DNA from: a virus
Length of the DNA stretch: 64,000 nt
IMG/VR virus record: IMGVR_UViG_3300042371_001161
Location: 55,749 to 119,748 of that record
Strand: one strand, 5' to 3'
The notes under the pieces were generated by a model that saw only the letters and a program-made list of their open reading frames with translations, had not been told where the DNA came from and did no database searches. The position numbers and the translations under genes are program-made. Below, one piece after another: positions 1 through 64,000 of the stretch; position 1 is the stretch's first letter; every line of letters begins with the position of its first letter.

Positions 1-2
1 CT

Positions 3-72
3 CCGGGAATGCCAGGAATGCCGCCGGGAATGCCGGGAATGCCTCCAGGTGTGCCAGGAATGCCCCCAGGAC
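3..72 (+). repeat. Coding tandem repeat CCx-GGA-ATG (Pro-Gly-Met)
   Basis: ccgggaatg/ccaggaatg units repeated about 6 times, encoding PGMPGMPPGMPGMPPGVPGMPPG. Confidence 0.8.
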
Positions 73-833
73 CAGTTCCGCCGGGCGGCGAACCTGTACC
101 GCTGGACGTCAATACGATGGCTGGGGCACTTGCGGAGTCCGCAGCCAGTGGCCAGCTTGCGCAAACAACAACCCCACCAGAGGCCTTTGGAGGCGGCGTA
201 CAGGCTCCAATGCCCCCAGGACCTATGTCCGTGGCATCGTCGCCGGATAACGAGATACAGGTAAAGTCCACGGAAGAAAAACAAGAGACCAAAGACGCAA
301 TTGACCGCAATGAACAGGCGATAGAGCGATGGACGAACATTCTAGCTCGTGGCATGGAGAGAGTTATTGAGCGCCAGCAACGAGTAGTTCTTGAAAAGGC
401 AAGCGGGACAAAATCAAGGAAAGCCCTAATGCACGGCACGCTTGATATTGAATCCGTATTGTCAATAGATACGTGGAACAAGCAGTTCGATGAGGATATT
501 CGTCCTGTTGTGTCATCAATTATTAATGATTCTTTTGAATCGAGAGTTAATGACGCATCCACAAACGGTCTCAAAATCAAAGCCTTGCCAGCAAAAGATG
601 TTCGAGCAATGGTTGATGCACATACATTGAGAATTAAGAAAATTAACGAGTCTCATTTCAATGAAATTAACTCTTTAATGCTCAAATCTTTCGTGTATGC
701 GGATGAAGAAAAACGGTTTAGTTTCTTTCGCGATGGTCTCGTAGAAATGTTCACGGATTTTTTTGCGCACCAACAAGAATTACTGGCAGAGCGCGAGACA
801 AGGTCGGCATGGAGTTTCGGCCAGACAGTTTAA
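9..833 (+). CDS. 3' part of a probable portal or portal-MuF-like head morphogenesis protein (truncated by window start)
   Basis: Frame is open upstream of nt 9; PGM-repeat linker followed by a helical domain (ERQQRVVLEK...WNKQFDEDI); sits directly upstream of the prohead protease, the usual portal position. Assignment rests mostly on synteny. Confidence 0.4.
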   Translation: MPGMPPGMPGMPPGVPGMPPGPVPPGGEPVPLDVNTMAGALAESAASGQLAQTTTPPEAFGGGVQAPMPPGPMSVASSPDNEIQVKSTEEKQETKDAIDRNEQAIERWTNILARGMERVIERQQRVVLEKASGTKSRKALMHGTLDIESVLSIDTWNKQFDEDIRPVVSSIINDSFESRVNDASTNGLKIKALPAKDVRAMVDAHTLRIKKINESHFNEINSLMLKSFVYADEEKRFSFFRDGLVEMFTDFFAHQQELLAERETRSAWSFGQTV

Positions 834-892
834 AGAAATTACTATTTCAGTAAAATAAATAATATTTTCTTTAAACAAATAACTTTGGTGAT

Positions 893-930
893 AGTTGCAC
901 CGGACAGACTTCTAAATCGCTTATTATTTT
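893..930 (+). promoter_or_regulatory. Candidate late-gene regulatory motif, copy 1
   Basis: AGTTGCACCGGACAG..TAAATC..TTATTATTTT in an AT-rich gap before the protease gene; similar sequence at 24613-24648 before the MCP gene. Confidence 0.35.
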
Positions 931-959
931 CAATAGACACGACGTGAAGGGTCTATCGA

Positions 960-3900
960 ATGCCATCAGAATTGTTTGAATATAAGTCGTCTACGCTCGG
1001 GCACTCCGACTCCATCAATTTGGATGAAGCGCAGGGAATTGTCGAATGCTTCGTGGCTGGCATCGGCAACAAGGACTCTGTGGGCGACATCGTTGCCACT
1101 GGAGCATTCACGAAGAGCCTCCAACGCCGTAAGCCGCGCGTTGTCTGGGGACACAGTTGGAATGACCCCATTGGCAAGGTTCTAGAGATTTACGAAGTTC
1201 CGAACACGGATAATCGCCTTCCTATGAAAATGAAGATGGCCGGAATTGGTGGCCTGTTCGCTCGAGTTCAGTTCAATCTCAATTCAGAAAAAGGTCGCGA
1301 AGCATTCGCCATGGTCGCCTTCTTTGGCGAAGAGCAGGAGTGGTCGATTGGTTACAAGACACTTCGAGCTCAGTTTGACCAGAAATCCCAAGCAAATATC
1401 ATTTATGAACTTGAGTTATATGAGGTATCTCCGGTTCTGCATGGCGCAAACCAGCTAACTGGGACTATTTCCGTTAAGTCCGAAGAGTTGTCCGGTGGAA
1501 TCTTGATGTCCATGATGAACGAAGAAAACCCAATTGACAAGGCAGAGATAGAAAAGCAGCTTGCTGCAATTTTGGGCGCAAAAGTATCTTTAATGGAAGT
1601 TAACGACGAAGAGATTACGTTTGCGCGAAGAATGGACAACGGAGAAGTTGGCCGCTACAAGTGTGGATTCAGCAATAATCGCGGACATTATATGTTCGGT
1701 GCGCCGCGCCCCATTGTTGTAATGCCCGTGCGTAAGCCCATTGCTCCTGTAAGCGCAATGCCAATGGCGATGCCAGGTATGCCCCCAAATGAGCCACAAA
1801 GAATTGTTCGGCCTTCTCAAATGCCATCAATCCCAGTTGCTATTAAGCCAGGCGAAAACGGCAACCAGATAGTTCCTTTGCCACCAGTGCAATACGAAAA
1901 CGATAATGGAAGTCGATTTGACCCAAGTAATCTTGACCAAGAAGAAGCTGACTTAAGAGATGCTCTTTTAAAAATCGTAAAGCGTCACGGAAAGTTTAAC
2001 GAAGATTCCGAGGGAGTATGGGCAGCGTATACCCCTGCTGCACAAAATGAAGTTGCCGGAATCGGCGTCAAGTGCTCCAACTGCGTCTTTTATCAGGGTG
2101 GAAGCGCCTGCAAGATAATCGACATGGAAGTAGAACCTGAAGGTAAGTGTCGTTTTGCCGTCATCCCAAAGGGCGTTGTCAAGGGAGCCGGCTCAAAAGC
2201 ATATGAACTCGACGAGGAATTCGCCGAAGAAGATTACGTCGCTGACCTCGAGGTGAAATACCCCGGGGAATTAGCAGTTGCAGGACTTCGTGGAGTGGTC
2301 GGCAAGCGGAGAAAGAAGCGTCGGAGCTTTAAGTTCTTGAGTGAATTTGGTTCCAAGAGTGAAGATTTTGAAGACAAGCCATACTTACTTCCAGTTGTAC
2401 CTCAGTTCGCGTTCCAAGTAAAACAAGTTCTTGACCCAATCTTTGATTACCATGGTGTTGATTCTTACGTCGACACAAGCGGTATCTTCATGACTTCTGG
2501 CGTTACTTACGAATTGATTGAGGCAGTCGACAACGCTGTCGCAAATTTAAAAAAAAAATCCTTAAGTGAAAACAACCTAGAGTGGAAAGCAGCCGGGTAT
2601 CGCCTCGGCAGAGCTATCAGCAGTCGATTAATTGACCGCCCAAACATCGGCGGAGGTCGTTCTCGCGGTCGTTTCTTCACATCTGTGGGTGCGGAAGACT
2701 TTGACCCATTCACTGCACGCGACTCCAACCTTAACGGCATCGTAGGAGAGGGACTGTTCCTGCGTGGAGTTCCGCTTGCCGTAAATGACCCAACACCAGA
2801 TGGTCCTGGCTCTATTCGTAACCCCAAGCCATCCCCCAGGCAGGTTGCGAAGCCGAATGCTGCAGCAATTTCTCGAGCGGAAATTCAAGTAGAGAAAATA
2901 ACAAAACCTAAAGAGCGCCAGAAACTTTCCTCTGGAAGCGAGCTTGTAAATCTTCCGCGAATAGACGACCCGGATGTTGATTCGGCAGAAAAATATGGCG
3001 CAGCAGAGTCGCAGCGTGACGAGCTTCAAGGCGTTTTGGATGGAGCATCAGATTCTGACCAAATAAAGAAGTTAAAGAAGGCCATTGCGGAAATCGACAA
3101 ATACATGGAACGTGTCGAGAAGATGGCCGAAGGCGAAATGGCTGATACTGAAAAGCCAAAGAAAAAGCCCGTAAAGAAGCAGGTAGAAAAGACCAGTCAG
3201 GGTCTTTCAAGCGGCTACGGCAAGTATCTAAATAAGCCCGAGGCGAAGCGGACGCAAGACGAGCGCCGCAAATATGACGGCCCCCTGTCCTCGCTTTCAT
3301 CAGGAAAGTTGGCAGACAAGGCAGAGCTTCCCGAAGGCTCCAGCCAGCTTGAAGAGTTATACAAGGAAATGGCAAAAGATATTGTCGCTATTTTGCAGGA
3401 ACTCGCCAACAATCCAGACGCATCAAAAAGATGGGAATTGCCATGGCGTAATGCCGAGAATTATGCGCGGAATCCAACTAGTGACCGCATCTACCAAGGC
3501 ATGAATCAGATGATTTTGTCCCTTACGGGCTCAGCTCGCGGCTACAAAATGAATCGATGGGCCGGAGAGGGACAGTGGAAAAAGTTAGGCGGCAAAGTAA
3601 AACCGGGAGGCAGAAACAGGGGAGTGCAGGTTCTCGTTCCTCGTGAAGGACGAAGCTTTACTGATTCAACTGGCAAGCAAGTTGAAATGGGTCGCTACTA
3701 TTCTGTTCAAACGGTATACAACGTCGATGAAATTGCAGGACTCCCAGAAAGTTTCTACGAGCTTGGTGATGTAGAAATAAACCAAGAGCAACGGTTGCAG
3801 GATATAGAAAATGTCATTAAGGAAATAGGTCCTTCTTTTGTCGAATCTCTAGGCTCGCAGGCTTTTTATCGCCCCGCCACCGACAAAATTCATATGCCTG

Positions 3901-6900
3901 CATTTGAACAGTTCAAGGATGCTTTGGCTTTTTATGGAACTGCAATGCATGAGACAATCCACTGGACATCGCATCCGAGTCGACTCGACAGAAAATTGGG
4001 GAAAACGTTTGGAGACGAAGATTACGCCTTTGAAGAACTTATTGCAGAAATAGGCTCCGCGTTTGCAATGGGCGCAATGGGCCTTGAACCAACGATACAA
4101 GAAAACCATTTGCTTTACCTAAGTAGCTGGATAAAGAAACTACAAAAAGACCCGCTAGCAATTCACCGGGCCATTCTGCAGGCGCAGAAAGCAAATGACT
4201 ACATAATGGACCGCTCTGCCACAATGCGCAAGCTCGCAGGTATCCCTGACGGCGAACGCAAGGGCAAGGACTCGGGCTGGTTTGAAATACCAATGATTGC
4301 TGGATATCCGGGTGGAGAAAAAATAAAGTCACCAACAACAATCACGGGACCAATGGAAGACCTGCTTGACATGGAGCAGTACGACGAACTTGTTCCGGAT
4401 GCTCGAAATCTAAGTATCGAAGAGCGCGAAATGCGCTCCTTCCAGATTCATCCAAATGCTATACGCAGGAACAAAGACGGCGTAGTAATTACGCCATCTG
4501 GAGCTTTGGCAAGCGGCAAAAAGGCTGGCCCAATCAAGAGCAGGAAGGGCGCTCCCGACGTAGAGCGCACCGATGAAGATATTTCCATGAAGTTTGCGTT
4601 CGGCTTAAGTAATGAGCCAACAAACGAGCAGCGAGACATTATGGATGTTGTTATGCGTCTTGTTCGTGAGAAAAACCCACAAATCATGTCTATTCTTGCT
4701 GGTGCAGGAACAGGAAAAACTACAACCCTGAAGAGTATTGCATGGGCGTTGGCTCGTGAATTCAACCTATGGCCAGAAGGCGACGAGCGTCGCAAAGAAC
4801 AACTCAAGTATTTAGCAGATAGATATAAGATTGATTTTAGCAAGATGTCTTCAGAAGAAATTGCGTTAGCAGTAGCAAAACTTGCAAAAGACAACCCCAT
4901 GGGCAATATGTATTACACGGTTTTTAACACAAAAAACCAGCATGAAGCCGAGAAAGAATTCCCTAAAAATACGGGTATAGCCACGACCGACAAGCTTTTT
5001 CTTTGGTCTCTAATGCTAGGTGGTGGCGACAAAAGATTTGGTCCTGCGTTCCGTAGAAAAATGGCAGTCCAGAAACTTAAAGCAGATAACTCAGCCGCCG
5101 GAAGCGGTAAAGATAATCCAAAATTTATAAGTAAAGAAAAAACTCCAGATGAACCAAGGAGAATTGGTTCCGATTTTGTTCGCGAACATTTTGATGGCAC
5201 GATTGAAACATTTGTAGGAGAGGAGCCTGGTTACAGGACCCTTGGTTGGCAGAGACTTGATGATGCCGTGGACTGGATTAAATTCCTTGGGATAGACAAA
5301 TGGCCCGACCAGCAAACCAGAAGAAGAGACCGAGTACAGAAGGACTCCAAGGGCAGAACAGTCCGTGACGCCAACGGCAAAGAAGTTCGTGAACAATACG
5401 ACGAGTCAATATTTATTCTCCCTGATGGAAGAGGAACAACACAAGTAACCACTGAAGAAATGGCCGATATTCTCAGTAACGCTCTCGGAAGATGGGAAAT
5501 ATCAAAAGAAGAAAAAGCAGCAGCATGGATGTTTACGCCGTCGGCATATCGTGCAGAGGGCCGCACCACCCCTAAAGGCCAGGGAAAAGACATTCATGTC
5601 GTGGACACGGTCCTCACAGAGGACCAAGTACCCAAATTGTGGGTTGAGGCCCTCCAGCAAGCGATAGATGCAATGATGGACGGCAACAGCAACATGATTC
5701 CGCGAAGGGACTCTGTTCAAAAACTATGGCTACTTTCGAATCCGGACTTAAGAACCGACCCTGGCCTCATAACGCATTCTGAAAATCAAACAAGAAACAA
5801 AGTGCCGATACCGAATACATACAAAGTTGGAGACAAGTATGTTGACGAGAACGGTGAAGAATGGATTGTGGCGGGAACCTCGCGAGATGGTTCAAGTAGC
5901 AAAGTAAAAGCAAGACTTGCCAAGCGGGTTGCCACTGTCGAGAATCCACTCAGCGCGTTCATGGTAGACGAGTCTCAAGACTCTAATGAAATTTTGGAAA
6001 CCGTATTAGAAAACAATAGAAAAAATCTTCCAATAATTTTAGTGGGTGATGATAGACAGGCTGTTTATGCTTTCCGCGATGCGAAGAACATACTTGATTC
6101 CCTTGATGCTGAATATTCGCTATCAATAACCGAATCATTTAGGTATGGACCAGTCGTCGCTCACTTAACCAACATGGCACTTGGTCGACAGAACCTCTAC
6201 CTGAGAGGACAGGAAGTTCCGCAGTCAATGGACTGGAAGCATGTGAAGGGTCAGGCACAAGAGGTCATAAACATGTTGTTTGACCCAGTGCTTGCAAAAA
6301 AAGACAGAAAAGGCGCAAATCAAGTTCCAGAAATCAACGACAAAACACGCGCCCTGATTATCGACGATATTGAAAAAAGATTTTCAACACCAGATAAAAA
6401 AATTGAGATATCTGACAAGACCAGAGTTGCTCAGGATGCAATTCTAAAACAACTACGCGACGAGCTCTACGATGAAAGAGAAGGAAAAATAGTCGACTTT
6501 GTTGAACTCGCCAATCAAGGCATCTTCCCAGACGCCATTTTAACAGGGACTAATGCGGAAATTATAGACTGGGCCCTCAAGTTCATTGACCTAGTCATCA
6601 ATAGGCCGAACGCCGAAAAAGACGAAAATGGATTCCCAAAAATACCAGAAGTAGTTATTCCAGCCAAAAAACATGAAGATTTGTTGGCATTTACTATTCA
6701 ACTTGACTACATCATGAAAAGTCCAGAACAGCAAGCGGCATACGAAAAAATATTTGGGGGACGTCCCCCTGAATCCCAGTGGCTTGGGCCAGTCTGGACA
6801 CAGGGAAGACTTCAACAATTACTTAAACAATCCAGGTCCCAACAGCTAACCACCGCATACAGACTCATAACGACAGCCCCACCAGGACAAGCGCCTCTTG

Positions 6901-9623
6901 GAACTCGCGGAATGCTCACCCTTCTTCGGGGTGAAAATATTGTTGAAGAAGTAAACGGCAAACAAAAAATTCGCACCGTTCCTGCGGTGCTATTGCCAGA
7001 AAGAAAAACTCAACAACTAAACAATTTTACTGGCGATGACTCAGACCCATCAAAAGGTGTCAGGGCAGTAGTTATGGGAATATCTCGCGGCACCAAAGCG
7101 GCAGAAGCAGAACAGGCGAGTGATAGTCAGCGTAAAAAAATAATTATAATTCCTCAACCAACTGGAGCCACCGATGGAAGGTCGGCTGTTTATGCACAGC
7201 TCGAAATTAATGGTGGTAGCAGTACGAAACCAGGAAAGCCAACCGGCAAAATAATCATTACTGGAGATGGCGTTGATAGTAATCGGCCAAAAATCAACGA
7301 TGATGGTTCTGAGTCAAGAAACAAGGCACCCAATCAAAGGGTTGGTAACGGTAGATTCAGAAGGAATCTCGAGAAAATAATTCAAAGATATGGACTTCAA
7401 GACAAGGTTAAGCCCAAAGAAGAGGCAGAGGGGGCCATGAAGGGAGGTTCTAAGCGTCGCCTGTATGACGGTTGGGTGATTGAAGGAGAAACTCTACAAG
7501 AAAGTTCGGACATATTGGAACTTCTCGGTCAGGCTCTTCGTGACGAAGCAAAGGAAGTTGGCGGAGATGTTCAAATAACCACGATGGCACTGAGCAAGGG
7601 GCGGGAATTCGACTATCTCGTTATGGCGGACGACATTGACGACCCTGATGACTTATTGCCTCAAAGTACACCGAAGGGTGAGGCTTCCATAGGATGGATG
7701 CAGGCAACGAATCTCATACATGTAGGCCTTTCACGTGCTAAAAAAATGATAGACCCAGGAGCAAAGACCTTTGCCTTTTATTTGCACGACCAGAAAACGA
7801 AGCCAGTTCGCGAAGCGATGGCTCAAGCCGTAAAAGATGGACACATCCCAGAAGGGCTCGACAGAGGAGCATTTGGCGATGAGGGCGGAATACCGCTGCC
7901 GGACTTCTATCAAAAACTAAACGCCATGCGCGTCGAAGATATCAATTTCGACAACCTCCCTGCAAGGGGCGGCGCAAAACCAGACCCATCGACAGGCCTG
8001 TCAAGTGGAGCGGGTAGTGGCCCCAAAAATACACCAACTCGTCGCGACGGCAGACTCAATAGAAGAGGGTCGTCAGGCGGCAGTAGAATTTACGATGGCA
8101 GCGGAAGCGCACAAGAAATTGCTGGCATTCGCTTTAGGGGTGACTTAAAGTCGCCAAAAGAGCAAGCCAAGTTGAATTTCTCAATGAACGTGTGGAAGCG
8201 TTTCCGTGACGTCGGAATAGCAATAGATGTGGACGACGATGCATCAGAAACCGAAGCACGCAAATCTAAAAACGCTGCAACAATAAAGTCAGTTGGTGCA
8301 GAGATGAAGAAGCGCCAAAACCTCGTTCGTGTCGGCAGAGTGGGCGACAATAACGTGAATGACGCTCCCTCGGCGCTGACATGGATGCTGTCCGTGGACA
8401 AACTTGCTGAAACTCTAAGAGTTCCGACCGAATTTGTTTCCGCCAATAGGGACGGGAAGAGTTCGCTACAGTGGACTCAGACCCGCCCGGTTACACGCAA
8501 AGAGCTTGCAACACTTCTTGGCTTGAATGGTCCAGATACGGCAGCCCTGGAAGCGCCGGACGCCGGCATCAACCATGATGCTGTCAGACTGCTTATTGCC
8601 GAACTCGGCAAGCAACCAGAGCTGAGCGCATGGCGATACTTTTCCCCAGTTAGCGCCGAAGAAGTAGCAAAGATTATCCCGCCATCACCCAGTGGTGATG
8701 TTGAAGGATTCTCAAAGATAGACCTTGCTTTGGAAAATGTTGGTCGCGCAAACATGCGTGACAGGTTCATAATCGAGACCTTCGGCAAGGACGCGTTCCC
8801 TCATTGGTTCGACCCGGAAGAGGGCGAGTCCATAACGCCAGACGAATACAGCAAGCTTGGCGAAATTAGCGCAGTGTCTAAATTCCGCGCAACTGGTCGC
8901 TTTGACCCAGAGGACCCGACCAAGGGCGACTCAGAGGCAGAATACGACCTCTACGGAGAGCTTATTGATGGCGTTCTGCCTAGTGCGGAACCAGATGGTG
9001 AGATAATTAGTGGAGACAAAACAAGCAGAGAAGATTTTGAATTAGAGCAGCTTCTGAAATATCTAGGAATCGATAGACAAGAATGGAAGACGACCCTTAA
9101 AGAACGAATGTCTGCTGCTTTCGGAATGGATGCCGTCGGAGCATGGGACGAATGGAAGAAAGACGGAATACCAACGGCCACGGTCGCTCACATGATTAGA
9201 ACTGGGTTAATACCTAACGCCGCTTCAGTCTGGAAAGACGCGTCCACGGGCGAAAGATTTGACAACGAACTGAAGAAATCAAAATACGCCGTGTATGAAG
9301 CATTAAACGAATTTATTGACAAGAGTTTTCCTGATAGCAAGCTCAATAGCCAAGCCAGTCGAAACAAGATAACTGGAAGAACTGACATGGGTGTTGCGTT
9401 AAGAGATGCTGCGACGGCAAAAGGCTCGGCATGGTCTCCGAAAAAAGGAAACGAAGCAAGATTCTCTGACTCAGAATTGCAATCAATAGTTGACAGATTT
9501 AATGAAGTGTTCGGAACCAATCACACCATCGATGACATATTTAGCGCCGAACAACTGAGAACTGCCGCAGAAAGAATTGAGTCTGGTGAAACCTTGTCTG
9601 GCAAAAAGAGAAAAGTAAGTTAG
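960..9623 (+). CDS. HK97-family prohead protease fused to polyvalent cargo (Cys4 domain, ArdC-like ssDNA-binding/zincin module, UvrD-like SF1 helicase, unknown C-terminal domain)
   Basis: Protease motifs GNKDSVGDIV, VWGHSWNDPIG, EWSIGY, LYEVSPVLHGAN; ArdC motifs WELPW, YQGMN, FYRPATDKIHMP, HETIHWT, YAFEELIAEIGSAF; helicase motifs AGAGTGKTT, VDESQD, VGDDRQAVYAFR, ESFRYG, SKGREFD, VGLSRAK. Confidence 0.9.
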   Translation: MPSELFEYKSSTLGHSDSINLDEAQGIVECFVAGIGNKDSVGDIVATGAFTKSLQRRKPRVVWGHSWNDPIGKVLEIYEVPNTDNRLPMKMKMAGIGGLFARVQFNLNSEKGREAFAMVAFFGEEQEWSIGYKTLRAQFDQKSQANIIYELELYEVSPVLHGANQLTGTISVKSEELSGGILMSMMNEENPIDKAEIEKQLAAILGAKVSLMEVNDEEITFARRMDNGEVGRYKCGFSNNRGHYMFGAPRPIVVMPVRKPIAPVSAMPMAMPGMPPNEPQRIVRPSQMPSIPVAIKPGENGNQIVPLPPVQYENDNGSRFDPSNLDQEEADLRDALLKIVKRHGKFNEDSEGVWAAYTPAAQNEVAGIGVKCSNCVFYQGGSACKIIDMEVEPEGKCRFAVIPKGVVKGAGSKAYELDEEFAEEDYVADLEVKYPGELAVAGLRGVVGKRRKKRRSFKFLSEFGSKSEDFEDKPYLLPVVPQFAFQVKQVLDPIFDYHGVDSYVDTSGIFMTSGVTYELIEAVDNAVANLKKKSLSENNLEWKAAGYRLGRAISSRLIDRPNIGGGRSRGRFFTSVGAEDFDPFTARDSNLNGIVGEGLFLRGVPLAVNDPTPDGPGSIRNPKPSPRQVAKPNAAAISRAEIQVEKITKPKERQKLSSGSELVNLPRIDDPDVDSAEKYGAAESQRDELQGVLDGASDSDQIKKLKKAIAEIDKYMERVEKMAEGEMADTEKPKKKPVKKQVEKTSQGLSSGYGKYLNKPEAKRTQDERRKYDGPLSSLSSGKLADKAELPEGSSQLEELYKEMAKDIVAILQELANNPDASKRWELPWRNAENYARNPTSDRIYQGMNQMILSLTGSARGYKMNRWAGEGQWKKLGGKVKPGGRNRGVQVLVPREGRSFTDSTGKQVEMGRYYSVQTVYNVDEIAGLPESFYELGDVEINQEQRLQDIENVIKEIGPSFVESLGSQAFYRPATDKIHMPAFEQFKDALAFYGTAMHETIHWTSHPSRLDRKLGKTFGDEDYAFEELIAEIGSAFAMGAMGLEPTIQENHLLYLSSWIKKLQKDPLAIHRAILQAQKANDYIMDRSATMRKLAGIPDGERKGKDSGWFEIPMIAGYPGGEKIKSPTTITGPMEDLLDMEQYDELVPDARNLSIEEREMRSFQIHPNAIRRNKDGVVITPSGALASGKKAGPIKSRKGAPDVERTDEDISMKFAFGLSNEPTNEQRDIMDVVMRLVREKNPQIMSILAGAGTGKTTTLKSIAWALAREFNLWPEGDERRKEQLKYLADRYKIDFSKMSSEEIALAVAKLAKDNPMGNMYYTVFNTKNQHEAEKEFPKNTGIATTDKLFLWSLMLGGGDKRFGPAFRRKMAVQKLKADNSAAGSGKDNPKFISKEKTPDEPRRIGSDFVREHFDGTIETFVGEEPGYRTLGWQRLDDAVDWIKFLGIDKWPDQQTRRRDRVQKDSKGRTVRDANGKEVREQYDESIFILPDGRGTTQVTTEEMADILSNALGRWEISKEEKAAAWMFTPSAYRAEGRTTPKGQGKDIHVVDTVLTEDQVPKLWVEALQQAIDAMMDGNSNMIPRRDSVQKLWLLSNPDLRTDPGLITHSENQTRNKVPIPNTYKVGDKYVDENGEEWIVAGTSRDGSSSKVKARLAKRVATVENPLSAFMVDESQDSNEILETVLENNRKNLPIILVGDDRQAVYAFRDAKNILDSLDAEYSLSITESFRYGPVVAHLTNMALGRQNLYLRGQEVPQSMDWKHVKGQAQEVINMLFDPVLAKKDRKGANQVPEINDKTRALIIDDIEKRFSTPDKKIEISDKTRVAQDAILKQLRDELYDEREGKIVDFVELANQGIFPDAILTGTNAEIIDWALKFIDLVINRPNAEKDENGFPKIPEVVIPAKKHEDLLAFTIQLDYIMKSPEQQAAYEKIFGGRPPESQWLGPVWTQGRLQQLLKQSRSQQLTTAYRLITTAPPGQAPLGTRGMLTLLRGENIVEEVNGKQKIRTVPAVLLPERKTQQLNNFTGDDSDPSKGVRAVVMGISRGTKAAEAEQASDSQRKKIIIIPQPTGATDGRSAVYAQLEINGGSSTKPGKPTGKIIITGDGVDSNRPKINDDGSESRNKAPNQRVGNGRFRRNLEKIIQRYGLQDKVKPKEEAEGAMKGGSKRRLYDGWVIEGETLQESSDILELLGQALRDEAKEVGGDVQITTMALSKGREFDYLVMADDIDDPDDLLPQSTPKGEASIGWMQATNLIHVGLSRAKKMIDPGAKTFAFYLHDQKTKPVREAMAQAVKDGHIPEGLDRGAFGDEGGIPLPDFYQKLNAMRVEDINFDNLPARGGAKPDPSTGLSSGAGSGPKNTPTRRDGRLNRRGSSGGSRIYDGSGSAQEIAGIRFRGDLKSPKEQAKLNFSMNVWKRFRDVGIAIDVDDDASETEARKSKNAATIKSVGAEMKKRQNLVRVGRVGDNNVNDAPSALTWMLSVDKLAETLRVPTEFVSANRDGKSSLQWTQTRPVTRKELATLLGLNGPDTAALEAPDAGINHDAVRLLIAELGKQPELSAWRYFSPVSAEEVAKIIPPSPSGDVEGFSKIDLALENVGRANMRDRFIIETFGKDAFPHWFDPEEGESITPDEYSKLGEISAVSKFRATGRFDPEDPTKGDSEAEYDLYGELIDGVLPSAEPDGEIISGDKTSREDFELEQLLKYLGIDRQEWKTTLKERMSAAFGMDAVGAWDEWKKDGIPTATVAHMIRTGLIPNAASVWKDASTGERFDNELKKSKYAVYEALNEFIDKSFPDSKLNSQASRNKITGRTDMGVALRDAATAKGSAWSPKKGNEARFSDSELQSIVDRFNEVFGTNHTIDDIFSAEQLRTAAERIESGETLSGKKRKVS

Positions 9624-9753
9624 AGATGCTAAAAAATCAAAGAGAAGTATTGGGTGTTCCTAATTCACTCACGTATAGCGTGATAGGTTATAATTTAAAT
9701 ACATTATTGGTTAATGGTCTATCCGGTCATTTCCCTGCACTAACGGGAGCTGT

Positions 9754-11496
9754 ATGAAATACGACGAAAAAGTTACGCTAAGCATTGACGGTGGCGGCAA
9801 TGTTCTTAAGTGCGCAAAAGGCGCTGTCGCAGATTGCGGCTTCGTCAAGGGCGCAGAACTATGTGCCAAGTGCGGAGCTATGCCCGTAGAAATGAAGATG
9901 GTGCCCGCTGTTGCTGAACCAGAAGCAGACGAGGAGATGGATGAGGAAGAGTTGTTGAATCCCACCTCTGCTTCCGTCAAGAAAAAAGGCAATAATAAAA
10001 AGCCTGGACATGCACTTCTTGAGATGGCCGACGAAGGTGACGAACCAGACATGACGGAGGAAGAAATGGCCGCCGTTATGCCGAAGAAGAAGGGCATGGT
10101 CGCGCCCATGGAGCTCGAGGAAGAAGAAGTCGAAGAAGACGAAAAGATGATGCATGCAATGCCTAAGAAGAAAAAAGGCATGGGCATGGCCGTCCCAGCA
10201 ATGGATGACGAAGAAGACGTCATGGAAGAAGACGAAGAAGACGAAGAAGACGAAGAATACAAGCAGATGATGCGAATGCGTCGCGCCGGCCGAAAGAACA
10301 TGGAAGGCGCTATGCCAGTCATGGATGGCGAAGAAGACGACGAGGAGCTCGAGGAAGAAGAAGTCGAAGAAGAGCTCGAAGAGGACGAAGAAGTAAAGAT
10401 GAATGGTCGTCGACACGTCAAGGGTCGCCGAAAGGGCATGGAAGGCGCCATGCCAGATATGGATGCCGAAGAAGAAGACGAAGAGCTCGAAGAAGACGAA
10501 GATGAAGAAGAGGAAGATGAAGAGTACGCAGAAATGGGTGCCAAGTCTTTCTCCCCGCTTCATACTGAGTGGGAAGAGATTCGTCGCGCTCGTATTGGGT
10601 CCATGGGACTGAAGGTCGCTGATATTGGTGCGACAGGCTATGTGTGCGCTATTGAGCGCAAGGCCTATGGTGGCTCTTCGCCAGTTTGCGATGACTGCCC
10701 AGGAGGTTGCGTTGCCGAAAAAGGCATGCCAGGGATTCTTCATGTTGAAGGTCTCGCTGAGAAAATGTTTGATGGCGTAGTCGTTGATTCTGGTTATTCG
10801 CCAGATGCCGATATGTTCGTTGTGGATGTACAGGTAAAAGATGGTTCCGTAAACGAAGTTTTTGTCGATGGTACCTCTGCGGAAATTCTTGGTTTCCACA
10901 AACTTGACATGACGGAATTCGATAAGAAATCAGACATCGGTAGTTTCAGACTAATTGACTTTACGGAAGCTGCTGAAATTGCTGTCAAATCAATTGATGG
11001 AACAGTAGTAGCGATTGAGCCCGATATATTTGAGGGCTTTGATTCGTATGCCGTTGAAATAGAAGGCTTTGATGGCAAGTCATATGACGTATTCGTGGCA
11101 TTGGATGGAGAAGTCCTCGGCTACGACAAGTATGAATCCGACGAGATTGAAGGAATTGAAGCCGAAGCGGCAGAAATTGCGATGAAAAATGCGTTCTCGG
11201 AAGAGAGGCGCATGGACTTGGCAAAAGATGGCATGGCCATGGAAGACGGGTCTTACCCAATTGTCTCTGAAGGCGATTTGCGTAATGCAATTCAAGCATT
11301 TGGTCGAGCAAAAGACAAAGAGGCAACCAAGAAGCACATTATGAAACGTGCTCGCGCCCTCAAGTTAGAGAGCTTGATTCCAGCAAACTGGATAGCCGGT
11401 GGAGAAGAAAAAAGCAGCAGTAATTTAAGTGACGCAGAATTCATGGCGTCTCTTGTCGAGTTTCAGCTGCTCGAAGACTCCGTAGACGACAACTAA
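9754..11496 (+). CDS. Acidic head-associated or scaffold-like protein with Cys clusters, two PepSY-like repeats and a DUF6582-like C-terminal domain
   Basis: RBS GGGAG; Glu/Asp/Met-rich low-complexity middle; two repeats of the pattern F.G.VV....D.F...D.Y.VE...DG...V.VD; C-terminal DGSYPI...DLRNAIQAFGRAKD...HIMKRARAL. Confidence 0.7.
   Translation: MKYDEKVTLSIDGGGNVLKCAKGAVADCGFVKGAELCAKCGAMPVEMKMVPAVAEPEADEEMDEEELLNPTSASVKKKGNNKKPGHALLEMADEGDEPDMTEEEMAAVMPKKKGMVAPMELEEEEVEEDEKMMHAMPKKKKGMGMAVPAMDDEEDVMEEDEEDEEDEEYKQMMRMRRAGRKNMEGAMPVMDGEEDDEELEEEEVEEELEEDEEVKMNGRRHVKGRRKGMEGAMPDMDAEEEDEELEEDEDEEEEDEEYAEMGAKSFSPLHTEWEEIRRARIGSMGLKVADIGATGYVCAIERKAYGGSSPVCDDCPGGCVAEKGMPGILHVEGLAEKMFDGVVVDSGYSPDADMFVVDVQVKDGSVNEVFVDGTSAEILGFHKLDMTEFDKKSDIGSFRLIDFTEAAEIAVKSIDGTVVAIEPDIFEGFDSYAVEIEGFDGKSYDVFVALDGEVLGYDKYESDEIEGIEAEAAEIAMKNAFSEERRMDLAKDGMAMEDGSYPIVSEGDLRNAIQAFGRAKDKEATKKHIMKRARALKLESLIPANWIAGGEEKSSSNLSDAEFMASLVEFQLLEDSVDDN
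10050..10540 (+). repeat. Imperfect coding repeats (GAA GAC GAA; MPKKKGM / MEGAMP units)
   Basis: gagctcgaggaagaagaagtcgaagaa occurs twice (about 10111 and 10345); atggaaggcgcYatgcca occurs twice (about 10300 and 10438). Confidence 0.75.
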
Positions 11497-11509
11497 GAGG
11501 GGGCGCCAC

Positions 11510-14500
11510 GTGGCGAATACCCCAGCAATGCGGGAAAGAGTAATAGTTTCAGCACAACTCATGGTGCCGTCTTCGTGCTGCGGCGACTTCAATGAAAAGG
11601 CAGTTCTTTTCAGGCAGTCGATTAACTCGTCTCTGTCAACTGGAAAACTTCAGGCCGAGCTTGTCACAAAAACTATTACAGAAGGTTTTGGCATACGCGT
11701 AAAAGCCGATGTCGATACCGACGGGAAAAAACGAGAATTCACCGGAGACAGTCGACCTGGTGTCGAATCCAATGAATTTGGATATAGATGGGAAACGGGA
11801 GGAAAGTGGGAACCCGGTTCGAGGCTTGTCTTGAGCCCTCCTTTTCAATCTCGCGAGGGAATGGGCACAGAGCCCAACTTTGGCTGGTTGCCGCCGGAAG
11901 ATAAGTCAACGACAACATTTGAAGAAATGCTTCGGGCCTATAGGGAAAAGCCAAAAATAAAGTTAAGCAAATACAAGGTAAATCCAAGGACAGATGAGGT
12001 CATACCTGATTCCGAAAAAATCATTGACCCATTCGGAATAGCGGCAGGGCTTAGCTATGAAGAAAAACAGCAAGCCTTACGTAAAAATGAAAAAAACACC
12101 CTAGAAGAAAAAAGATTACCGGGTCGCAGTCTTGAATCCAGAGTTCCAGGAGGCTCGCTCCTTTCGCGAGCTGCAGCCGTGTTTGGCATCCTTCGTGACG
12201 AAAACAATAAATTTAGATGTCCTCCAGGAACGCCTGCAGCAAATCAATTTACAGACGCCACTGGAGCAAACTGTTTTGGATTCAGTGCATCGAAATTCTC
12301 TCGCTTTGCAGCGCGACAGGCAGCCAAGCTCACTGCCCAAGGTGAATATACGGGATTGCGCCAAAACGCCGCAGACTTCTTCAGATGGATACATGGCCCC
12401 AGGTCGAAAAGAGACCCTGCTCTTGCGGAAAAGTGCGCCTACTGGGGAATCAAAATACCGGAATGGCGAGACATCGCCGTCCCAGAGAATTTACGTTTAT
12501 TTAAAAACGGAGCCATTCGTGGTCAGGATGATATTGCTCGTCAAAAAGCCGAAGTTGTGCGCATGTACGACGCATTGGGGATTGACGCCGACGACCCAGA
12601 TGCTCCGGTTAAGGCGCTTAAAAAACTAAAAGAAATGCATTCGCAAACAGGCGGCACTGCTGGCTGGGATGTGCAAGTTCTTGATGTTTCCGGAAAAGGG
12701 GACGAGCTATTAACAGATGTAGAAATAAAAGAATTTGTAAAAACAAGACTCTCATCTACTCCTGGCTGGAACAGGCTCTCTAGTAAAGAACAAGAAAGAC
12801 TATTGAAGTCTGATTTTGAGCGATACAAGACCACTCAACGAGCAATGCTTGAAACCTTACTTGACCAATTCATGACAGACCCAGGCAGCATGCGTGGGGT
12901 TGGTCGAATTGAATTCAACTTCATGACAGATGATGAAGCTGGTACGTCCTTCTATAGAACGCAAAATGGGATGAAAACGGCAATACACATCAATATGGGG
13001 ATGATTAGTGCCAATCAAGAAACCATGCTTCCGAACATGGGCGGAGACGAGCGTTTAGCAATATCTGCTATTGGTGCTAGAAGCGAAGCAGAAGGACGAC
13101 TTGCGGTTGCTGATTTCATGGTAAATGCAGACCATACGGCCAGAGGCATGGCCGGCCTCCTTGATGGCGTGTATGGATTTTCAAGTCATATCATGCTCCA
13201 TGAAATAGCTCACCACAAACAATCTCAAGTATTCCTGGACAAAATACAGAAAGAAATTACAGAAAAAGGTTTCATTTCCGTTGCGGTCAGAAATAAAAAA
13301 GGAGCTGTTGTTGGCGAGCGTGAAGTTAAGAACATCAATAGCCTGACAGGCTCCGACCTTATGTCAATAATGACTGGCATTGCTGACTCAATCAATATTG
13401 AATCGCTAAATGACGCAATGACCAGAATCCAGGCAATTGCTCCATTGGCTGGGGCATACCCGCGTGATGGATACGCTGTAGGTTCGGAAGTATGGGCGCT
13501 GGAAGCATCTGCCGAGATTTGGGCACTACGCGAACGCGGAATTATCTTTGGCGACGATGTTGACGCTGCTCTTGAGTGGATGGACAACATGTCCTTCTCT
13601 GTGGCGGCAAGAGACCGAACGGCAAGTGATGACACAGATGGTCAGAGAAAATTAGATGACGTATTTGATATTCCCGCGGACCCCGTTGACCCAGGTTCAG
13701 TATCAGATGAAGACATCGACGCGCGAGCTACCGCCGCAATCCGTGAAGAACTTAAGCGATTCAAAACAGAGTTCTCCAAATTTTCAGAAGAAGAAATGTT
13801 TGAAGAGGCAGCAATCATTGGCTCTCAGCGTGACGCCAGTGCCAGACGGCTGGAATTATTAGAGGTAGAAGAGATAGAAGACCCCTTTTTCCCGCTTACC
13901 ACATCAGGAAAAATCGTTCGAGACATACTCAAGGCTGATGCAGTGCGGGAAGCCAAGAGAGAATTTGATTTTCACGCAAAACGATACGACGAGGCGTCAA
14001 AAATTTGGCGCAAGAAGTACGGTATAGGCGCTAGTGGTGAAAGAAAAAGATTTGATGATGAGGTCTACTCGATACGTAAGCGAGAAGGTCTGCTTGATTC
14101 AAAAGAAATGGCCGATATTGCTCGCAGGGCCGACCTCGATGATTTGCGCGACAGAGTTAAATCAATGCCCGAAAAGAAAACTATCAGCCTCTTGGTTGAC
14201 GACAAGGTAAGACTCTCGAAACTCGACTCTTCGTCTGATGAATTTAAGAAATTGGCCGACGAGATTGAGGTCATTAGAGAACAGTACGTAGAAAATATGA
14301 AGTCCGCAGGAGATACGCGGACTAAAGCACAAATCAAAAAAGAACTTGATAAAAAAGTCAATGACATCATAAATCCACCATCGAAGCCTAAGAAGAAATT
14401 CAAGAGCGCTGATGAAGCTCGAAAGCACGGCGCAAAAGAGCGCGCCCGAGTAAAAGCAACGCCCGAACAAAAAAAGGCTATGAAGGAGCTTGGAGATGTA

Positions 14501-17500
14501 GCGGAATCAGATGTAGGGATGCTTCTTGACCCGGTTTCGCAAACAAGAGCCGGCCGAGCAATAAATAAGCGCAACGCACGCCTCAAAAAGCTCGGCTTAA
14601 AGGTAGATAAAACATCTTCTGAAGAAGGAGATGTCGTTCAGCAGGTAGAAAATCTACTCATACCGACGATGGAGGCAATCGATGGGACGTCGGTAGGCGA
14701 ACCATTTGAGATGGAAGCAATAATTGACTTTGAATCTGGTGTTTTGAAGGGGAAAATAGATGGCAAAGAAGTCAGCCTGGACCAGTTCATTTCCGGAAGA
14801 GTCATAACAAGTAGGACTAAAAAAACAGATATGCCGGAACGCGGAAAGCGTGACCCCAAGTCCGGAAAAACCAAGCGGCGAGTTATTCTTTCCGTGCGTG
14901 AAAAAGACCGCGGACTATTCCCAACTACGGGAGGGGATTCGGAGCAGAAATTTGTTGCTCCGCCGGGGAGAATAAGAATAATTGGCAGAGATGCTGACGG
15001 AACTATCCGTGCAGAAATTTCATATCAAAAAGATACTGTAGAAGTCGTCGACTCATTGGCGGAAAATCTCTCCAAGAACACGACAGACGCAATCTGGGCT
15101 AGAAGTCATGGCAAAAAAATTCAAGCCATGGCGGACAAGTACGTGACCAAGCGACGCTCATCTGGGAAAGCAGGCCCTGGACCACGAAGTGATTCTGACG
15201 AGTCTGCCAGCACCCGAAGTAAGGCGACTTTAGATAAGGTTACTGATGCTGGCGGCTCATTTGCCGATTACGACAATCCAGACAGCGGCTCAGGGGCCCT
15301 CTCTTCTGGAGCCACCACGCCCGATGGAGTACTAGGGAAGCCATCTACGCGTCAGCAAAGAACAGAGTCACGTACGGCGGCAAACTCCTCAATTATCAGA
15401 AACATAAAAGACGTACTAGGCGGTGGCGGGAAAGATGGAGCCATATCTCGTGGGGATATTCATCCAGAGGTGGCGAAATTTATAGCCGACACTCCGGAAG
15501 AAGAAATCATAGCCAAGGCAGCTGAAACCGCCTACAGAATGCATGAGGGTTTTGATAGAAGAGTTCGCGTTAGGGCAACAGATTCGGACATAGATAAACT
15601 TGCATCAGGCGCTGGTGTGCGCTCCCCGTTTTCCGTGCCATCAGCGGATGGTTCTCGCCCAACAAGAAGAGCGCAGAGACTTGCACAAATGGGACCAGAA
15701 GAACGTTCCGAAAGACTTTCTTCAGGCAGAACGATAGATACAAGCGGAAGCCTGGCCGAACGTAGGCGTCAAGAGGGGGAAGTCGCAAAAAAGGCTTTGG
15801 AAGTTTTCAATGATGTTGTCGATAGCGGCACAAATATTAACGACATGTCCGATGATGAGATATCTAAAAAGTTCGGTGGAGCGGTAAGGCGTTCTGGCAG
15901 GCGTTCGATTAGCGAGAAGGACTCGAATCTATACGAAGTCGACGACGTTCATACAGCCGTAGCAATGATGATGCTTGGACACCACGTCGAAGTTAAAGAA
16001 CAAGACATACGCCTAACCGAACAAGCACAGAAAGCCTTTGAAAAAGAAGTTAAAACAGTTGCAAAAAATCACATAAAAGACAATCATCCAAAATGGCGCT
16101 CATTCCAGGAAGACTATGCAAAGAGAAATCCTGATGCGGACCTAAATGACCCCAAGACGCGCGAATCCATGGAGGGTGAATACATCGGCAATTATCAGGC
16201 GGACCTATGTTCCCTATACAACCCGGCGAATAACCTTATGTGTTCAGGGCATATCGGTATTGACAGAGAAAAAATGCCTCAAACAAATGGGCGGTCATCT
16301 GGCCACAAGACCAAAGCAATTCGAGCACTAAAAAATGGGATTGCAGCAGGTAAATGGGAACCATCAAAGGACGAGAACGGCGACCCGCTCGTGTCTAGAG
16401 ATAGGGGACTTGAAATAGAGTTTGCAGACGAACTAGACAAAGCAATAAAAAAACAAAACGCTAAACGCGCAGAAAAAGGAAAGCCTCCCGTATCTGATGA
16501 GGAAATATCTGGAATCCTGTACGGAATCATCGCCGACAAGCACTCATTAAAGAACGAAATGGGCGGGAAGACGGCAGCGGAGCACAGGGCAGATTCTTTT
16601 TCTACACTTTCAGATAGAGCGAAAGAGTGGCTTTATGAAAATACTGACTGGAATGATACCGAGGTAAACCTTGAAACACCATTTATTGATTGGCTTAACG
16701 GACTAATCAAGGTTGATGACCCAGAAAATGGTCCTGCAGTTAGACGTCGTGATGTGGACCCAAGTGAGTATGCCCCTTCTCAGCAACAAATAGTAGCTAG
16801 CAAGGCAGATGGAACCGCTCAAACGGTTCAAGAAAAAGCAATTGAAGTAGCAGAAAAAATAAGAAAAGATAACCCTAAGATATCTGACAAAGATTTTAGA
16901 GATAAATATTTAGAAGAAATGCGAAAAGAATGGTTCATGCAACCAATTCTCACAACAAAAGATTCATATATTCTCGATGGACATCATAGATGGGCTGGAA
17001 TAGTCGTCGCGAATAGGTCATTATCAGAAGAGCTTCAACTGCCACTCTCAGCAAACGAAGTACAAACAGACATTATTGAAGGACTGACCCTGGGTAAGGT
17101 TTTCCAAGATGCATTTGGAATCAAGGAAGCTCGCTTGGGAGCGGAAAATCGATGGGAAGTTGGCGAAATTGAAGATATGAGCGCTGATGAGTTTTCTGAT
17201 ATCGCCAAGGACTTAACGGATAACGCCCCAAGCTTAATCGACGCAAAATATGAACAAGGGGATTACATCCAACTTGGCTCAGTGGGTCTCACAAACAATC
17301 CAGATTATGCAGCAAGGTCCAAGGAAAGGCAAGCTACTGCCGCTCGAGATGAAACTAGAAAAATAGCCAGCGATGTTGTTGCAAAAGTCCGTAAGCGCGG
17401 CAAACCTCTTCACGAATACACTCCAGAGGAGCTAAAAGAAGATTTTGGTGACTCAATAAAGCCAAGCGACCTAAAGCCTTTGTTCACTAGCGCGGACCCC

Positions 17501-20059
17501 AAGGACATGGCTGTTTACAAAGTAGACAATGTCGGACAGGCAATAGCGTTAATGGCCCTCGGTCATCACGTCAGTCTGGAATACTCCTCCGATGAAGCGA
17601 TTGCTAAAAAACAAAAAGAATCTTTAAGTTTTGCAAAGACACTCCAGGAAGAATTTTTCAAAGATATCAAAAAAATGGGTCAAGACGTTATTGCAAATAA
17701 CGAAAAAGAATGGCTTGATTTCAAAACAAAGGAAGAAGCTGCGATTACTAGTAGTGGCGGAGACCCTGCCGCCTTTGAGGAAGTAATTAAAAAGAATTTC
17801 TTGAAAAAATTTGCCGACCAATACAAAACGAATCTTTGCAATTTCTACGATGGAGACGAAAACGTTTTCTGTGGAAACAACCTAGGTATCCCACGGGCAA
17901 AAATGCCACAGGCCGGCGGGCGCTTGGTTGGAGCGAATACTCGCGGAGCAGAGCTTGGTCTTGCTGGAGAGATTCCTCTCAAAAAAGTAACACACAAACA
18001 TATGGACCCTTATGGCATAAAGAAATGGGAGGGCGAAGATAGATTTCAAGAAATTATGGCTAGGGTCAAGAAAGGCCCAGAATCTGCTTCTGCAATATCG
18101 GATGAAGATAGACAGTTCGTCATGGATAATCTTGATTGGGACGTTACTGAAATTGACGGAACGGGGATGATTAAAGAAATAATAAGAGGAAAACTGGGTG
18201 ACGATGCAATAAAAGAAAATATTGCCGTCGACCCGTCCCAATACACCCCATCCCAACAGGAGTTGGATGCCGTGCAAACTGACGGAATGCACGAATCACT
18301 AAAGGCTGCCGTCGAGCACTATACCAAAACGCTTACGGAAGACGGCAAATATAAGAGGGGTACGAAAGAGTTTACCGATGCCTTAGTTCAAGCCCTAAAA
18401 GATGACGACGACACTGCAGCCAAGGCCTCTGGAAGACAGTTCGGTGCTCAAGGCATGATGGACCCTATTTTGGCAACCTCGGACAAATACCTGCTCGACG
18501 GACATCATAGATGGAGTGCTATTACCGTTTACAACGGAGAAGTAGACGACGACCAGAAAGTCCCCCTGCATGTTGACGAAGTTCAGACAGACATAGTAAG
18601 CGGTCTTACTTTAACAAAAGTACTTCAAAGAGGATTGGGACTTAAGGACGCAAAACTAACTGGAGCCGTTGATTTTGAAGAAGGCGACGTTAAGAAAGTT
18701 GAAATTGGGGAAAGAGCCAGAGTGCTAAAGGAAATCAATGACAGTATGGATTTGCTTGCGGCCGACATTTATGCTGAAGGCGATTTCATTGAAATAGATT
18801 CAGTTGGCATGAGAAACAATCCTCAATACGCAGAAGAGATTCTGACGCGACAGCAAGATGCGCTGTCGAGGCCTGCTAAGCGAACGGCGAATGCGAGCCA
18901 ATCTGCAGGTTCGCCAGATGCCGATACAGCCGACACTCTTTCGAGTGGCAGAACAAGCGTTGGTGACAGGGCGAGACTTCGCTCCTCAACGGGCGGTGTC
19001 GGCGTGTCTTCCAGTCGCGAGTCAGAAGTCGAACCTGGAAGCACTGTTGGACTGTCCTCGGAAAACTACGCACGCGAATACTATTCACGCATCGGTATCC
19101 CGGATTCCGTAGACGGAGATTTGCTTCCAGTAAGCGGATATCTCGTACATAAGTCCCACATGGACAAAAAGAAACAAGACGTAACGAAGGGTCGTTCTGG
19201 AAATCTAAGACCAGATGCTGTTTTTGAGATTGGCGACGAAGATGTCGTTGGAGATGGATTGACTGCCCTTGGCGATATTGAGATAGTTTTGCGGCCCGGT
19301 GTCTCAGAAAGAACCGCTTATGGACGTGGAAACTCAATTAGTTCTGCCCATAGGCCCGTGAGATTAAACTCAAGAAATCGCGAAGATGTGGCGGACGCAT
19401 TACTCAACTCCGACGGAGTCAGCGCTGACAGTAACCGACAAGATGCGTTCATCAACATGATTTCAGCATCGTTAAATAACGATTTCTCAAATGTCAATGC
19501 CACACGCGGCAAAAACGGCAAAATGCCAAACTCATTTGAATCCAAACTCCCCGAGGGCTCTTCTCGTGAGCCTTTCGAGGCGCAAATACTTGGTGGATTC
19601 GACATTTCTGACGTAGAGCAAATAAATATACCTTTCAAAAGACTTGAAGCAGCTTCTGCAAAAGAGGACATCAGCGATGTAGTCAATACTAAAACAATCG
19701 CAGACAGACTACGTTCTGCCGGATTTTCCCCCGAAGAAATTGATTACTTCTACTCCATTGGTGGAGGTCAACTTAACACGGAGAGCATGGCCATGTTAAG
19801 AAATTACAGAGCTTCACAAAAGATGAAAAATGATTTAGCTGGTCGCGGGTTCAATAATGTCAAATTTGCCCACCCAACCGGATTCAATATTGAAGACCCA
19901 CGCTCTCACTCAAAAAGCCCTATTGGCGGAGACTCAGCCGAAGCCACACTCATTAGAGCAATAAGCGATGAAATTATAAAAGCGGCAAAAGAATTGTTAA
20001 ATGACATGAAAAAAACAAACAAGCCCACCCTCACTACGACAGCAGGGGGCTTGATGTGA
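11510..20059 (+). CDS. 2,849-aa polyvalent protein: RCPPG Cys motif, zincin, ART-like domain, two tandem ParB/Srx-like modules, DUF3626-like C-terminus
   Basis: GTG start with RBS AAGAGGGGG; HEIAH...EASAEIW zincin; DGHHRW twice (about 16976 and 18497); C-terminal GDIEIVLRP...FEAQILGG. Confidence 0.85.
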   Translation: MANTPAMRERVIVSAQLMVPSSCCGDFNEKAVLFRQSINSSLSTGKLQAELVTKTITEGFGIRVKADVDTDGKKREFTGDSRPGVESNEFGYRWETGGKWEPGSRLVLSPPFQSREGMGTEPNFGWLPPEDKSTTTFEEMLRAYREKPKIKLSKYKVNPRTDEVIPDSEKIIDPFGIAAGLSYEEKQQALRKNEKNTLEEKRLPGRSLESRVPGGSLLSRAAAVFGILRDENNKFRCPPGTPAANQFTDATGANCFGFSASKFSRFAARQAAKLTAQGEYTGLRQNAADFFRWIHGPRSKRDPALAEKCAYWGIKIPEWRDIAVPENLRLFKNGAIRGQDDIARQKAEVVRMYDALGIDADDPDAPVKALKKLKEMHSQTGGTAGWDVQVLDVSGKGDELLTDVEIKEFVKTRLSSTPGWNRLSSKEQERLLKSDFERYKTTQRAMLETLLDQFMTDPGSMRGVGRIEFNFMTDDEAGTSFYRTQNGMKTAIHINMGMISANQETMLPNMGGDERLAISAIGARSEAEGRLAVADFMVNADHTARGMAGLLDGVYGFSSHIMLHEIAHHKQSQVFLDKIQKEITEKGFISVAVRNKKGAVVGEREVKNINSLTGSDLMSIMTGIADSINIESLNDAMTRIQAIAPLAGAYPRDGYAVGSEVWALEASAEIWALRERGIIFGDDVDAALEWMDNMSFSVAARDRTASDDTDGQRKLDDVFDIPADPVDPGSVSDEDIDARATAAIREELKRFKTEFSKFSEEEMFEEAAIIGSQRDASARRLELLEVEEIEDPFFPLTTSGKIVRDILKADAVREAKREFDFHAKRYDEASKIWRKKYGIGASGERKRFDDEVYSIRKREGLLDSKEMADIARRADLDDLRDRVKSMPEKKTISLLVDDKVRLSKLDSSSDEFKKLADEIEVIREQYVENMKSAGDTRTKAQIKKELDKKVNDIINPPSKPKKKFKSADEARKHGAKERARVKATPEQKKAMKELGDVAESDVGMLLDPVSQTRAGRAINKRNARLKKLGLKVDKTSSEEGDVVQQVENLLIPTMEAIDGTSVGEPFEMEAIIDFESGVLKGKIDGKEVSLDQFISGRVITSRTKKTDMPERGKRDPKSGKTKRRVILSVREKDRGLFPTTGGDSEQKFVAPPGRIRIIGRDADGTIRAEISYQKDTVEVVDSLAENLSKNTTDAIWARSHGKKIQAMADKYVTKRRSSGKAGPGPRSDSDESASTRSKATLDKVTDAGGSFADYDNPDSGSGALSSGATTPDGVLGKPSTRQQRTESRTAANSSIIRNIKDVLGGGGKDGAISRGDIHPEVAKFIADTPEEEIIAKAAETAYRMHEGFDRRVRVRATDSDIDKLASGAGVRSPFSVPSADGSRPTRRAQRLAQMGPEERSERLSSGRTIDTSGSLAERRRQEGEVAKKALEVFNDVVDSGTNINDMSDDEISKKFGGAVRRSGRRSISEKDSNLYEVDDVHTAVAMMMLGHHVEVKEQDIRLTEQAQKAFEKEVKTVAKNHIKDNHPKWRSFQEDYAKRNPDADLNDPKTRESMEGEYIGNYQADLCSLYNPANNLMCSGHIGIDREKMPQTNGRSSGHKTKAIRALKNGIAAGKWEPSKDENGDPLVSRDRGLEIEFADELDKAIKKQNAKRAEKGKPPVSDEEISGILYGIIADKHSLKNEMGGKTAAEHRADSFSTLSDRAKEWLYENTDWNDTEVNLETPFIDWLNGLIKVDDPENGPAVRRRDVDPSEYAPSQQQIVASKADGTAQTVQEKAIEVAEKIRKDNPKISDKDFRDKYLEEMRKEWFMQPILTTKDSYILDGHHRWAGIVVANRSLSEELQLPLSANEVQTDIIEGLTLGKVFQDAFGIKEARLGAENRWEVGEIEDMSADEFSDIAKDLTDNAPSLIDAKYEQGDYIQLGSVGLTNNPDYAARSKERQATAARDETRKIASDVVAKVRKRGKPLHEYTPEELKEDFGDSIKPSDLKPLFTSADPKDMAVYKVDNVGQAIALMALGHHVSLEYSSDEAIAKKQKESLSFAKTLQEEFFKDIKKMGQDVIANNEKEWLDFKTKEEAAITSSGGDPAAFEEVIKKNFLKKFADQYKTNLCNFYDGDENVFCGNNLGIPRAKMPQAGGRLVGANTRGAELGLAGEIPLKKVTHKHMDPYGIKKWEGEDRFQEIMARVKKGPESASAISDEDRQFVMDNLDWDVTEIDGTGMIKEIIRGKLGDDAIKENIAVDPSQYTPSQQELDAVQTDGMHESLKAAVEHYTKTLTEDGKYKRGTKEFTDALVQALKDDDDTAAKASGRQFGAQGMMDPILATSDKYLLDGHHRWSAITVYNGEVDDDQKVPLHVDEVQTDIVSGLTLTKVLQRGLGLKDAKLTGAVDFEEGDVKKVEIGERARVLKEINDSMDLLAADIYAEGDFIEIDSVGMRNNPQYAEEILTRQQDALSRPAKRTANASQSAGSPDADTADTLSSGRTSVGDRARLRSSTGGVGVSSSRESEVEPGSTVGLSSENYAREYYSRIGIPDSVDGDLLPVSGYLVHKSHMDKKKQDVTKGRSGNLRPDAVFEIGDEDVVGDGLTALGDIEIVLRPGVSERTAYGRGNSISSAHRPVRLNSRNREDVADALLNSDGVSADSNRQDAFINMISASLNNDFSNVNATRGKNGKMPNSFESKLPEGSSREPFEAQILGGFDISDVEQINIPFKRLEAASAKEDISDVVNTKTIADRLRSAGFSPEEIDYFYSIGGGQLNTESMAMLRNYRASQKMKNDLAGRGFNNVKFAHPTGFNIEDPRSHSKSPIGGDSAEATLIRAISDEIIKAAKELLNDMKKTNKPTLTTTAGGLM

Positions 20060-20571
20060 AGTCAGTACTGGTTGGTCTCTTGAACGATAGTCGTGTCTAT
20101 TATGACCTAGATGCAAAGCCTGGACAAAAAGACGCAATAGTCGAACGTTCTGACGGCTCTGCATTGAAAGCTGACATCATTCACCTCTCGAGCACTGCTC
20201 GGAATTTTACAAAACTTCGCACTACCCCATTTCAGAGATTTATGTGGGACGCTCCCAAAAGACCAACATCTGGCGCATGGTATGAAACTTTTATAACCAA
20301 AACAAGACCAGTCAACGATTCATTACTTGAGTCAATGCCTTCGCATGCTGTTGTCGGCAAAAATAAGAAAAAGATTGACAAAACAAAACGTGCAGTCAAA
20401 TCATTTATCTCAGAAACCATTGAACAGAGAATGCTTACGAAGTCATGCTGCAATCAAATGGTAAAGTTAAATGCAAATAACTTTATTTTCAAAACCGCGG
20501 AAGAACGAGATTTCGCATGGCGGGCTACAAAAACACTTCGCCAACTAGAGGAGCAGCAAGATGTCGGATAA
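20056..20571 (+). CDS. Hypothetical protein, head module
   Basis: 171-aa ORF, GTG start overlaps the upstream stop (translational coupling). Confidence 0.65.
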   Translation: MKSVLVGLLNDSRVYYDLDAKPGQKDAIVERSDGSALKADIIHLSSTARNFTKLRTTPFQRFMWDAPKRPTSGAWYETFITKTRPVNDSLLESMPSHAVVGKNKKKIDKTKRAVKSFISETIEQRMLTKSCCNQMVKLNANNFIFKTAEERDFAWRATKTLRQLEEQQDVG

Positions 20572-21217
20572 CGAGCTAATTAAAGCGGACCCGCTTGGTG
20601 GCATGCTGCCGCAAGAGCTTGTTACTGGCGATGTCCTGCGTGGCTACGGCCCTCGGAGAGGCAACCTCGAGCGTCTTCTTAGGTACTGGCGTCCGATAAT
20701 GAAAAAGCCCGGTGGCTTCAGACGATGTAGGGTCATTCTCGCCAATCACCCCGAGCTATATCCGTTGAACAATATCTGCGCATGGCTGCACCATGAGACG
20801 ACTGGACTGTGGCCGAATGAAGGATGCCATCATCCAGGGATGAAAAATTGCCGCAAAAAATTTAGAAAACTCACCAATTGGACAGACTCTCAATTTGCAT
20901 CAGCGCTTGACGGGAAAAAACCCAAAAACATAATTCGGAATTCTGGGAAGAGCGCGGACTCGTCACTTAATTCAGATATTTTTTTCTACGAGCATTCAGA
21001 AATTGAGTCCAAAACAGAACAAAATTTCGTAGTTACCGAGTCTGACATAATGCATGCAATAAAAGTTTTAGGTGAATTTTCTGAAATGGAACCCAAATTT
21101 ATCAAATTTCTTCAAGATGAAAATAACTGGCAAATAGAAGGCGAAGATGAGAACGGCAAAAAGGCGTACTCTGTAGTTATTCGTACTGCGTCCCTGGAAG
21201 AGGAATGTTGTGGCTGA
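20561..21217 (+). CDS. Conserved phage head-associated hypothetical protein
   Basis: GNLERLLRYW...FRRC...CAWLHHETTGLWP motif, recalled from actinophage head-region proteins; overlaps both neighbours. Confidence 0.65.
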   Translation: MSDNELIKADPLGGMLPQELVTGDVLRGYGPRRGNLERLLRYWRPIMKKPGGFRRCRVILANHPELYPLNNICAWLHHETTGLWPNEGCHHPGMKNCRKKFRKLTNWTDSQFASALDGKKPKNIIRNSGKSADSSLNSDIFFYEHSEIESKTEQNFVVTESDIMHAIKVLGEFSEMEPKFIKFLQDENNWQIEGEDENGKKAYSVVIRTASLEEECCG

Positions 21218-23231
21218 TTTTCAGGAATGTTGTGGAGATGGTGAGGTTCTCGTAACTCGAGTTATTTTGTTTAATGCTGCCACGAAACAAAACTTAGACT
21301 ACATGCGTGGTGTAAAAGCATCCTCTCAGGGGGCGACAGAATATAAAGCCCTATCAAAGAGGTTCAATAACACTCGGCGAACCAAGCGAGACCCTTATTC
21401 AAATGAAATGCAATTCAAGGCTAATGCTGGTCGCCAAATTGCAAGCACAATTCGCAGCACCCTACTCCCTGGTGACACGGGCCCGTTGAGGTCTCCCGTC
21501 CGCTCTGCTTTTTATCGGACCATAACACCAGGACGACCTGGTGGTCGTGGCGGCTCTCTCCCTGGACAGAATAGGGCACACAGATGCCCAGAGGGCTACC
21601 AGTACGGCGGAAGGTTCACTGACAACCGCCTTTCTACATGCGGGGCAAAACTGTTTGGAATACCCTCTGCTTTAGGTGCTGCGATAAGTGCCGGGCGACG
21701 AGCATTGACTTCTGGAATAACCCCAGAAACAACAGGAAGGGACATAACTGGGGCACCGTACGACAGTTCAATCATCCTCTCCAGGGCTCCACAAATCCCT
21801 AAAGTTACGTACGACAATCCCAAAACAGCAGCGTCAAGACTGAATGATTCAATCAAGTCCATAGGCGCGTTTAACAAGGATTCTGGCATCAAGGTGCGCC
21901 GCATGGTGAGGCGTGACGGCTTCGTGCTTGAACCGGTAGTTCCAAACAAAGTTTTGAGAGCAATCCCAGACAACAGAGACATGGAGGGGGCATTATTTAT
22001 AATGTCAGCGCTTTCACCAAAGGATATTGGCGGCGAAGAGCTTGGTCTTCTGTCAAATACTGGTGTTAAGTCCTTGGTCTATGTTCTCCCCGGGGGCTCA
22101 TATCTGAGATTAGAAAAAGCTAGGAAATTGGAAATTGGAGAGCGAAGAAAACTAGGACGCGTCGTCAATCAGGCCATGGCTATGGATAATTCGCGCGACC
22201 CAGCCAAAAGACTACGCAATGTTGCCGAAGAGATAGGGGACGGTCTCAAATATTCCGAATCTTTTACTGGTGTCAAAAACCCCAATGAAGTCATAAAGGG
22301 GAGAATGAGCTGGGCGTCTCAGGTCTGGGGCAAGAGACTTTCGTCGATGACCGAGTCTTCGTCCGTAAGAAATACCGAATCATTTGGACCACGACGCAAA
22401 CTCATAAAAAGCGTGGATGAAGCTATTCAATTTATTGTTGATGGGGGAAGCCTTTCTTCGGTTGACCCCTCAATCATGCCTAAGATACTCGCAAAAGCTG
22501 GAGTAGTACAAAGACAGAGATTGGCCAACAACATCAGCGCCGTATCCACCCCGTCAGAAAGTCTTTTTCTTTACGAAAAGCCATCCAAGTTTCAGCATAT
22601 TGCCGAAAGATTCGCATCAGATGTACAGCAGACCCTCGGGCTGGAATCTCCAGACGTCGTCTTTGCATCAAAACCAGGCGATTCACGTCAGTTCTTGAGA
22701 CAAGAGGTGACTGCAGCAATACCTGGAGCCGTCTTCAATCCTGATGCAAAGTTTAACGAACTTGACCCTCAGGACGTGGCCGCAATGCTTGTGTCGGATT
22801 TCCTCACCGACCAGCGCGAACGTCCGATGACGTCTATATACACGCTAGATACCCCTGACGCTCGAAGGCTCGTACTGGGGCAAAACTCCACATCCGGATT
22901 AATAGACTTGTCTAAAATTGAAATTACGAATCGCATGAAAATGACGCTCAGCGAATTTTATAGTTCACAAGCAACTCCGGCATATTCCGATTATTACCAA
23001 GCACTAAAAGCCGAACAAAGATTGTTGTTTATGAAATATCTAAACATCCTAATAAATAGAGCAAGGAAATTCAATCCTAAAAATTTCAACAACTCGATGA
23101 ATCAATATGGTATTTCCGAAGGAGAAAGAATACATATGAATATCATTGGGAAGCTATTCGAAGTACGCCTTGAAGGTTTGCAAAGTGGTAAAAACAGCCT
23201 AAAACTACTGTTCTCTGGAGGCAATGTATGA
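21210..23231 (+). CDS. Head-associated protein with RCPxG Cys motif and a degenerate HipA/PI3-4 kinase-like C-terminal domain
   Basis: RCPEGYQYGGRFTDNRLSTC; HIAERFASDVQQTLGLESPDV and DFLTDQRERPMTSI resemble kinase-fold motifs E.LA..L...LGL..P and D.L..N.DRH..N. Confidence 0.6.
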   Translation: MADFQECCGDGEVLVTRVILFNAATKQNLDYMRGVKASSQGATEYKALSKRFNNTRRTKRDPYSNEMQFKANAGRQIASTIRSTLLPGDTGPLRSPVRSAFYRTITPGRPGGRGGSLPGQNRAHRCPEGYQYGGRFTDNRLSTCGAKLFGIPSALGAAISAGRRALTSGITPETTGRDITGAPYDSSIILSRAPQIPKVTYDNPKTAASRLNDSIKSIGAFNKDSGIKVRRMVRRDGFVLEPVVPNKVLRAIPDNRDMEGALFIMSALSPKDIGGEELGLLSNTGVKSLVYVLPGGSYLRLEKARKLEIGERRKLGRVVNQAMAMDNSRDPAKRLRNVAEEIGDGLKYSESFTGVKNPNEVIKGRMSWASQVWGKRLSSMTESSSVRNTESFGPRRKLIKSVDEAIQFIVDGGSLSSVDPSIMPKILAKAGVVQRQRLANNISAVSTPSESLFLYEKPSKFQHIAERFASDVQQTLGLESPDVVFASKPGDSRQFLRQEVTAAIPGAVFNPDAKFNELDPQDVAAMLVSDFLTDQRERPMTSIYTLDTPDARRLVLGQNSTSGLIDLSKIEITNRMKMTLSEFYSSQATPAYSDYYQALKAEQRLLFMKYLNILINRARKFNPKNFNNSMNQYGISEGERIHMNIIGKLFEVRLEGLQSGKNSLKLLFSGGNV

Positions 23232-23920
23232 AAATTGGTTTCATAAAAGACGTATTTAGTGGAATGCCGCACGTTATGGCATCGATGGAAAATGAAGTTA
23301 TTCACGTAAAATCGATTACTGAATTTGGTAAATCAATTATTGAAGATTTTGATTTTGATGAAAAAAACATTGGTGCAAACGTGCCTGTTGGTTGCGTTTT
23401 TACTGGATTTTTTGCTGACAAAAATAATCTCCAAGTGCCAGAAAAAGAAAACCAGGTTAAGCAAGAAAATTTTACATATGCCAGAAAATCAATAAATGAC
23501 ATATCGCATCGAAAAATTAATGCGATTGGACTAGAAATGAATAAGTTCACAAACAGCACTAATAAAATTAATGCTATTGCATTCAAAGCTGAATCATTCA
23601 AGAATTCTGTGCGCAGGTCTAACTTCATCCGAAGAATACATAGCGGGAAGATAATTTTTAACGAAAAAATGGGGCGGATTGAACTAAATCCAAAGTTTGC
23701 CTTTAGCAGTATCGAGAAAGAAGTTCTTAATTCTTCTTTCGGTAAGAGTTTCATTAGAAAATCAGCCGATAAAGAAATAATGCAAAGTAGCGATAAGCGT
23801 AGAGTCGCACGCAGGGCAAAGGTCCTTCTTGGGCTAGTAGGCGGAGAACGTTCTCCTGAAAAACAACAAATTTCAGAACGAATAAACAAGGCTCGTAGGC
23901 AGGTCAAAAATGGCAAGTAA
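23228..23920 (+). CDS. Hypothetical protein
   Basis: 230-aa ORF with ATGA overlap with the upstream gene, same strand as the operon. Confidence 0.6.
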   Translation: MKIGFIKDVFSGMPHVMASMENEVIHVKSITEFGKSIIEDFDFDEKNIGANVPVGCVFTGFFADKNNLQVPEKENQVKQENFTYARKSINDISHRKINAIGLEMNKFTNSTNKINAIAFKAESFKNSVRRSNFIRRIHSGKIIFNEKMGRIELNPKFAFSSIEKEVLNSSFGKSFIRKSADKEIMQSSDKRRVARRAKVLLGLVGGERSPEKQQISERINKARRQVKNGK

Positions 23921-24572
23921 AAAAGATTTGGTAAAAAAAGCCGATGCTCTACGTCTAGCCAAAGATATTGGCTGTTCTGGTGCCCACAAGGACCGCAAAG
24001 GAAATTGGATACCTTGTGAATCAATAGAGGAACTAGAAAGAATATCCAATACTGCCGAAACATCAAAATGGCGAACCGTGGTTCCTGGTTCAAAATCATC
24101 AAAGGAACGTACCAAGGGGAAAAATAAACGCCGGCCTGACGGCTGGGAAAACCTAAGAGAAAAGCCAATTCGTGGCATTGAGTCACTCTCTGGCGTGGGG
24201 CTCGTTTCAGGCTCTTCATTTAATTCAAAATCACTTAACTGCTGTGGCACGAAAGGGACCGGACCTGAATTCGTACGCGACAATGATGTCGATGTGTTCT
24301 TGGATGCAGACTCAGCGAGGGCTCGTTCCCGTCAAATCGGATGCATAGGTATTAGTAGGCGAATAAGCAAGTCTGGGCGCACGGTTTGGATGCCATGTAC
24401 CAATATGAGCGATTATTCAAACAGGACTGGTTCTACTGATTTAGGGCGCAGAAACATGCGGAATCGTCGCGAAGAAGAGACGCGACGTGCAGTAAGAACA
24501 GTTCTAAGAGAGACTTCTAAGCCAACTGTAGCGAGAAAAAGTTCGCTAGCAAAAGAACTACGTATTAAATAA
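23910..24572 (+). CDS. Basic head-associated protein with two GCxG...W-x-PC repeats
   Basis: LAKDIGCSGAH...WIPC and RSRQIGCIGIS...WMPC. Confidence 0.65.
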   Translation: MASKKDLVKKADALRLAKDIGCSGAHKDRKGNWIPCESIEELERISNTAETSKWRTVVPGSKSSKERTKGKNKRRPDGWENLREKPIRGIESLSGVGLVSGSSFNSKSLNCCGTKGTGPEFVRDNDVDVFLDADSARARSRQIGCIGISRRISKSGRTVWMPCTNMSDYSNRTGSTDLGRRNMRNRREEETRRAVRTVLRETSKPTVARKSSLAKELRIK

Positions 24573-24612
24573 TACTTCATCTATTTACGTACTTTAATTG
24601 CAAAATATTATT

Positions 24613-24648
24613 AGTTCCACTGGAGAGTGTAAATCATCTGTTATTTTT
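24613..24648 (+). promoter_or_regulatory. Candidate late-gene regulatory motif, copy 2
   Basis: AGTTCCACTGGAGAG..TAAATC..TGTTATTTTT upstream of MCP, similar to 893-930; followed by an (AAC)n tract and RBS AGAGGAG. Confidence 0.35.
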
Positions 24649-24736
24649 GATTATACATAGTGCTGGGTGCTGACCTAAGCCTAGATAAACAACAACAACA
24701 ACAACCCAACACTCAATCTCAACAGAGGAGAAACAA

Positions 24737-26086
24737 ATGTCGCAAGACAATTCCCGTACCGAGGAGCTTCAATCAGCCCTCCGTCAGAAGATGGCAGACA
24801 ACAAGACCATCGCTGACTCATTCAAGGTAGAAGACGGCACAGTAGTCGTCACTACGGAACAGAAGACCGCGTTCGACAAGAACATGCGAGACATCAAGGA
24901 AATCAAGTCGCTTCTTAGTGACCTTGATACCATGAAGTCAGTCGACCAGTGGGGCTCACAGCCTGCAGGCGAATCAGCCGCAGCAATGTACGCTGCCGCT
25001 GCCGCAGACCTCAGTCACTTGTCTTCACGTGAAATCAAGAGCATCGGTCAGCTATTTCTTGATTCTCCGGAATTCAAGGCACTCAATGGTGGTCGCAATG
25101 GCGCAAACATGGTTGCCCCATGGACCGTCGCTGCTTCACTGACGACCCAAGGAATGTACAACGTCAAGGATGTCTTCTCGGCAACCCCGACCGGCACCCC
25201 TGGTTCGTTTGGAACGATTCAGCGTGACCCGATGGTGACCCCGCCGACCCGCACAAAGCGCGTTCGCGACTTGTTCCCGGCCCGTAAGACCAATGCTGCT
25301 GTTATCGAATACTTCCGTCAGTTGGGTTTCACGACCCTACAGACGGGCCATGGTACGAACAGCGCCTCATCGGTTGCTGAGCGAAATAGCGGCAACACCG
25401 CCTTTGGCCTCAAGCCACAGTCGTCGTTCGCCTTCGTTGGTGAGCAAGCCCCAATTCGCACACTCGCACACTGGGAAGCTGCACACCGCAACGTTCTGTC
25501 GGACGAGCCGCAATTGCGTTCAATCATCGACAACGAACTCATGTACGGTCTCCGTCTCCTTGAGGATAATCAAATCCTCAATGGTGATGGCGTCGGCGAG
25601 AACTTGCTTGGTGTTTTGAATACCCCCAACATCCAGCAATACGCCTGGTCAGATGGAGAAAACTCCCCGGTCGCAGATACAAAGGCCGATGCACTTCGTC
25701 GCGCCGCAACTCTCTCGTTCCTTGCTTACTACGAGCCATCTGGCGTCGTACTGCACCCGAACGACTGGGAAGACATCGAATTGACCAAGGATGCCAATGG
25801 CCAGTACCTCATCGCAGTTTCGGTTGCAATGGGTGGCGAGCCACGCGTCTGGAGAATGCCGGTAATTGATACCCCAGCAATGACCGCTGGCAAGGCCCTT
25901 GTCGGAGCATTCGGTACAGGAGCACAGTTGTACGACCGCGAAGAGGCGAGCATTCGTATCTCTGAGCAGCACTCGGACTTCTTCATCCGTAACGCAATCG
26001 TGATTCTCGCCGAGCAGCGTTTAGCTCTCGCAGTGAAGCGTCCCGAAGCGTTCGTTGAGGTTACCTTCGACAACGAGCCAGCCTGA
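24737..26086 (+). CDS. Major capsid protein, HK97 fold
   Basis: Strong RBS; N-terminal coiled-coil delta-like domain; VRDLFP, EQAPIRTLAHW, QILNGDGVGENLLG, VVLHPNDW..IELTKDANGQYL, RNAIVILAEQRLALAVKRPEAF. Confidence 0.95.
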   Translation: MSQDNSRTEELQSALRQKMADNKTIADSFKVEDGTVVVTTEQKTAFDKNMRDIKEIKSLLSDLDTMKSVDQWGSQPAGESAAAMYAAAAADLSHLSSREIKSIGQLFLDSPEFKALNGGRNGANMVAPWTVAASLTTQGMYNVKDVFSATPTGTPGSFGTIQRDPMVTPPTRTKRVRDLFPARKTNAAVIEYFRQLGFTTLQTGHGTNSASSVAERNSGNTAFGLKPQSSFAFVGEQAPIRTLAHWEAAHRNVLSDEPQLRSIIDNELMYGLRLLEDNQILNGDGVGENLLGVLNTPNIQQYAWSDGENSPVADTKADALRRAATLSFLAYYEPSGVVLHPNDWEDIELTKDANGQYLIAVSVAMGGEPRVWRMPVIDTPAMTAGKALVGAFGTGAQLYDREEASIRISEQHSDFFIRNAIVILAEQRLALAVKRPEAFVEVTFDNEPA

Positions 26087-26103
26087 TAACTTCTAGCTCT
26101 TAA

Positions 26104-26158
26104 GGGTTCCCCCCGGAAGTAGCCGCTTAAATGTGGTGAAACCGGGGGGTTTCCTTTA
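26104..26158 (+). terminator. Probable intrinsic terminator after MCP
   Basis: CCCCCCGG (26109-26116) and CCGGGGGG (26142-26149) form an inverted repeat followed by TTTCCTTT. Confidence 0.65.
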
Positions 26159-26184
26159 TATCGACACATTTATGTGGGAAGATT

Positions 26185-27006
26185 GTGTATATGACAAACC
26201 CTATTGACGAAACCCAGAAGCTTTATGAAGAGCTACAGGCAATATCTGACCAAATTGAATCAGAAATAGTCCTTGAGCAAATTACCGAGCAATCCATAAT
26301 CGAACTCAAGCGCCTTGAAATGCAACCCATGTTCGACGAGTACTATGGTTCCTCTGTCTTCAGTAAGATGATTGAAAAGAGCGTCAGCAAGCCTGTCTAT
26401 CGTGACCCTAAGGGTGGACTGACCGCAGCCGGACGAGCGTATTTCCGCAGAAAAGAAGGGGCCAACCTTAAGCCGGGGGTAATGGGTGCTGCGAATACCC
26501 CAGAGAAAATGAGAAGAAAAGGCTCCTTTCTAACTAGATTTTTTACGAACCCCTCTGGACCCATGAAAGATGAAAAGGGAAGAGCAACAAGACTCGCGTT
26601 GTCCGCTGCCGCATGGGGAGAGCCAGTGCCACAAAACGTGGATGATGCCAAAAAGCTCGCAGCTAAGGGACGCCGCATGCTCCAGCGTTATCAAAAAACA
26701 AAAGATAAAACAAAATCATATTCCGAGTTCGATATCTTCAACAAAAATGCGTCTGAAAATTACTACTCAAATCTTGATTCAGAAGAAATGAAAGGCGTTT
26801 GCCCAACAGGTGGGATTTTTGATTATTCTGACATTGACGCAGACGGCGAACTGTCTCTCAGGATTGCGGCAAGACGTGAACTAGCGAGCTTGGTCCCATC
26901 CCTCAAGTCCTCTATGTCGTATATTCCGTCAGACGCAGACAAGGCCAAGAGAATTGCTAGTGCCTCAAAAATGATGCGAAAGCGGAGAAAGCAAAAAAAT
27001 GGCTGA
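26185..27006 (+). CDS. DUF6321-like phage protein
   Basis: DPKGGLTAAGRAYF...GANLKPGV...RRKGSFLTRF...GPMKDEKGRATRLALSAAAWG. Confidence 0.7.
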   Translation: MYMTNPIDETQKLYEELQAISDQIESEIVLEQITEQSIIELKRLEMQPMFDEYYGSSVFSKMIEKSVSKPVYRDPKGGLTAAGRAYFRRKEGANLKPGVMGAANTPEKMRRKGSFLTRFFTNPSGPMKDEKGRATRLALSAAAWGEPVPQNVDDAKKLAAKGRRMLQRYQKTKDKTKSYSEFDIFNKNASENYYSNLDSEEMKGVCPTGGIFDYSDIDADGELSLRIAARRELASLVPSLKSSMSYIPSDADKAKRIASASKMMRKRRKQKNG

Positions 27007-27397
27007 ACAATTTTGGTATGCAGCAAAAGTTATTAAGGTGGTTGATGGGGACACGCTTGATGTTCTCATTGACCTCGGCTTCAATATTCATCATAAGGTA
27101 AGAGTTCGGCTCTACGGACTCAACACCCCCGAGTCAAGAACTAAGGATTTGGGAGAAAAAGAGATGGGACTAAAAGCCAAATCTTTCACTCAAGACTGGA
27201 CCACTAGGCATCAAGTAGTTTTTCTTAAAACAATCGCAGGAAAAGATGACAAATACGGCAGAGTTCTTGCACAGATTTATTCAGACAAGGACATAAAGTC
27301 AGAAAAAACAGCTTGTCTCAACCTTGACATTGTATCTGCGGGTTATGCTCGCGAATATTTTGGTGTGGGCGACAAGACATGGGAGGAATTCAAGTGA
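26999..27397 (+). CDS. Thermonuclease (staphylococcal nuclease) family protein
   Basis: KVVDGDTLDV, RVRLYGLNTPES, DKYGRVLA. Confidence 0.9.
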   Translation: MAEQFWYAAKVIKVVDGDTLDVLIDLGFNIHHKVRVRLYGLNTPESRTKDLGEKEMGLKAKSFTQDWTTRHQVVFLKTIAGKDDKYGRVLAQIYSDKDIKSEKTACLNLDIVSAGYAREYFGVGDKTWEEFK

Positions 27398-27852
27398 GCG
27401 ACAATACGTGGGCTTCTTATAATGGGCCAATCAAGGGTATTCGCATAGAGGAAAAAGCAGACGATTCCGCCAAATGCCCGACAGCAACAAAGGACATTTC
27501 TGTAAATCTTCAAAATCGTAAAAAGGCAATTGCCGTTGCTGATTATGGTCCACTTAATCCAGGAGAGGAAAATGAAGAGTTCTGGTCAAAGCTTGCCAAT
27601 GAGTGGGAAGTAAGTGCTGAAGAGGCCAAAAAGCAAAAATGTGGTAACTGCTCCGTATTTATTGTTACCCCGCAAATGAAGTCATGCATACAGGGCGGGC
27701 TCGTTGGGGAAGAAAAAAAAGATGAATGGGAAGCAATAGACAAAGCCGGCGAACTAGGCTACTGCGAAGCGTTTGATTTTAAGTGTGCATCCAAGAGAAC
27801 TTGCCGCGCATGGGTTGCTGGCGGACCGATAACTAGCGTCAAGCAAGACTGA
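27394..27852 (+). CDS. Cys-rich conserved phage hypothetical protein
   Basis: GTG start with RBS GGGAGG; CPTAT...YGPLNP...KCGNC...GYCEAFDFKCASKRTCRAW. Confidence 0.7.
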   Translation: MSDNTWASYNGPIKGIRIEEKADDSAKCPTATKDISVNLQNRKKAIAVADYGPLNPGEENEEFWSKLANEWEVSAEEAKKQKCGNCSVFIVTPQMKSCIQGGLVGEEKKDEWEAIDKAGELGYCEAFDFKCASKRTCRAWVAGGPITSVKQD

Positions 27853-27887
27853 ATCGACCATGAACAATATAAGTAGAGGAAAATAAA

Positions 27888-28595
27888 ATGGCAGCACAAA
27901 AAGGTATTGGAGTTGTTTTTCATTGTTCAGACTGTGACCCCTATGAGGTGAGGTCTTACGGCTGGGGTGGTGAATGGCCAGGTTCGGACTGCGGTTATCA
28001 CGCACTTACCGAAAACGCCAGAAGGTACATTCACGCTCATCCCGAAGAGAACCACACGTTTGAAGACATGGTTGCCTTGGAGGTGGGAGACGAAGTATTA
28101 CCAGTACTCATTGATTTGGGAAATCAAATACAATCAGGCTATGAAGTAGTAAAAGATGGCGTAGTAGACGCATACGAATGGTTGGATAAGAACGCCTGCA
28201 ACATAGCGGTGACTGCAGCAATCTCGGCCGGGGTTGTTGCCTATTTTACGCCAGCACAGCCCGCAGGAGCGGCAACATCAACCTCTCTATCAATTATGGC
28301 ACAGCCGCTTCTTTATGTTGCAGATATGGCAACTAAGGCTGTAATAGTAACGGCAATGAGTGAAATCATAACGGAAGGATTTCTGCTAATACCATTCGTT
28401 AGCGAGAGCATTGACCACACACTATTGAAAAACATAATCTCAAACTGTTTAGCCAAAAGTTTAGATTCAGCAGCACTGTGGGCAACGCCAGCGGGTGTTG
28501 GCATTGCAATCGGAGCAGCGGTTGCGCCTGTTATTGCAGATTTGATATGTACAAAAACCTGTCCTGAGGGATTTACCAAAGCGTTTAACGGGTAA
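27888..28595 (+). CDS. Hypothetical protein with hydrophobic helices
   Basis: RBS AGAGGA; 235 aa; several Ala/Ile/Val-rich segments in the C-terminal half. Confidence 0.6.
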   Translation: MAAQKGIGVVFHCSDCDPYEVRSYGWGGEWPGSDCGYHALTENARRYIHAHPEENHTFEDMVALEVGDEVLPVLIDLGNQIQSGYEVVKDGVVDAYEWLDKNACNIAVTAAISAGVVAYFTPAQPAGAATSTSLSIMAQPLLYVADMATKAVIVTAMSEIITEGFLLIPFVSESIDHTLLKNIISNCLAKSLDSAALWATPAGVGIAIGAAVAPVIADLICTKTCPEGFTKAFNG

Positions 28596-28616
28596 AGAAG
28601 AATGCAGGACAAATAA

Positions 28617-28742
28617 GTGAAAAAGAAAATAACTAACGTCATAAACTGGATGGCAGCGATTGTTTCCACCATTGTCGTAGCAAGAATGGCTATCAAAATT
28701 AAAAAAGCAGCGGGTCACCCCAACCCTGAAATGTGGGAATGA
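28617..28742 (+). CDS. Small membrane peptide (41 aa)
   Basis: Translated by hand: MKKKITNVINWMAAIVSTIVVARMAIKIKKAAGHPNPEMWE; below the ORF-track cutoff. Confidence 0.35.
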   Translation: MKKKITNVINWMAAIVSTIVVARMAIKIKKAAGHPNPEMWE

Positions 28743-29098
28743 ATTGTGTGCTCGGCGCACGAAACGTAACGCCTGCCAGATTCTTCCTCTTTGCGGGCGT
28801 ATCCCTGTTCCCCACATCTTTCACATATAGTAAAAGAACTTTCTTCAATAGCAATAATCAATGAATTCACTTTCATGTAGCTATCCATGTCTGTGAGATT
28901 AAAATAAAACCGCAATCCACCCATCTTTTCTTTGACCTGTGCGATTGTGTAGTTTGGGTCTTGTGCGAATAAAATATCATCGCATTCCCTTATTAGGTTC
29001 GCCCAACCATACCCGCAGTCAATCGTTGCCGGTATCCCGTCAGCAAAACGGTCAAGGATGTTTTGAAAATCAGGGTCTGAGCCTATGTTGGTGTCCAT
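28715..29098 (-). CDS. Conserved phage hypothetical protein
   Basis: GWANLI...QVKEKMGGLRFY...ICERCG motif. Confidence 0.7.
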   Translation of the reverse strand: MDTNIGSDPDFQNILDRFADGIPATIDCGYGWANLIRECDDILFAQDPNYTIAQVKEKMGGLRFYFNLTDMDSYMKVNSLIIAIEESSFTICERCGEQGYARKEEESGRRYVSCAEHTIHSHISGLG

Positions 29099-29121
29099 AA
29101 TTAAATCCTATACTCACGTTG

Positions 29122-29194
29122 CGCGCCGGGCAGGATTCGAACCTGCAATCGACAGATTAGAAGTCTGTTGCCTTATCCCTTGGGCCACCGACGC
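29122..29194 (-). tRNA. tRNA-Arg (anticodon TCT)
   Basis: Reverse complement GCGTCGG...ACAGA CT TCT AA TCTGT...GCAGG TTCGAAT CCTGC CCGGCGC G; acceptor, anticodon and T stems pair; CCA not encoded. Confidence 0.92.
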
Positions 29195-29697
29195 TAGGGG
29201 TTTTGCTTGTTTTTTCTAGCATGATACAGATTTCTTTGCCGTTCATTTTGCTTCTCTTTGTTTTTTAGACGGTACTCGCGCTTGCATTCTTTACAAACTC
29301 TGTATTCTTTACCAATTTGTCTGCCTTGCTTCTTTACATAGACAAGAGGTTCAAACTCTTCAAAAGAGTGACCCTTCTTGCAGCCATCTTTCTTCCTATT
29401 AGAAGTTCCTTGTCTGTTTTTGTTAAACATGTCCCTTGAGTTGGCAGAATAGGTGTCGGCCCACAGGTGCTCTGGATTGACACATGCCGGAACATCGCAG
29501 GTATGACAGATTATTAAACCATCAGGGATTTCACCCTTATGGATGATATAAGAATAATGGTGGGCCGAGGTTGTCTTGCGGTTTACCGCGAAAGAACCAT
29601 ACCCGCGAGAGTTTGGCGCTCCAGTCCATAACCAACAGGAATCAGTCTTGTTTACCTTTTGGAAAAAACGTTCTTCGAGGGACATGTTTTTAGGCAT
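29194..29697 (-). CDS. HNH homing endonuclease
   Basis: CWLWTGA...GYG...AHHYSY...ICHTCDVPACVNPEHL, plus a C-terminal CKKGH...CKEC Zn motif. Confidence 0.9.
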   Translation of the reverse strand: MPKNMSLEERFFQKVNKTDSCWLWTGAPNSRGYGSFAVNRKTTSAHHYSYIIHKGEIPDGLIICHTCDVPACVNPEHLWADTYSANSRDMFNKNRQGTSNRKKDGCKKGHSFEEFEPLVYVKKQGRQIGKEYRVCKECKREYRLKNKEKQNERQRNLYHARKNKQNP

Positions 29698-29701
29698 GTG
29701 A

Positions 29702-31627
29702 CTACTTTACCGGACAAGCTCCAGTTGCGCAATCGTCCATATCAATCTCTCCGTTGAACTTCTCTTGTACTAATGGAATGGAGAAGTCGATTTTAGAGAC
29801 CATCTTTTCGTATAGTTCTTTTGTTATCTCTTCATATGGAGGGAGAACGAAGTTGTGGTCGCTGTGCAAGAGGAATGATACGGACTTCACGCTCTTGTCG
29901 TAGTTCTCAGTCAACCACTCCTGAATGCTTTTTAGCTCTTCTTTGCGGTAATAGACCGTAACGGAAACAGCATTGTCTGCCCACTCGGTTTGAACTTTCT
30001 TTACCCACTCAAGCTGCTGCACTGCTGTCATTTCGCTTGCCAAAGTTGAGCCCTCTGGAGACATGCAGGGGAATTCCACAACATAACGCGTATGGTCTTC
30101 TCGGCCATCAATGCCGATATCCCATACGACCTTGTAGCCACGCTTGCGACATGCGTCAACAAGTGGGTCTGCCGCTCCAAAACGAACGCGCCGGATGTAG
30201 TGAGGGGCAAAAGCCGGGTGAATGCCCGGAGTAACGCCTGGAAGCAGCGAGAGAGTGCCTGAAGGCTGAACCGTGGTCATTCTCACAGACTCAGGGAACC
30301 CCTTTTCCGCGGAATACTCCTTATCAAGGTCGCGTAAGTACTTGTACGCCGTATCGAGCCACGAAACCTGCTGTTCAGTTGCCTGAAGAACTCCAGTAAT
30401 GCTTTGACCAAGGCGTGCATTGGCCCTGACAATAGATGTCGTCTTCTCGTACGGGTACGGGAGTCTGGTGATTTGCTTCTGCGTCATGTAAAGGAGACGC
30501 GAAAGTGACAAGAATTGCGGCAAAGATTCGATATTAGGAAGAAAAATTGTCGCGAGATTGCACGATTCTCCATCTGCAAGTGCAATTTCCGCACATGGAT
30601 TAAAGCCCTCGATTGTTGCGTCTGGGCGTTTTTCGCCAAGGCGACCGTGAGTTCGTGCGAGCTTCCTATTAACTAGACCGTATGGCTCTCCCGAGCCGTC
30701 ATATCCACGCCATAGTTCTGCTGGTATTTCTTCCCAGCCGTCGGCATATAGCGAATTGTTACTATTTGCTCGCCACCCAGGAATGTTTCCTGAACCCCAG
30801 TTCTTTGCTCGGAGGAAGAGAACATCGTCAGGGTCGCCCATTGCGATTTGCGCCGAACGCCTTGATGAACCGGAAACAACAATTCGACCAATGATATTGC
30901 AGATATCCAAAACATCGATTGACCTAAGCTTCTTGCCGACACGGTTATCTAAAACCTTGCAAATATCGCTAATACCATCAATGAGGGCTCCAGGTCCGGA
31001 AGCAGTACCGCCAAACGTCTTGAGAGGTGCACCAAACTCACGAATCAAAATGGTCGAATAGGTAAAGGACTTGCCGGTATCAAAGTACGACTTAAGAACG
31101 CTATGCAAAAGGCGACGCCAGCCAGTACGACTGTCTGGAACAATAATGTCAGCGTCGTTACTACGCTCCTGTGTAATAGTTACTCCACTCTTGATTCTGG
31201 GCAAGTCGTGAATCTTTGAACGCTCTACGGAAAAACCCACGCCACCGCCAAGCATCAGGTAGTCAAACAGCATTTCAAAATCTTCAACTTTTTCGATATT
31301 CGTGAAGTAGCAGTTGTTTAAAGACGCTCCGCCAAAACGTGCAACCATTCCAGTTCCTAGTTGCCACAAAGCACGCCCACTCATTGAGCAGCGCAGGTTA
31401 TACATGTGGTCAAAAAGCTCTTCCGCTTCTTCGCGGGTGTAGGGAACGCCAATTTCTATTGCACCATTGACAACACGCTGAATCGTTTCGGGCCATGTTT
31501 CGATGTTGCCGTTGTCTTTTGTGCGGCTATAGGTACGGAGAAAAACAATTTCTCCCATGCCATTGAAGCCCCATGGAACGGGACGATTGGCGTAAGAAGC
31601 AACGAATTTGTCATCAATGTGGTTCAT
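29702..31627 (-). CDS. nrdJ: Class II (adenosylcobalamin-dependent) ribonucleotide reductase
   Basis: FLRTYSR, NNCYF, SGSSRRSAQI, NPCAEI, TTVQPSGTLSLL, WADNAVSVTV, C-terminal CATGACPVK. Confidence 0.93.
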   Translation of the reverse strand: MNHIDDKFVASYANRPVPWGFNGMGEIVFLRTYSRTKDNGNIETWPETIQRVVNGAIEIGVPYTREEAEELFDHMYNLRCSMSGRALWQLGTGMVARFGGASLNNCYFTNIEKVEDFEMLFDYLMLGGGVGFSVERSKIHDLPRIKSGVTITQERSNDADIIVPDSRTGWRRLLHSVLKSYFDTGKSFTYSTILIREFGAPLKTFGGTASGPGALIDGISDICKVLDNRVGKKLRSIDVLDICNIIGRIVVSGSSRRSAQIAMGDPDDVLFLRAKNWGSGNIPGWRANSNNSLYADGWEEIPAELWRGYDGSGEPYGLVNRKLARTHGRLGEKRPDATIEGFNPCAEIALADGESCNLATIFLPNIESLPQFLSLSRLLYMTQKQITRLPYPYEKTTSIVRANARLGQSITGVLQATEQQVSWLDTAYKYLRDLDKEYSAEKGFPESVRMTTVQPSGTLSLLPGVTPGIHPAFAPHYIRRVRFGAADPLVDACRKRGYKVVWDIGIDGREDHTRYVVEFPCMSPEGSTLASEMTAVQQLEWVKKVQTEWADNAVSVTVYYRKEELKSIQEWLTENYDKSVKSVSFLLHSDHNFVLPPYEEITKELYEKMVSKIDFSIPLVQEKFNGEIDMDDCATGACPVK

Positions 31628-31716
31628 GATTTCCTGTCAGGTGGGTGGATTGAATAGTAACTAGGAAACGAGTGTAGCGCACAGATGAATAAAGAAAAAG
31701 TCGAGAGAATATAAAA

Positions 31717-32052
31717 TTAATTTAAAAAGCCAAGTCTCCTGGCTTCGGCGATAGAAATGTTTTTGCCTTTTTTATGGACAACTATTTTTGTAACAATACC
31801 TGGCGCAATTTCTCGCTCTTCGCAATAATCCTCTTGCATACAAAACGCCAAGGAGTCATCGAGAGAAGAGTGCGTGTTGTAGCCCCAAATATCTTCCGGC
31901 AACAAACTTGCAGAATTGCCCTCACAATCGCCAGTCGGGTGACCGCAAACGGGACACGGAAGCCTGTCGGCCCGAAGAATACTAAACCCAGAATGTTTAT
32001 CTTCAAATATGGACATTTCGCCAAATCCTGGGCTATCGTAAAATGCATTCAC
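31717..32052 (-). CDS. Hypothetical protein with CPVCGH motif
   Basis: 111-aa ORF codirectional with nrdJ. Confidence 0.55.
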   Translation of the reverse strand: MNAFYDSPGFGEMSIFEDKHSGFSILRADRLPCPVCGHPTGDCEGNSASLLPEDIWGYNTHSSLDDSLAFCMQEDYCEEREIAPGIVTKIVVHKKGKNISIAEARRLGFLN

Positions 32053-32066
32053 ATTAATAAGTTTAT

Positions 32067-32780
32067 CTAAATAATGCTCTGCATAATAAAACCAAAACTG
32101 GCTATTTTTGCAGCAGCATCGAGAAGGCTCTGGTCGTCGACCGATTCGCTGGGCCCCATTTGAAGAACTCTATTTAACATGTGGGGGTATTTTGTTTGTT
32201 TTGTATGGTGTTCTGCTTTTTCCGGATAAACCAGCACCTCTTTCCAGTGCACCTTGCGCCCTAACGCAATCTTGTATGGGGCGGCAACCATGGATGTAGG
32301 CGTAATATGGCCATTTTCTTCGTCAATTGACGCATGGCTAACCGTCAGGCATTCATATATGGGCAATTTGGGGTCCGAAAACGCCAAAGCTAGGTCCATA
32401 TTCTTGGTTTTATGGGAGTCTAGGGAGCAGTAACCCTCCGAGACCATGGTGATGGCCGTGGCCCACATATCCTTGCGGAGTACCTTGCACACCTCTTTGC
32501 ATCTTTCAAAGCGTACTTCTGGGTCCAATTTCATTGTTTCAGAGTTCATTTGAGATATCGAAATCAGTCCGTCATCCATCCACGCTAGAAAATGGATGGC
32601 CAAATCCTCCCCAACCCCATGTTCCTCGACTGCCGTATCTTTCGCCAGCTGGGCCGATGTCAGGGCAAGAGCCATTTTACTAAAATCATCCATGTATTGG
32701 TCCACGAGGCATTTTAGACAAATATTCTTCATTTCCATGGTAAACAAATAAACCGCTTTTGCAACGGCCGACACACTCAT
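32067..32780 (-). CDS. Hypothetical protein
   Basis: 237-aa ORF; true start may be a downstream Met. Confidence 0.6.
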   Translation of the reverse strand: MSVSAVAKAVYLFTMEMKNICLKCLVDQYMDDFSKMALALTSAQLAKDTAVEEHGVGEDLAIHFLAWMDDGLISISQMNSETMKLDPEVRFERCKEVCKVLRKDMWATAITMVSEGYCSLDSHKTKNMDLALAFSDPKLPIYECLTVSHASIDEENGHITPTSMVAAPYKIALGRKVHWKEVLVYPEKAEHHTKQTKYPHMLNRVLQMGPSESVDDQSLLDAAAKIASFGFIMQSII

Positions 32781-32796
32781 GCGCTAAGGTTGCATC

Positions 32797-33117
32797 ATGA
32801 CTGAAAGCATCAAAAAGAACCAAACAAAGACCCCCAAGAAGGCCGCCGTTAAAAAGGCTCCTGCAAAGAAAACCGCCCCCAAGAAGGCCGCCGCCAAGAA
32901 GTCCCCGGTGAAGAAGGCCGCTGCCAAGAAGGCTCCTGTGAAGAAGGCCGCGGAGAAGCAGCCCGAAGTTCAATTCGATATCTTGGATGAGCTTCGCGAT
33001 GAGGTCATTGAATGGGCCGACGATTTTATTGCCGCAAATCCGAATGTAAAAGTAAATGGCAAGGTTGGAATTTTACAGACTTGGTTCCGTAAGTTCTTTA
33101 GTCGTCGCGCTAAATAA
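32797..33117 (+). CDS. Histone H1-like Lys/Ala/Pro-rich DNA-binding protein
   Basis: Repeated KKAAVKKAPAKKTAPKKAAAKK units. Confidence 0.7.
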   Translation: MTESIKKNQTKTPKKAAVKKAPAKKTAPKKAAAKKSPVKKAAAKKAPVKKAAEKQPEVQFDILDELRDEVIEWADDFIAANPNVKVNGKVGILQTWFRKFFSRRAK

Positions 33118-33140
33118 CTGCGCGAGTTGCATCTTTCATA

Positions 33141-33554
33141 ATGACAACAGAAAGACGCAGAGCCCCACGTAAAAAAATAACATCTATCGAGAAGACCGGT
33201 AGGTGGGGTCATCTTGTTTATCATCACAAACTTGAATGTGGTCATATCGACGTACGCAAAAGAGCCGCAACATCTGATGAAATAGCATGCATGTGGTGCC
33301 TTAGGGCGGAAGAACAAGATGTTGAGATTAAAAAAATGTCTGCGCCTTTAGTTCAAAATGTTTTTTATGACGACAATCTAGCTGCAGAAGAAACGCGCAT
33401 TGAAAAAACCAGAGCTGCAATTGCTGCACGTATTGGCGTACCAATGGAGGCAGTGGATATTTCTTCAGAAGATGTTGCTGGTTTGCTTGTGATTCGCAGC
33501 GCAGTCGTGTATCTTTCTGCACGCGACATAGTTCGCATTGCGGGGGGAATTTAG
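33141..33554 (+). CDS. Hypothetical protein, possible Zn ribbon
   Basis: LECGH...CMWC. Confidence 0.6.
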   Translation: MTTERRRAPRKKITSIEKTGRWGHLVYHHKLECGHIDVRKRAATSDEIACMWCLRAEEQDVEIKKMSAPLVQNVFYDDNLAAEETRIEKTRAAIAARIGVPMEAVDISSEDVAGLLVIRSAVVYLSARDIVRIAGGI

Positions 33555-33580
33555 CTCTCGCCCATACAACGGAGGTTCAA

Positions 33581-33904
33581 TTGGAATCAGTCAGTAGGGT
33601 GGACGTAATGCCGCGAGGCGGAAAATGCACGGGACATAATCCAAATATATGGTTCCCTATGGCTGACAAATCTCAGCCTGGTCAGTTTTCTGAAAATTAC
33701 AGACAGGCCAGAGCAGATACTCAAATTGCTAAACAAATATGCGGAACGTGCGAAATTAAAATTGAATGCCTCTCGTATGCTCTCTATCATGAGATGTTTG
33801 GTATTTGGGGAGGGACATCCGAGCGCGAGCGTCATAGAATGCGGAGACAAATGAACATCGTCCCCGTACCTAAGATACCATTCAACATACTCCTACCTCA
33901 TTAG
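33581..33904 (+). CDS. whiB: WhiB-family Fe-S transcription regulator
   Basis: C...WFP...AKQICGTCEIKIECL.YAL...GIWGGTSERER; RBS GGAGG before a TTG start. Confidence 0.92.
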   Translation: MESVSRVDVMPRGGKCTGHNPNIWFPMADKSQPGQFSENYRQARADTQIAKQICGTCEIKIECLSYALYHEMFGIWGGTSERERHRMRRQMNIVPVPKIPFNILLPH

Positions 33905-33922
33905 AAAAAGAGCGATTAGCCA

Positions 33923-35767
33923 ATGCCTACTATTCCATCGCCAGAAACAGAAAACTTTCTAGGACTCTTGGATGGCGTGCGTAAGGCTGGCTCTGGCTGG
34001 ATTGCGCGCTGTCCGTGTAGAAATGATGATTCAAATCCATCCCTATCCGTGGGACAAGGGGCGGACGGTCGTGTCCTTGTCACCTGTCATCGTGGCATGT
34101 CATGCAACGTTGACGACATATGCCAGTCTGTTGGCATTAGTGTTTCTGACTTGATGCCGAAAAAAGACGAATATGACAGGCCTTTTAAACAGGAGACGCG
34201 ACAACTTCCAGCCGCAAAGAATAGAGAAACAAAAGATTTGAGTGAAAAAATTTCCCGACCACCCAAGAAACTCACCTTGACCAATACCTATGACTACACG
34301 GACGAGAATGGTCTACTTCTTTTTCAAAAACTCCGCTACATAGATGAAGACGGAAAGAAATCTTTCAGTCAGCGCAAGCCCGACGGCAAGAGTGGATGGG
34401 AATACAGCTTAGGTGATGTCCCGAAAGTCCTATACAACCTCCCTGGAGTTATCTCAGCGCGAGCATTTGATGCAACCATATGGGTGGTCGAGGGGGAGAA
34501 GGATGCAGACACACTAATTGAGGCAGGTTTCGTTGCAACGACGATGCCAGGTGGGGCTGGTAAATGGCTCGAGATACACACCGAACCCTTGAGTGGGAGC
34601 GTTGTTGAAATAGTCGCAGACAATGACGAAGTTGGTATCAAGCATGCGCTTAATGTTTGTGAGAAATTAATTGACGCTGGTTGTGACGCTCAGGTTTGGA
34701 TATGTCCATCCCACAAGGACATAACCGACCACCTTTCTGCTGGAATGTCAATTGATGATTTGGTCGCCTACGAAGCGCCTCCCGTGCTCAATGATTATTC
34801 AGTTTCAGAAAATGGGTTTACGGAAGTTGAACTAACGGGAATAAAAATTAATGAGGATTTGTCGCCAGAGGACCTTGCCCTACAGAAGCTAAAGGAATTA
34901 ATAGAAAGGGACGACCTCAATGTTAAGCAAAAAATTGCTAAAAGCAATCTCATATTGGCCACAGCCACCGTCTCCTTTTCGCTTGATACTGGCCGCCTAG
35001 TTCACTGGAATGATTTCCTTAAAGAGACTGATGGAGACACCTACGATTGGGTCATACCAGGACTTCTTGAGAGAAGCGAGCGTGTCATAGTCGTGGCCGC
35101 TGAGGGTGTTGGTAAGACAATGCTCGCCCGACAAGTGGCGCTCCTCTGCGCTGCAGGAATCCACCCGTTCTCTTTTCAGCCCATGCCAGCCATAAAGACG
35201 CTCACCCTCGACCTAGAAAACCCAGACAGAATTATTAGACGTACTGGTCACTCAATTGCTATGCAGGCAATGGCTTCTGGCCGAGTGACTAGACTAAATG
35301 CAGAACTATTGACCAGGCCGTCCGGAATGGACCTGCTCAAGGCAAGCGATAGGGCATCACTTGAAGAGGCCCTAGACAGGGTGCGTCCTGACTTACTAGT
35401 CATTGGCCCGCTATATAAGGCTTTCCTTGACCCAGGCGGGCGGACCTCTGAATCAATCGCCCTAGAAGTAGCAAAATATCTAGACACCATTAGGACTGTT
35501 TATAAATGTGCGCTATGGATTGAGCACCACGCCCCACTTGGCACAAGCATGACCAGCAGGGACCTGCGGCCATTTGGTTCTGCCGTGTGGTCGAGGTGGC
35601 CGGAATTTGGCATATCCCTTCAGCCAGACCCAACAGCTCTCGGCGCATATGTTTACGATGTCCGTCATTTCCGTGGTGCACGTGACGAGCGCCAATGGCC
35701 GACTAAAATAAAGAGAGGCGTCAAATTCCCGTTTGAGGTCATTGACTGGTCTAAGGCTGTAACGTGA
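33923..35767 (+). CDS. Primase-helicase (Zn finger + Toprim + RepA/AAA_25-like ATPase)
   Basis: ARCPC...PSLSV...TCHRG; VEGEKDADTL; ADNDEVG; Walker A AAEGVGKT; DLLVIGP. Confidence 0.88.
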   Translation: MPTIPSPETENFLGLLDGVRKAGSGWIARCPCRNDDSNPSLSVGQGADGRVLVTCHRGMSCNVDDICQSVGISVSDLMPKKDEYDRPFKQETRQLPAAKNRETKDLSEKISRPPKKLTLTNTYDYTDENGLLLFQKLRYIDEDGKKSFSQRKPDGKSGWEYSLGDVPKVLYNLPGVISARAFDATIWVVEGEKDADTLIEAGFVATTMPGGAGKWLEIHTEPLSGSVVEIVADNDEVGIKHALNVCEKLIDAGCDAQVWICPSHKDITDHLSAGMSIDDLVAYEAPPVLNDYSVSENGFTEVELTGIKINEDLSPEDLALQKLKELIERDDLNVKQKIAKSNLILATATVSFSLDTGRLVHWNDFLKETDGDTYDWVIPGLLERSERVIVVAAEGVGKTMLARQVALLCAAGIHPFSFQPMPAIKTLTLDLENPDRIIRRTGHSIAMQAMASGRVTRLNAELLTRPSGMDLLKASDRASLEEALDRVRPDLLVIGPLYKAFLDPGGRTSESIALEVAKYLDTIRTVYKCALWIEHHAPLGTSMTSRDLRPFGSAVWSRWPEFGISLQPDPTALGAYVYDVRHFRGARDERQWPTKIKRGVKFPFEVIDWSKAVT

Positions 35768-36432
35768 GCGACGAAAAATCAAAACCAATTACTACTAAAG
35801 AGTTCCTCCACGAGCGCGATATGCGCATCTTCAAGATGAGGCAAGCCGGAACTTCTGTTAATGAGATAGCCCGACGATTCGGCATATCTACTCAGTCGGT
35901 AGCACGCTCAGTTCAGCGTCAATTAGAAAAAATGAACAAGGAGGCCATTCTTGCGTATCCAGAAATTCTGAGAATGGAGCTCGAACGGCTAGATAATCTC
36001 CAGCAAGCAATTTGGCCAATGACACAACATAGACGTGTCTCAATGGACGACGGAACAGAAGTGCAGGTCGAGCCAGACCTCAAGGCAATTCAACAGGTCC
36101 TATCAATCATGGACCGAAGAACAAAACTACTCGGCATGGAGCAGACAAATGTTAATGTAAATGTTGACGCAAATATCAACTCTACAATTAGGGCAACCAT
36201 TGCCGGACAGCCTGGTGTAATCATGCCTGCTTCCGGCTTTGACGCTGAATCAGAAGCCAGAAAACTACTAGAACTCATGGGTATAGCAGGCGTTCTACCT
36301 GCGGAAACAGTTTCATCTATTCTTGCAAAAAATCAAAAACCTGACGACGGCATTATCGATGCTGAAGTAGTATCGGATTTAGAAGACAGGCCGATTTACA
36401 GGGATTTTGACAACAATGACCCAGGACAGTAA
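35764..36432 (+). CDS. HTH protein, probable terminase small subunit
   Basis: HTH AGTSVNEIARRFGIS; ELERLD.LQ.AIW...KAI..VLSIMDRRTKLLG pattern recalled from actinophage small terminases. Confidence 0.55.
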   Translation: MSDEKSKPITTKEFLHERDMRIFKMRQAGTSVNEIARRFGISTQSVARSVQRQLEKMNKEAILAYPEILRMELERLDNLQQAIWPMTQHRRVSMDDGTEVQVEPDLKAIQQVLSIMDRRTKLLGMEQTNVNVNVDANINSTIRATIAGQPGVIMPASGFDAESEARKLLELMGIAGVLPAETVSSILAKNQKPDDGIIDAEVVSDLEDRPIYRDFDNNDPGQ

Positions 36433-36742
36433 CCCAGAAGAAGACAATATTCGTGCGGCAATGGACAAAGTGGCAGAAACAATAACGCCAACGGTCTCCC
36501 CGTTAATCAATGCTGCTGATGGCCCTGCGGATAAGCAGGTTTTAATCAGAACCAACGATTATGAACGAAATAGATGGAAAGAGGCCGCAACGCTCGAACA
36601 GGTAACTCTTTCTGCGTGGATACGGAATACCCTCAATTCAGAGGCCAAGCGTCTTCTGGAGTGTGAACACCCGCTGAACATGATGCGCTTCTACCCGTGG
36701 GCAAAAATATGCACCAAATGCGGCGCTCGCCTCAAATCCTAG
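36416..36742 (+). CDS. Small DNA-binding protein (RHH-like + Cys/His motif)
   Basis: VLIRT...WKEAA...TLSAWIRNTLN; CEHP...CTKCG. Confidence 0.55.
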   Translation: MTQDSNPEEDNIRAAMDKVAETITPTVSPLINAADGPADKQVLIRTNDYERNRWKEAATLEQVTLSAWIRNTLNSEAKRLLECEHPLNMMRFYPWAKICTKCGARLKS

Positions 36743-36770
36743 GTTATTTACAATGGTATTATTTAATTAA

Positions 36771-39700
36771 ATGTCTGTAGATAACAATGAGTTCCACATC
36801 CCCTTTGAGGAAACGCGTCGCGGTGTAGATTCAAACACCGAAGAAAAGGCCGCCCTCGGTCGGCTGGGGCGCTATTTGGGCTCCAGAGCCACAAACAGAC
36901 CCACTATCGGCCAGAGGCGAAGAGGCAGGGGCGGTGGTCGAGGGGTCGAAATACCTACCGGCGGCAAGCCAGGCACACGAAACCCAACGGGCTCGCGAAG
37001 GGACGTCGATGGAGACGGCTGGGCTGACGAAGGAACCAAGAAGCCGGTATGGGTGGGGATGGGGAATACGGAGCCCGCATCAAAACCAAAGCCTCAAGCG
37101 CAAAGACAAACAGCGAAAAGAACCGAGACAGAAGTTGCCAAGAAGCTATCCAGTGGATTGGAGCAACTGTCGCCGTTAGAGCGTTACGACTATGGTCCAG
37201 TGGTTGCTGCCAAAAAAATCAAAAGCAAAGACACCGAATACAGGCTAGTCATTAGGAATGACTTTGATATTGGCATCTATCTTGAATCAGATTTCAACAA
37301 AGCACGCGACGTTTTAGTCGAGAGATTCAACAAACTTGGAGCGAACCCCTTCAACGATAAGCCATCTCCATTGGGTCCGGAGGATATCGACGACAGGGAT
37401 GTTCTGAGGTTCATGCTCGACAACGATAAGACCATAAAAACCATGTCGGCCATGCAAGTATGGTCGCCCGGTGGCGGCAGTCGAACTGAAGTTTTTCAAA
37501 TCAACACAAGACCCAAACACCAAAGACGTGGTCTCGCAGCAGAGATGTTCAATACACATAGGGAAACTTTCCCTGAGTTGGACCTTCAGCACAGTGATGC
37601 GTTGAGCGAGGATGGTCGAGCATTTTCAAAAGCAGTACCGGCTACGTCCAACATGGAATCCCCAGATAGGCCGTCCAGTCTTTCGTCTGGAAAAAAATAT
37701 CAAGAGCTTGTCGATGCTCAGCCAGAATTAACCGAAGAAAAGTTGCGTCAGATAGACGAGCTTAATGAATTATTAAGAAGCGATTTACTTGATAGCGCCG
37801 ACTCGTATAGTGAAGATACTGATGTATTTGGCACAGGAATAGATATTTTAAATGATTCACCAGAGCGTGCAGCACAAAGAAAAAGAGTGCATGATTTATT
37901 ACGTGAAATTTTTAGTGGAGAAATTGAGTTAGAGGAAGACATCATCGTCACCGCTACTAATGGCGAAAAAATAAATTTAGGAAAAACTGTTGTTGTTGAT
38001 GTTGCTGAATCTTTCGAAGCCCTTGGCTGGCAGGTGGAGATAGACGAAGTAAGTGAAGAAGATATACAACTAGTCCAAGACCAAACTTTTGAACCATTTC
38101 TTTCAGCCGATTCAACCGGCATTGGCCTAGCCGCAAGATTTCAATTCAAACTAACCCCCACTGCCGATGCCGCAGAACGACTAACTGCAGCCGGGGTGCC
38201 AGATGAAATGATTTGGGATGAGATGATGTCGGTTGGGCCCGGCACCCAAGGAGAAGTGCAATTTGGTCGCTCCGCAAGAATGCTTTCGTATTTTCCTGGA
38301 GATAAACCAACGGCGACGATGCAGCATGAGACTTTCTTTCTGAATTCGGAGTCTCAAGGACACGGCATAGGAAGCGCATTCAATGCAAGAAATGAAAAAA
38401 TATACGAAGCTATCGGTCAATTAAAAATATTTGCAGCGGGGACGTCCAATACCGAAGAATCCATTGGGGCGACGCACTGGCCTAGAAATGGATTCACGTG
38501 GGCCGGGGAACCAGGGAAACAAACTTTTCTTGGGACAATCGCAGAAGCCCTCGATGATACTGAACAGAACTGGTTTAGTCCGGAAGAGAAATCCCGGATA
38601 TCGTCATTAATACGGAAAAATCCTGATACGGGCTTATTTGAAACTGACTCAACCCCAGAAAATCTTCTCAAATTCCAACGAGCAACGGAATTATTCAAAG
38701 AAAAAGAATTGTCGATTCTTTACGTGCGTGAAGTATCCAAGAGAAAGACTCCAGCCGGCGCACTTTCCAGTGGGCGCATCGGAACCGTAAAAACAGAACC
38801 AGTCGAGATGATGCGTTCAACGGAGTTTCCGAAACTAGGTACTAAATTAATTGATTCTGGCGGTACGCCCGACCCCACCTCTAGTCAAAAACAATATATG
38901 GAATTCCCGGTTTACGAAATTGACGGGAAAAAATTTGCGTTTGGCAATACTGACTTGGGCCGATTCCAGCCTGAGTTCAATACCGAAGATATAGAGATAG
39001 TCCCTCTAAATCCTTACGCAATTGTCGGACTGCCCAAAACCTCCACCGAAGGACAAGAGTGGGCGTTGAAAATGTTTCATGCGATTCAAGCAGTTTCTCT
39101 TCTTGACGACATTGAGGCTGGGCGTGTTGGCAATAGAAAAGTTGGCCTAGTCGCAGCTTTAACTTATGCTGCGAAGCGGGGAGATAAGCCTGCCCTAGAA
39201 GAACTGGAACGTTTGGCAAAAATTGGTGAGGAGCTTTTAGTAAACAACCGACGAGATTTCGTATCGGCTGCGAAGGTGTACAACGAACAGATGTGGGACG
39301 TTGACGGCACCTATTGGGACGACACGCCAAATATGCAAGTCGTTCTTGGCCCGACAAGAACCAATGAATACGGCGACACCGTCCGCACAACAAGAGCACT
39401 AGGCATCGATGACATGTTTCTTGTTCACCAAACATCATATAAGCCTCAGTATGATGACGACGGCAATATTATTCTTAAACCAACCGGGGATTTTATCCCA
39501 ATTGACCCCAATACTGGCGAGCAATTATTGGACCCCATATCAGGCAAGCCAGTCGCCATGCCAGACCGCGATTCCATACATATGACCCTTAATCACATGG
39601 TCAAGGGTCATATGTGGAGAAATGAGCCCACGGAATCAACAAGCGTTATCATCGTTCCACTAAGAGACGTACTTGACGCTAACCCCGGCTCCTTGGACAA

Positions 39701-48239: not shown

Positions 48240-48716
48240 TCAGAATGGTTCTTCTGATTCTGGCATCAACATTGCGCCTGCTGGGACTTTTGCCGCGCTT
48301 GGGCGAGCTCGACGTGGCTGAGCAGAACCTCCACGAGGTGCTCCGCCTTCGGAGTTTTCACTGCGCAGGCGACGCTCGATGGTCTCTAGTGACTTGGTGG
48401 AGATTGCAATTTCCTCTGCAACTACCTCAACAACAGAGCGCTTATTGCCCTCTTTGTCATCGTAGGTGCGTTGCTCAAGACGGCCATAGACGATGACTCC
48501 AATACCTTTTTCAAGGGTGCGTGCGGAGTTCTCGGCAAGATAGCGCCATGCAGTGATGTTGAAGAAACTAGTCTTCTCTTGCTTTTCTCCGGCAGCGTCG
48601 TACCAGATATGGGTGTTTGCTACAGAGAAGCTAAGCTTCCCTTGTCCTGTTGTTGTGTAGGTAAGTTCGGGGTCTGCTGTCAGATTCCCGATGATTGTGA
48701 TTGGGGCTAAATTCAT
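48240..48716 (-). CDS. ssb: Single-stranded DNA-binding protein
   Basis: Start reassigned to MNLAPITIIGNLTADPEL; FFNITAW, GRLEQRTY, acidic EEPF tail. Confidence 0.93.
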   Translation of the reverse strand: MNLAPITIIGNLTADPELTYTTTGQGKLSFSVANTHIWYDAAGEKQEKTSFFNITAWRYLAENSARTLEKGIGVIVYGRLEQRTYDDKEGNKRSVVEVVAEEIAISTKSLETIERRLRSENSEGGAPRGGSAQPRRARPSAAKVPAGAMLMPESEEPF

Positions 48717-48789
48717 TGGTTTGTCTCTTTTCTCTAAGTGTTGCCCTAAGGCGTACTCACTATACAGGCTCGATGGTAGTCTGTCAACC

Positions 48790-49029
48790 ATGACACACTC
48801 AAGCGGAGCAGAACTTAGACTTTCTCTAAGTGATTTAATTGCAAACACAATTTATCATTTCATAGATAAAGAAGACATCGGTCCAGGTGACGAGCGAGAA
48901 AATCTCCTTAACGCGGAAGACGCTGCCGAAAATATATTTGAAATTCTTGGTCTGCAAGTCAATGACGGGCCGAACGCCGAAGGCGAAATTGAGACTTTAA
49001 TTACTAGAGATGTGCCGGATGAGCTATAA
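48790..49029 (+). CDS. Small hypothetical protein
   Basis: ATG 7 nt after a TAGTCT -10-like hexamer; divergent from ssb. Confidence 0.5.
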   Translation: MTHSSGAELRLSLSDLIANTIYHFIDKEDIGPGDERENLLNAEDAAENIFEILGLQVNDGPNAEGEIETLITRDVPDEL

Positions 49030-49465
49030 GTTCGACATCCCAGCACGGAATTTTGACTTTGCATCTGACTTGAAATTTGGACAACAAAGCGAAAATGATA
49101 TATCCGATTTTCTCAATGTCCTGTCAGACGGTTCTTTTGAAGTCAAGACGGATAGGTACAGAAACGGCAGAATGTTTGTAGAAACAGACCAAAACCCGAA
49201 AGGGTTGCGCGACCAAAATGATGAATCAATTTGGAAAAAAAGCGGCATCAATGTCACTGAAGCGAAGTGGTGGGTTTATGTATTTTCACCAAAACAAGGA
49301 TTTGTAATTGTGGATGTCAATAGACTAAAAAGATACTTACGTTTAAATAAGGATAAATTTAACGAATCCACAAAGACTTCCGTCGGTGGCAGCAACCCAA
49401 CCATGGGTTTCCTGTTGATGGCTGAAGATGTAAAAGATTTACTCACAAAAGAAATCTACGACTAA
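49019..49465 (+). CDS. PD-(D/E)XK-like nuclease-fold phage protein
   Basis: DLKFGQQSE...FEVKTD...GRMFVET...GINVTEAKWWVY. Confidence 0.5.
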   Translation: MSYKFDIPARNFDFASDLKFGQQSENDISDFLNVLSDGSFEVKTDRYRNGRMFVETDQNPKGLRDQNDESIWKKSGINVTEAKWWVYVFSPKQGFVIVDVNRLKRYLRLNKDKFNESTKTSVGGSNPTMGFLLMAEDVKDLLTKEIYD

Positions 49466-49515
49466 ATTTAATAAACGCTGCACTTTTCATTAACTACTAG
49501 GATACTATCTGCATC

Positions 49516-49854
49516 ATGACAACAGAGCTGACATCTGATACATACGACGAATTTATTAACAGCGCCGAACTGCCGGTTATTGTTGATTTTTGGGCACCAT
49601 GGTGCAAACCCTGCCTCCAGATAGCTCCAATTATTGACGAACTCGCAACAGAGATGCAAAGCGAGATTACATTTGCAAAACTCAACATTGAAGATTTCCC
49701 AGAGTTTGGCAAACGGTACGAAATCTTATCGATACCTGCTCTCCTCGTCATTAAAAACGGCTTGCCCAATGGACGAGTAGTAATGAACGGTGGCTTCAAT
49801 AAGGAACGCATGATAGAGGCTATGCGAAAAGCCATAAACGAAACAACAACCTGA
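49516..49854 (+). CDS. trxA: Thioredoxin
   Basis: VDFWAPWCKPC, KLNIED, SIPALL. Confidence 0.92.
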   Translation: MTTELTSDTYDEFINSAELPVIVDFWAPWCKPCLQIAPIIDELATEMQSEITFAKLNIEDFPEFGKRYEILSIPALLVIKNGLPNGRVVMNGGFNKERMIEAMRKAINETTT

Positions 49855-49862
49855 AGGTGAAT

Positions 49863-50021
49863 ATGTCAAACGATAAAGATTTTGAACGAGTGGTTCTTCA
49901 TATTTCACGCGAGTTGCATAACAGACTTTTGGTCGCTTCAGATAAAAAGAAGTTGTCAATCGGCTCCATGCTTAGAGAAGCAGTTCGCACATATTTAGAT
50001 GAAAGCGAAAGTAAAAAGTAA
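49863..50021 (+). CDS. Ribbon-helix-helix (CopG-like) protein, 52 aa
   Basis: Translated by hand: ERVVLHISRELHNRL...SIGSMLREAVRTYL. Confidence 0.55.
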   Translation: MSNDKDFERVVLHISRELHNRLLVASDKKKLSIGSMLREAVRTYLDESESKK

Positions 50022-50052
50022 TGCCCACGACAACAAAGAAAAAGGAATCAAA

Positions 50053-50475
50053 ATGAAACGACTCATTCCAATCATTATCGGCACACTCGTACTCGTAGGT
50101 TGCGGAAGCAAGACCGTGTATGTCACTAGTACCGAAGCACCCGACACAACAGTCAAGGTGACCAAGACAACTGACGCACCGATTGCGACCCCAGCACCCA
50201 CTCAGCCACCTGTAGCGTGGAGCGACGAAGAGGAGTTCATCTACGACATCTACAACGAAAACACTGGTCCCATCTACCTTGAAGACCAAGACCTGATTGA
50301 CACAGGATATGCGGTTTGTGATGGTTTACGCAGTGGCATGACTGGCTATGATGCACTTGACGCAATTGTCTCATCATCTGAAGGTGATGCCGCAGTAGAA
50401 GAACTGCTTATCAATGTTACAGCAGCCGCGGTTGTGAACTTCTGTCCCGAACAGGCCTACAAGTTTGACAACTAA
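50053..50475 (+). CDS. Lipoprotein, DUF732-like
   Basis: RBS AAGGA; lipobox LVGC; Thr/Pro linker; LIDTGYAVCDGL...AAVVNFCP. Confidence 0.75.
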   Translation: MKRLIPIIIGTLVLVGCGSKTVYVTSTEAPDTTVKVTKTTDAPIATPAPTQPPVAWSDEEEFIYDIYNENTGPIYLEDQDLIDTGYAVCDGLRSGMTGYDALDAIVSSSEGDAAVEELLINVTAAAVVNFCPEQAYKFDN

Positions 50476-50622
50476 ATGAGGAACTTTTTTACCAAATTGC
50501 TTCATAAATTTGACGCAATCTTGGTCTGGTCATTGGTTGTATGTTCTTGGGCAATGTGTATAATCCTTTTTCTGTTACTGATGTTTTTTGTGTGAAAACT
50601 CCTATCTAAAGAAAGCAACGAT

Positions 50623-51045
50623 ATGAAAAGCCTACTACCACTAACATTTCTTTTCCTCGTCGGTTGTTCGGCAGGAATCTCCGATGGAGAGACGACTACT
50701 CTTGCTCCCTTACCAACGACTGGAGTCCCAGTCTTCGACACAATCCCGTCCACGGATAGTCCATTCACTCAAGAGCAAACATCATTCTTGGATGACGTGT
50801 ATTTCTTTTACGGCTCAACGCCAACAATGCCTGACGAAGAAATCGTACAGACAGGCGAGTTGTGGTGTCAGTTGATGAACGAGGGCATGACTGCTGACGA
50901 TGTGATTGGCCGCATTAACGAAGGCTCGGCGGATAATGATGAGGCAAAACTTCATTACTCTATAGTTATGTCTGGTGGAGAGAACTTGTGCAAAGACCAG
51001 TTCGCTAAGGCTGAGTCAATCGCTCTACGTCCGCTCACTCCGTAG
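50623..51045 (+). CDS. Lipoprotein, DUF732-like paralog
   Basis: Lipobox LVGC; Thr/Pro linker; IVQTGELWCQLM...GGENLCK. Confidence 0.7.
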   Translation: MKSLLPLTFLFLVGCSAGISDGETTTLAPLPTTGVPVFDTIPSTDSPFTQEQTSFLDDVYFFYGSTPTMPDEEIVQTGELWCQLMNEGMTADDVIGRINEGSADNDEAKLHYSIVMSGGENLCKDQFAKAESIALRPLTP

Positions 51046-51179
51046 AACTGCTAGCGAAAGTAGAAAATCGTGACCGAGGCGTGCCCGCTTTATATCAAAT
51101 TCATTTGTAAATTGAAAACCATAATTGATTTAAAATTTTATAATATTCCTTACAAATTAAAACCCAAAGGATAAAATAC

Positions 51180-51482
51180 ATGGCGAACAACAAGGGGACA
51201 CTAGGAGCCATACATGTTGAGGGCAAGGACCTTGATGTTGTGTATGTTATTTGGCATACATCTGACCCCTCTAAAAGATGGTTTGTGACGGTAGAGGAAA
51301 CCAAAGAGAGAGCAATATTGCAATCACTAGTGGACCGACGGCCCCATCCCGGAAATCAAGGGTACACTCAGGACGCATGGACATACGAAATAGTTAGCGA
51401 AAAAACATGGCTACGAATGAATGCCGGCGGGCTTCCAATCCCTCCGAAAAGAATGTTAGTAAACACAAACTCAAATCAATAG
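51180..51482 (+). CDS. Hypothetical protein
   Basis: 100-aa ORF with RBS AAGGA. Confidence 0.55.
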   Translation: MANNKGTLGAIHVEGKDLDVVYVIWHTSDPSKRWFVTVEETKERAILQSLVDRRPHPGNQGYTQDAWTYEIVSEKTWLRMNAGGLPIPPKRMLVNTNSNQ

Positions 51483-51495
51483 AAGTTCCGAACTA

Positions 51496-51572
51496 GGGCC
51501 TGTAGCTCAGATGGTTAGAGCAGGGGACTCATAATCCCTTGGCCGCGGGTTCAAGTCCTGCCGGGCCCACCA
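51496..51572 (+). tRNA. tRNA with CAT anticodon, probably tRNA-Ile2 (lysidine type) rather than Met
   Basis: GGGCCTG TAGCTCAG ATGGTTAGAGC A GGGGA CT CAT AA TCCCT...GCGGG TTCAAGT CCTGC CGGGCCC A CCA; body resembles bacterial ileX-type tRNAs. Confidence 0.88.
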
Positions 51573-51601
51573 AATAAAAGAAACATAGGAAGAGGATAGT
51601 C

Positions 51602-51784
51602 GTGACAGACAAGAAGAATAAACCATCACCAAAACAAAAAGCACTTCCGCGCACGACCGTAAGGCCGATAAAAAGCGAATCGACCGCAGCCTCGACGACT
51701 ACTGCCGTCGCTCGTGTGAAAATTCTGCCGATTGATAAGGCGGCCATTGCATTATCCAAAATCAAGAAAAGGAAAACACAATGA
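51602..51784 (+). CDS. Small basic protein
   Basis: RBS GAGGA, GTG start; stop overlaps the next gene. Confidence 0.45.
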   Translation: MTDKKNKPSPKQKALPRTTVRPIKSESTAASTTTAVARVKILPIDKAAIALSKIKKRKTQ

Positions 51785-52050
51785 CAACAAGAGAGAAAAT
51801 TTCTAAACTTTTTGAAGAGATGGATGAATCAGTTCTTCTGATGGACGGATTTGAAGAAGCTTTTATTGGATACAGCCAGAGAATGAACGAACCAGTCCTG
51901 GCGGTTTACTCTTATGAAAAAATGCTTGGCGTACTTGTCCGTCGAGACGACATGGACTACGACGAAGCTGCCGAATACATCAGTTATAACTGCCTCGGCG
52001 CATGGGTAGGGGAAAGGACCCCAATCATCGTAAACGACTCCCCGTTTTAG
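51781..52050 (+). CDS. Conserved phage hypothetical protein
   Basis: LMDGFEEAFIG...AVYSYEKM...DEAAEYISYNCLGAWVGERTPI. Confidence 0.7.
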   Translation: MTTREKISKLFEEMDESVLLMDGFEEAFIGYSQRMNEPVLAVYSYEKMLGVLVRRDDMDYDEAAEYISYNCLGAWVGERTPIIVNDSPF

Positions 52051-52240
52051 GGGCAGCACCGCCGGCTTGGACCCTTACGTATACTGTGGCGACCCTCTAT
52101 CTCAGATACGGGAACAGCGCCCCTGTTGGGGTTCTTTTCATCTGAGGGTTTTTCTTCTGATTTCTTTTTACGAAGCATGAATCAATTTTCTCACAATTTC
52201 AACGACCTTAGATTAGCTACGGCCAATAAATCTGAAATTG

Positions 52241-52438
52241 TTAAAAAAGTGAATGATTTTCGGGAATTTTAACCTCACTGCAAAACACATGTTTGTACTC
52301 GTACATTTCCTCAATTACGCGATTTACTGTCTTGCCGTTTCCTTTTAGCCAAACAGAAGCTTTACGCTCTACTGTATTGTCGCCAGGACGAAGTGACAGC
52401 CCGCAACCCTTGCAAGTAAACATCGATGGGAGATTCAA
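52241..52438 (-). CDS. Small Zn-finger-like protein
   Basis: CKGCG...HVFC. Confidence 0.4.
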   Translation of the reverse strand: MNLPSMFTCKGCGLSLRPGDNTVERKASVWLKGNGKTVNRVIEEMYEYKHVFCSEVKIPENHSLF

Positions 52439-52710
52439 TCTTTTTCCTCAAATCTTTTTGACTTCTTCAAAATTACATAAACCACACCCAGTAGGGCGAG
52501 TACAGGAATCGTCGTCCAGTTCATTATTCCCAGCCCTTTGCAAAATTTTTCATATTTACCCTTCTTTAAGTGTCTAGTAATAATACCCAGACTATTCAGA
52601 AATATGCAATCCCATGTATTAGTATTTTCTTAAATCGGTGAGGCTCGCTCAATCTCTCCTTTCGACATATCCCTGTGCGAGTCTCGCCGATTTACAGTAC
52701 CCTGTATCCA

Positions 52711-54627
52711 ATGAAGTTGTATTTAGACAAAAACGAGATAGTGCTCGATTTCCCTTACGACGCCCAACAGGTATCAGAGCTTAAACAGATTCGTGGGGCG
52801 CGATGGGACAAGCAGTCCAAGCTTTGGCGGGTTCCAATAACCTCCCTTGCTGAAGCACGTGATTTTGCCATAAATCATGACTTCGAAGTGACAATCGATG
52901 TTCTTACATTCAGTGCACCGAAGCCACGCACAGGAAGCGCCAGGGTCTCCCTAGAGAATGACGCGATTGCTATTCGCGTACCATATGAGCGCGTCATCAT
53001 TAAGGCCGTCAAGCAGATTCCTGCAGTTTCATGGAATGCAGATAAGCATTATTGGGAGGCTCCAAATTCATCAGTAATCAACGTCATGGAATGGGCCGAA
53101 AAGTTTGACGTCGTCGTCCAGCCAGATGTGTCGGCGATGTCGAGTGAGGTTACCGCTCGTATGAATCAGTTCATCGAGGCTTCACGCTCTACTGATGCAA
53201 AAGTAGAAATTCCAAATCTTCAGGGGGATTTACTTCCGTATCAGCATGCCGGCGTTGCGTATGCAGCAAATGCACGTCGAACATTTATCGCCGATGATAT
53301 GGGACTGGGAAAAACTTTACAATCGATTGCAACATTAGAATACGTATGGGATTCGTATCCTGCAGTTGTTGTATGTCCACCAAGCCTTGTTTTAAATTGG
53401 GTTGCTGAATGGAATCGATGGCTACCTAATCGAAAGATTGCGCCGGTAATAAATCGCAAAGATTTCCCCGAAAAAGGTTCTTATGACGTTGTCGTTATTG
53501 GTTACAGCAACATTGCTCACTGGGAAAAGCGCCTAACCGGCCATCGCTCTTATATTTTTGACGAGAGCCACTATGCAAAAACGCCAACAGCCCAGAGAAC
53601 AAAGGCTGCTGTAAAAATAGCAAAGTCCGCACACAAAGATGGGATTGTTCTTTGTCTCACCGGGACACCAGTAACAAATCGACCTAACGAATATGCGTCA
53701 CAGCTAGACATTCTCGGTCGCCTTAAAGACTTTGGGGGACTGTGGGGCTTCTATCGCCGTTACTGCGGAGCATTCCAAGACAATTTTGGACAATGGAACA
53801 TCAGTGGGAACTCCCATCTCGATGAGCTTAATGAAAGACTCCGAGGCACCTGTTACATACGCCGCACGAAAGACCAAGTTCTTTCAGATTTACCACCGGT
53901 AGTGCACAGTAAGGTTCTCGTCGAAGGTAACCCTGCAGCGATGAAAGAATACATCAAGGCAGAAAAAGACATTTTGTTGTACATCGCAGAACGGGCTCGA
54001 CAACTTGCCCTAGAGCAAGGGAAGCCGTCTTATGGCGCAGCTATCGCCGCAATGATTAGAGCTGAAGCCAATGAACACCTAGTGCGGTTGTCTGTTCTTC
54101 GTAGACTAGCCGCTAAAGCAAAAATGGAAGTTGCGGCGGAATGGATTAATGGACGCATTGAGAATGGCAAGAAAGTCGTAGTTGCTGCTCACCACCGTGA
54201 GGTCGTTGATGAGCTCGCTCGCAAGTTCGGAAATATTCGAATCCAGGGTGGTATGTCAGTAGAAGAAGTAGAGGAAAATAAACGTCGTTTTCAGACGGAG
54301 AGTATTGACAGTGCGCCTGTAATAGTTCTTTCTATACAGGCAGCAAAAACCGGACACACATTAACGGCAGCTGAAGAATGCCTTTTTGTCGAACTGCCAT
54401 GGACGCCAGCAGACCTTGACCAGACATACAGTCGCTTGCATCGTATTGGTCAGAAAGGAAGCGTCACTTCAACATATATGCTTGCGGCAGGAACGATAGA
54501 TGAAGACATTTATGATTTAATAGAAAAGAAACGGGCTGTCGTTGACGCCGCCATAGAAGGTGGCGAAGTATCCGATGAAAACAGCACCGTGCAGATGATT
54601 ATGAGATTATTTGAAAAGTTAAACTAA
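52711..54627 (+). CDS. SNF2-family helicase/annealase with two HARP-like N-terminal repeats
   Basis: ADDMGLGKT, IFDESHY, LTGTPVTN, ELPWTP...Q..SRLHRIGQ; duplicated FPYD..V..LKQI.GA.W..K.W units. Confidence 0.9.
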   Translation: MKLYLDKNEIVLDFPYDAQQVSELKQIRGARWDKQSKLWRVPITSLAEARDFAINHDFEVTIDVLTFSAPKPRTGSARVSLENDAIAIRVPYERVIIKAVKQIPAVSWNADKHYWEAPNSSVINVMEWAEKFDVVVQPDVSAMSSEVTARMNQFIEASRSTDAKVEIPNLQGDLLPYQHAGVAYAANARRTFIADDMGLGKTLQSIATLEYVWDSYPAVVVCPPSLVLNWVAEWNRWLPNRKIAPVINRKDFPEKGSYDVVVIGYSNIAHWEKRLTGHRSYIFDESHYAKTPTAQRTKAAVKIAKSAHKDGIVLCLTGTPVTNRPNEYASQLDILGRLKDFGGLWGFYRRYCGAFQDNFGQWNISGNSHLDELNERLRGTCYIRRTKDQVLSDLPPVVHSKVLVEGNPAAMKEYIKAEKDILLYIAERARQLALEQGKPSYGAAIAAMIRAEANEHLVRLSVLRRLAAKAKMEVAAEWINGRIENGKKVVVAAHHREVVDELARKFGNIRIQGGMSVEEVEENKRRFQTESIDSAPVIVLSIQAAKTGHTLTAAEECLFVELPWTPADLDQTYSRLHRIGQKGSVTSTYMLAAGTIDEDIYDLIEKKRAVVDAAIEGGEVSDENSTVQMIMRLFEKLN

Positions 54628-54712
54628 GTTAACTGTGGGGGCGCCTTCTTTTCAAAGAGATGCCGTGGATGTATAATGGTACTTGTCGAATAATCAACCA
54701 GGAGACCCCCGC

Positions 54713-55531
54713 ATGTCCAAGTATCCTTTCATTAAACTCGTAGTACCAACACCACTTAAGCAGTTCAAGAATGGCCAGTTGCCAGCAAATGTTTTGGCAA
54801 AAGTCAAAACTGGCGGACAAATGTACGCCCCGGTTGCGGAACAATTTAACAAGATGTACGACGCTGCCCTCGCTGCTGGTTTCAAGCTTAAGAATGTTGG
54901 CGACTATCGTTCATTCGAAGGTCAGCTGAGCATGTTTATGGACCGCTACGTGACCACCGATACTGGCACTGGCGTCACCCGTCAGTACGAAGGCAAGACT
55001 TGGTACCTCAAGAAGGGCAAGGCCCCTTCGGCAGCACCGGACCCTACTGGTCTTAAGGGCTCGAATCATGGTTGGGGCCTCGCGATTGACCTTGGGTATG
55101 ATGTCAATGGCAAACTCACCTCAATGGGTGGCGCCTGTGGCGACTGGATGTGCGCAAATGCACCAAAGTGGGGCTTCTACCTCCAAGGCGACAATCCTGC
55201 CTCTAAAGAATTTGAACTATGGCACTGGCAATACGCCCTCGGTGACGCTTCTCCCGATGGTTCCGCCGCTGCCGCACCTGCTCCTGCCGCCGCTGCTGCT
55301 GCACCTGCCGGTGGCGGTGGGGGTTTGACGTTTGGCTACCCGGGCGCCCCTGTCAAAAAGGGCTCCAAGGGAGACGCAGTAAAACTTGTTCAAGCAATGG
55401 TTAAGGCCAACCCCGTTGATGGCGACTTTGGTGCCGGTACCGAGGCTCAGGTCAAGGTCTGGCAAAAGGCTAATGGTCTCACCGCAGACGGCGTCATTGG
55501 ACCCGTCACTTGGAAGAAAATGTTCGGCTGA
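54713..55531 (+). CDS. Endolysin: M15-family peptidase + peptidoglycan-binding domain
   Basis: RBS AGGAG; DYRSFEGQ, SNHGWGLAIDL, ELWHWQY; KGSKGDAVKLVQ...DGDFG..TE..VK.WQK..GL.ADGVIGP.TW. Confidence 0.88.
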   Translation: MSKYPFIKLVVPTPLKQFKNGQLPANVLAKVKTGGQMYAPVAEQFNKMYDAALAAGFKLKNVGDYRSFEGQLSMFMDRYVTTDTGTGVTRQYEGKTWYLKKGKAPSAAPDPTGLKGSNHGWGLAIDLGYDVNGKLTSMGGACGDWMCANAPKWGFYLQGDNPASKEFELWHWQYALGDASPDGSAAAAPAPAAAAAAPAGGGGGLTFGYPGAPVKKGSKGDAVKLVQAMVKANPVDGDFGAGTEAQVKVWQKANGLTADGVIGPVTWKKMFG

Positions 55532-55552
55532 CGGCCCGAAAGAAGAGGTGCC

Positions 55553-55744
55553 ATGAAAATTCATAGATTAGCAATTGGCTTATCTTTAATTCTTGCCCCA
55601 TTCCTGGCTTCTTGCGGGGATGGTTCATATAGATATGCATGTCAAGACCCTGCAAACTGGGAGAACATGGAATGCAACCCACCTATTTGCGAAGTAAATG
55701 GACATTGTTGGTACACGCTTGTCGGAAAAGGAAGTCAACCATGA
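55553..55744 (+). CDS. Small Cys-rich lipoprotein
   Basis: Lipobox LASC; directly after the endolysin. Confidence 0.6.
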   Translation: MKIHRLAIGLSLILAPFLASCGDGSYRYACQDPANWENMECNPPICEVNGHCWYTLVGKGSQP

Positions 55745-56010
55745 GAAAGAAACGCTATTCGTCAGATGAGCTGGATGCTCGCCTGAAATTTGTTATTGGC
55801 TGCGTCCTTGGCGGAGTTCTTCTTATTACGACAGGTGCAATCCTGTATGCGCTCGTGTTCGTCACCCAGCCCATCGGTGTTCAAGCCGAGAACGACAAGA
55901 TGTTTTTCAGCGTTCTTTCAAGCGTTGCAACTTTCATTACGGGAACTCTCGCCGGCTTGATGATTTCCAACTCACGCAAAGGTACAGACGACACAGATTC
56001 GGAAGTCTGA
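55741..56010 (+). CDS. Two-TM membrane protein, holin candidate
   Basis: Two hydrophobic helices and a basic N-terminus; in the lysis cluster. Confidence 0.5.
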   Translation: MRKKRYSSDELDARLKFVIGCVLGGVLLITTGAILYALVFVTQPIGVQAENDKMFFSVLSSVATFITGTLAGLMISNSRKGTDDTDSEV

Positions 56011-56327
56011 TGACCCAGGCTTCCTTATTCCCCGAAGGGCCGAAAACCGCTCAATGTTCAGCATGTCTTTCTTTGCTGCCATGCACGCAACAACGGTCAT
56101 ACCCTGACCTGGGTTGGGTGCTGCCGTTTGATACGTTCGGCTACTACGGGGGATTCGACGACAACACTGACGTACTCTCTGGGTATATGCGTTCCAGGGA
56201 ATGGATTCTCTGCCACGATTGTGTTGTGAAGTTTCTCGAGACATTTCCTTTACTTGCCCAGACCATTGGGCAGAATTGTCATCAAAGCAACTCGAGCTCC
56301 TCGACGCCATGCTGCAATCACGCCTAA
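56010..56327 (+). CDS. Cys-rich hypothetical protein
   Basis: CSAC, CHDC; start overlaps the upstream stop. Confidence 0.5.
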   Translation: MTQASLFPEGPKTAQCSACLSLLPCTQQRSYPDLGWVLPFDTFGYYGGFDDNTDVLSGYMRSREWILCHDCVVKFLETFPLLAQTIGQNCHQSNSSSSTPCCNHA

Positions 56328-56363
56328 GAAGAATTAAGTCTCGGATTTAAGAAGAAGTTCGCG

Positions 56364-56392
56364 TTGACATCGTGATTTCGTCTAGGTAAAAT
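56364..56392 (+). promoter_or_regulatory. Sigma70/SigA-type promoter
   Basis: TTGACA-17 nt-TAAAAT; ATG lies 6 nt after the -10 box (leaderless geometry). Confidence 0.75.
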
Positions 56393-56398
56393 GCCCAC

Positions 56399-56632
56399 AT
56401 GATGGACGAAGAATATACCGACAATCAAATCATTAACGACATGGAATATTTGAGAAGACTAGGCCTAATAGAGGTCGTGGGTATGAATGCCGACGGCGAA
56501 TGGCTTTGGGGCGCTACGTCAAAAGGCCATGAAGTATCAAGTCGGATGTCGAACTCTTCACTCAAAGAAGAGACCCTCCGTATACTCAACGAGGAATCCG
56601 CAAATATTTTTGGAGATGACGAAATTGGATGA
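56399..56632 (+). CDS. Small winged-helix-like protein
   Basis: YLRRLGLIEV...WLWGATSKG; consensus promoter upstream. Confidence 0.55.
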   Translation: MMDEEYTDNQIINDMEYLRRLGLIEVVGMNADGEWLWGATSKGHEVSSRMSNSSLKEETLRILNEESANIFGDDEIG

Positions 56633-56801
56633 AGGTCGTATTTACGCCTACTCCTATAACGCCGATAATCCATCTATTTGCACGCTATTGTGCTCCACTC
56701 ATGAAATTGACGTCTGGGAAGAAATAGGCACCGTCGATAGGCAATATGCGCAACTTATTGTCGTGGCACTAAATCACCCACATGAGAAAATGTACAATTA
56801 G
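56616..56801 (+). CDS. Small hypothetical protein
   Basis: Overlaps the upstream stop; start uncertain. Confidence 0.4.
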   Translation: MTKLDEGRIYAYSYNADNPSICTLLCSTHEIDVWEEIGTVDRQYAQLIVVALNHPHEKMYN

Positions 56802-57310
56802 CACCTGGTTGCCCAAGGCCTCCAGCCACACTTGTTGCGTTCTTGGCTGTAATTCCACATGGCCAATCCTGCACGTAGATTGACTTCAGGGATAAACAAG
56901 TCCTCGCAAGTATTGAGGATTCCCTTTGCCTGAAGCCAGCCAGTTGGGTTGTACTTGTTCTTTTTGCACCAGTAGCCGTTGATTTGAATGAGCCCACGAC
57001 TTCCGCCATTTGGGTCAGTCCTATTGAATGACATTGTATTACAACGTGATTCACGGTACATCACGAAACTCAACTTCTTCCAATGCGCCTCAGTCCAGCC
57101 AACCGAAATAGCCAAGTCGTGGTATTCACCGCACCGCCCGTACATAAAACGAGCTAGTTCGGTCCAATTGACTCCAGATAAATCAATAGGGGCTGTTGTA
57201 CTGACCGTTTGTGCTGCTTTCGCCTTGTCCTCGCCGGCACCGCAGGTAGCCACGGTCACAACTAGGGATACGAGAACAATGCCAATTAACCATCTTTTTA
57301 ATAGCTTCAT
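56798..57310 (-). CDS. Secreted lytic transglycosylase (SLT-like)
   Basis: RBS GAGAGGA; signal peptide; YRESRCN, SRGLIQIN, PEVNLRAG, W.PW. Confidence 0.8.
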   Translation of the reverse strand: MKLLKRWLIGIVLVSLVVTVATCGAGEDKAKAAQTVSTTAPIDLSGVNWTELARFMYGRCGEYHDLAISVGWTEAHWKKLSFVMYRESRCNTMSFNRTDPNGGSRGLIQINGYWCKKNKYNPTGWLQAKGILNTCEDLFIPEVNLRAGLAMWNYSQERNKCGWRPWATRC

Positions 57311-57321
57311 TTTGTTTCCTC

Positions 57322-57861
57322 TCACTTACACGGACGTGACCATGGCTTGAAGCCACAGTAGCCGTGGTCCTCATGCCATCTGTACATTTCCCATGCCCAA
57401 GCAAAGTTGTAACGAGGGTCATTGACTACACGCCAGTCACCATACTTTGCTTCAATGTCATCAAGCCAAACTTGGTTGATTTGAAGTGGTCCTCGGTCAT
57501 GACCATTCCATTGAGGGTGACCCTCAATCACATTCTGACAACGAGACTCGGACCAGACTTCACGTAGAAGTTCGGGGAGTAGGTGCCAAGGCCATCCAGC
57601 ATCGAGTGCCGTTTGAGCCCATTCTTGACACGGAACCTCGGGAGGAAGCGTCGGCAGAGAGAAGCCTTCAGGAAGCGTCACCACAGTTGTTGTAACAACT
57701 GGAACAACAGTTATCGGCGGTGTCGTTGTTGTAACGGCAGGGGCGACAATTGTCGTTGTAAGGCTCACGCTTTCTTCCTCTCTTCCTTGAGCATTCACTC
57801 CAACTGCAACAGCTAGAAGTATGGCGGGTATGGAAAATAGAAGTTTCAGCGGATATTTCAT
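57322..57861 (-). CDS. Secreted lytic transglycosylase paralog
   Basis: RBS AGGAG; signal peptide and Thr-rich linker; WSESRCQ, DRGPLQIN, DPRYNF, F.PW. Confidence 0.78.
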   Translation of the reverse strand: MKYPLKLLFSIPAILLAVAVGVNAQGREEESVSLTTTIVAPAVTTTTPPITVVPVVTTTVVTLPEGFSLPTLPPEVPCQEWAQTALDAGWPWHLLPELLREVWSESRCQNVIEGHPQWNGHDRGPLQINQVWLDDIEAKYGDWRVVNDPRYNFAWAWEMYRWHEDHGYCGFKPWSRPCK

Positions 57862-58201
57862 TTATCTCCTGTGTTTGGGGAATACGGACGGCCCTGTTAA
57901 TAGTGGGCTCTTATTTGGTGGTAGTTAATTATACCATTTACACATCCTAGTGCACGGACCGGCCGAAGGCAACCCGCCCCCGGGGATAACTCCATTAAAC
58001 ACAAAAGCGACAGCAAATCGCGTTTTTTTTTTAGGGACCTACATATTCTGGATAAATTTATCCGACAGTGCTCAATGCCTCTCAAATTTATAGGGGTCCC
58101 CCTAAATATGAGTCAGAAAAATAAGCGCCGGCCTTTTATTCCTCCACGGAAGGGAGTCGGAATAGCCAGACGGATACCCAATTGGGATGTGAATTGTTCC
58201 C

Positions 58202-58441
58202 CTATTTTGGGGAAGGGGGGTCGACGCCAGGATGGCTGAGGAGGAAACAGTCTGTATGCCAGAACTTCTCATCACTCTTCTTGCCGGATTTGCCCGGAGA
58301 GGGGTCTAATTTGACCATAGAGCGTGCCCTATCCCATGTACCGCAGCGAGCACATCTTTTATCATCCAGCACCCTCTCAATGGCTATGGTGAACACCCAC
58401 AGAAACAGCACAATGACGGATGCGGCAATGATTGTAGTCAT
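58202..58441 (-). CDS. Small membrane-anchored Zn-finger protein
   Basis: N-terminal hydrophobic helix; CARCG...WHTDC. Confidence 0.45.
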   Translation of the reverse strand: MTTIIAASVIVLFLWVFTIAIERVLDDKRCARCGTWDRARSMVKLDPSPGKSGKKSDEKFWHTDCFLLSHPGVDPPSPK

Positions 58442-58481
58442 GACAACAAATATATATGGTCTCGAGACCCCAAAACCACTA

Positions 58482-58739
58482 CTACTCCCCCGAAAGAACT
58501 TGCATATTCATCTCATCCCACAAATCCTTGACATGAACGTGAATGGAAGGATGAACCTCCTCTTTGTGAAAAGGGTCATACTTGGTAGCGCGAATCTTGT
58601 TGGCGATGTTGGGTCGAAACTCCCATAAACAGTTGAAATACACCTGCCCAAAGAGAATCGATGGGTCGACGGCCTTCAGATAGTCATACTCCTGGCGTAC
58701 AAAGATGCAAAATTCGTCATAACCATAGATTGTGCTCAT
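58482..58739 (-). CDS. Hypothetical protein
   Basis: 85 aa; FGQVYFNCL...IRAT..DPFH. Confidence 0.55.
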   Translation of the reverse strand: MSTIYGYDEFCIFVRQEYDYLKAVDPSILFGQVYFNCLWEFRPNIANKIRATKYDPFHKEEVHPSIHVHVKDLWDEMNMQVLSGE

Positions 58740-59059
58740 AAGGCGAGGATACAGTATGGCGCCGGCCTATGACAACTCAGGATATTGGATAAATTTAAAC
58801 AAAAAAAGAGGGGCTCTAAATTTTGATTTATGGCTGCCCACCGCTATCTGACGCGTTCGGAAAGCGTGCGGGGCTCACAGAGCACCCCCATTTTTCGCCG
58901 TTATGGGGGAGTGTCATTCGCCCACTCGCACTAATGAAGTGCCCCATAGTGACTAGCGATAGTCGGGTTCGGGACAGTCGGGCGGGCGGGCAGTGCTTGC
59001 GAATAATGCTTACGGGGGTGGCGGATAATGCTTACGGGGGGGGGTAATAGATAAGTCCA

Positions 59060-59515
59060 ACGCAACACGCAACGACGCAACACGCTATGACGCAACGACG
59101 CAACACGCTATGACGAAACGCAATACACAACGACGAAACGCAACATCGCAACGAAACGCAATGCCCTGAACTAAACACGAAACGCAACGCAATACGAAAT
59201 GAAACGCAATACGCAACGCCTCAACGAAACACAAAACAAAACGCAATGCCTCAACGAAACACGCAACGCAATACGCAATACGCAATGCCTCAACGAAACG
59301 CACTAGCAACACGCAATGAAACGCAACGCACTAGCAACATCGCAACGCACTAGCGAAACGAAACACACAACATACAACGACGCGACGCGACGCAACGCCT
59401 CAATGAAACGCAACGCATACGACGCAACGCATAAGCAATACGCATACGACGCAATGCGCAATGCCATCAACGCAACGCATAGGGCAGGCACACCATCAAC
59501 GCAATGCCTCAAAGC
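59060..59515 (+). repeat. Low-complexity ACGC/AACG array
   Basis: Built almost wholly of acgca/acga/aac words; the unit CGCAAYGCCTCAAYGAAAC recurs at least 4 times. Confidence 0.85.
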
Positions 59516-59554
59516 AATAGAGTAGATAAGTGAAATCGCTAGGTGCTACGGGTA

Positions 59555-61200
59555 TCCCATACCAATACCCCTCACCTCATAGCCATACCCCTTACCTGTA
59601 CCCATACCCCTCACTCATACCAATACCCCTATCACCTATCCCCATTACTCATCACCATTCACCCATACCCCTTGCTCATCACCACCACCCCTACTGCTCA
59701 TCACCCCCTATCACTCATCACCCATTACCTCGTACCCTTGACCTCGTATCACTTTCGCCAAGTGCTACGGGTATCTCACGGGTAGTCATACCCCACCACC
59801 CTTACTCATATCACTCACTACTAATACCCCTTGCCATCATTCATTCATTCGTTCATTCATTCACTACTCATACCCCCTACCATCACCTACCTCATTCACT
59901 CATACCCCTCACCTCATATCACTCACTCACCTAACACCATTCATCACTACTCATTCATTCATTCACTCATACCCCTCATTCACTCATACCTCTCACCATC
60001 ACCTACCTCATTCATTCATACCCCTCATACCATCACCCCCTACCTCTCACCATCACCTACCTCATTCATTCATACCCCTCATACCATCACCCCCTACCTC
60101 TCACCATCACCTCATACCATCACCTACCTCGCTCACTTACTAACTCATACCCCTCACCCATCGCTCACTCATACCACCCACCCCACCTAGCACCATTCAT
60201 CACTACTCGTGCCTATGACTACCCACTCACTACTCATTCATTGCTCATGCTCATTACTACTCACCTACGCCACTTACCTAATACCCTTACCTAGTCACTC
60301 ACCTCACTCGCTCACCTATTGCCCCTTACCTAATGCCCCTATTACATATCTCATTCACTCATATCACTCATATCACTCATTCACTAATACCCCTCATACA
60401 TACATACATACATACATACATACATACATACATACATACATACATACATACATACATACATAGCGCCTCACTCGCTACTGATACCCCCTACCTCGCACCA
60501 CTCACTCACTCATAGCCTTCCCTTCACCTAGTGCCTACCCTCATACCATTGCTCATATCACTCACTCATTCATTCACCCTTGCCCCTCGCTGTTCATCGC
60601 CCTTGTCTTTCGTCACCTTCACCACTGAACCCCTTGACCGGAAATCGCCAAGTGCCACGGGTATGCCACGGGTACTCATACCCCTACCACCCCCACCTAG
60701 TACCTCGACACCTTCACCCTTGCCACCTACCCTCGCTACCTATCCCTACCCCACCTCATACCCTTATCTACTCTTGCCCCTTGACCCCTTGCTCATACTC
60801 CTCGCCCACCTACCTCTTGCTCGATGACCCATTGTGACCCATTGTGATACATCGTGATACATCGTGATACGCACCCCACTACTCGCCTGCCTCGTACGCC
60901 TGCCCTCACACCCCGCAGTTTGCGACGCTTTCACCCCGCAACATATGACTATGCGCCTATCTATACGCCTACCCACCCCTCGTACCACCATCCCCCTTAT
61001 GCCCCCTTATGCCCCCTAACACTTTCCACTTAGTGCTTGACCCCCTTAGCCCCCGAAATCGCCAAGTGCCACGGGTACCCTACGGGTATCTGATTGGATA
61101 CCTATCCTCTACCACCCCTTACTCAATACCGATAGCCATACCATTGACTACCCACCACCGTCACGGTACGATACGAACCTATGAACTCATTAGACCTACA
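59555..61200 (+). repeat. G-depleted C/A/T low-complexity region (ATACCCC, CATT, CTCA units)
   Basis: Plus strand almost lacks G for long stretches; perfect 54-bp tandem duplication at 60003-60110. Confidence 0.85.
60395..60462 (+). repeat. (CATA)17 microsatellite
   Basis: 68 nt of perfect CATA repeats. Confidence 0.95.
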
Positions 61201-61390
61201 CTCCACCACCATTGATAAACTCTCATTGGTAGGAACAGTCATTCATATCAACACCATTGGGAATACCGTAGAAGTGTGGTTAGCCGTACCTACCTCAGAT
61301 GGTACGCAACGCATTATCAGAAGTATCCCGTGTGAAACGCACTATCAGGCTCAGAGTGTTGCCCGACTGTGTAATGCGGTATGGTGCTAG
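61181..61390 (+). CDS. Small hypothetical protein
   Basis: 69 aa; composition returns to normal coding-like sequence. Confidence 0.45.
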   Translation: MNSLDLHSTTIDKLSLVGTVIHINTIGNTVEVWLAVPTSDGTQRIIRSIPCETHYQAQSVARLCNAVWC

Positions 61391-61392
61391 GT

Positions 61393-61566
61393 ATGAACAC
61401 TTACCGCATAACCGTCGTAGTCCGTAAAAGAGATGACATAGACGCACCATCGAGCATCGATGAAGCTGTGTCTATGGTTCATCAGTTACTAGAGCAGGGA
61501 AGCTTTCTAGAAGTTCTTGCCGTAGAGCCGGAAGAGAGACCGACGAACACAGTTCAGTGGGGATAG
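61393..61566 (+). CDS. Small hypothetical protein
   Basis: ATG 2 nt after the upstream stop. Confidence 0.45.
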   Translation: MNTYRITVVVRKRDDIDAPSSIDEAVSMVHQLLEQGSFLEVLAVEPEERPTNTVQWG

Positions 61567-61602
61567 GACACCCGCCCGCACAGTGAGTGGTACTCTCTCT
61601 CT

Positions 61603-61968
61603 GTGTCAGGAATTTACAGGCCACCCCACGCCCTCCATCAGTCCATTCGTGTTTCGTACCTGACCAACGACTACCTGACCGATGAAGAAAACTTAGAACA
61701 GATGCTCACTTGTTCATTGTTTCTAACAAAAGTTTTTCGTGCCTGCCGTGACGCAGGCGTGACGCCCCAGAGTGCCACGGGTAGTGAAGTAAACCTCGTA
61801 TCGCTTATGAGAGATACCGAGATGGAGTTGGACATCTATTGGTCACCGGATGAAATGGGCCGGCTCTCAGAACGGAAGCTATCCGAAGTCGAGAGCAGAA
61901 CGAAACAACGCAGGGGTTACTGCTATGCCGTTATGTACCGCATGACATCAGGACAAATAATCTCCTGA
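61603..61968 (+). CDS. Hypothetical protein
   Basis: 121-aa ORF; start uncertain. Confidence 0.4.
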   Translation: MSGIYRPPHALHQSIRVSYLTNDYLTDEENLEQMLTCSLFLTKVFRACRDAGVTPQSATGSEVNLVSLMRDTEMELDIYWSPDEMGRLSERKLSEVESRTKQRRGYCYAVMYRMTSGQIIS

Positions 61969-62030
61969 AGCAAATGAGCGGGGCTCCTACCCACGAACAC
62001 GAAACAAATACCTTTTTTACAGGGTGCGTG

Positions 62031-62097
62031 GGGGGGTAATAGATAAGTTGTCTCCACTTAGAGTAGATAACTAAATCTGTCCGCCTAGTGGTACAGT
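62031..62097 (+). promoter_or_regulatory. Phage promoter: TAGATAA boxes + TCTGT-N7-GTGGTACAGT
   Basis: Same architecture as two minus-strand copies; TG-n-TACAGT extended -10; RBS GGAAAGGGA downstream. Confidence 0.7.
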
Positions 62098-62129
62098 ATT
62101 GACATCTACACGGAAAGGGAAAATCCAAA

Positions 62130-62831
62130 ATGCGTACAATCACAAGCCAGCAAGTTATTGCGGAAATGCTCACGGAGAACACGGGTCGTCATATCCTAGA
62201 TAGTGGCGATGCCTACGGGAGGCATTGGCAAAAGAATAACGGGCGCACGCTCTCAGAGTGGAACAGCGAACCCGAAGCGTGGGCAGACAGTTGGGGCGTA
62301 ACGCTCTCTGTCTATCACTACCTCACCAACCGTCTTGAGTATGCGCCACTCTTAGACGAAGAGTTCCGTAGTTTCTGCGAAGCAAACCCCGATGATAGTC
62401 ACCTCGGATTAGCCGAAAGTTTCGCAACCGAAAAAGACAGCAGTGCTCATTCGTGGAATACCTATAACGGGAATGACTCACTATCGCAGACATTACAGGG
62501 CGTGACATTCTCAGACGGTGACGAAGTTTTTGTCCTACTCCAAATACACGGGGGCGCAGATGTCCGAGGCGGATATACCACGCCTAGGGCGTTCCGTGTC
62601 ACGGTTGATATGGCGGAAGCGTTCCCGTATGACAACGCCGATTATTATCTCCACTGCCCGAACGATGAAGAGCACTCAGTGAGTGTGAACTACGGCGAAG
62701 CGGTCTCCCTTGTTCACGGGTACTCGCTCGCCGATGATGAGTCACCGATATTCGGCGAAGCAGGGTCAGAGTCCCCCTTGTGTCCTAAGTGCAAAATACC
62801 GTTCACGGTAGAAGCACCACAGGCGTACTAG
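62130..62831 (+). CDS. Conserved hypothetical protein
   Basis: MLTENTGRHILDSGDAYGRHW...WNTYN...LSQTLQG...LLQIHGGADVRGGYT.PR; clear RBS. Confidence 0.8.
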   Translation: MRTITSQQVIAEMLTENTGRHILDSGDAYGRHWQKNNGRTLSEWNSEPEAWADSWGVTLSVYHYLTNRLEYAPLLDEEFRSFCEANPDDSHLGLAESFATEKDSSAHSWNTYNGNDSLSQTLQGVTFSDGDEVFVLLQIHGGADVRGGYTTPRAFRVTVDMAEAFPYDNADYYLHCPNDEEHSVSVNYGEAVSLVHGYSLADDESPIFGEAGSESPLCPKCKIPFTVEAPQAY

Positions 62832-62945
62832 TTCGGTACACGACGCACGCACCGTGTCGGCGCTCATCTATGAGAGTAGATAAGTTGTCGGCTCGGTGCT
62901 TGTGCGCCTTGCTCAGTAGAAGTAGACCGCTAGGAGTCGCCACCT

Positions 62946-62987
62946 GTTATCTACTCTCACCACCGCCCGTGAGTGAGAGTAGATAAC
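62946..62987. terminator. Perfect 15-bp inverted repeat between convergent genes
   Basis: GTTATCTACTCTCAC-12 nt-GTGAGAGTAGATAAC; both arms contain the TAGATAA box. Confidence 0.5.
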
Positions 62988-62999
62988 TTTTCGGCGTTG

Positions 63000-63188
63000 T
63001 TAGTGCATCGTTCGGGCGACGATGATATCGACTGAGCGCTCATTTTCTCTCGTTTCAGGAAAGTAGAACGCTAGCCCGAGATGTTTCATAGCGGATTTCT
63101 CACTACGAAAGCCCGTTCCGTCTACGGTCTTTACCGTTCGCCCGTCTGTCAATACCGCTACCCGATAGATGCTGAATGTATCTGACAT
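63000..63188 (-). CDS. Small hypothetical protein
   Basis: RBS AAAGGGGA; conserved promoter upstream. Confidence 0.6.
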   Translation of the reverse strand: MSDTFSIYRVAVLTDGRTVKTVDGTGFRSEKSAMKHLGLAFYFPETRENERSVDIIVARTMH

Positions 63189-63217
63189 TTCGTATCCCCT
63201 TTCACTTGGATACCTTT

Positions 63218-63270
63218 AGCGTACCACCACGGGTACAGACTTCTAAACTTATCTATCACCCCCCACGCCC
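63218..63270 (-). promoter_or_regulatory. Phage promoter copy (TAGATAAGT..AAGTCTGT-N7-GTGGTACGCT)
   Basis: Reverse complement matches the 62031 and 63939 copies. Confidence 0.7.
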
Positions 63271-63437
63271 GCCCCTAGCGGCCAGGAGCCCCGCAATAAT
63301 TCTTGACTCTCCCGCCTCGCTTCGCTCGTTGGGCTGACGCACAAGCGAGAAATGCGCTCGCTTGCTTGTCCTCGCTCTAGAGGTGAGAGGGGGCTAGGTC
63401 GGGCAAGTGTGCGCCGAGTTATCTACTCCCGTTGGGG

Positions 63438-63932
63438 TCACCACCCTTCCTGTTCCATCTCAAAGCGGATATTATCTCGTTCGCGCTCTTCGGGGGTCAT
63501 GTCCATATAGTAAGGCACGGGTTCTTCTCCGAGAACTTTCTGTCGCCACGCTTGTGGTGCGTCGCTTGCGAGTCCACCGCCCATAACCCAATTCATCACG
63601 AACTCTCCGTAGGCTTCGCCGTCTGCGTCGGTGTCGGCTTCCGCTTTATGGGCAAGTTCGGCTTGGCGTTCTAGTTCGTATTTGGAAACGGCGACGCCGT
63701 TCACCATTTCGTACTCACCCGAAAACATAAGCACCTCGTTCAGGTGGTCGGCGGTTGCGCTGTCCATCTTGCGAACCTTGGCGATGACTTGCGCCTTGGT
63801 CATAAGCCCTGGGAACTCAGCGATGATTTCATCATCTCCGTAGCAGGCGTAAATGGTTCCGTCGCCCTCGCAGGCGTTCATCAGGTTGAGGCTTGTGGTT
63901 CGGACTAAGTTGAGAAGTTCGGTTCGGTTCAT
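63438..63932 (-). CDS. Hypothetical protein
   Basis: 164 aa; ATG 6 nt after the TACAGT -10 box. Confidence 0.7.
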   Translation of the reverse strand: MNRTELLNLVRTTSLNLMNACEGDGTIYACYGDDEIIAEFPGLMTKAQVIAKVRKMDSATADHLNEVLMFSGEYEMVNGVAVSKYELERQAELAHKAEADTDADGEAYGEFVMNWVMGGGLASDAPQAWRQKVLGEEPVPYYMDMTPEERERDNIRFEMEQEGW

Positions 63933-63938
63933 ACCCGA

Positions 63939-63992
63939 ACTGTACCACGGGGGGTACAGACTTGCGAGAGTTATCTATTACCCCCCCACGCT
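63939..63992 (-). promoter_or_regulatory. Phage promoter copy (GGGGGGGTAATAGATAACT..AAGTCTGT-N7-GTGGTACAGT)
   Basis: Same N7 spacing as the other two copies. Confidence 0.7.
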
Positions 63993-64000
63993 CGCCCCTC

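What the first reader, a model, noticed from the sequence alone, without database searches (positions are those of the whole stretch)
960..46688. Three giant phage proteins punctuated by an LSSG motif at domain boundaries: candidate virion polyprotein processing system
Seen: exact L-S-S-G at nt 2925, 3204, 3294, 7998 (2,887-aa ORF); 15299, 15716, 18938 (2,849-aa ORF); 37146, 37680, 38763, 41427, 42798, 43890, 44151, 45027, 45048, 46269 (3,305-aa ORF). Variants: LASG 4506 and 41517, FSSG 40179, LSSE 19052, LSSN 42678. That is 17 exact copies in 9,041 aa; assuming roughly 7-8% each for L, S and G, well under one is expected by chance. Codons differ between copies (ctt tcc tct gga; ctg tca agt gga; cta tcc agt gga; tta tct tct ggg), so the peptide, not the DNA, is under selection. 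The motif never interrupts a domain I could recognise; it brackets ArdC (3306-4505), the helicase (4518-7997), the ParB pair (15728-18937), each GNAT, the zincins, the exonuclease (44163-45026) and the terminal module. I saw no exact LSSG in the other ORFs. Known: large polyvalent proteins of phages and conjugative elements carry ArdC, zincin, GNAT, ART, ParB and helicase domains; eukaryotic viral cysteine proteases cut after Leu-x-small-Gly sites (coronavirus PLpro LxGG, adenovirus protease). Inference: these are polyproteins cut at LSSG into separate effectors that are packaged in the head and delivered early in infection.
Basis: partly seen in the sequence, partly recalled or inferred. Interest (0 to 1): 0.93.

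Follow-up and report, generated by a model that had tools for sequence, protein, structure and literature searches.

The report
LSSG junction code in phage polyproteins
An uncultured phage joins the enzyme modules of three 2,850-3,300-residue proteins with one short peptide (Leu-Ser-Ser-Gly) that related phages replace genome-wide with their own peptide; it is most likely a cutting signal for a phage protease, but no cut has been measured.

Summary
There are 17 exact LSSG in three giant ORFs against 0.28 expected, and none in any other ORF of the window.

The motif is conserved at the same positions in 21 collinear orthologues. It forms conserved islands in variable, hydrophilic, indel-rich stretches. 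In 249 giant homologues it occurs 1,454 times against about 22 expected.

Related phages use other peptides (ISGRM, ITGAM, GLAS-R). One homologous exonuclease cassette is bracketed by LSSG here and by ISGRM or ITGAM/VTGSM in two relatives.

- ORF A begins with an HK97-type (S78) prohead serine protease.
- ORF B carries a conserved HExxH zincin whose model best matches the anthrax lethal factor catalytic domain.
- The tape measure protein, outside the window, also carries the motif.

The zinc protease MPTase-PolyVal co-occurs with the LSSG dialect, but that dialect is a single clade, so the correlation counts as one event.

The best reading is a cleavage code read by a co-evolving phage protease. 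S78 and the ORF B zincin are both universal in the family and cannot be separated here. Cleavage, head packaging and injection are all unproven. ORF C lies among replication genes.

No paper in the held library describes the motif. This scan has already noted the same code in at least eight other genomes.

The parts
3..833 (+). C-terminal part of the portal protein (704-aa ORF that begins upstream of the window)
   Evidence: Pfam Phage_portal 1.3e-51 and PHROG portal 2e-63 on the full ORF in the genome record
960..9623 (+). Giant ORF A, 2887 aa: S78 protease, Cys-rich region, ArdC-N plus MPTase, UvrD-type helicase, C-terminal module
   Evidence: more than 290 giant homologues
1038..1469 (+). 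HK97-type prohead serine protease domain (Peptidase_S78), ORF A aa 27-170; H65, S129 and H161 are near-invariant (119-122 of 123 homologues; invariant in the 39-row alignment)
   Evidence: Pfam 1.2e-11, PHROG head maturation protease 4.5e-26; conservation
3354..4172 (+). ArdC-N (aa 799-907) plus MPTase-PolyVal zincin (aa 948-1071, HETIH at aa 997)
   Evidence: Pfam 1.7e-15 and 1.7e-39; PHROG anti-restriction 3.7e-65; AF2 pLDDT about 80-93
4629..6182 (+). UvrD/AAA_19-type helicase core
   Evidence: Pfam UvrD-helicase 4e-11, AAA_19 1.9e-07; PHROG DNA helicase 7e-25
2925..2936 (+). LSSG site, ORF A aa 656
   Evidence: present in 16 of 21 orthologues; in a pLDDT<50 stretch
3204..3215 (+). LSSG site, ORF A aa 749
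   Evidence: 15 of 21 orthologues; at the edge of a pLDDT<50 stretch
3294..3305 (+). LSSG site, ORF A aa 779, just before ArdC-N
   Evidence: 21 of 21 orthologues; the S-G is invariant in 40 proteins down to 22% identity; coil, pLDDT about 80
4506..4517 (+). LASG variant site, ORF A aa 1183, before the helicase
   Evidence: 21 of 21 orthologues (LSSG 14, LASG 7)
7998..8009 (+). LSSG site, ORF A aa 2347
   Evidence: 21 of 21 orthologues; motif conservation 0.99 against flanks 0.26
11510..20059 (+). Giant ORF B, 2849 aa
   Evidence: 140 giant homologues of aa 150-760, none with a Pfam name for that part
12524..13606 (+). Zincin-like metallopeptidase module of ORF B (aa about 339-699; HEIAH at aa 564-568, nt 13199-13213)
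   Evidence: H, E, H and two downstream E invariant in 42 homologues; AF2 pLDDT 82-96; best structural match is the anthrax lethal factor catalytic domain (Z 9.7, rmsd 4.8, 196 aligned), followed by PPEP, thermolysin, PepO; module found in 20 of 20 related records
15299..15310 (+). LSSG site, ORF B aa 1264
15599..15610 (+). LASG variant site, ORF B aa 1364
15716..15727 (+). LSSG site, ORF B aa 1403
16976..18520 (+). Stretch holding two ILDGHHRW motifs (ORF B aa 1823 and 2330), ParB/Srx-like
   Evidence: regex; weak NCBIfam SerK hit at aa 1790-1831; PHROG 2859 at aa 1794-1836
18938..18949 (+). LSSG site, ORF B aa 2477
24737..26086 (+). Major capsid protein, HK97 fold, 449 aa; partial match LSS-R at aa 95-98 (nt 25019-25030)
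   Evidence: Pfam Phage_capsid 6e-41; PDB alignments; L[ST]S conserved in the LSSG clade but also kept in one variant lineage
36771..46688 (+). Giant ORF C, 3305 aa, flanked by replication genes
37146..37157 (+). LSSG site, ORF C aa 126
37680..37691 (+). LSSG site, ORF C aa 304
38763..38774 (+). LSSG site, ORF C aa 665
40179..40190 (+). FSSG variant site, ORF C aa 1137
41427..41438 (+). LSSG site, ORF C aa 1553
41517..41528 (+). LASG variant site, ORF C aa 1583
42231..42245 (+). HEYGH motif, ORF C aa 1821 (possible further zincin, not examined)
   Evidence: regex only
42798..42809 (+). LSSG site, ORF C aa 2010
43890..43901 (+). LSSG site, ORF C aa 2374
44151..44162 (+). LSSG site, ORF C aa 2461, upstream boundary of the exonuclease cassette
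44286..44861 (+). DEDD 3'-5' exonuclease (RNase_T), ORF C aa 2506-2697
   Evidence: Pfam 7.4e-15; PHROG 1.4e-25; NCBIfam DEDD families
45027..45038 (+). LSSG site, ORF C aa 2753, downstream boundary of the exonuclease cassette
45048..45059 (+). LSSG site, ORF C aa 2760
46269..46280 (+). LSSG site, ORF C aa 3167

Best explanation
LSSG (extended form [R/K/S/G]-L-S-S-G-[R/A/K]) is a cut-site code. A phage-encoded endopeptidase recognises it where modules of the giant multi-enzyme proteins A, B and C join, and at two or three places in the tape measure protein. It cuts there, turning about 9,000 residues of polyprotein into separate modules.

Two proteases are universal in the family and remain candidates:
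- The HK97-type S78 prohead serine protease at the N-terminus of A, my odds about 0.33. It would cut L-S-S|G, with hydrophobic P3 and small P1 and P1', as assemblin-type proteases do (established knowledge, not tested here).
- The HExxH zincin in the N-terminal module of B, whose model resembles lethal factor and PPEP, about 0.27. It would cut before the hydrophobic residue.

Shown: enrichment, positional conservation, location at module edges, dialect translation at homologous boundaries, and presence of the proteases with intact catalytic motifs. Inferred: that any cut occurs, where in the motif, when (in the prohead, in the cytoplasm, or after ejection), and that the products are packaged and injected.
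For: Enrichment:
- 17 observed against 0.28 expected in the window.
- 1,454 against 21.6 expected in 249 giant homologues, with a logo [RKSG]-LSSG-[RAK].

Conservation and placement:
- The sites at ORF A aa 779, 1183 and 2347 are present in 21 of 21 collinear orthologues.
- Motif columns are 0.81-0.99 conserved against 0.26-0.50 for the indel-rich flanks.
- The S-G of site 779 is invariant in 40 proteins down to 22% identity.
- Flanks are hydrophilic. All four sites in the AF2 model lie in coil at the N-edge of folded units, two of them in or next to pLDDT<50 stretches.

Dialects:
- Relatives use ISGRM, ITGAM, VSGxM, GLAS-R or STRS.
- In the two complete variant genomes the dialect motif is concentrated in the head-module giants and the tape-measure-like protein. 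Looser pattern matches also fall in three smaller ORFs, one of them the S78 protein of G001.
- The homologous exonuclease cassette is bracketed by LSSG/LSSG here (ORF C aa 2461/2753), ISGRM/ISGRM in G002 (787/1071) and ITGAM/VTGSM in G001 (790/1088).

Proteases:
- S78 at ORF A aa 27-170, with near-invariant H65/S129/H161, is present in 19 of 20 related records. It is the only Pfam-recognised protease in the head giants of the complete ISGRM genome.
- The ORF B zincin has invariant HExxH...E..E and matches lethal factor at Z 9.7, followed by many other zincins. It is present in 20 of 20 records.

Precedent: prohead proteases of giant phages cut packaged ejection proteins at a short consensus (SPN3US gp245: PMC10052503). 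Polyvalent proteins were predicted to be processed by their own peptidases (PMC5512222).
Against: - No proteomic or biochemical datum shows a cut.
- The tape measure protein carries the motif, yet tails assemble apart from proheads (as stated for SPN3US and T4 in PMC10052503). A strictly prohead-confined S78 cannot reach it.
- ORF C is encoded among replication genes.
- The capsid protein has only a partial LSS-R. By alignment to HK97 gp5, that site lies about 35-50 residues upstream of the position matching the mature HK97 N-terminus. One variant-dialect lineage keeps it.
- No S78 column separates LASG-dominant from LSSG-dominant relatives.
- Two of the four modelled sites are confidently ordered.
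- One related lineage (G008) has S78 and HExxH proteins but no junction motif.
- The two candidate enzymes could not be told apart.
Confidence: 0.6

Rival explanations
1. The ArdC-type MPTase-PolyVal zincin in ORF A (aa 948-1071) is the enzyme that reads LSSG, cutting in the cytoplasm or after ejection. Other dialects would then be read by other, unrecognised proteases.
For: PF18818 is present in 12 of 12 [LF]SSG-dialect records that hold the region. It is absent from 11 of 11 variant-dialect records, three of them complete. Iyer et al. 2017 proposed MPTase as the processing enzyme of polyvalent proteins (PMC5512222). A zincin active outside the prohead could also reach the tape measure protein. 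The most conserved site (aa 779) sits directly before the ArdC-MPTase unit and is modelled with pLDDT about 80.
Against: On the capsid-protein tree the [LF]SSG records form one clade (support 98), so the co-occurrence is a single event and carries little weight. Complete genomes without PF18818 still have a full junction code in their own dialect. ArdC-N plus MPTase is a known self-contained anti-restriction unit of plasmids and phages (one search hits; established knowledge).
Confidence: 0.1
2. The motif is not cut. It is a short linear recognition or hinge element, for example a docking site for a packaging, chaperone or ejection factor shared by all proteins that travel through the tail.
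For: Every carrier is, or is suspected to be, a protein that leaves the virion through the tail: the giants and the tape measure protein. Two modelled sites are ordered rather than free linker. No cut has been observed. One relative with smaller separate genes has no motif, which fits any junction role.
Against: A mere hinge would not need an exact tetrapeptide or a genome-wide switch of dialect. Many copies per chain at every module boundary is the pattern of polyprotein sites. The same proteins encode three proteases. No candidate binding partner was identified.
Confidence: 0.18
3. A host protease cuts at the motif, during assembly or after ejection, and the dialects track different hosts.
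For: It would explain why tail and head-module proteins share the signal and why dialects switch as a whole. By my own recollection, not checked here, Staphylococcus phage 80alpha uses a host protease to trim its capsid and scaffold proteins.
Against: The hosts are unknown. Three phage proteases with intact catalytic motifs sit in the same proteins. The LSSG dialect is stable across capsid-protein divergence down to about 72% identity.
Confidence: 0.05

Closest known systems
Polyvalent proteins of phages and conjugative elements (Iyer, Burroughs, Anand, de Souza, Aravind 2017, PMC5512222)
   Same: Very large multi-domain proteins that combine ArdC-N, MPTase zincin, helicase, ParB-like and nuclease modules. 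They are encoded next to virion genes and are predicted to be delivered with the DNA and released by their own peptidases. Assemblin-like (prohead) peptidases are already noted in some.
   Different: That paper names no cleavage motif. It reports the assemblin-like peptidase always at the C-terminus, whereas here it is at the N-terminus of A. The exact junction peptide, its positional conservation, its lineage dialects and its presence in the tape measure protein are not described there.
Prohead-protease processing of internal and ejection proteins (SPN3US gp245 read here, PMC10052503; T4 gp21 and phiKZ gp175 from my own knowledge)
   Same: A phage protease of the assemblin/HK97 kind cuts many packaged proteins at a short consensus, several sites per protein, before the proteins are ejected into the host.
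   Different: Those substrates are separate proteins that lose propeptides. Here the sites separate whole enzyme modules in 2,850-3,300-residue chains. The protease is fused to one substrate. A tail protein and a gene outside the head module also carry the sites. Nothing has been measured.
   Same: A cis-encoded protease and a short consensus at every junction of a multi-enzyme chain.
   Different: This is a dsDNA tailed phage. No cysteine protease was found. The candidate enzymes are a serine S78 protease and zincins.
Lethal factor / Pro-Pro endopeptidase type zincins (MEROPS M34, from my own knowledge)
   Same: The ORF B module has invariant HExxH plus downstream Glu residues. Its model aligns best to the lethal factor catalytic domain and also to PPEP-2 and PPEP-3. 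By established knowledge those enzymes read extended linear motifs.
   Different: No sequence-level membership: there is no Pfam or NCBIfam hit. The structural Z of 9.7 is modest for a helical domain. No substrate is known.

Membership tests
Polyvalent proteins (Iyer et al. 2017) | Several unrelated effector or enzyme domains in one phage or plasmid polypeptide | tested here: met
   ORF A: S78, ArdC-N, MPTase, UvrD helicase. ORF B: zincin plus two ParB/Srx-like motifs. ORF C: DEDD exonuclease plus unassigned modules.
Polyvalent proteins (Iyer et al. 2017) | Signature MPTase-PolyVal zincin (PF18818), often with ArdC-N | tested here: met
   Pfam 1.7e-39 and 1.7e-15 in ORF A
Polyvalent proteins (Iyer et al. 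2017) | Late or virion gene neighbourhood | tested here: inconclusive
   A and B lie between the portal (3-833) and the capsid gene (24737). C lies between primase-helicase/HTH genes and later SNF2 and VanY genes.
Polyvalent proteins (Iyer et al. 2017) | Packaging in the virion and delivery to the host | not testable with these tools
   Needs virion proteomics
Prohead protease (S78/HK97 gp4) with its substrates | S78 domain with conserved catalytic His and Ser | tested here: met
   Pfam 1.2e-11, PHROG 4.5e-26. H65, S129 and H161 are conserved in 119-122 of 123 homologues. Their catalytic role is inferred.
Prohead protease (S78/HK97 gp4) with its substrates | The same consensus at the capsid protein's maturation site | tested here: inconclusive
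   Only LSS-R at aa 95-98. The stretch matching the mature HK97 N-terminus lies about 35-50 residues further on and has no motif. The site is kept in one variant-dialect lineage.
Prohead protease (S78/HK97 gp4) with its substrates | Substrates confined to the prohead | tested here: not met
   The putative tape measure protein carries KKLSSGR, LASGR and ALSSGY. Its counterparts in two other dialects carry one copy of their own motif.
Prohead protease (S78/HK97 gp4) with its substrates | Observed cleavage at the consensus | not testable with these tools
   No proteomic data are available for this uncultured phage
Viral polyprotein with cis-encoded protease | One short consensus at the junctions between functional units | tested here: met
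   Sites bracket ArdC-MPTase, the helicase and the exonuclease. Homology blocks end within 3-9 residues of the sites.
   No cysteine-protease family was reported for A, B or C by Pfam, PHROGs or NCBIfam. Large parts of B and C remain unassigned.
M34-type zincins (lethal factor, PPEP) | HExxH plus a downstream Glu ligand | tested here: met
   H564, E565, H568, E665 and E669 are invariant in 42 homologues
M34-type zincins (lethal factor, PPEP) | Fold of the catalytic domain | tested here: inconclusive
   VIA-align top hit is 1yqy_A (Z 9.7, rmsd 4.8, 196 aligned), followed by PPEP-3, PPEP-2, thermolysin and PepO at Z 5-6. Foldseek found nothing. Z below about 13 is uncertain for helical models.
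M34-type zincins (lethal factor, PPEP) | Sequence-profile membership | tested here: not met
   No Pfam, PHROG or NCBIfam family for ORF B aa 339-699

The most novel reading that the evidence does not exclude
This phage family carries a set of mutually orthogonal protease and site pairs. A sequence-specific endopeptidase (the lethal-factor-like zincin of B or the S78 domain of A) travels with its substrates. After delivery into the host it dices about 9,000 residues of injected polyprotein, and trims the tape measure protein, at a four- to five-residue code that each lineage has rewritten. That would be a dsDNA-phage counterpart of RNA-virus polyprotein processing and a natural source of new specific proteases.
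Probability: 0.3. Interest if true: 0.85.

Novelty: new variant of a known kind. Interest (0 to 1): 0.72.

Why it matters
Polyvalent proteins are thought to be counter-defence payloads that phages inject, but how a 3,000-residue chain becomes working enzymes is unknown. An exact, conserved junction peptide that switches dialect between lineages gives a concrete, testable processing signal. It also gives three named candidate proteases. If cutting is confirmed, module boundaries of hundreds of uncharacterised giant phage proteins could be read from sequence alone. The dialects would offer naturally orthogonal protease and site pairs. It would also show polyprotein logic, familiar from RNA viruses, in tailed dsDNA phages.

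Tried and rejected
- Complex prediction of the S78 domain (A 1-215) with a 40-residue junction peptide gave no answer (score 0.00). It counts neither for nor against binding.
- Foldseek of the ORF B zincin model against the PDB found nothing at E <= 0.001. Only VIA-align gave zincin matches.
- phmmer of ORF A aa 1-300 against PDB sequences found nothing.
- BLAST among A, B, C and the tape measure protein found no shared targeting segment.
- The idea that the capsid protein's LSS-R is the maturation site was weakened. Alignment to HK97 puts the equivalent of the mature N-terminus further downstream. A lineage with a GVSGxM dialect keeps QLTSRE, and variant lineages show none of their own motif in that region.
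- The co-occurrence of MPTase with LSSG was reproduced but rejected as independent evidence, because the dialect forms one clade.
- The search for S78 residues tracking the LSSG-to-LASG shift found none.
- In G021 a 'separate' ArdC ORF overlaps the end of the upstream giant ORF and looks like a frameshifted continuation, so it gave no gene-split evidence.
- The RCPPGT motif, tested as a shared N-terminal packaging tag, occurs only in ORF B of this genome.
- Literature searches for LSSG with phage and protease, and for cleavage motifs of polyvalent proteins, found no description.
- No cultured phage in the phage collection holds the full ORF A architecture.
- The first protein-atlas call failed on length and was not repeated.
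Full report
**Where the window lies.** The window is the last 64 kb of a 119,748-bp IMG/VR virus record, estimated 71% complete. It reads as follows:
- the end of the portal gene;
- giant ORF A (960-9623) and a 580-aa ORF;
- giant ORF B (11510-20059) and five small ORFs;
- an HK97-fold major capsid protein (24737-26086; Pfam 6e-41);
- a replication block, with class II ribonucleotide reductase on the minus strand, a Toprim/AAA_25 primase-helicase and an HTH protein;
- giant ORF C (36771-46688), then an SNF2 helicase and a VanY-type peptidase.

The closest cultured capsid proteins are those of Gordonia and Brevibacterium phages, at 47% identity. No cultured phage in the collection holds the ORF A architecture.

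- All 17 LSSG lie at the stated positions, with varied codons.
- Composition predicts 0.28 copies. In 5000 shuffles the mean was 0.27 and the maximum 4.
- LSSG is the top tetrapeptide, 17 against at most 5 for any other.
- No other + strand frame of the window has it, and the - strand hits fall in no real ORF.
- The listed variants are real, and there is one more LASG at 15599.
- Flanks are significantly hydrophilic.

**Domain claims.** Profile searches confirm the following, each lying between motif sites:
- ArdC-N plus MPTase-PolyVal;
- a UvrD-type helicase;
- a DEDD exonuclease.

GNAT and ART domains did not reach threshold in any library.

**The motif is a family trait.** ORF A has more than 290 giant homologues, nearly all with the S78 domain, and LSSG is the top tetrapeptide in almost every one. 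In 249 giants (734,161 residues) there are 1,454 LSSG against 21.6 expected. The logo is [R/K/S/G]-LSSG-[R/A/K].

In 21 collinear orthologues (43-73% identity):
- the sites at ORF A aa 779, 1183 and 2347 are present in all 21;
- those at aa 656 and 749 are present in 16 and 15;
- motif columns are 0.81-0.99 conserved, against 0.26-0.50 in the indel-rich flanks and 0.60 overall.

In a 40-protein alignment reaching 22% identity, the S-G of site 779 is among only three invariant columns.

**Placement in the fold.** An AlphaFold2 model of ORF A aa 600-1250 (40-row alignment, mean pLDDT 72) places all four sites in coil, immediately N-terminal to folded units.
- Sites 656 and 749 lie in or next to pLDDT<50 stretches.
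- Sites 779 and 1183 lie in confident coil, pLDDT about 80.

So 'never inside a domain' is right. 'Free linker' is right for only half of the sites tested.

**Dialects.** Capsid-gene neighbours from 80 related contigs show lineages whose giants use other peptides: FSSG, GLASG, ISGRM, ITGAM, VSGxM, GVSGxM, GLAS-R, STRS.

I read two complete variant genomes in full. In both, the dialect motif is concentrated in the head-module giants and the tape-measure-like protein. Looser pattern matches also fall in three smaller ORFs, one of them the S78 protein of G001.

The clearest case is the exonuclease cassette:
- here, ORF C 2468-2744 is bounded by LSSG at aa 2461 and 2753;
- in G002 it aligns to residues 799-1067 of a 1721-aa protein, bounded by ISGRM at 787 and 1071;
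- in G001 it aligns to residues starting at 801, bounded by ITGAM at 790 and VTGSM at 1088.

The same boundary is thus written in three dialects. It points to a co-evolving trans-acting reader rather than a physical linker property.

**Tail protein.** Outside the window, the record has a 1627-aa minus-strand ORF directly upstream of baseplate genes, with a Gly-zipper stretch. It is a putative tape measure protein. It carries KKLSSGR near its start, and LASGR and ALSSGY near aa 572-584. Its counterparts in G001 and G002 each carry one copy of their own dialect, at another position. Earlier notes of this scan had reported the same thing for other genomes.

**Which protease?** Three candidates were examined.

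*(a) S78.*
- Its H65, S129 and H161 are conserved in 119-122 of 123 homologues.
- It is present in 19 of 20 related records.
- It is the only Pfam-recognised protease in the head giants of the complete ISGRM genome.
- It differs by 24-28% between dialects, about as much as the capsid protein.
- No column tracks the LSSG-to-LASG shift.

*(b) MPTase-PolyVal.*
- I reproduced the co-occurrence: 12 of 12 against 0 of 11.
- On the capsid-protein tree the [LF]SSG records form one clade (support 98), so this is a single event.
- Genomes without PF18818 still have a complete code.

*(c) A third candidate, the ORF B zincin.*
- ORF B aa about 339-699 holds HEIAH plus two downstream Glu, invariant in 42 homologues.
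- The region is modelled at pLDDT 82-96.
- Its best structural match is the anthrax lethal factor catalytic domain (Z 9.7, rmsd 4.8, 196 residues). PPEP-3, PPEP-2, thermolysin, PepO and other zincins follow.
- Foldseek found nothing.
- The module is present in 20 of 20 related records. Between dialects it is only 22-24% identical.

Both S78 and this zincin are universal in the family, and the motif fits either:
- hydrophobic P3 with small P1 and P1' for an assemblin-type serine protease;
- hydrophobic P1' for a zincin.

Both statements about specificity rest on general knowledge, not on tests made here. I could not separate the two.

**Points against a simple head-maturation model.**
- The tape measure protein is a substrate candidate.
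- ORF C is encoded among replication genes.
- The capsid protein has only LSS-R at aa 95-98. Alignment to HK97 gp5 puts the equivalent of the mature N-terminus some 35-50 residues further on.
- That partial site survives in a lineage with another dialect.
- One related lineage with medium-sized separate genes has S78 and HExxH proteins but no junction motif.

**Known and new.** Iyer et al. 2017 (PMC5512222) described polyvalent proteins. They predicted processing by MPTase or assemblin-like peptidases, and placed the latter at C-termini. They give no motif. Prohead-protease cutting of packaged ejection proteins at a consensus is documented for SPN3US (PMC10052503). Searches of the held library found no description of LSSG or of a junction code.

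This scan has already reported the same code in at least eight other genomes. This window is therefore a further instance. It adds the N-terminal S78 fusion, the phylogenetic caveat on the MPTase correlation, and the lethal-factor-like zincin as a universal candidate.

The best explanation is a cleavage code read by a co-evolving phage protease (0.6). Within it the odds are S78 about 0.33 and the ORF B zincin about 0.27. The rivals are:
- an uncut recognition or hinge motif, 0.18;
- a host protease, 0.05.

Every step beyond sequence pattern (cutting, its timing, packaging, injection) is inference.

Noticed in passing
genome record G000:C1:34961-39841 (- strand), outside the window: Putative 1627-aa tape measure protein upstream of baseplate genes. 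It carries LSSG at aa 44 and 584 and LASG at aa 572. Counterparts in two variant-dialect genomes each carry one copy of their own motif, at a different position.
   Followed up: partly
window 12218-12280 (ORF B aa 237-257): Strongly conserved NKFRCPPGTPAANQFTD..NCF motif upstream of the ORF B zincin, invariant in 42 homologues. In the related record G008 it recurs in three or four medium-sized head-module proteins that lack any junction motif. Its function is unknown.
   Followed up: partly
window 1700-2900 (ORF A aa about 250-650): Conserved Cys-rich stretch (GVKCxNCVFY...CKII...GKCRF in the family consensus) between the S78 domain and the first LSSG. It may be a zinc ribbon and has no family assignment.
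   Followed up: no
window 26185-27006: A DUF6321 protein is encoded just after the capsid gene. In the variant genome G002 the same domain is fused directly behind the S78 protease (aa 210-281 of an 802-aa protein), which suggests a head-assembly role.
   Followed up: no
window 42231-42245 (ORF C aa 1821): A further HExxH motif (HEYGH) in an unassigned part of ORF C. It may be another zincin and was not examined.
   Followed up: no
window 29702-31627 (-) and 29194-29697 (-): A class II (B12-dependent) ribonucleotide reductase, followed on its strand by an HNH endonuclease ORF.
   Followed up: no
genome record G000:C1:12463-13299 (+), outside the window: A 279-aa ORF between a collagen-like tail fibre gene and a 549-aa ORF holds one LSSG. 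One such hit is about what chance predicts for the rest of the genome.
   Followed up: no
L109 (G021:C1:32963-43791, - strand): In a GLSSG-dialect relative the ArdC-MPTase part stands in a 1104-aa frame that overlaps the end of a 2510-aa S78 giant by 13 nt. This could be a frameshift, an assembly error or a programmed shift.
   Followed up: no
L105:4103-14494 (G002, 3464-aa giant): A variant-dialect giant strings together NUDIX, HTH/sigma-70 region 4, DnaJ and Zeta-toxin-like kinase domains. Cargo content therefore differs widely between related phages.
   Followed up: no
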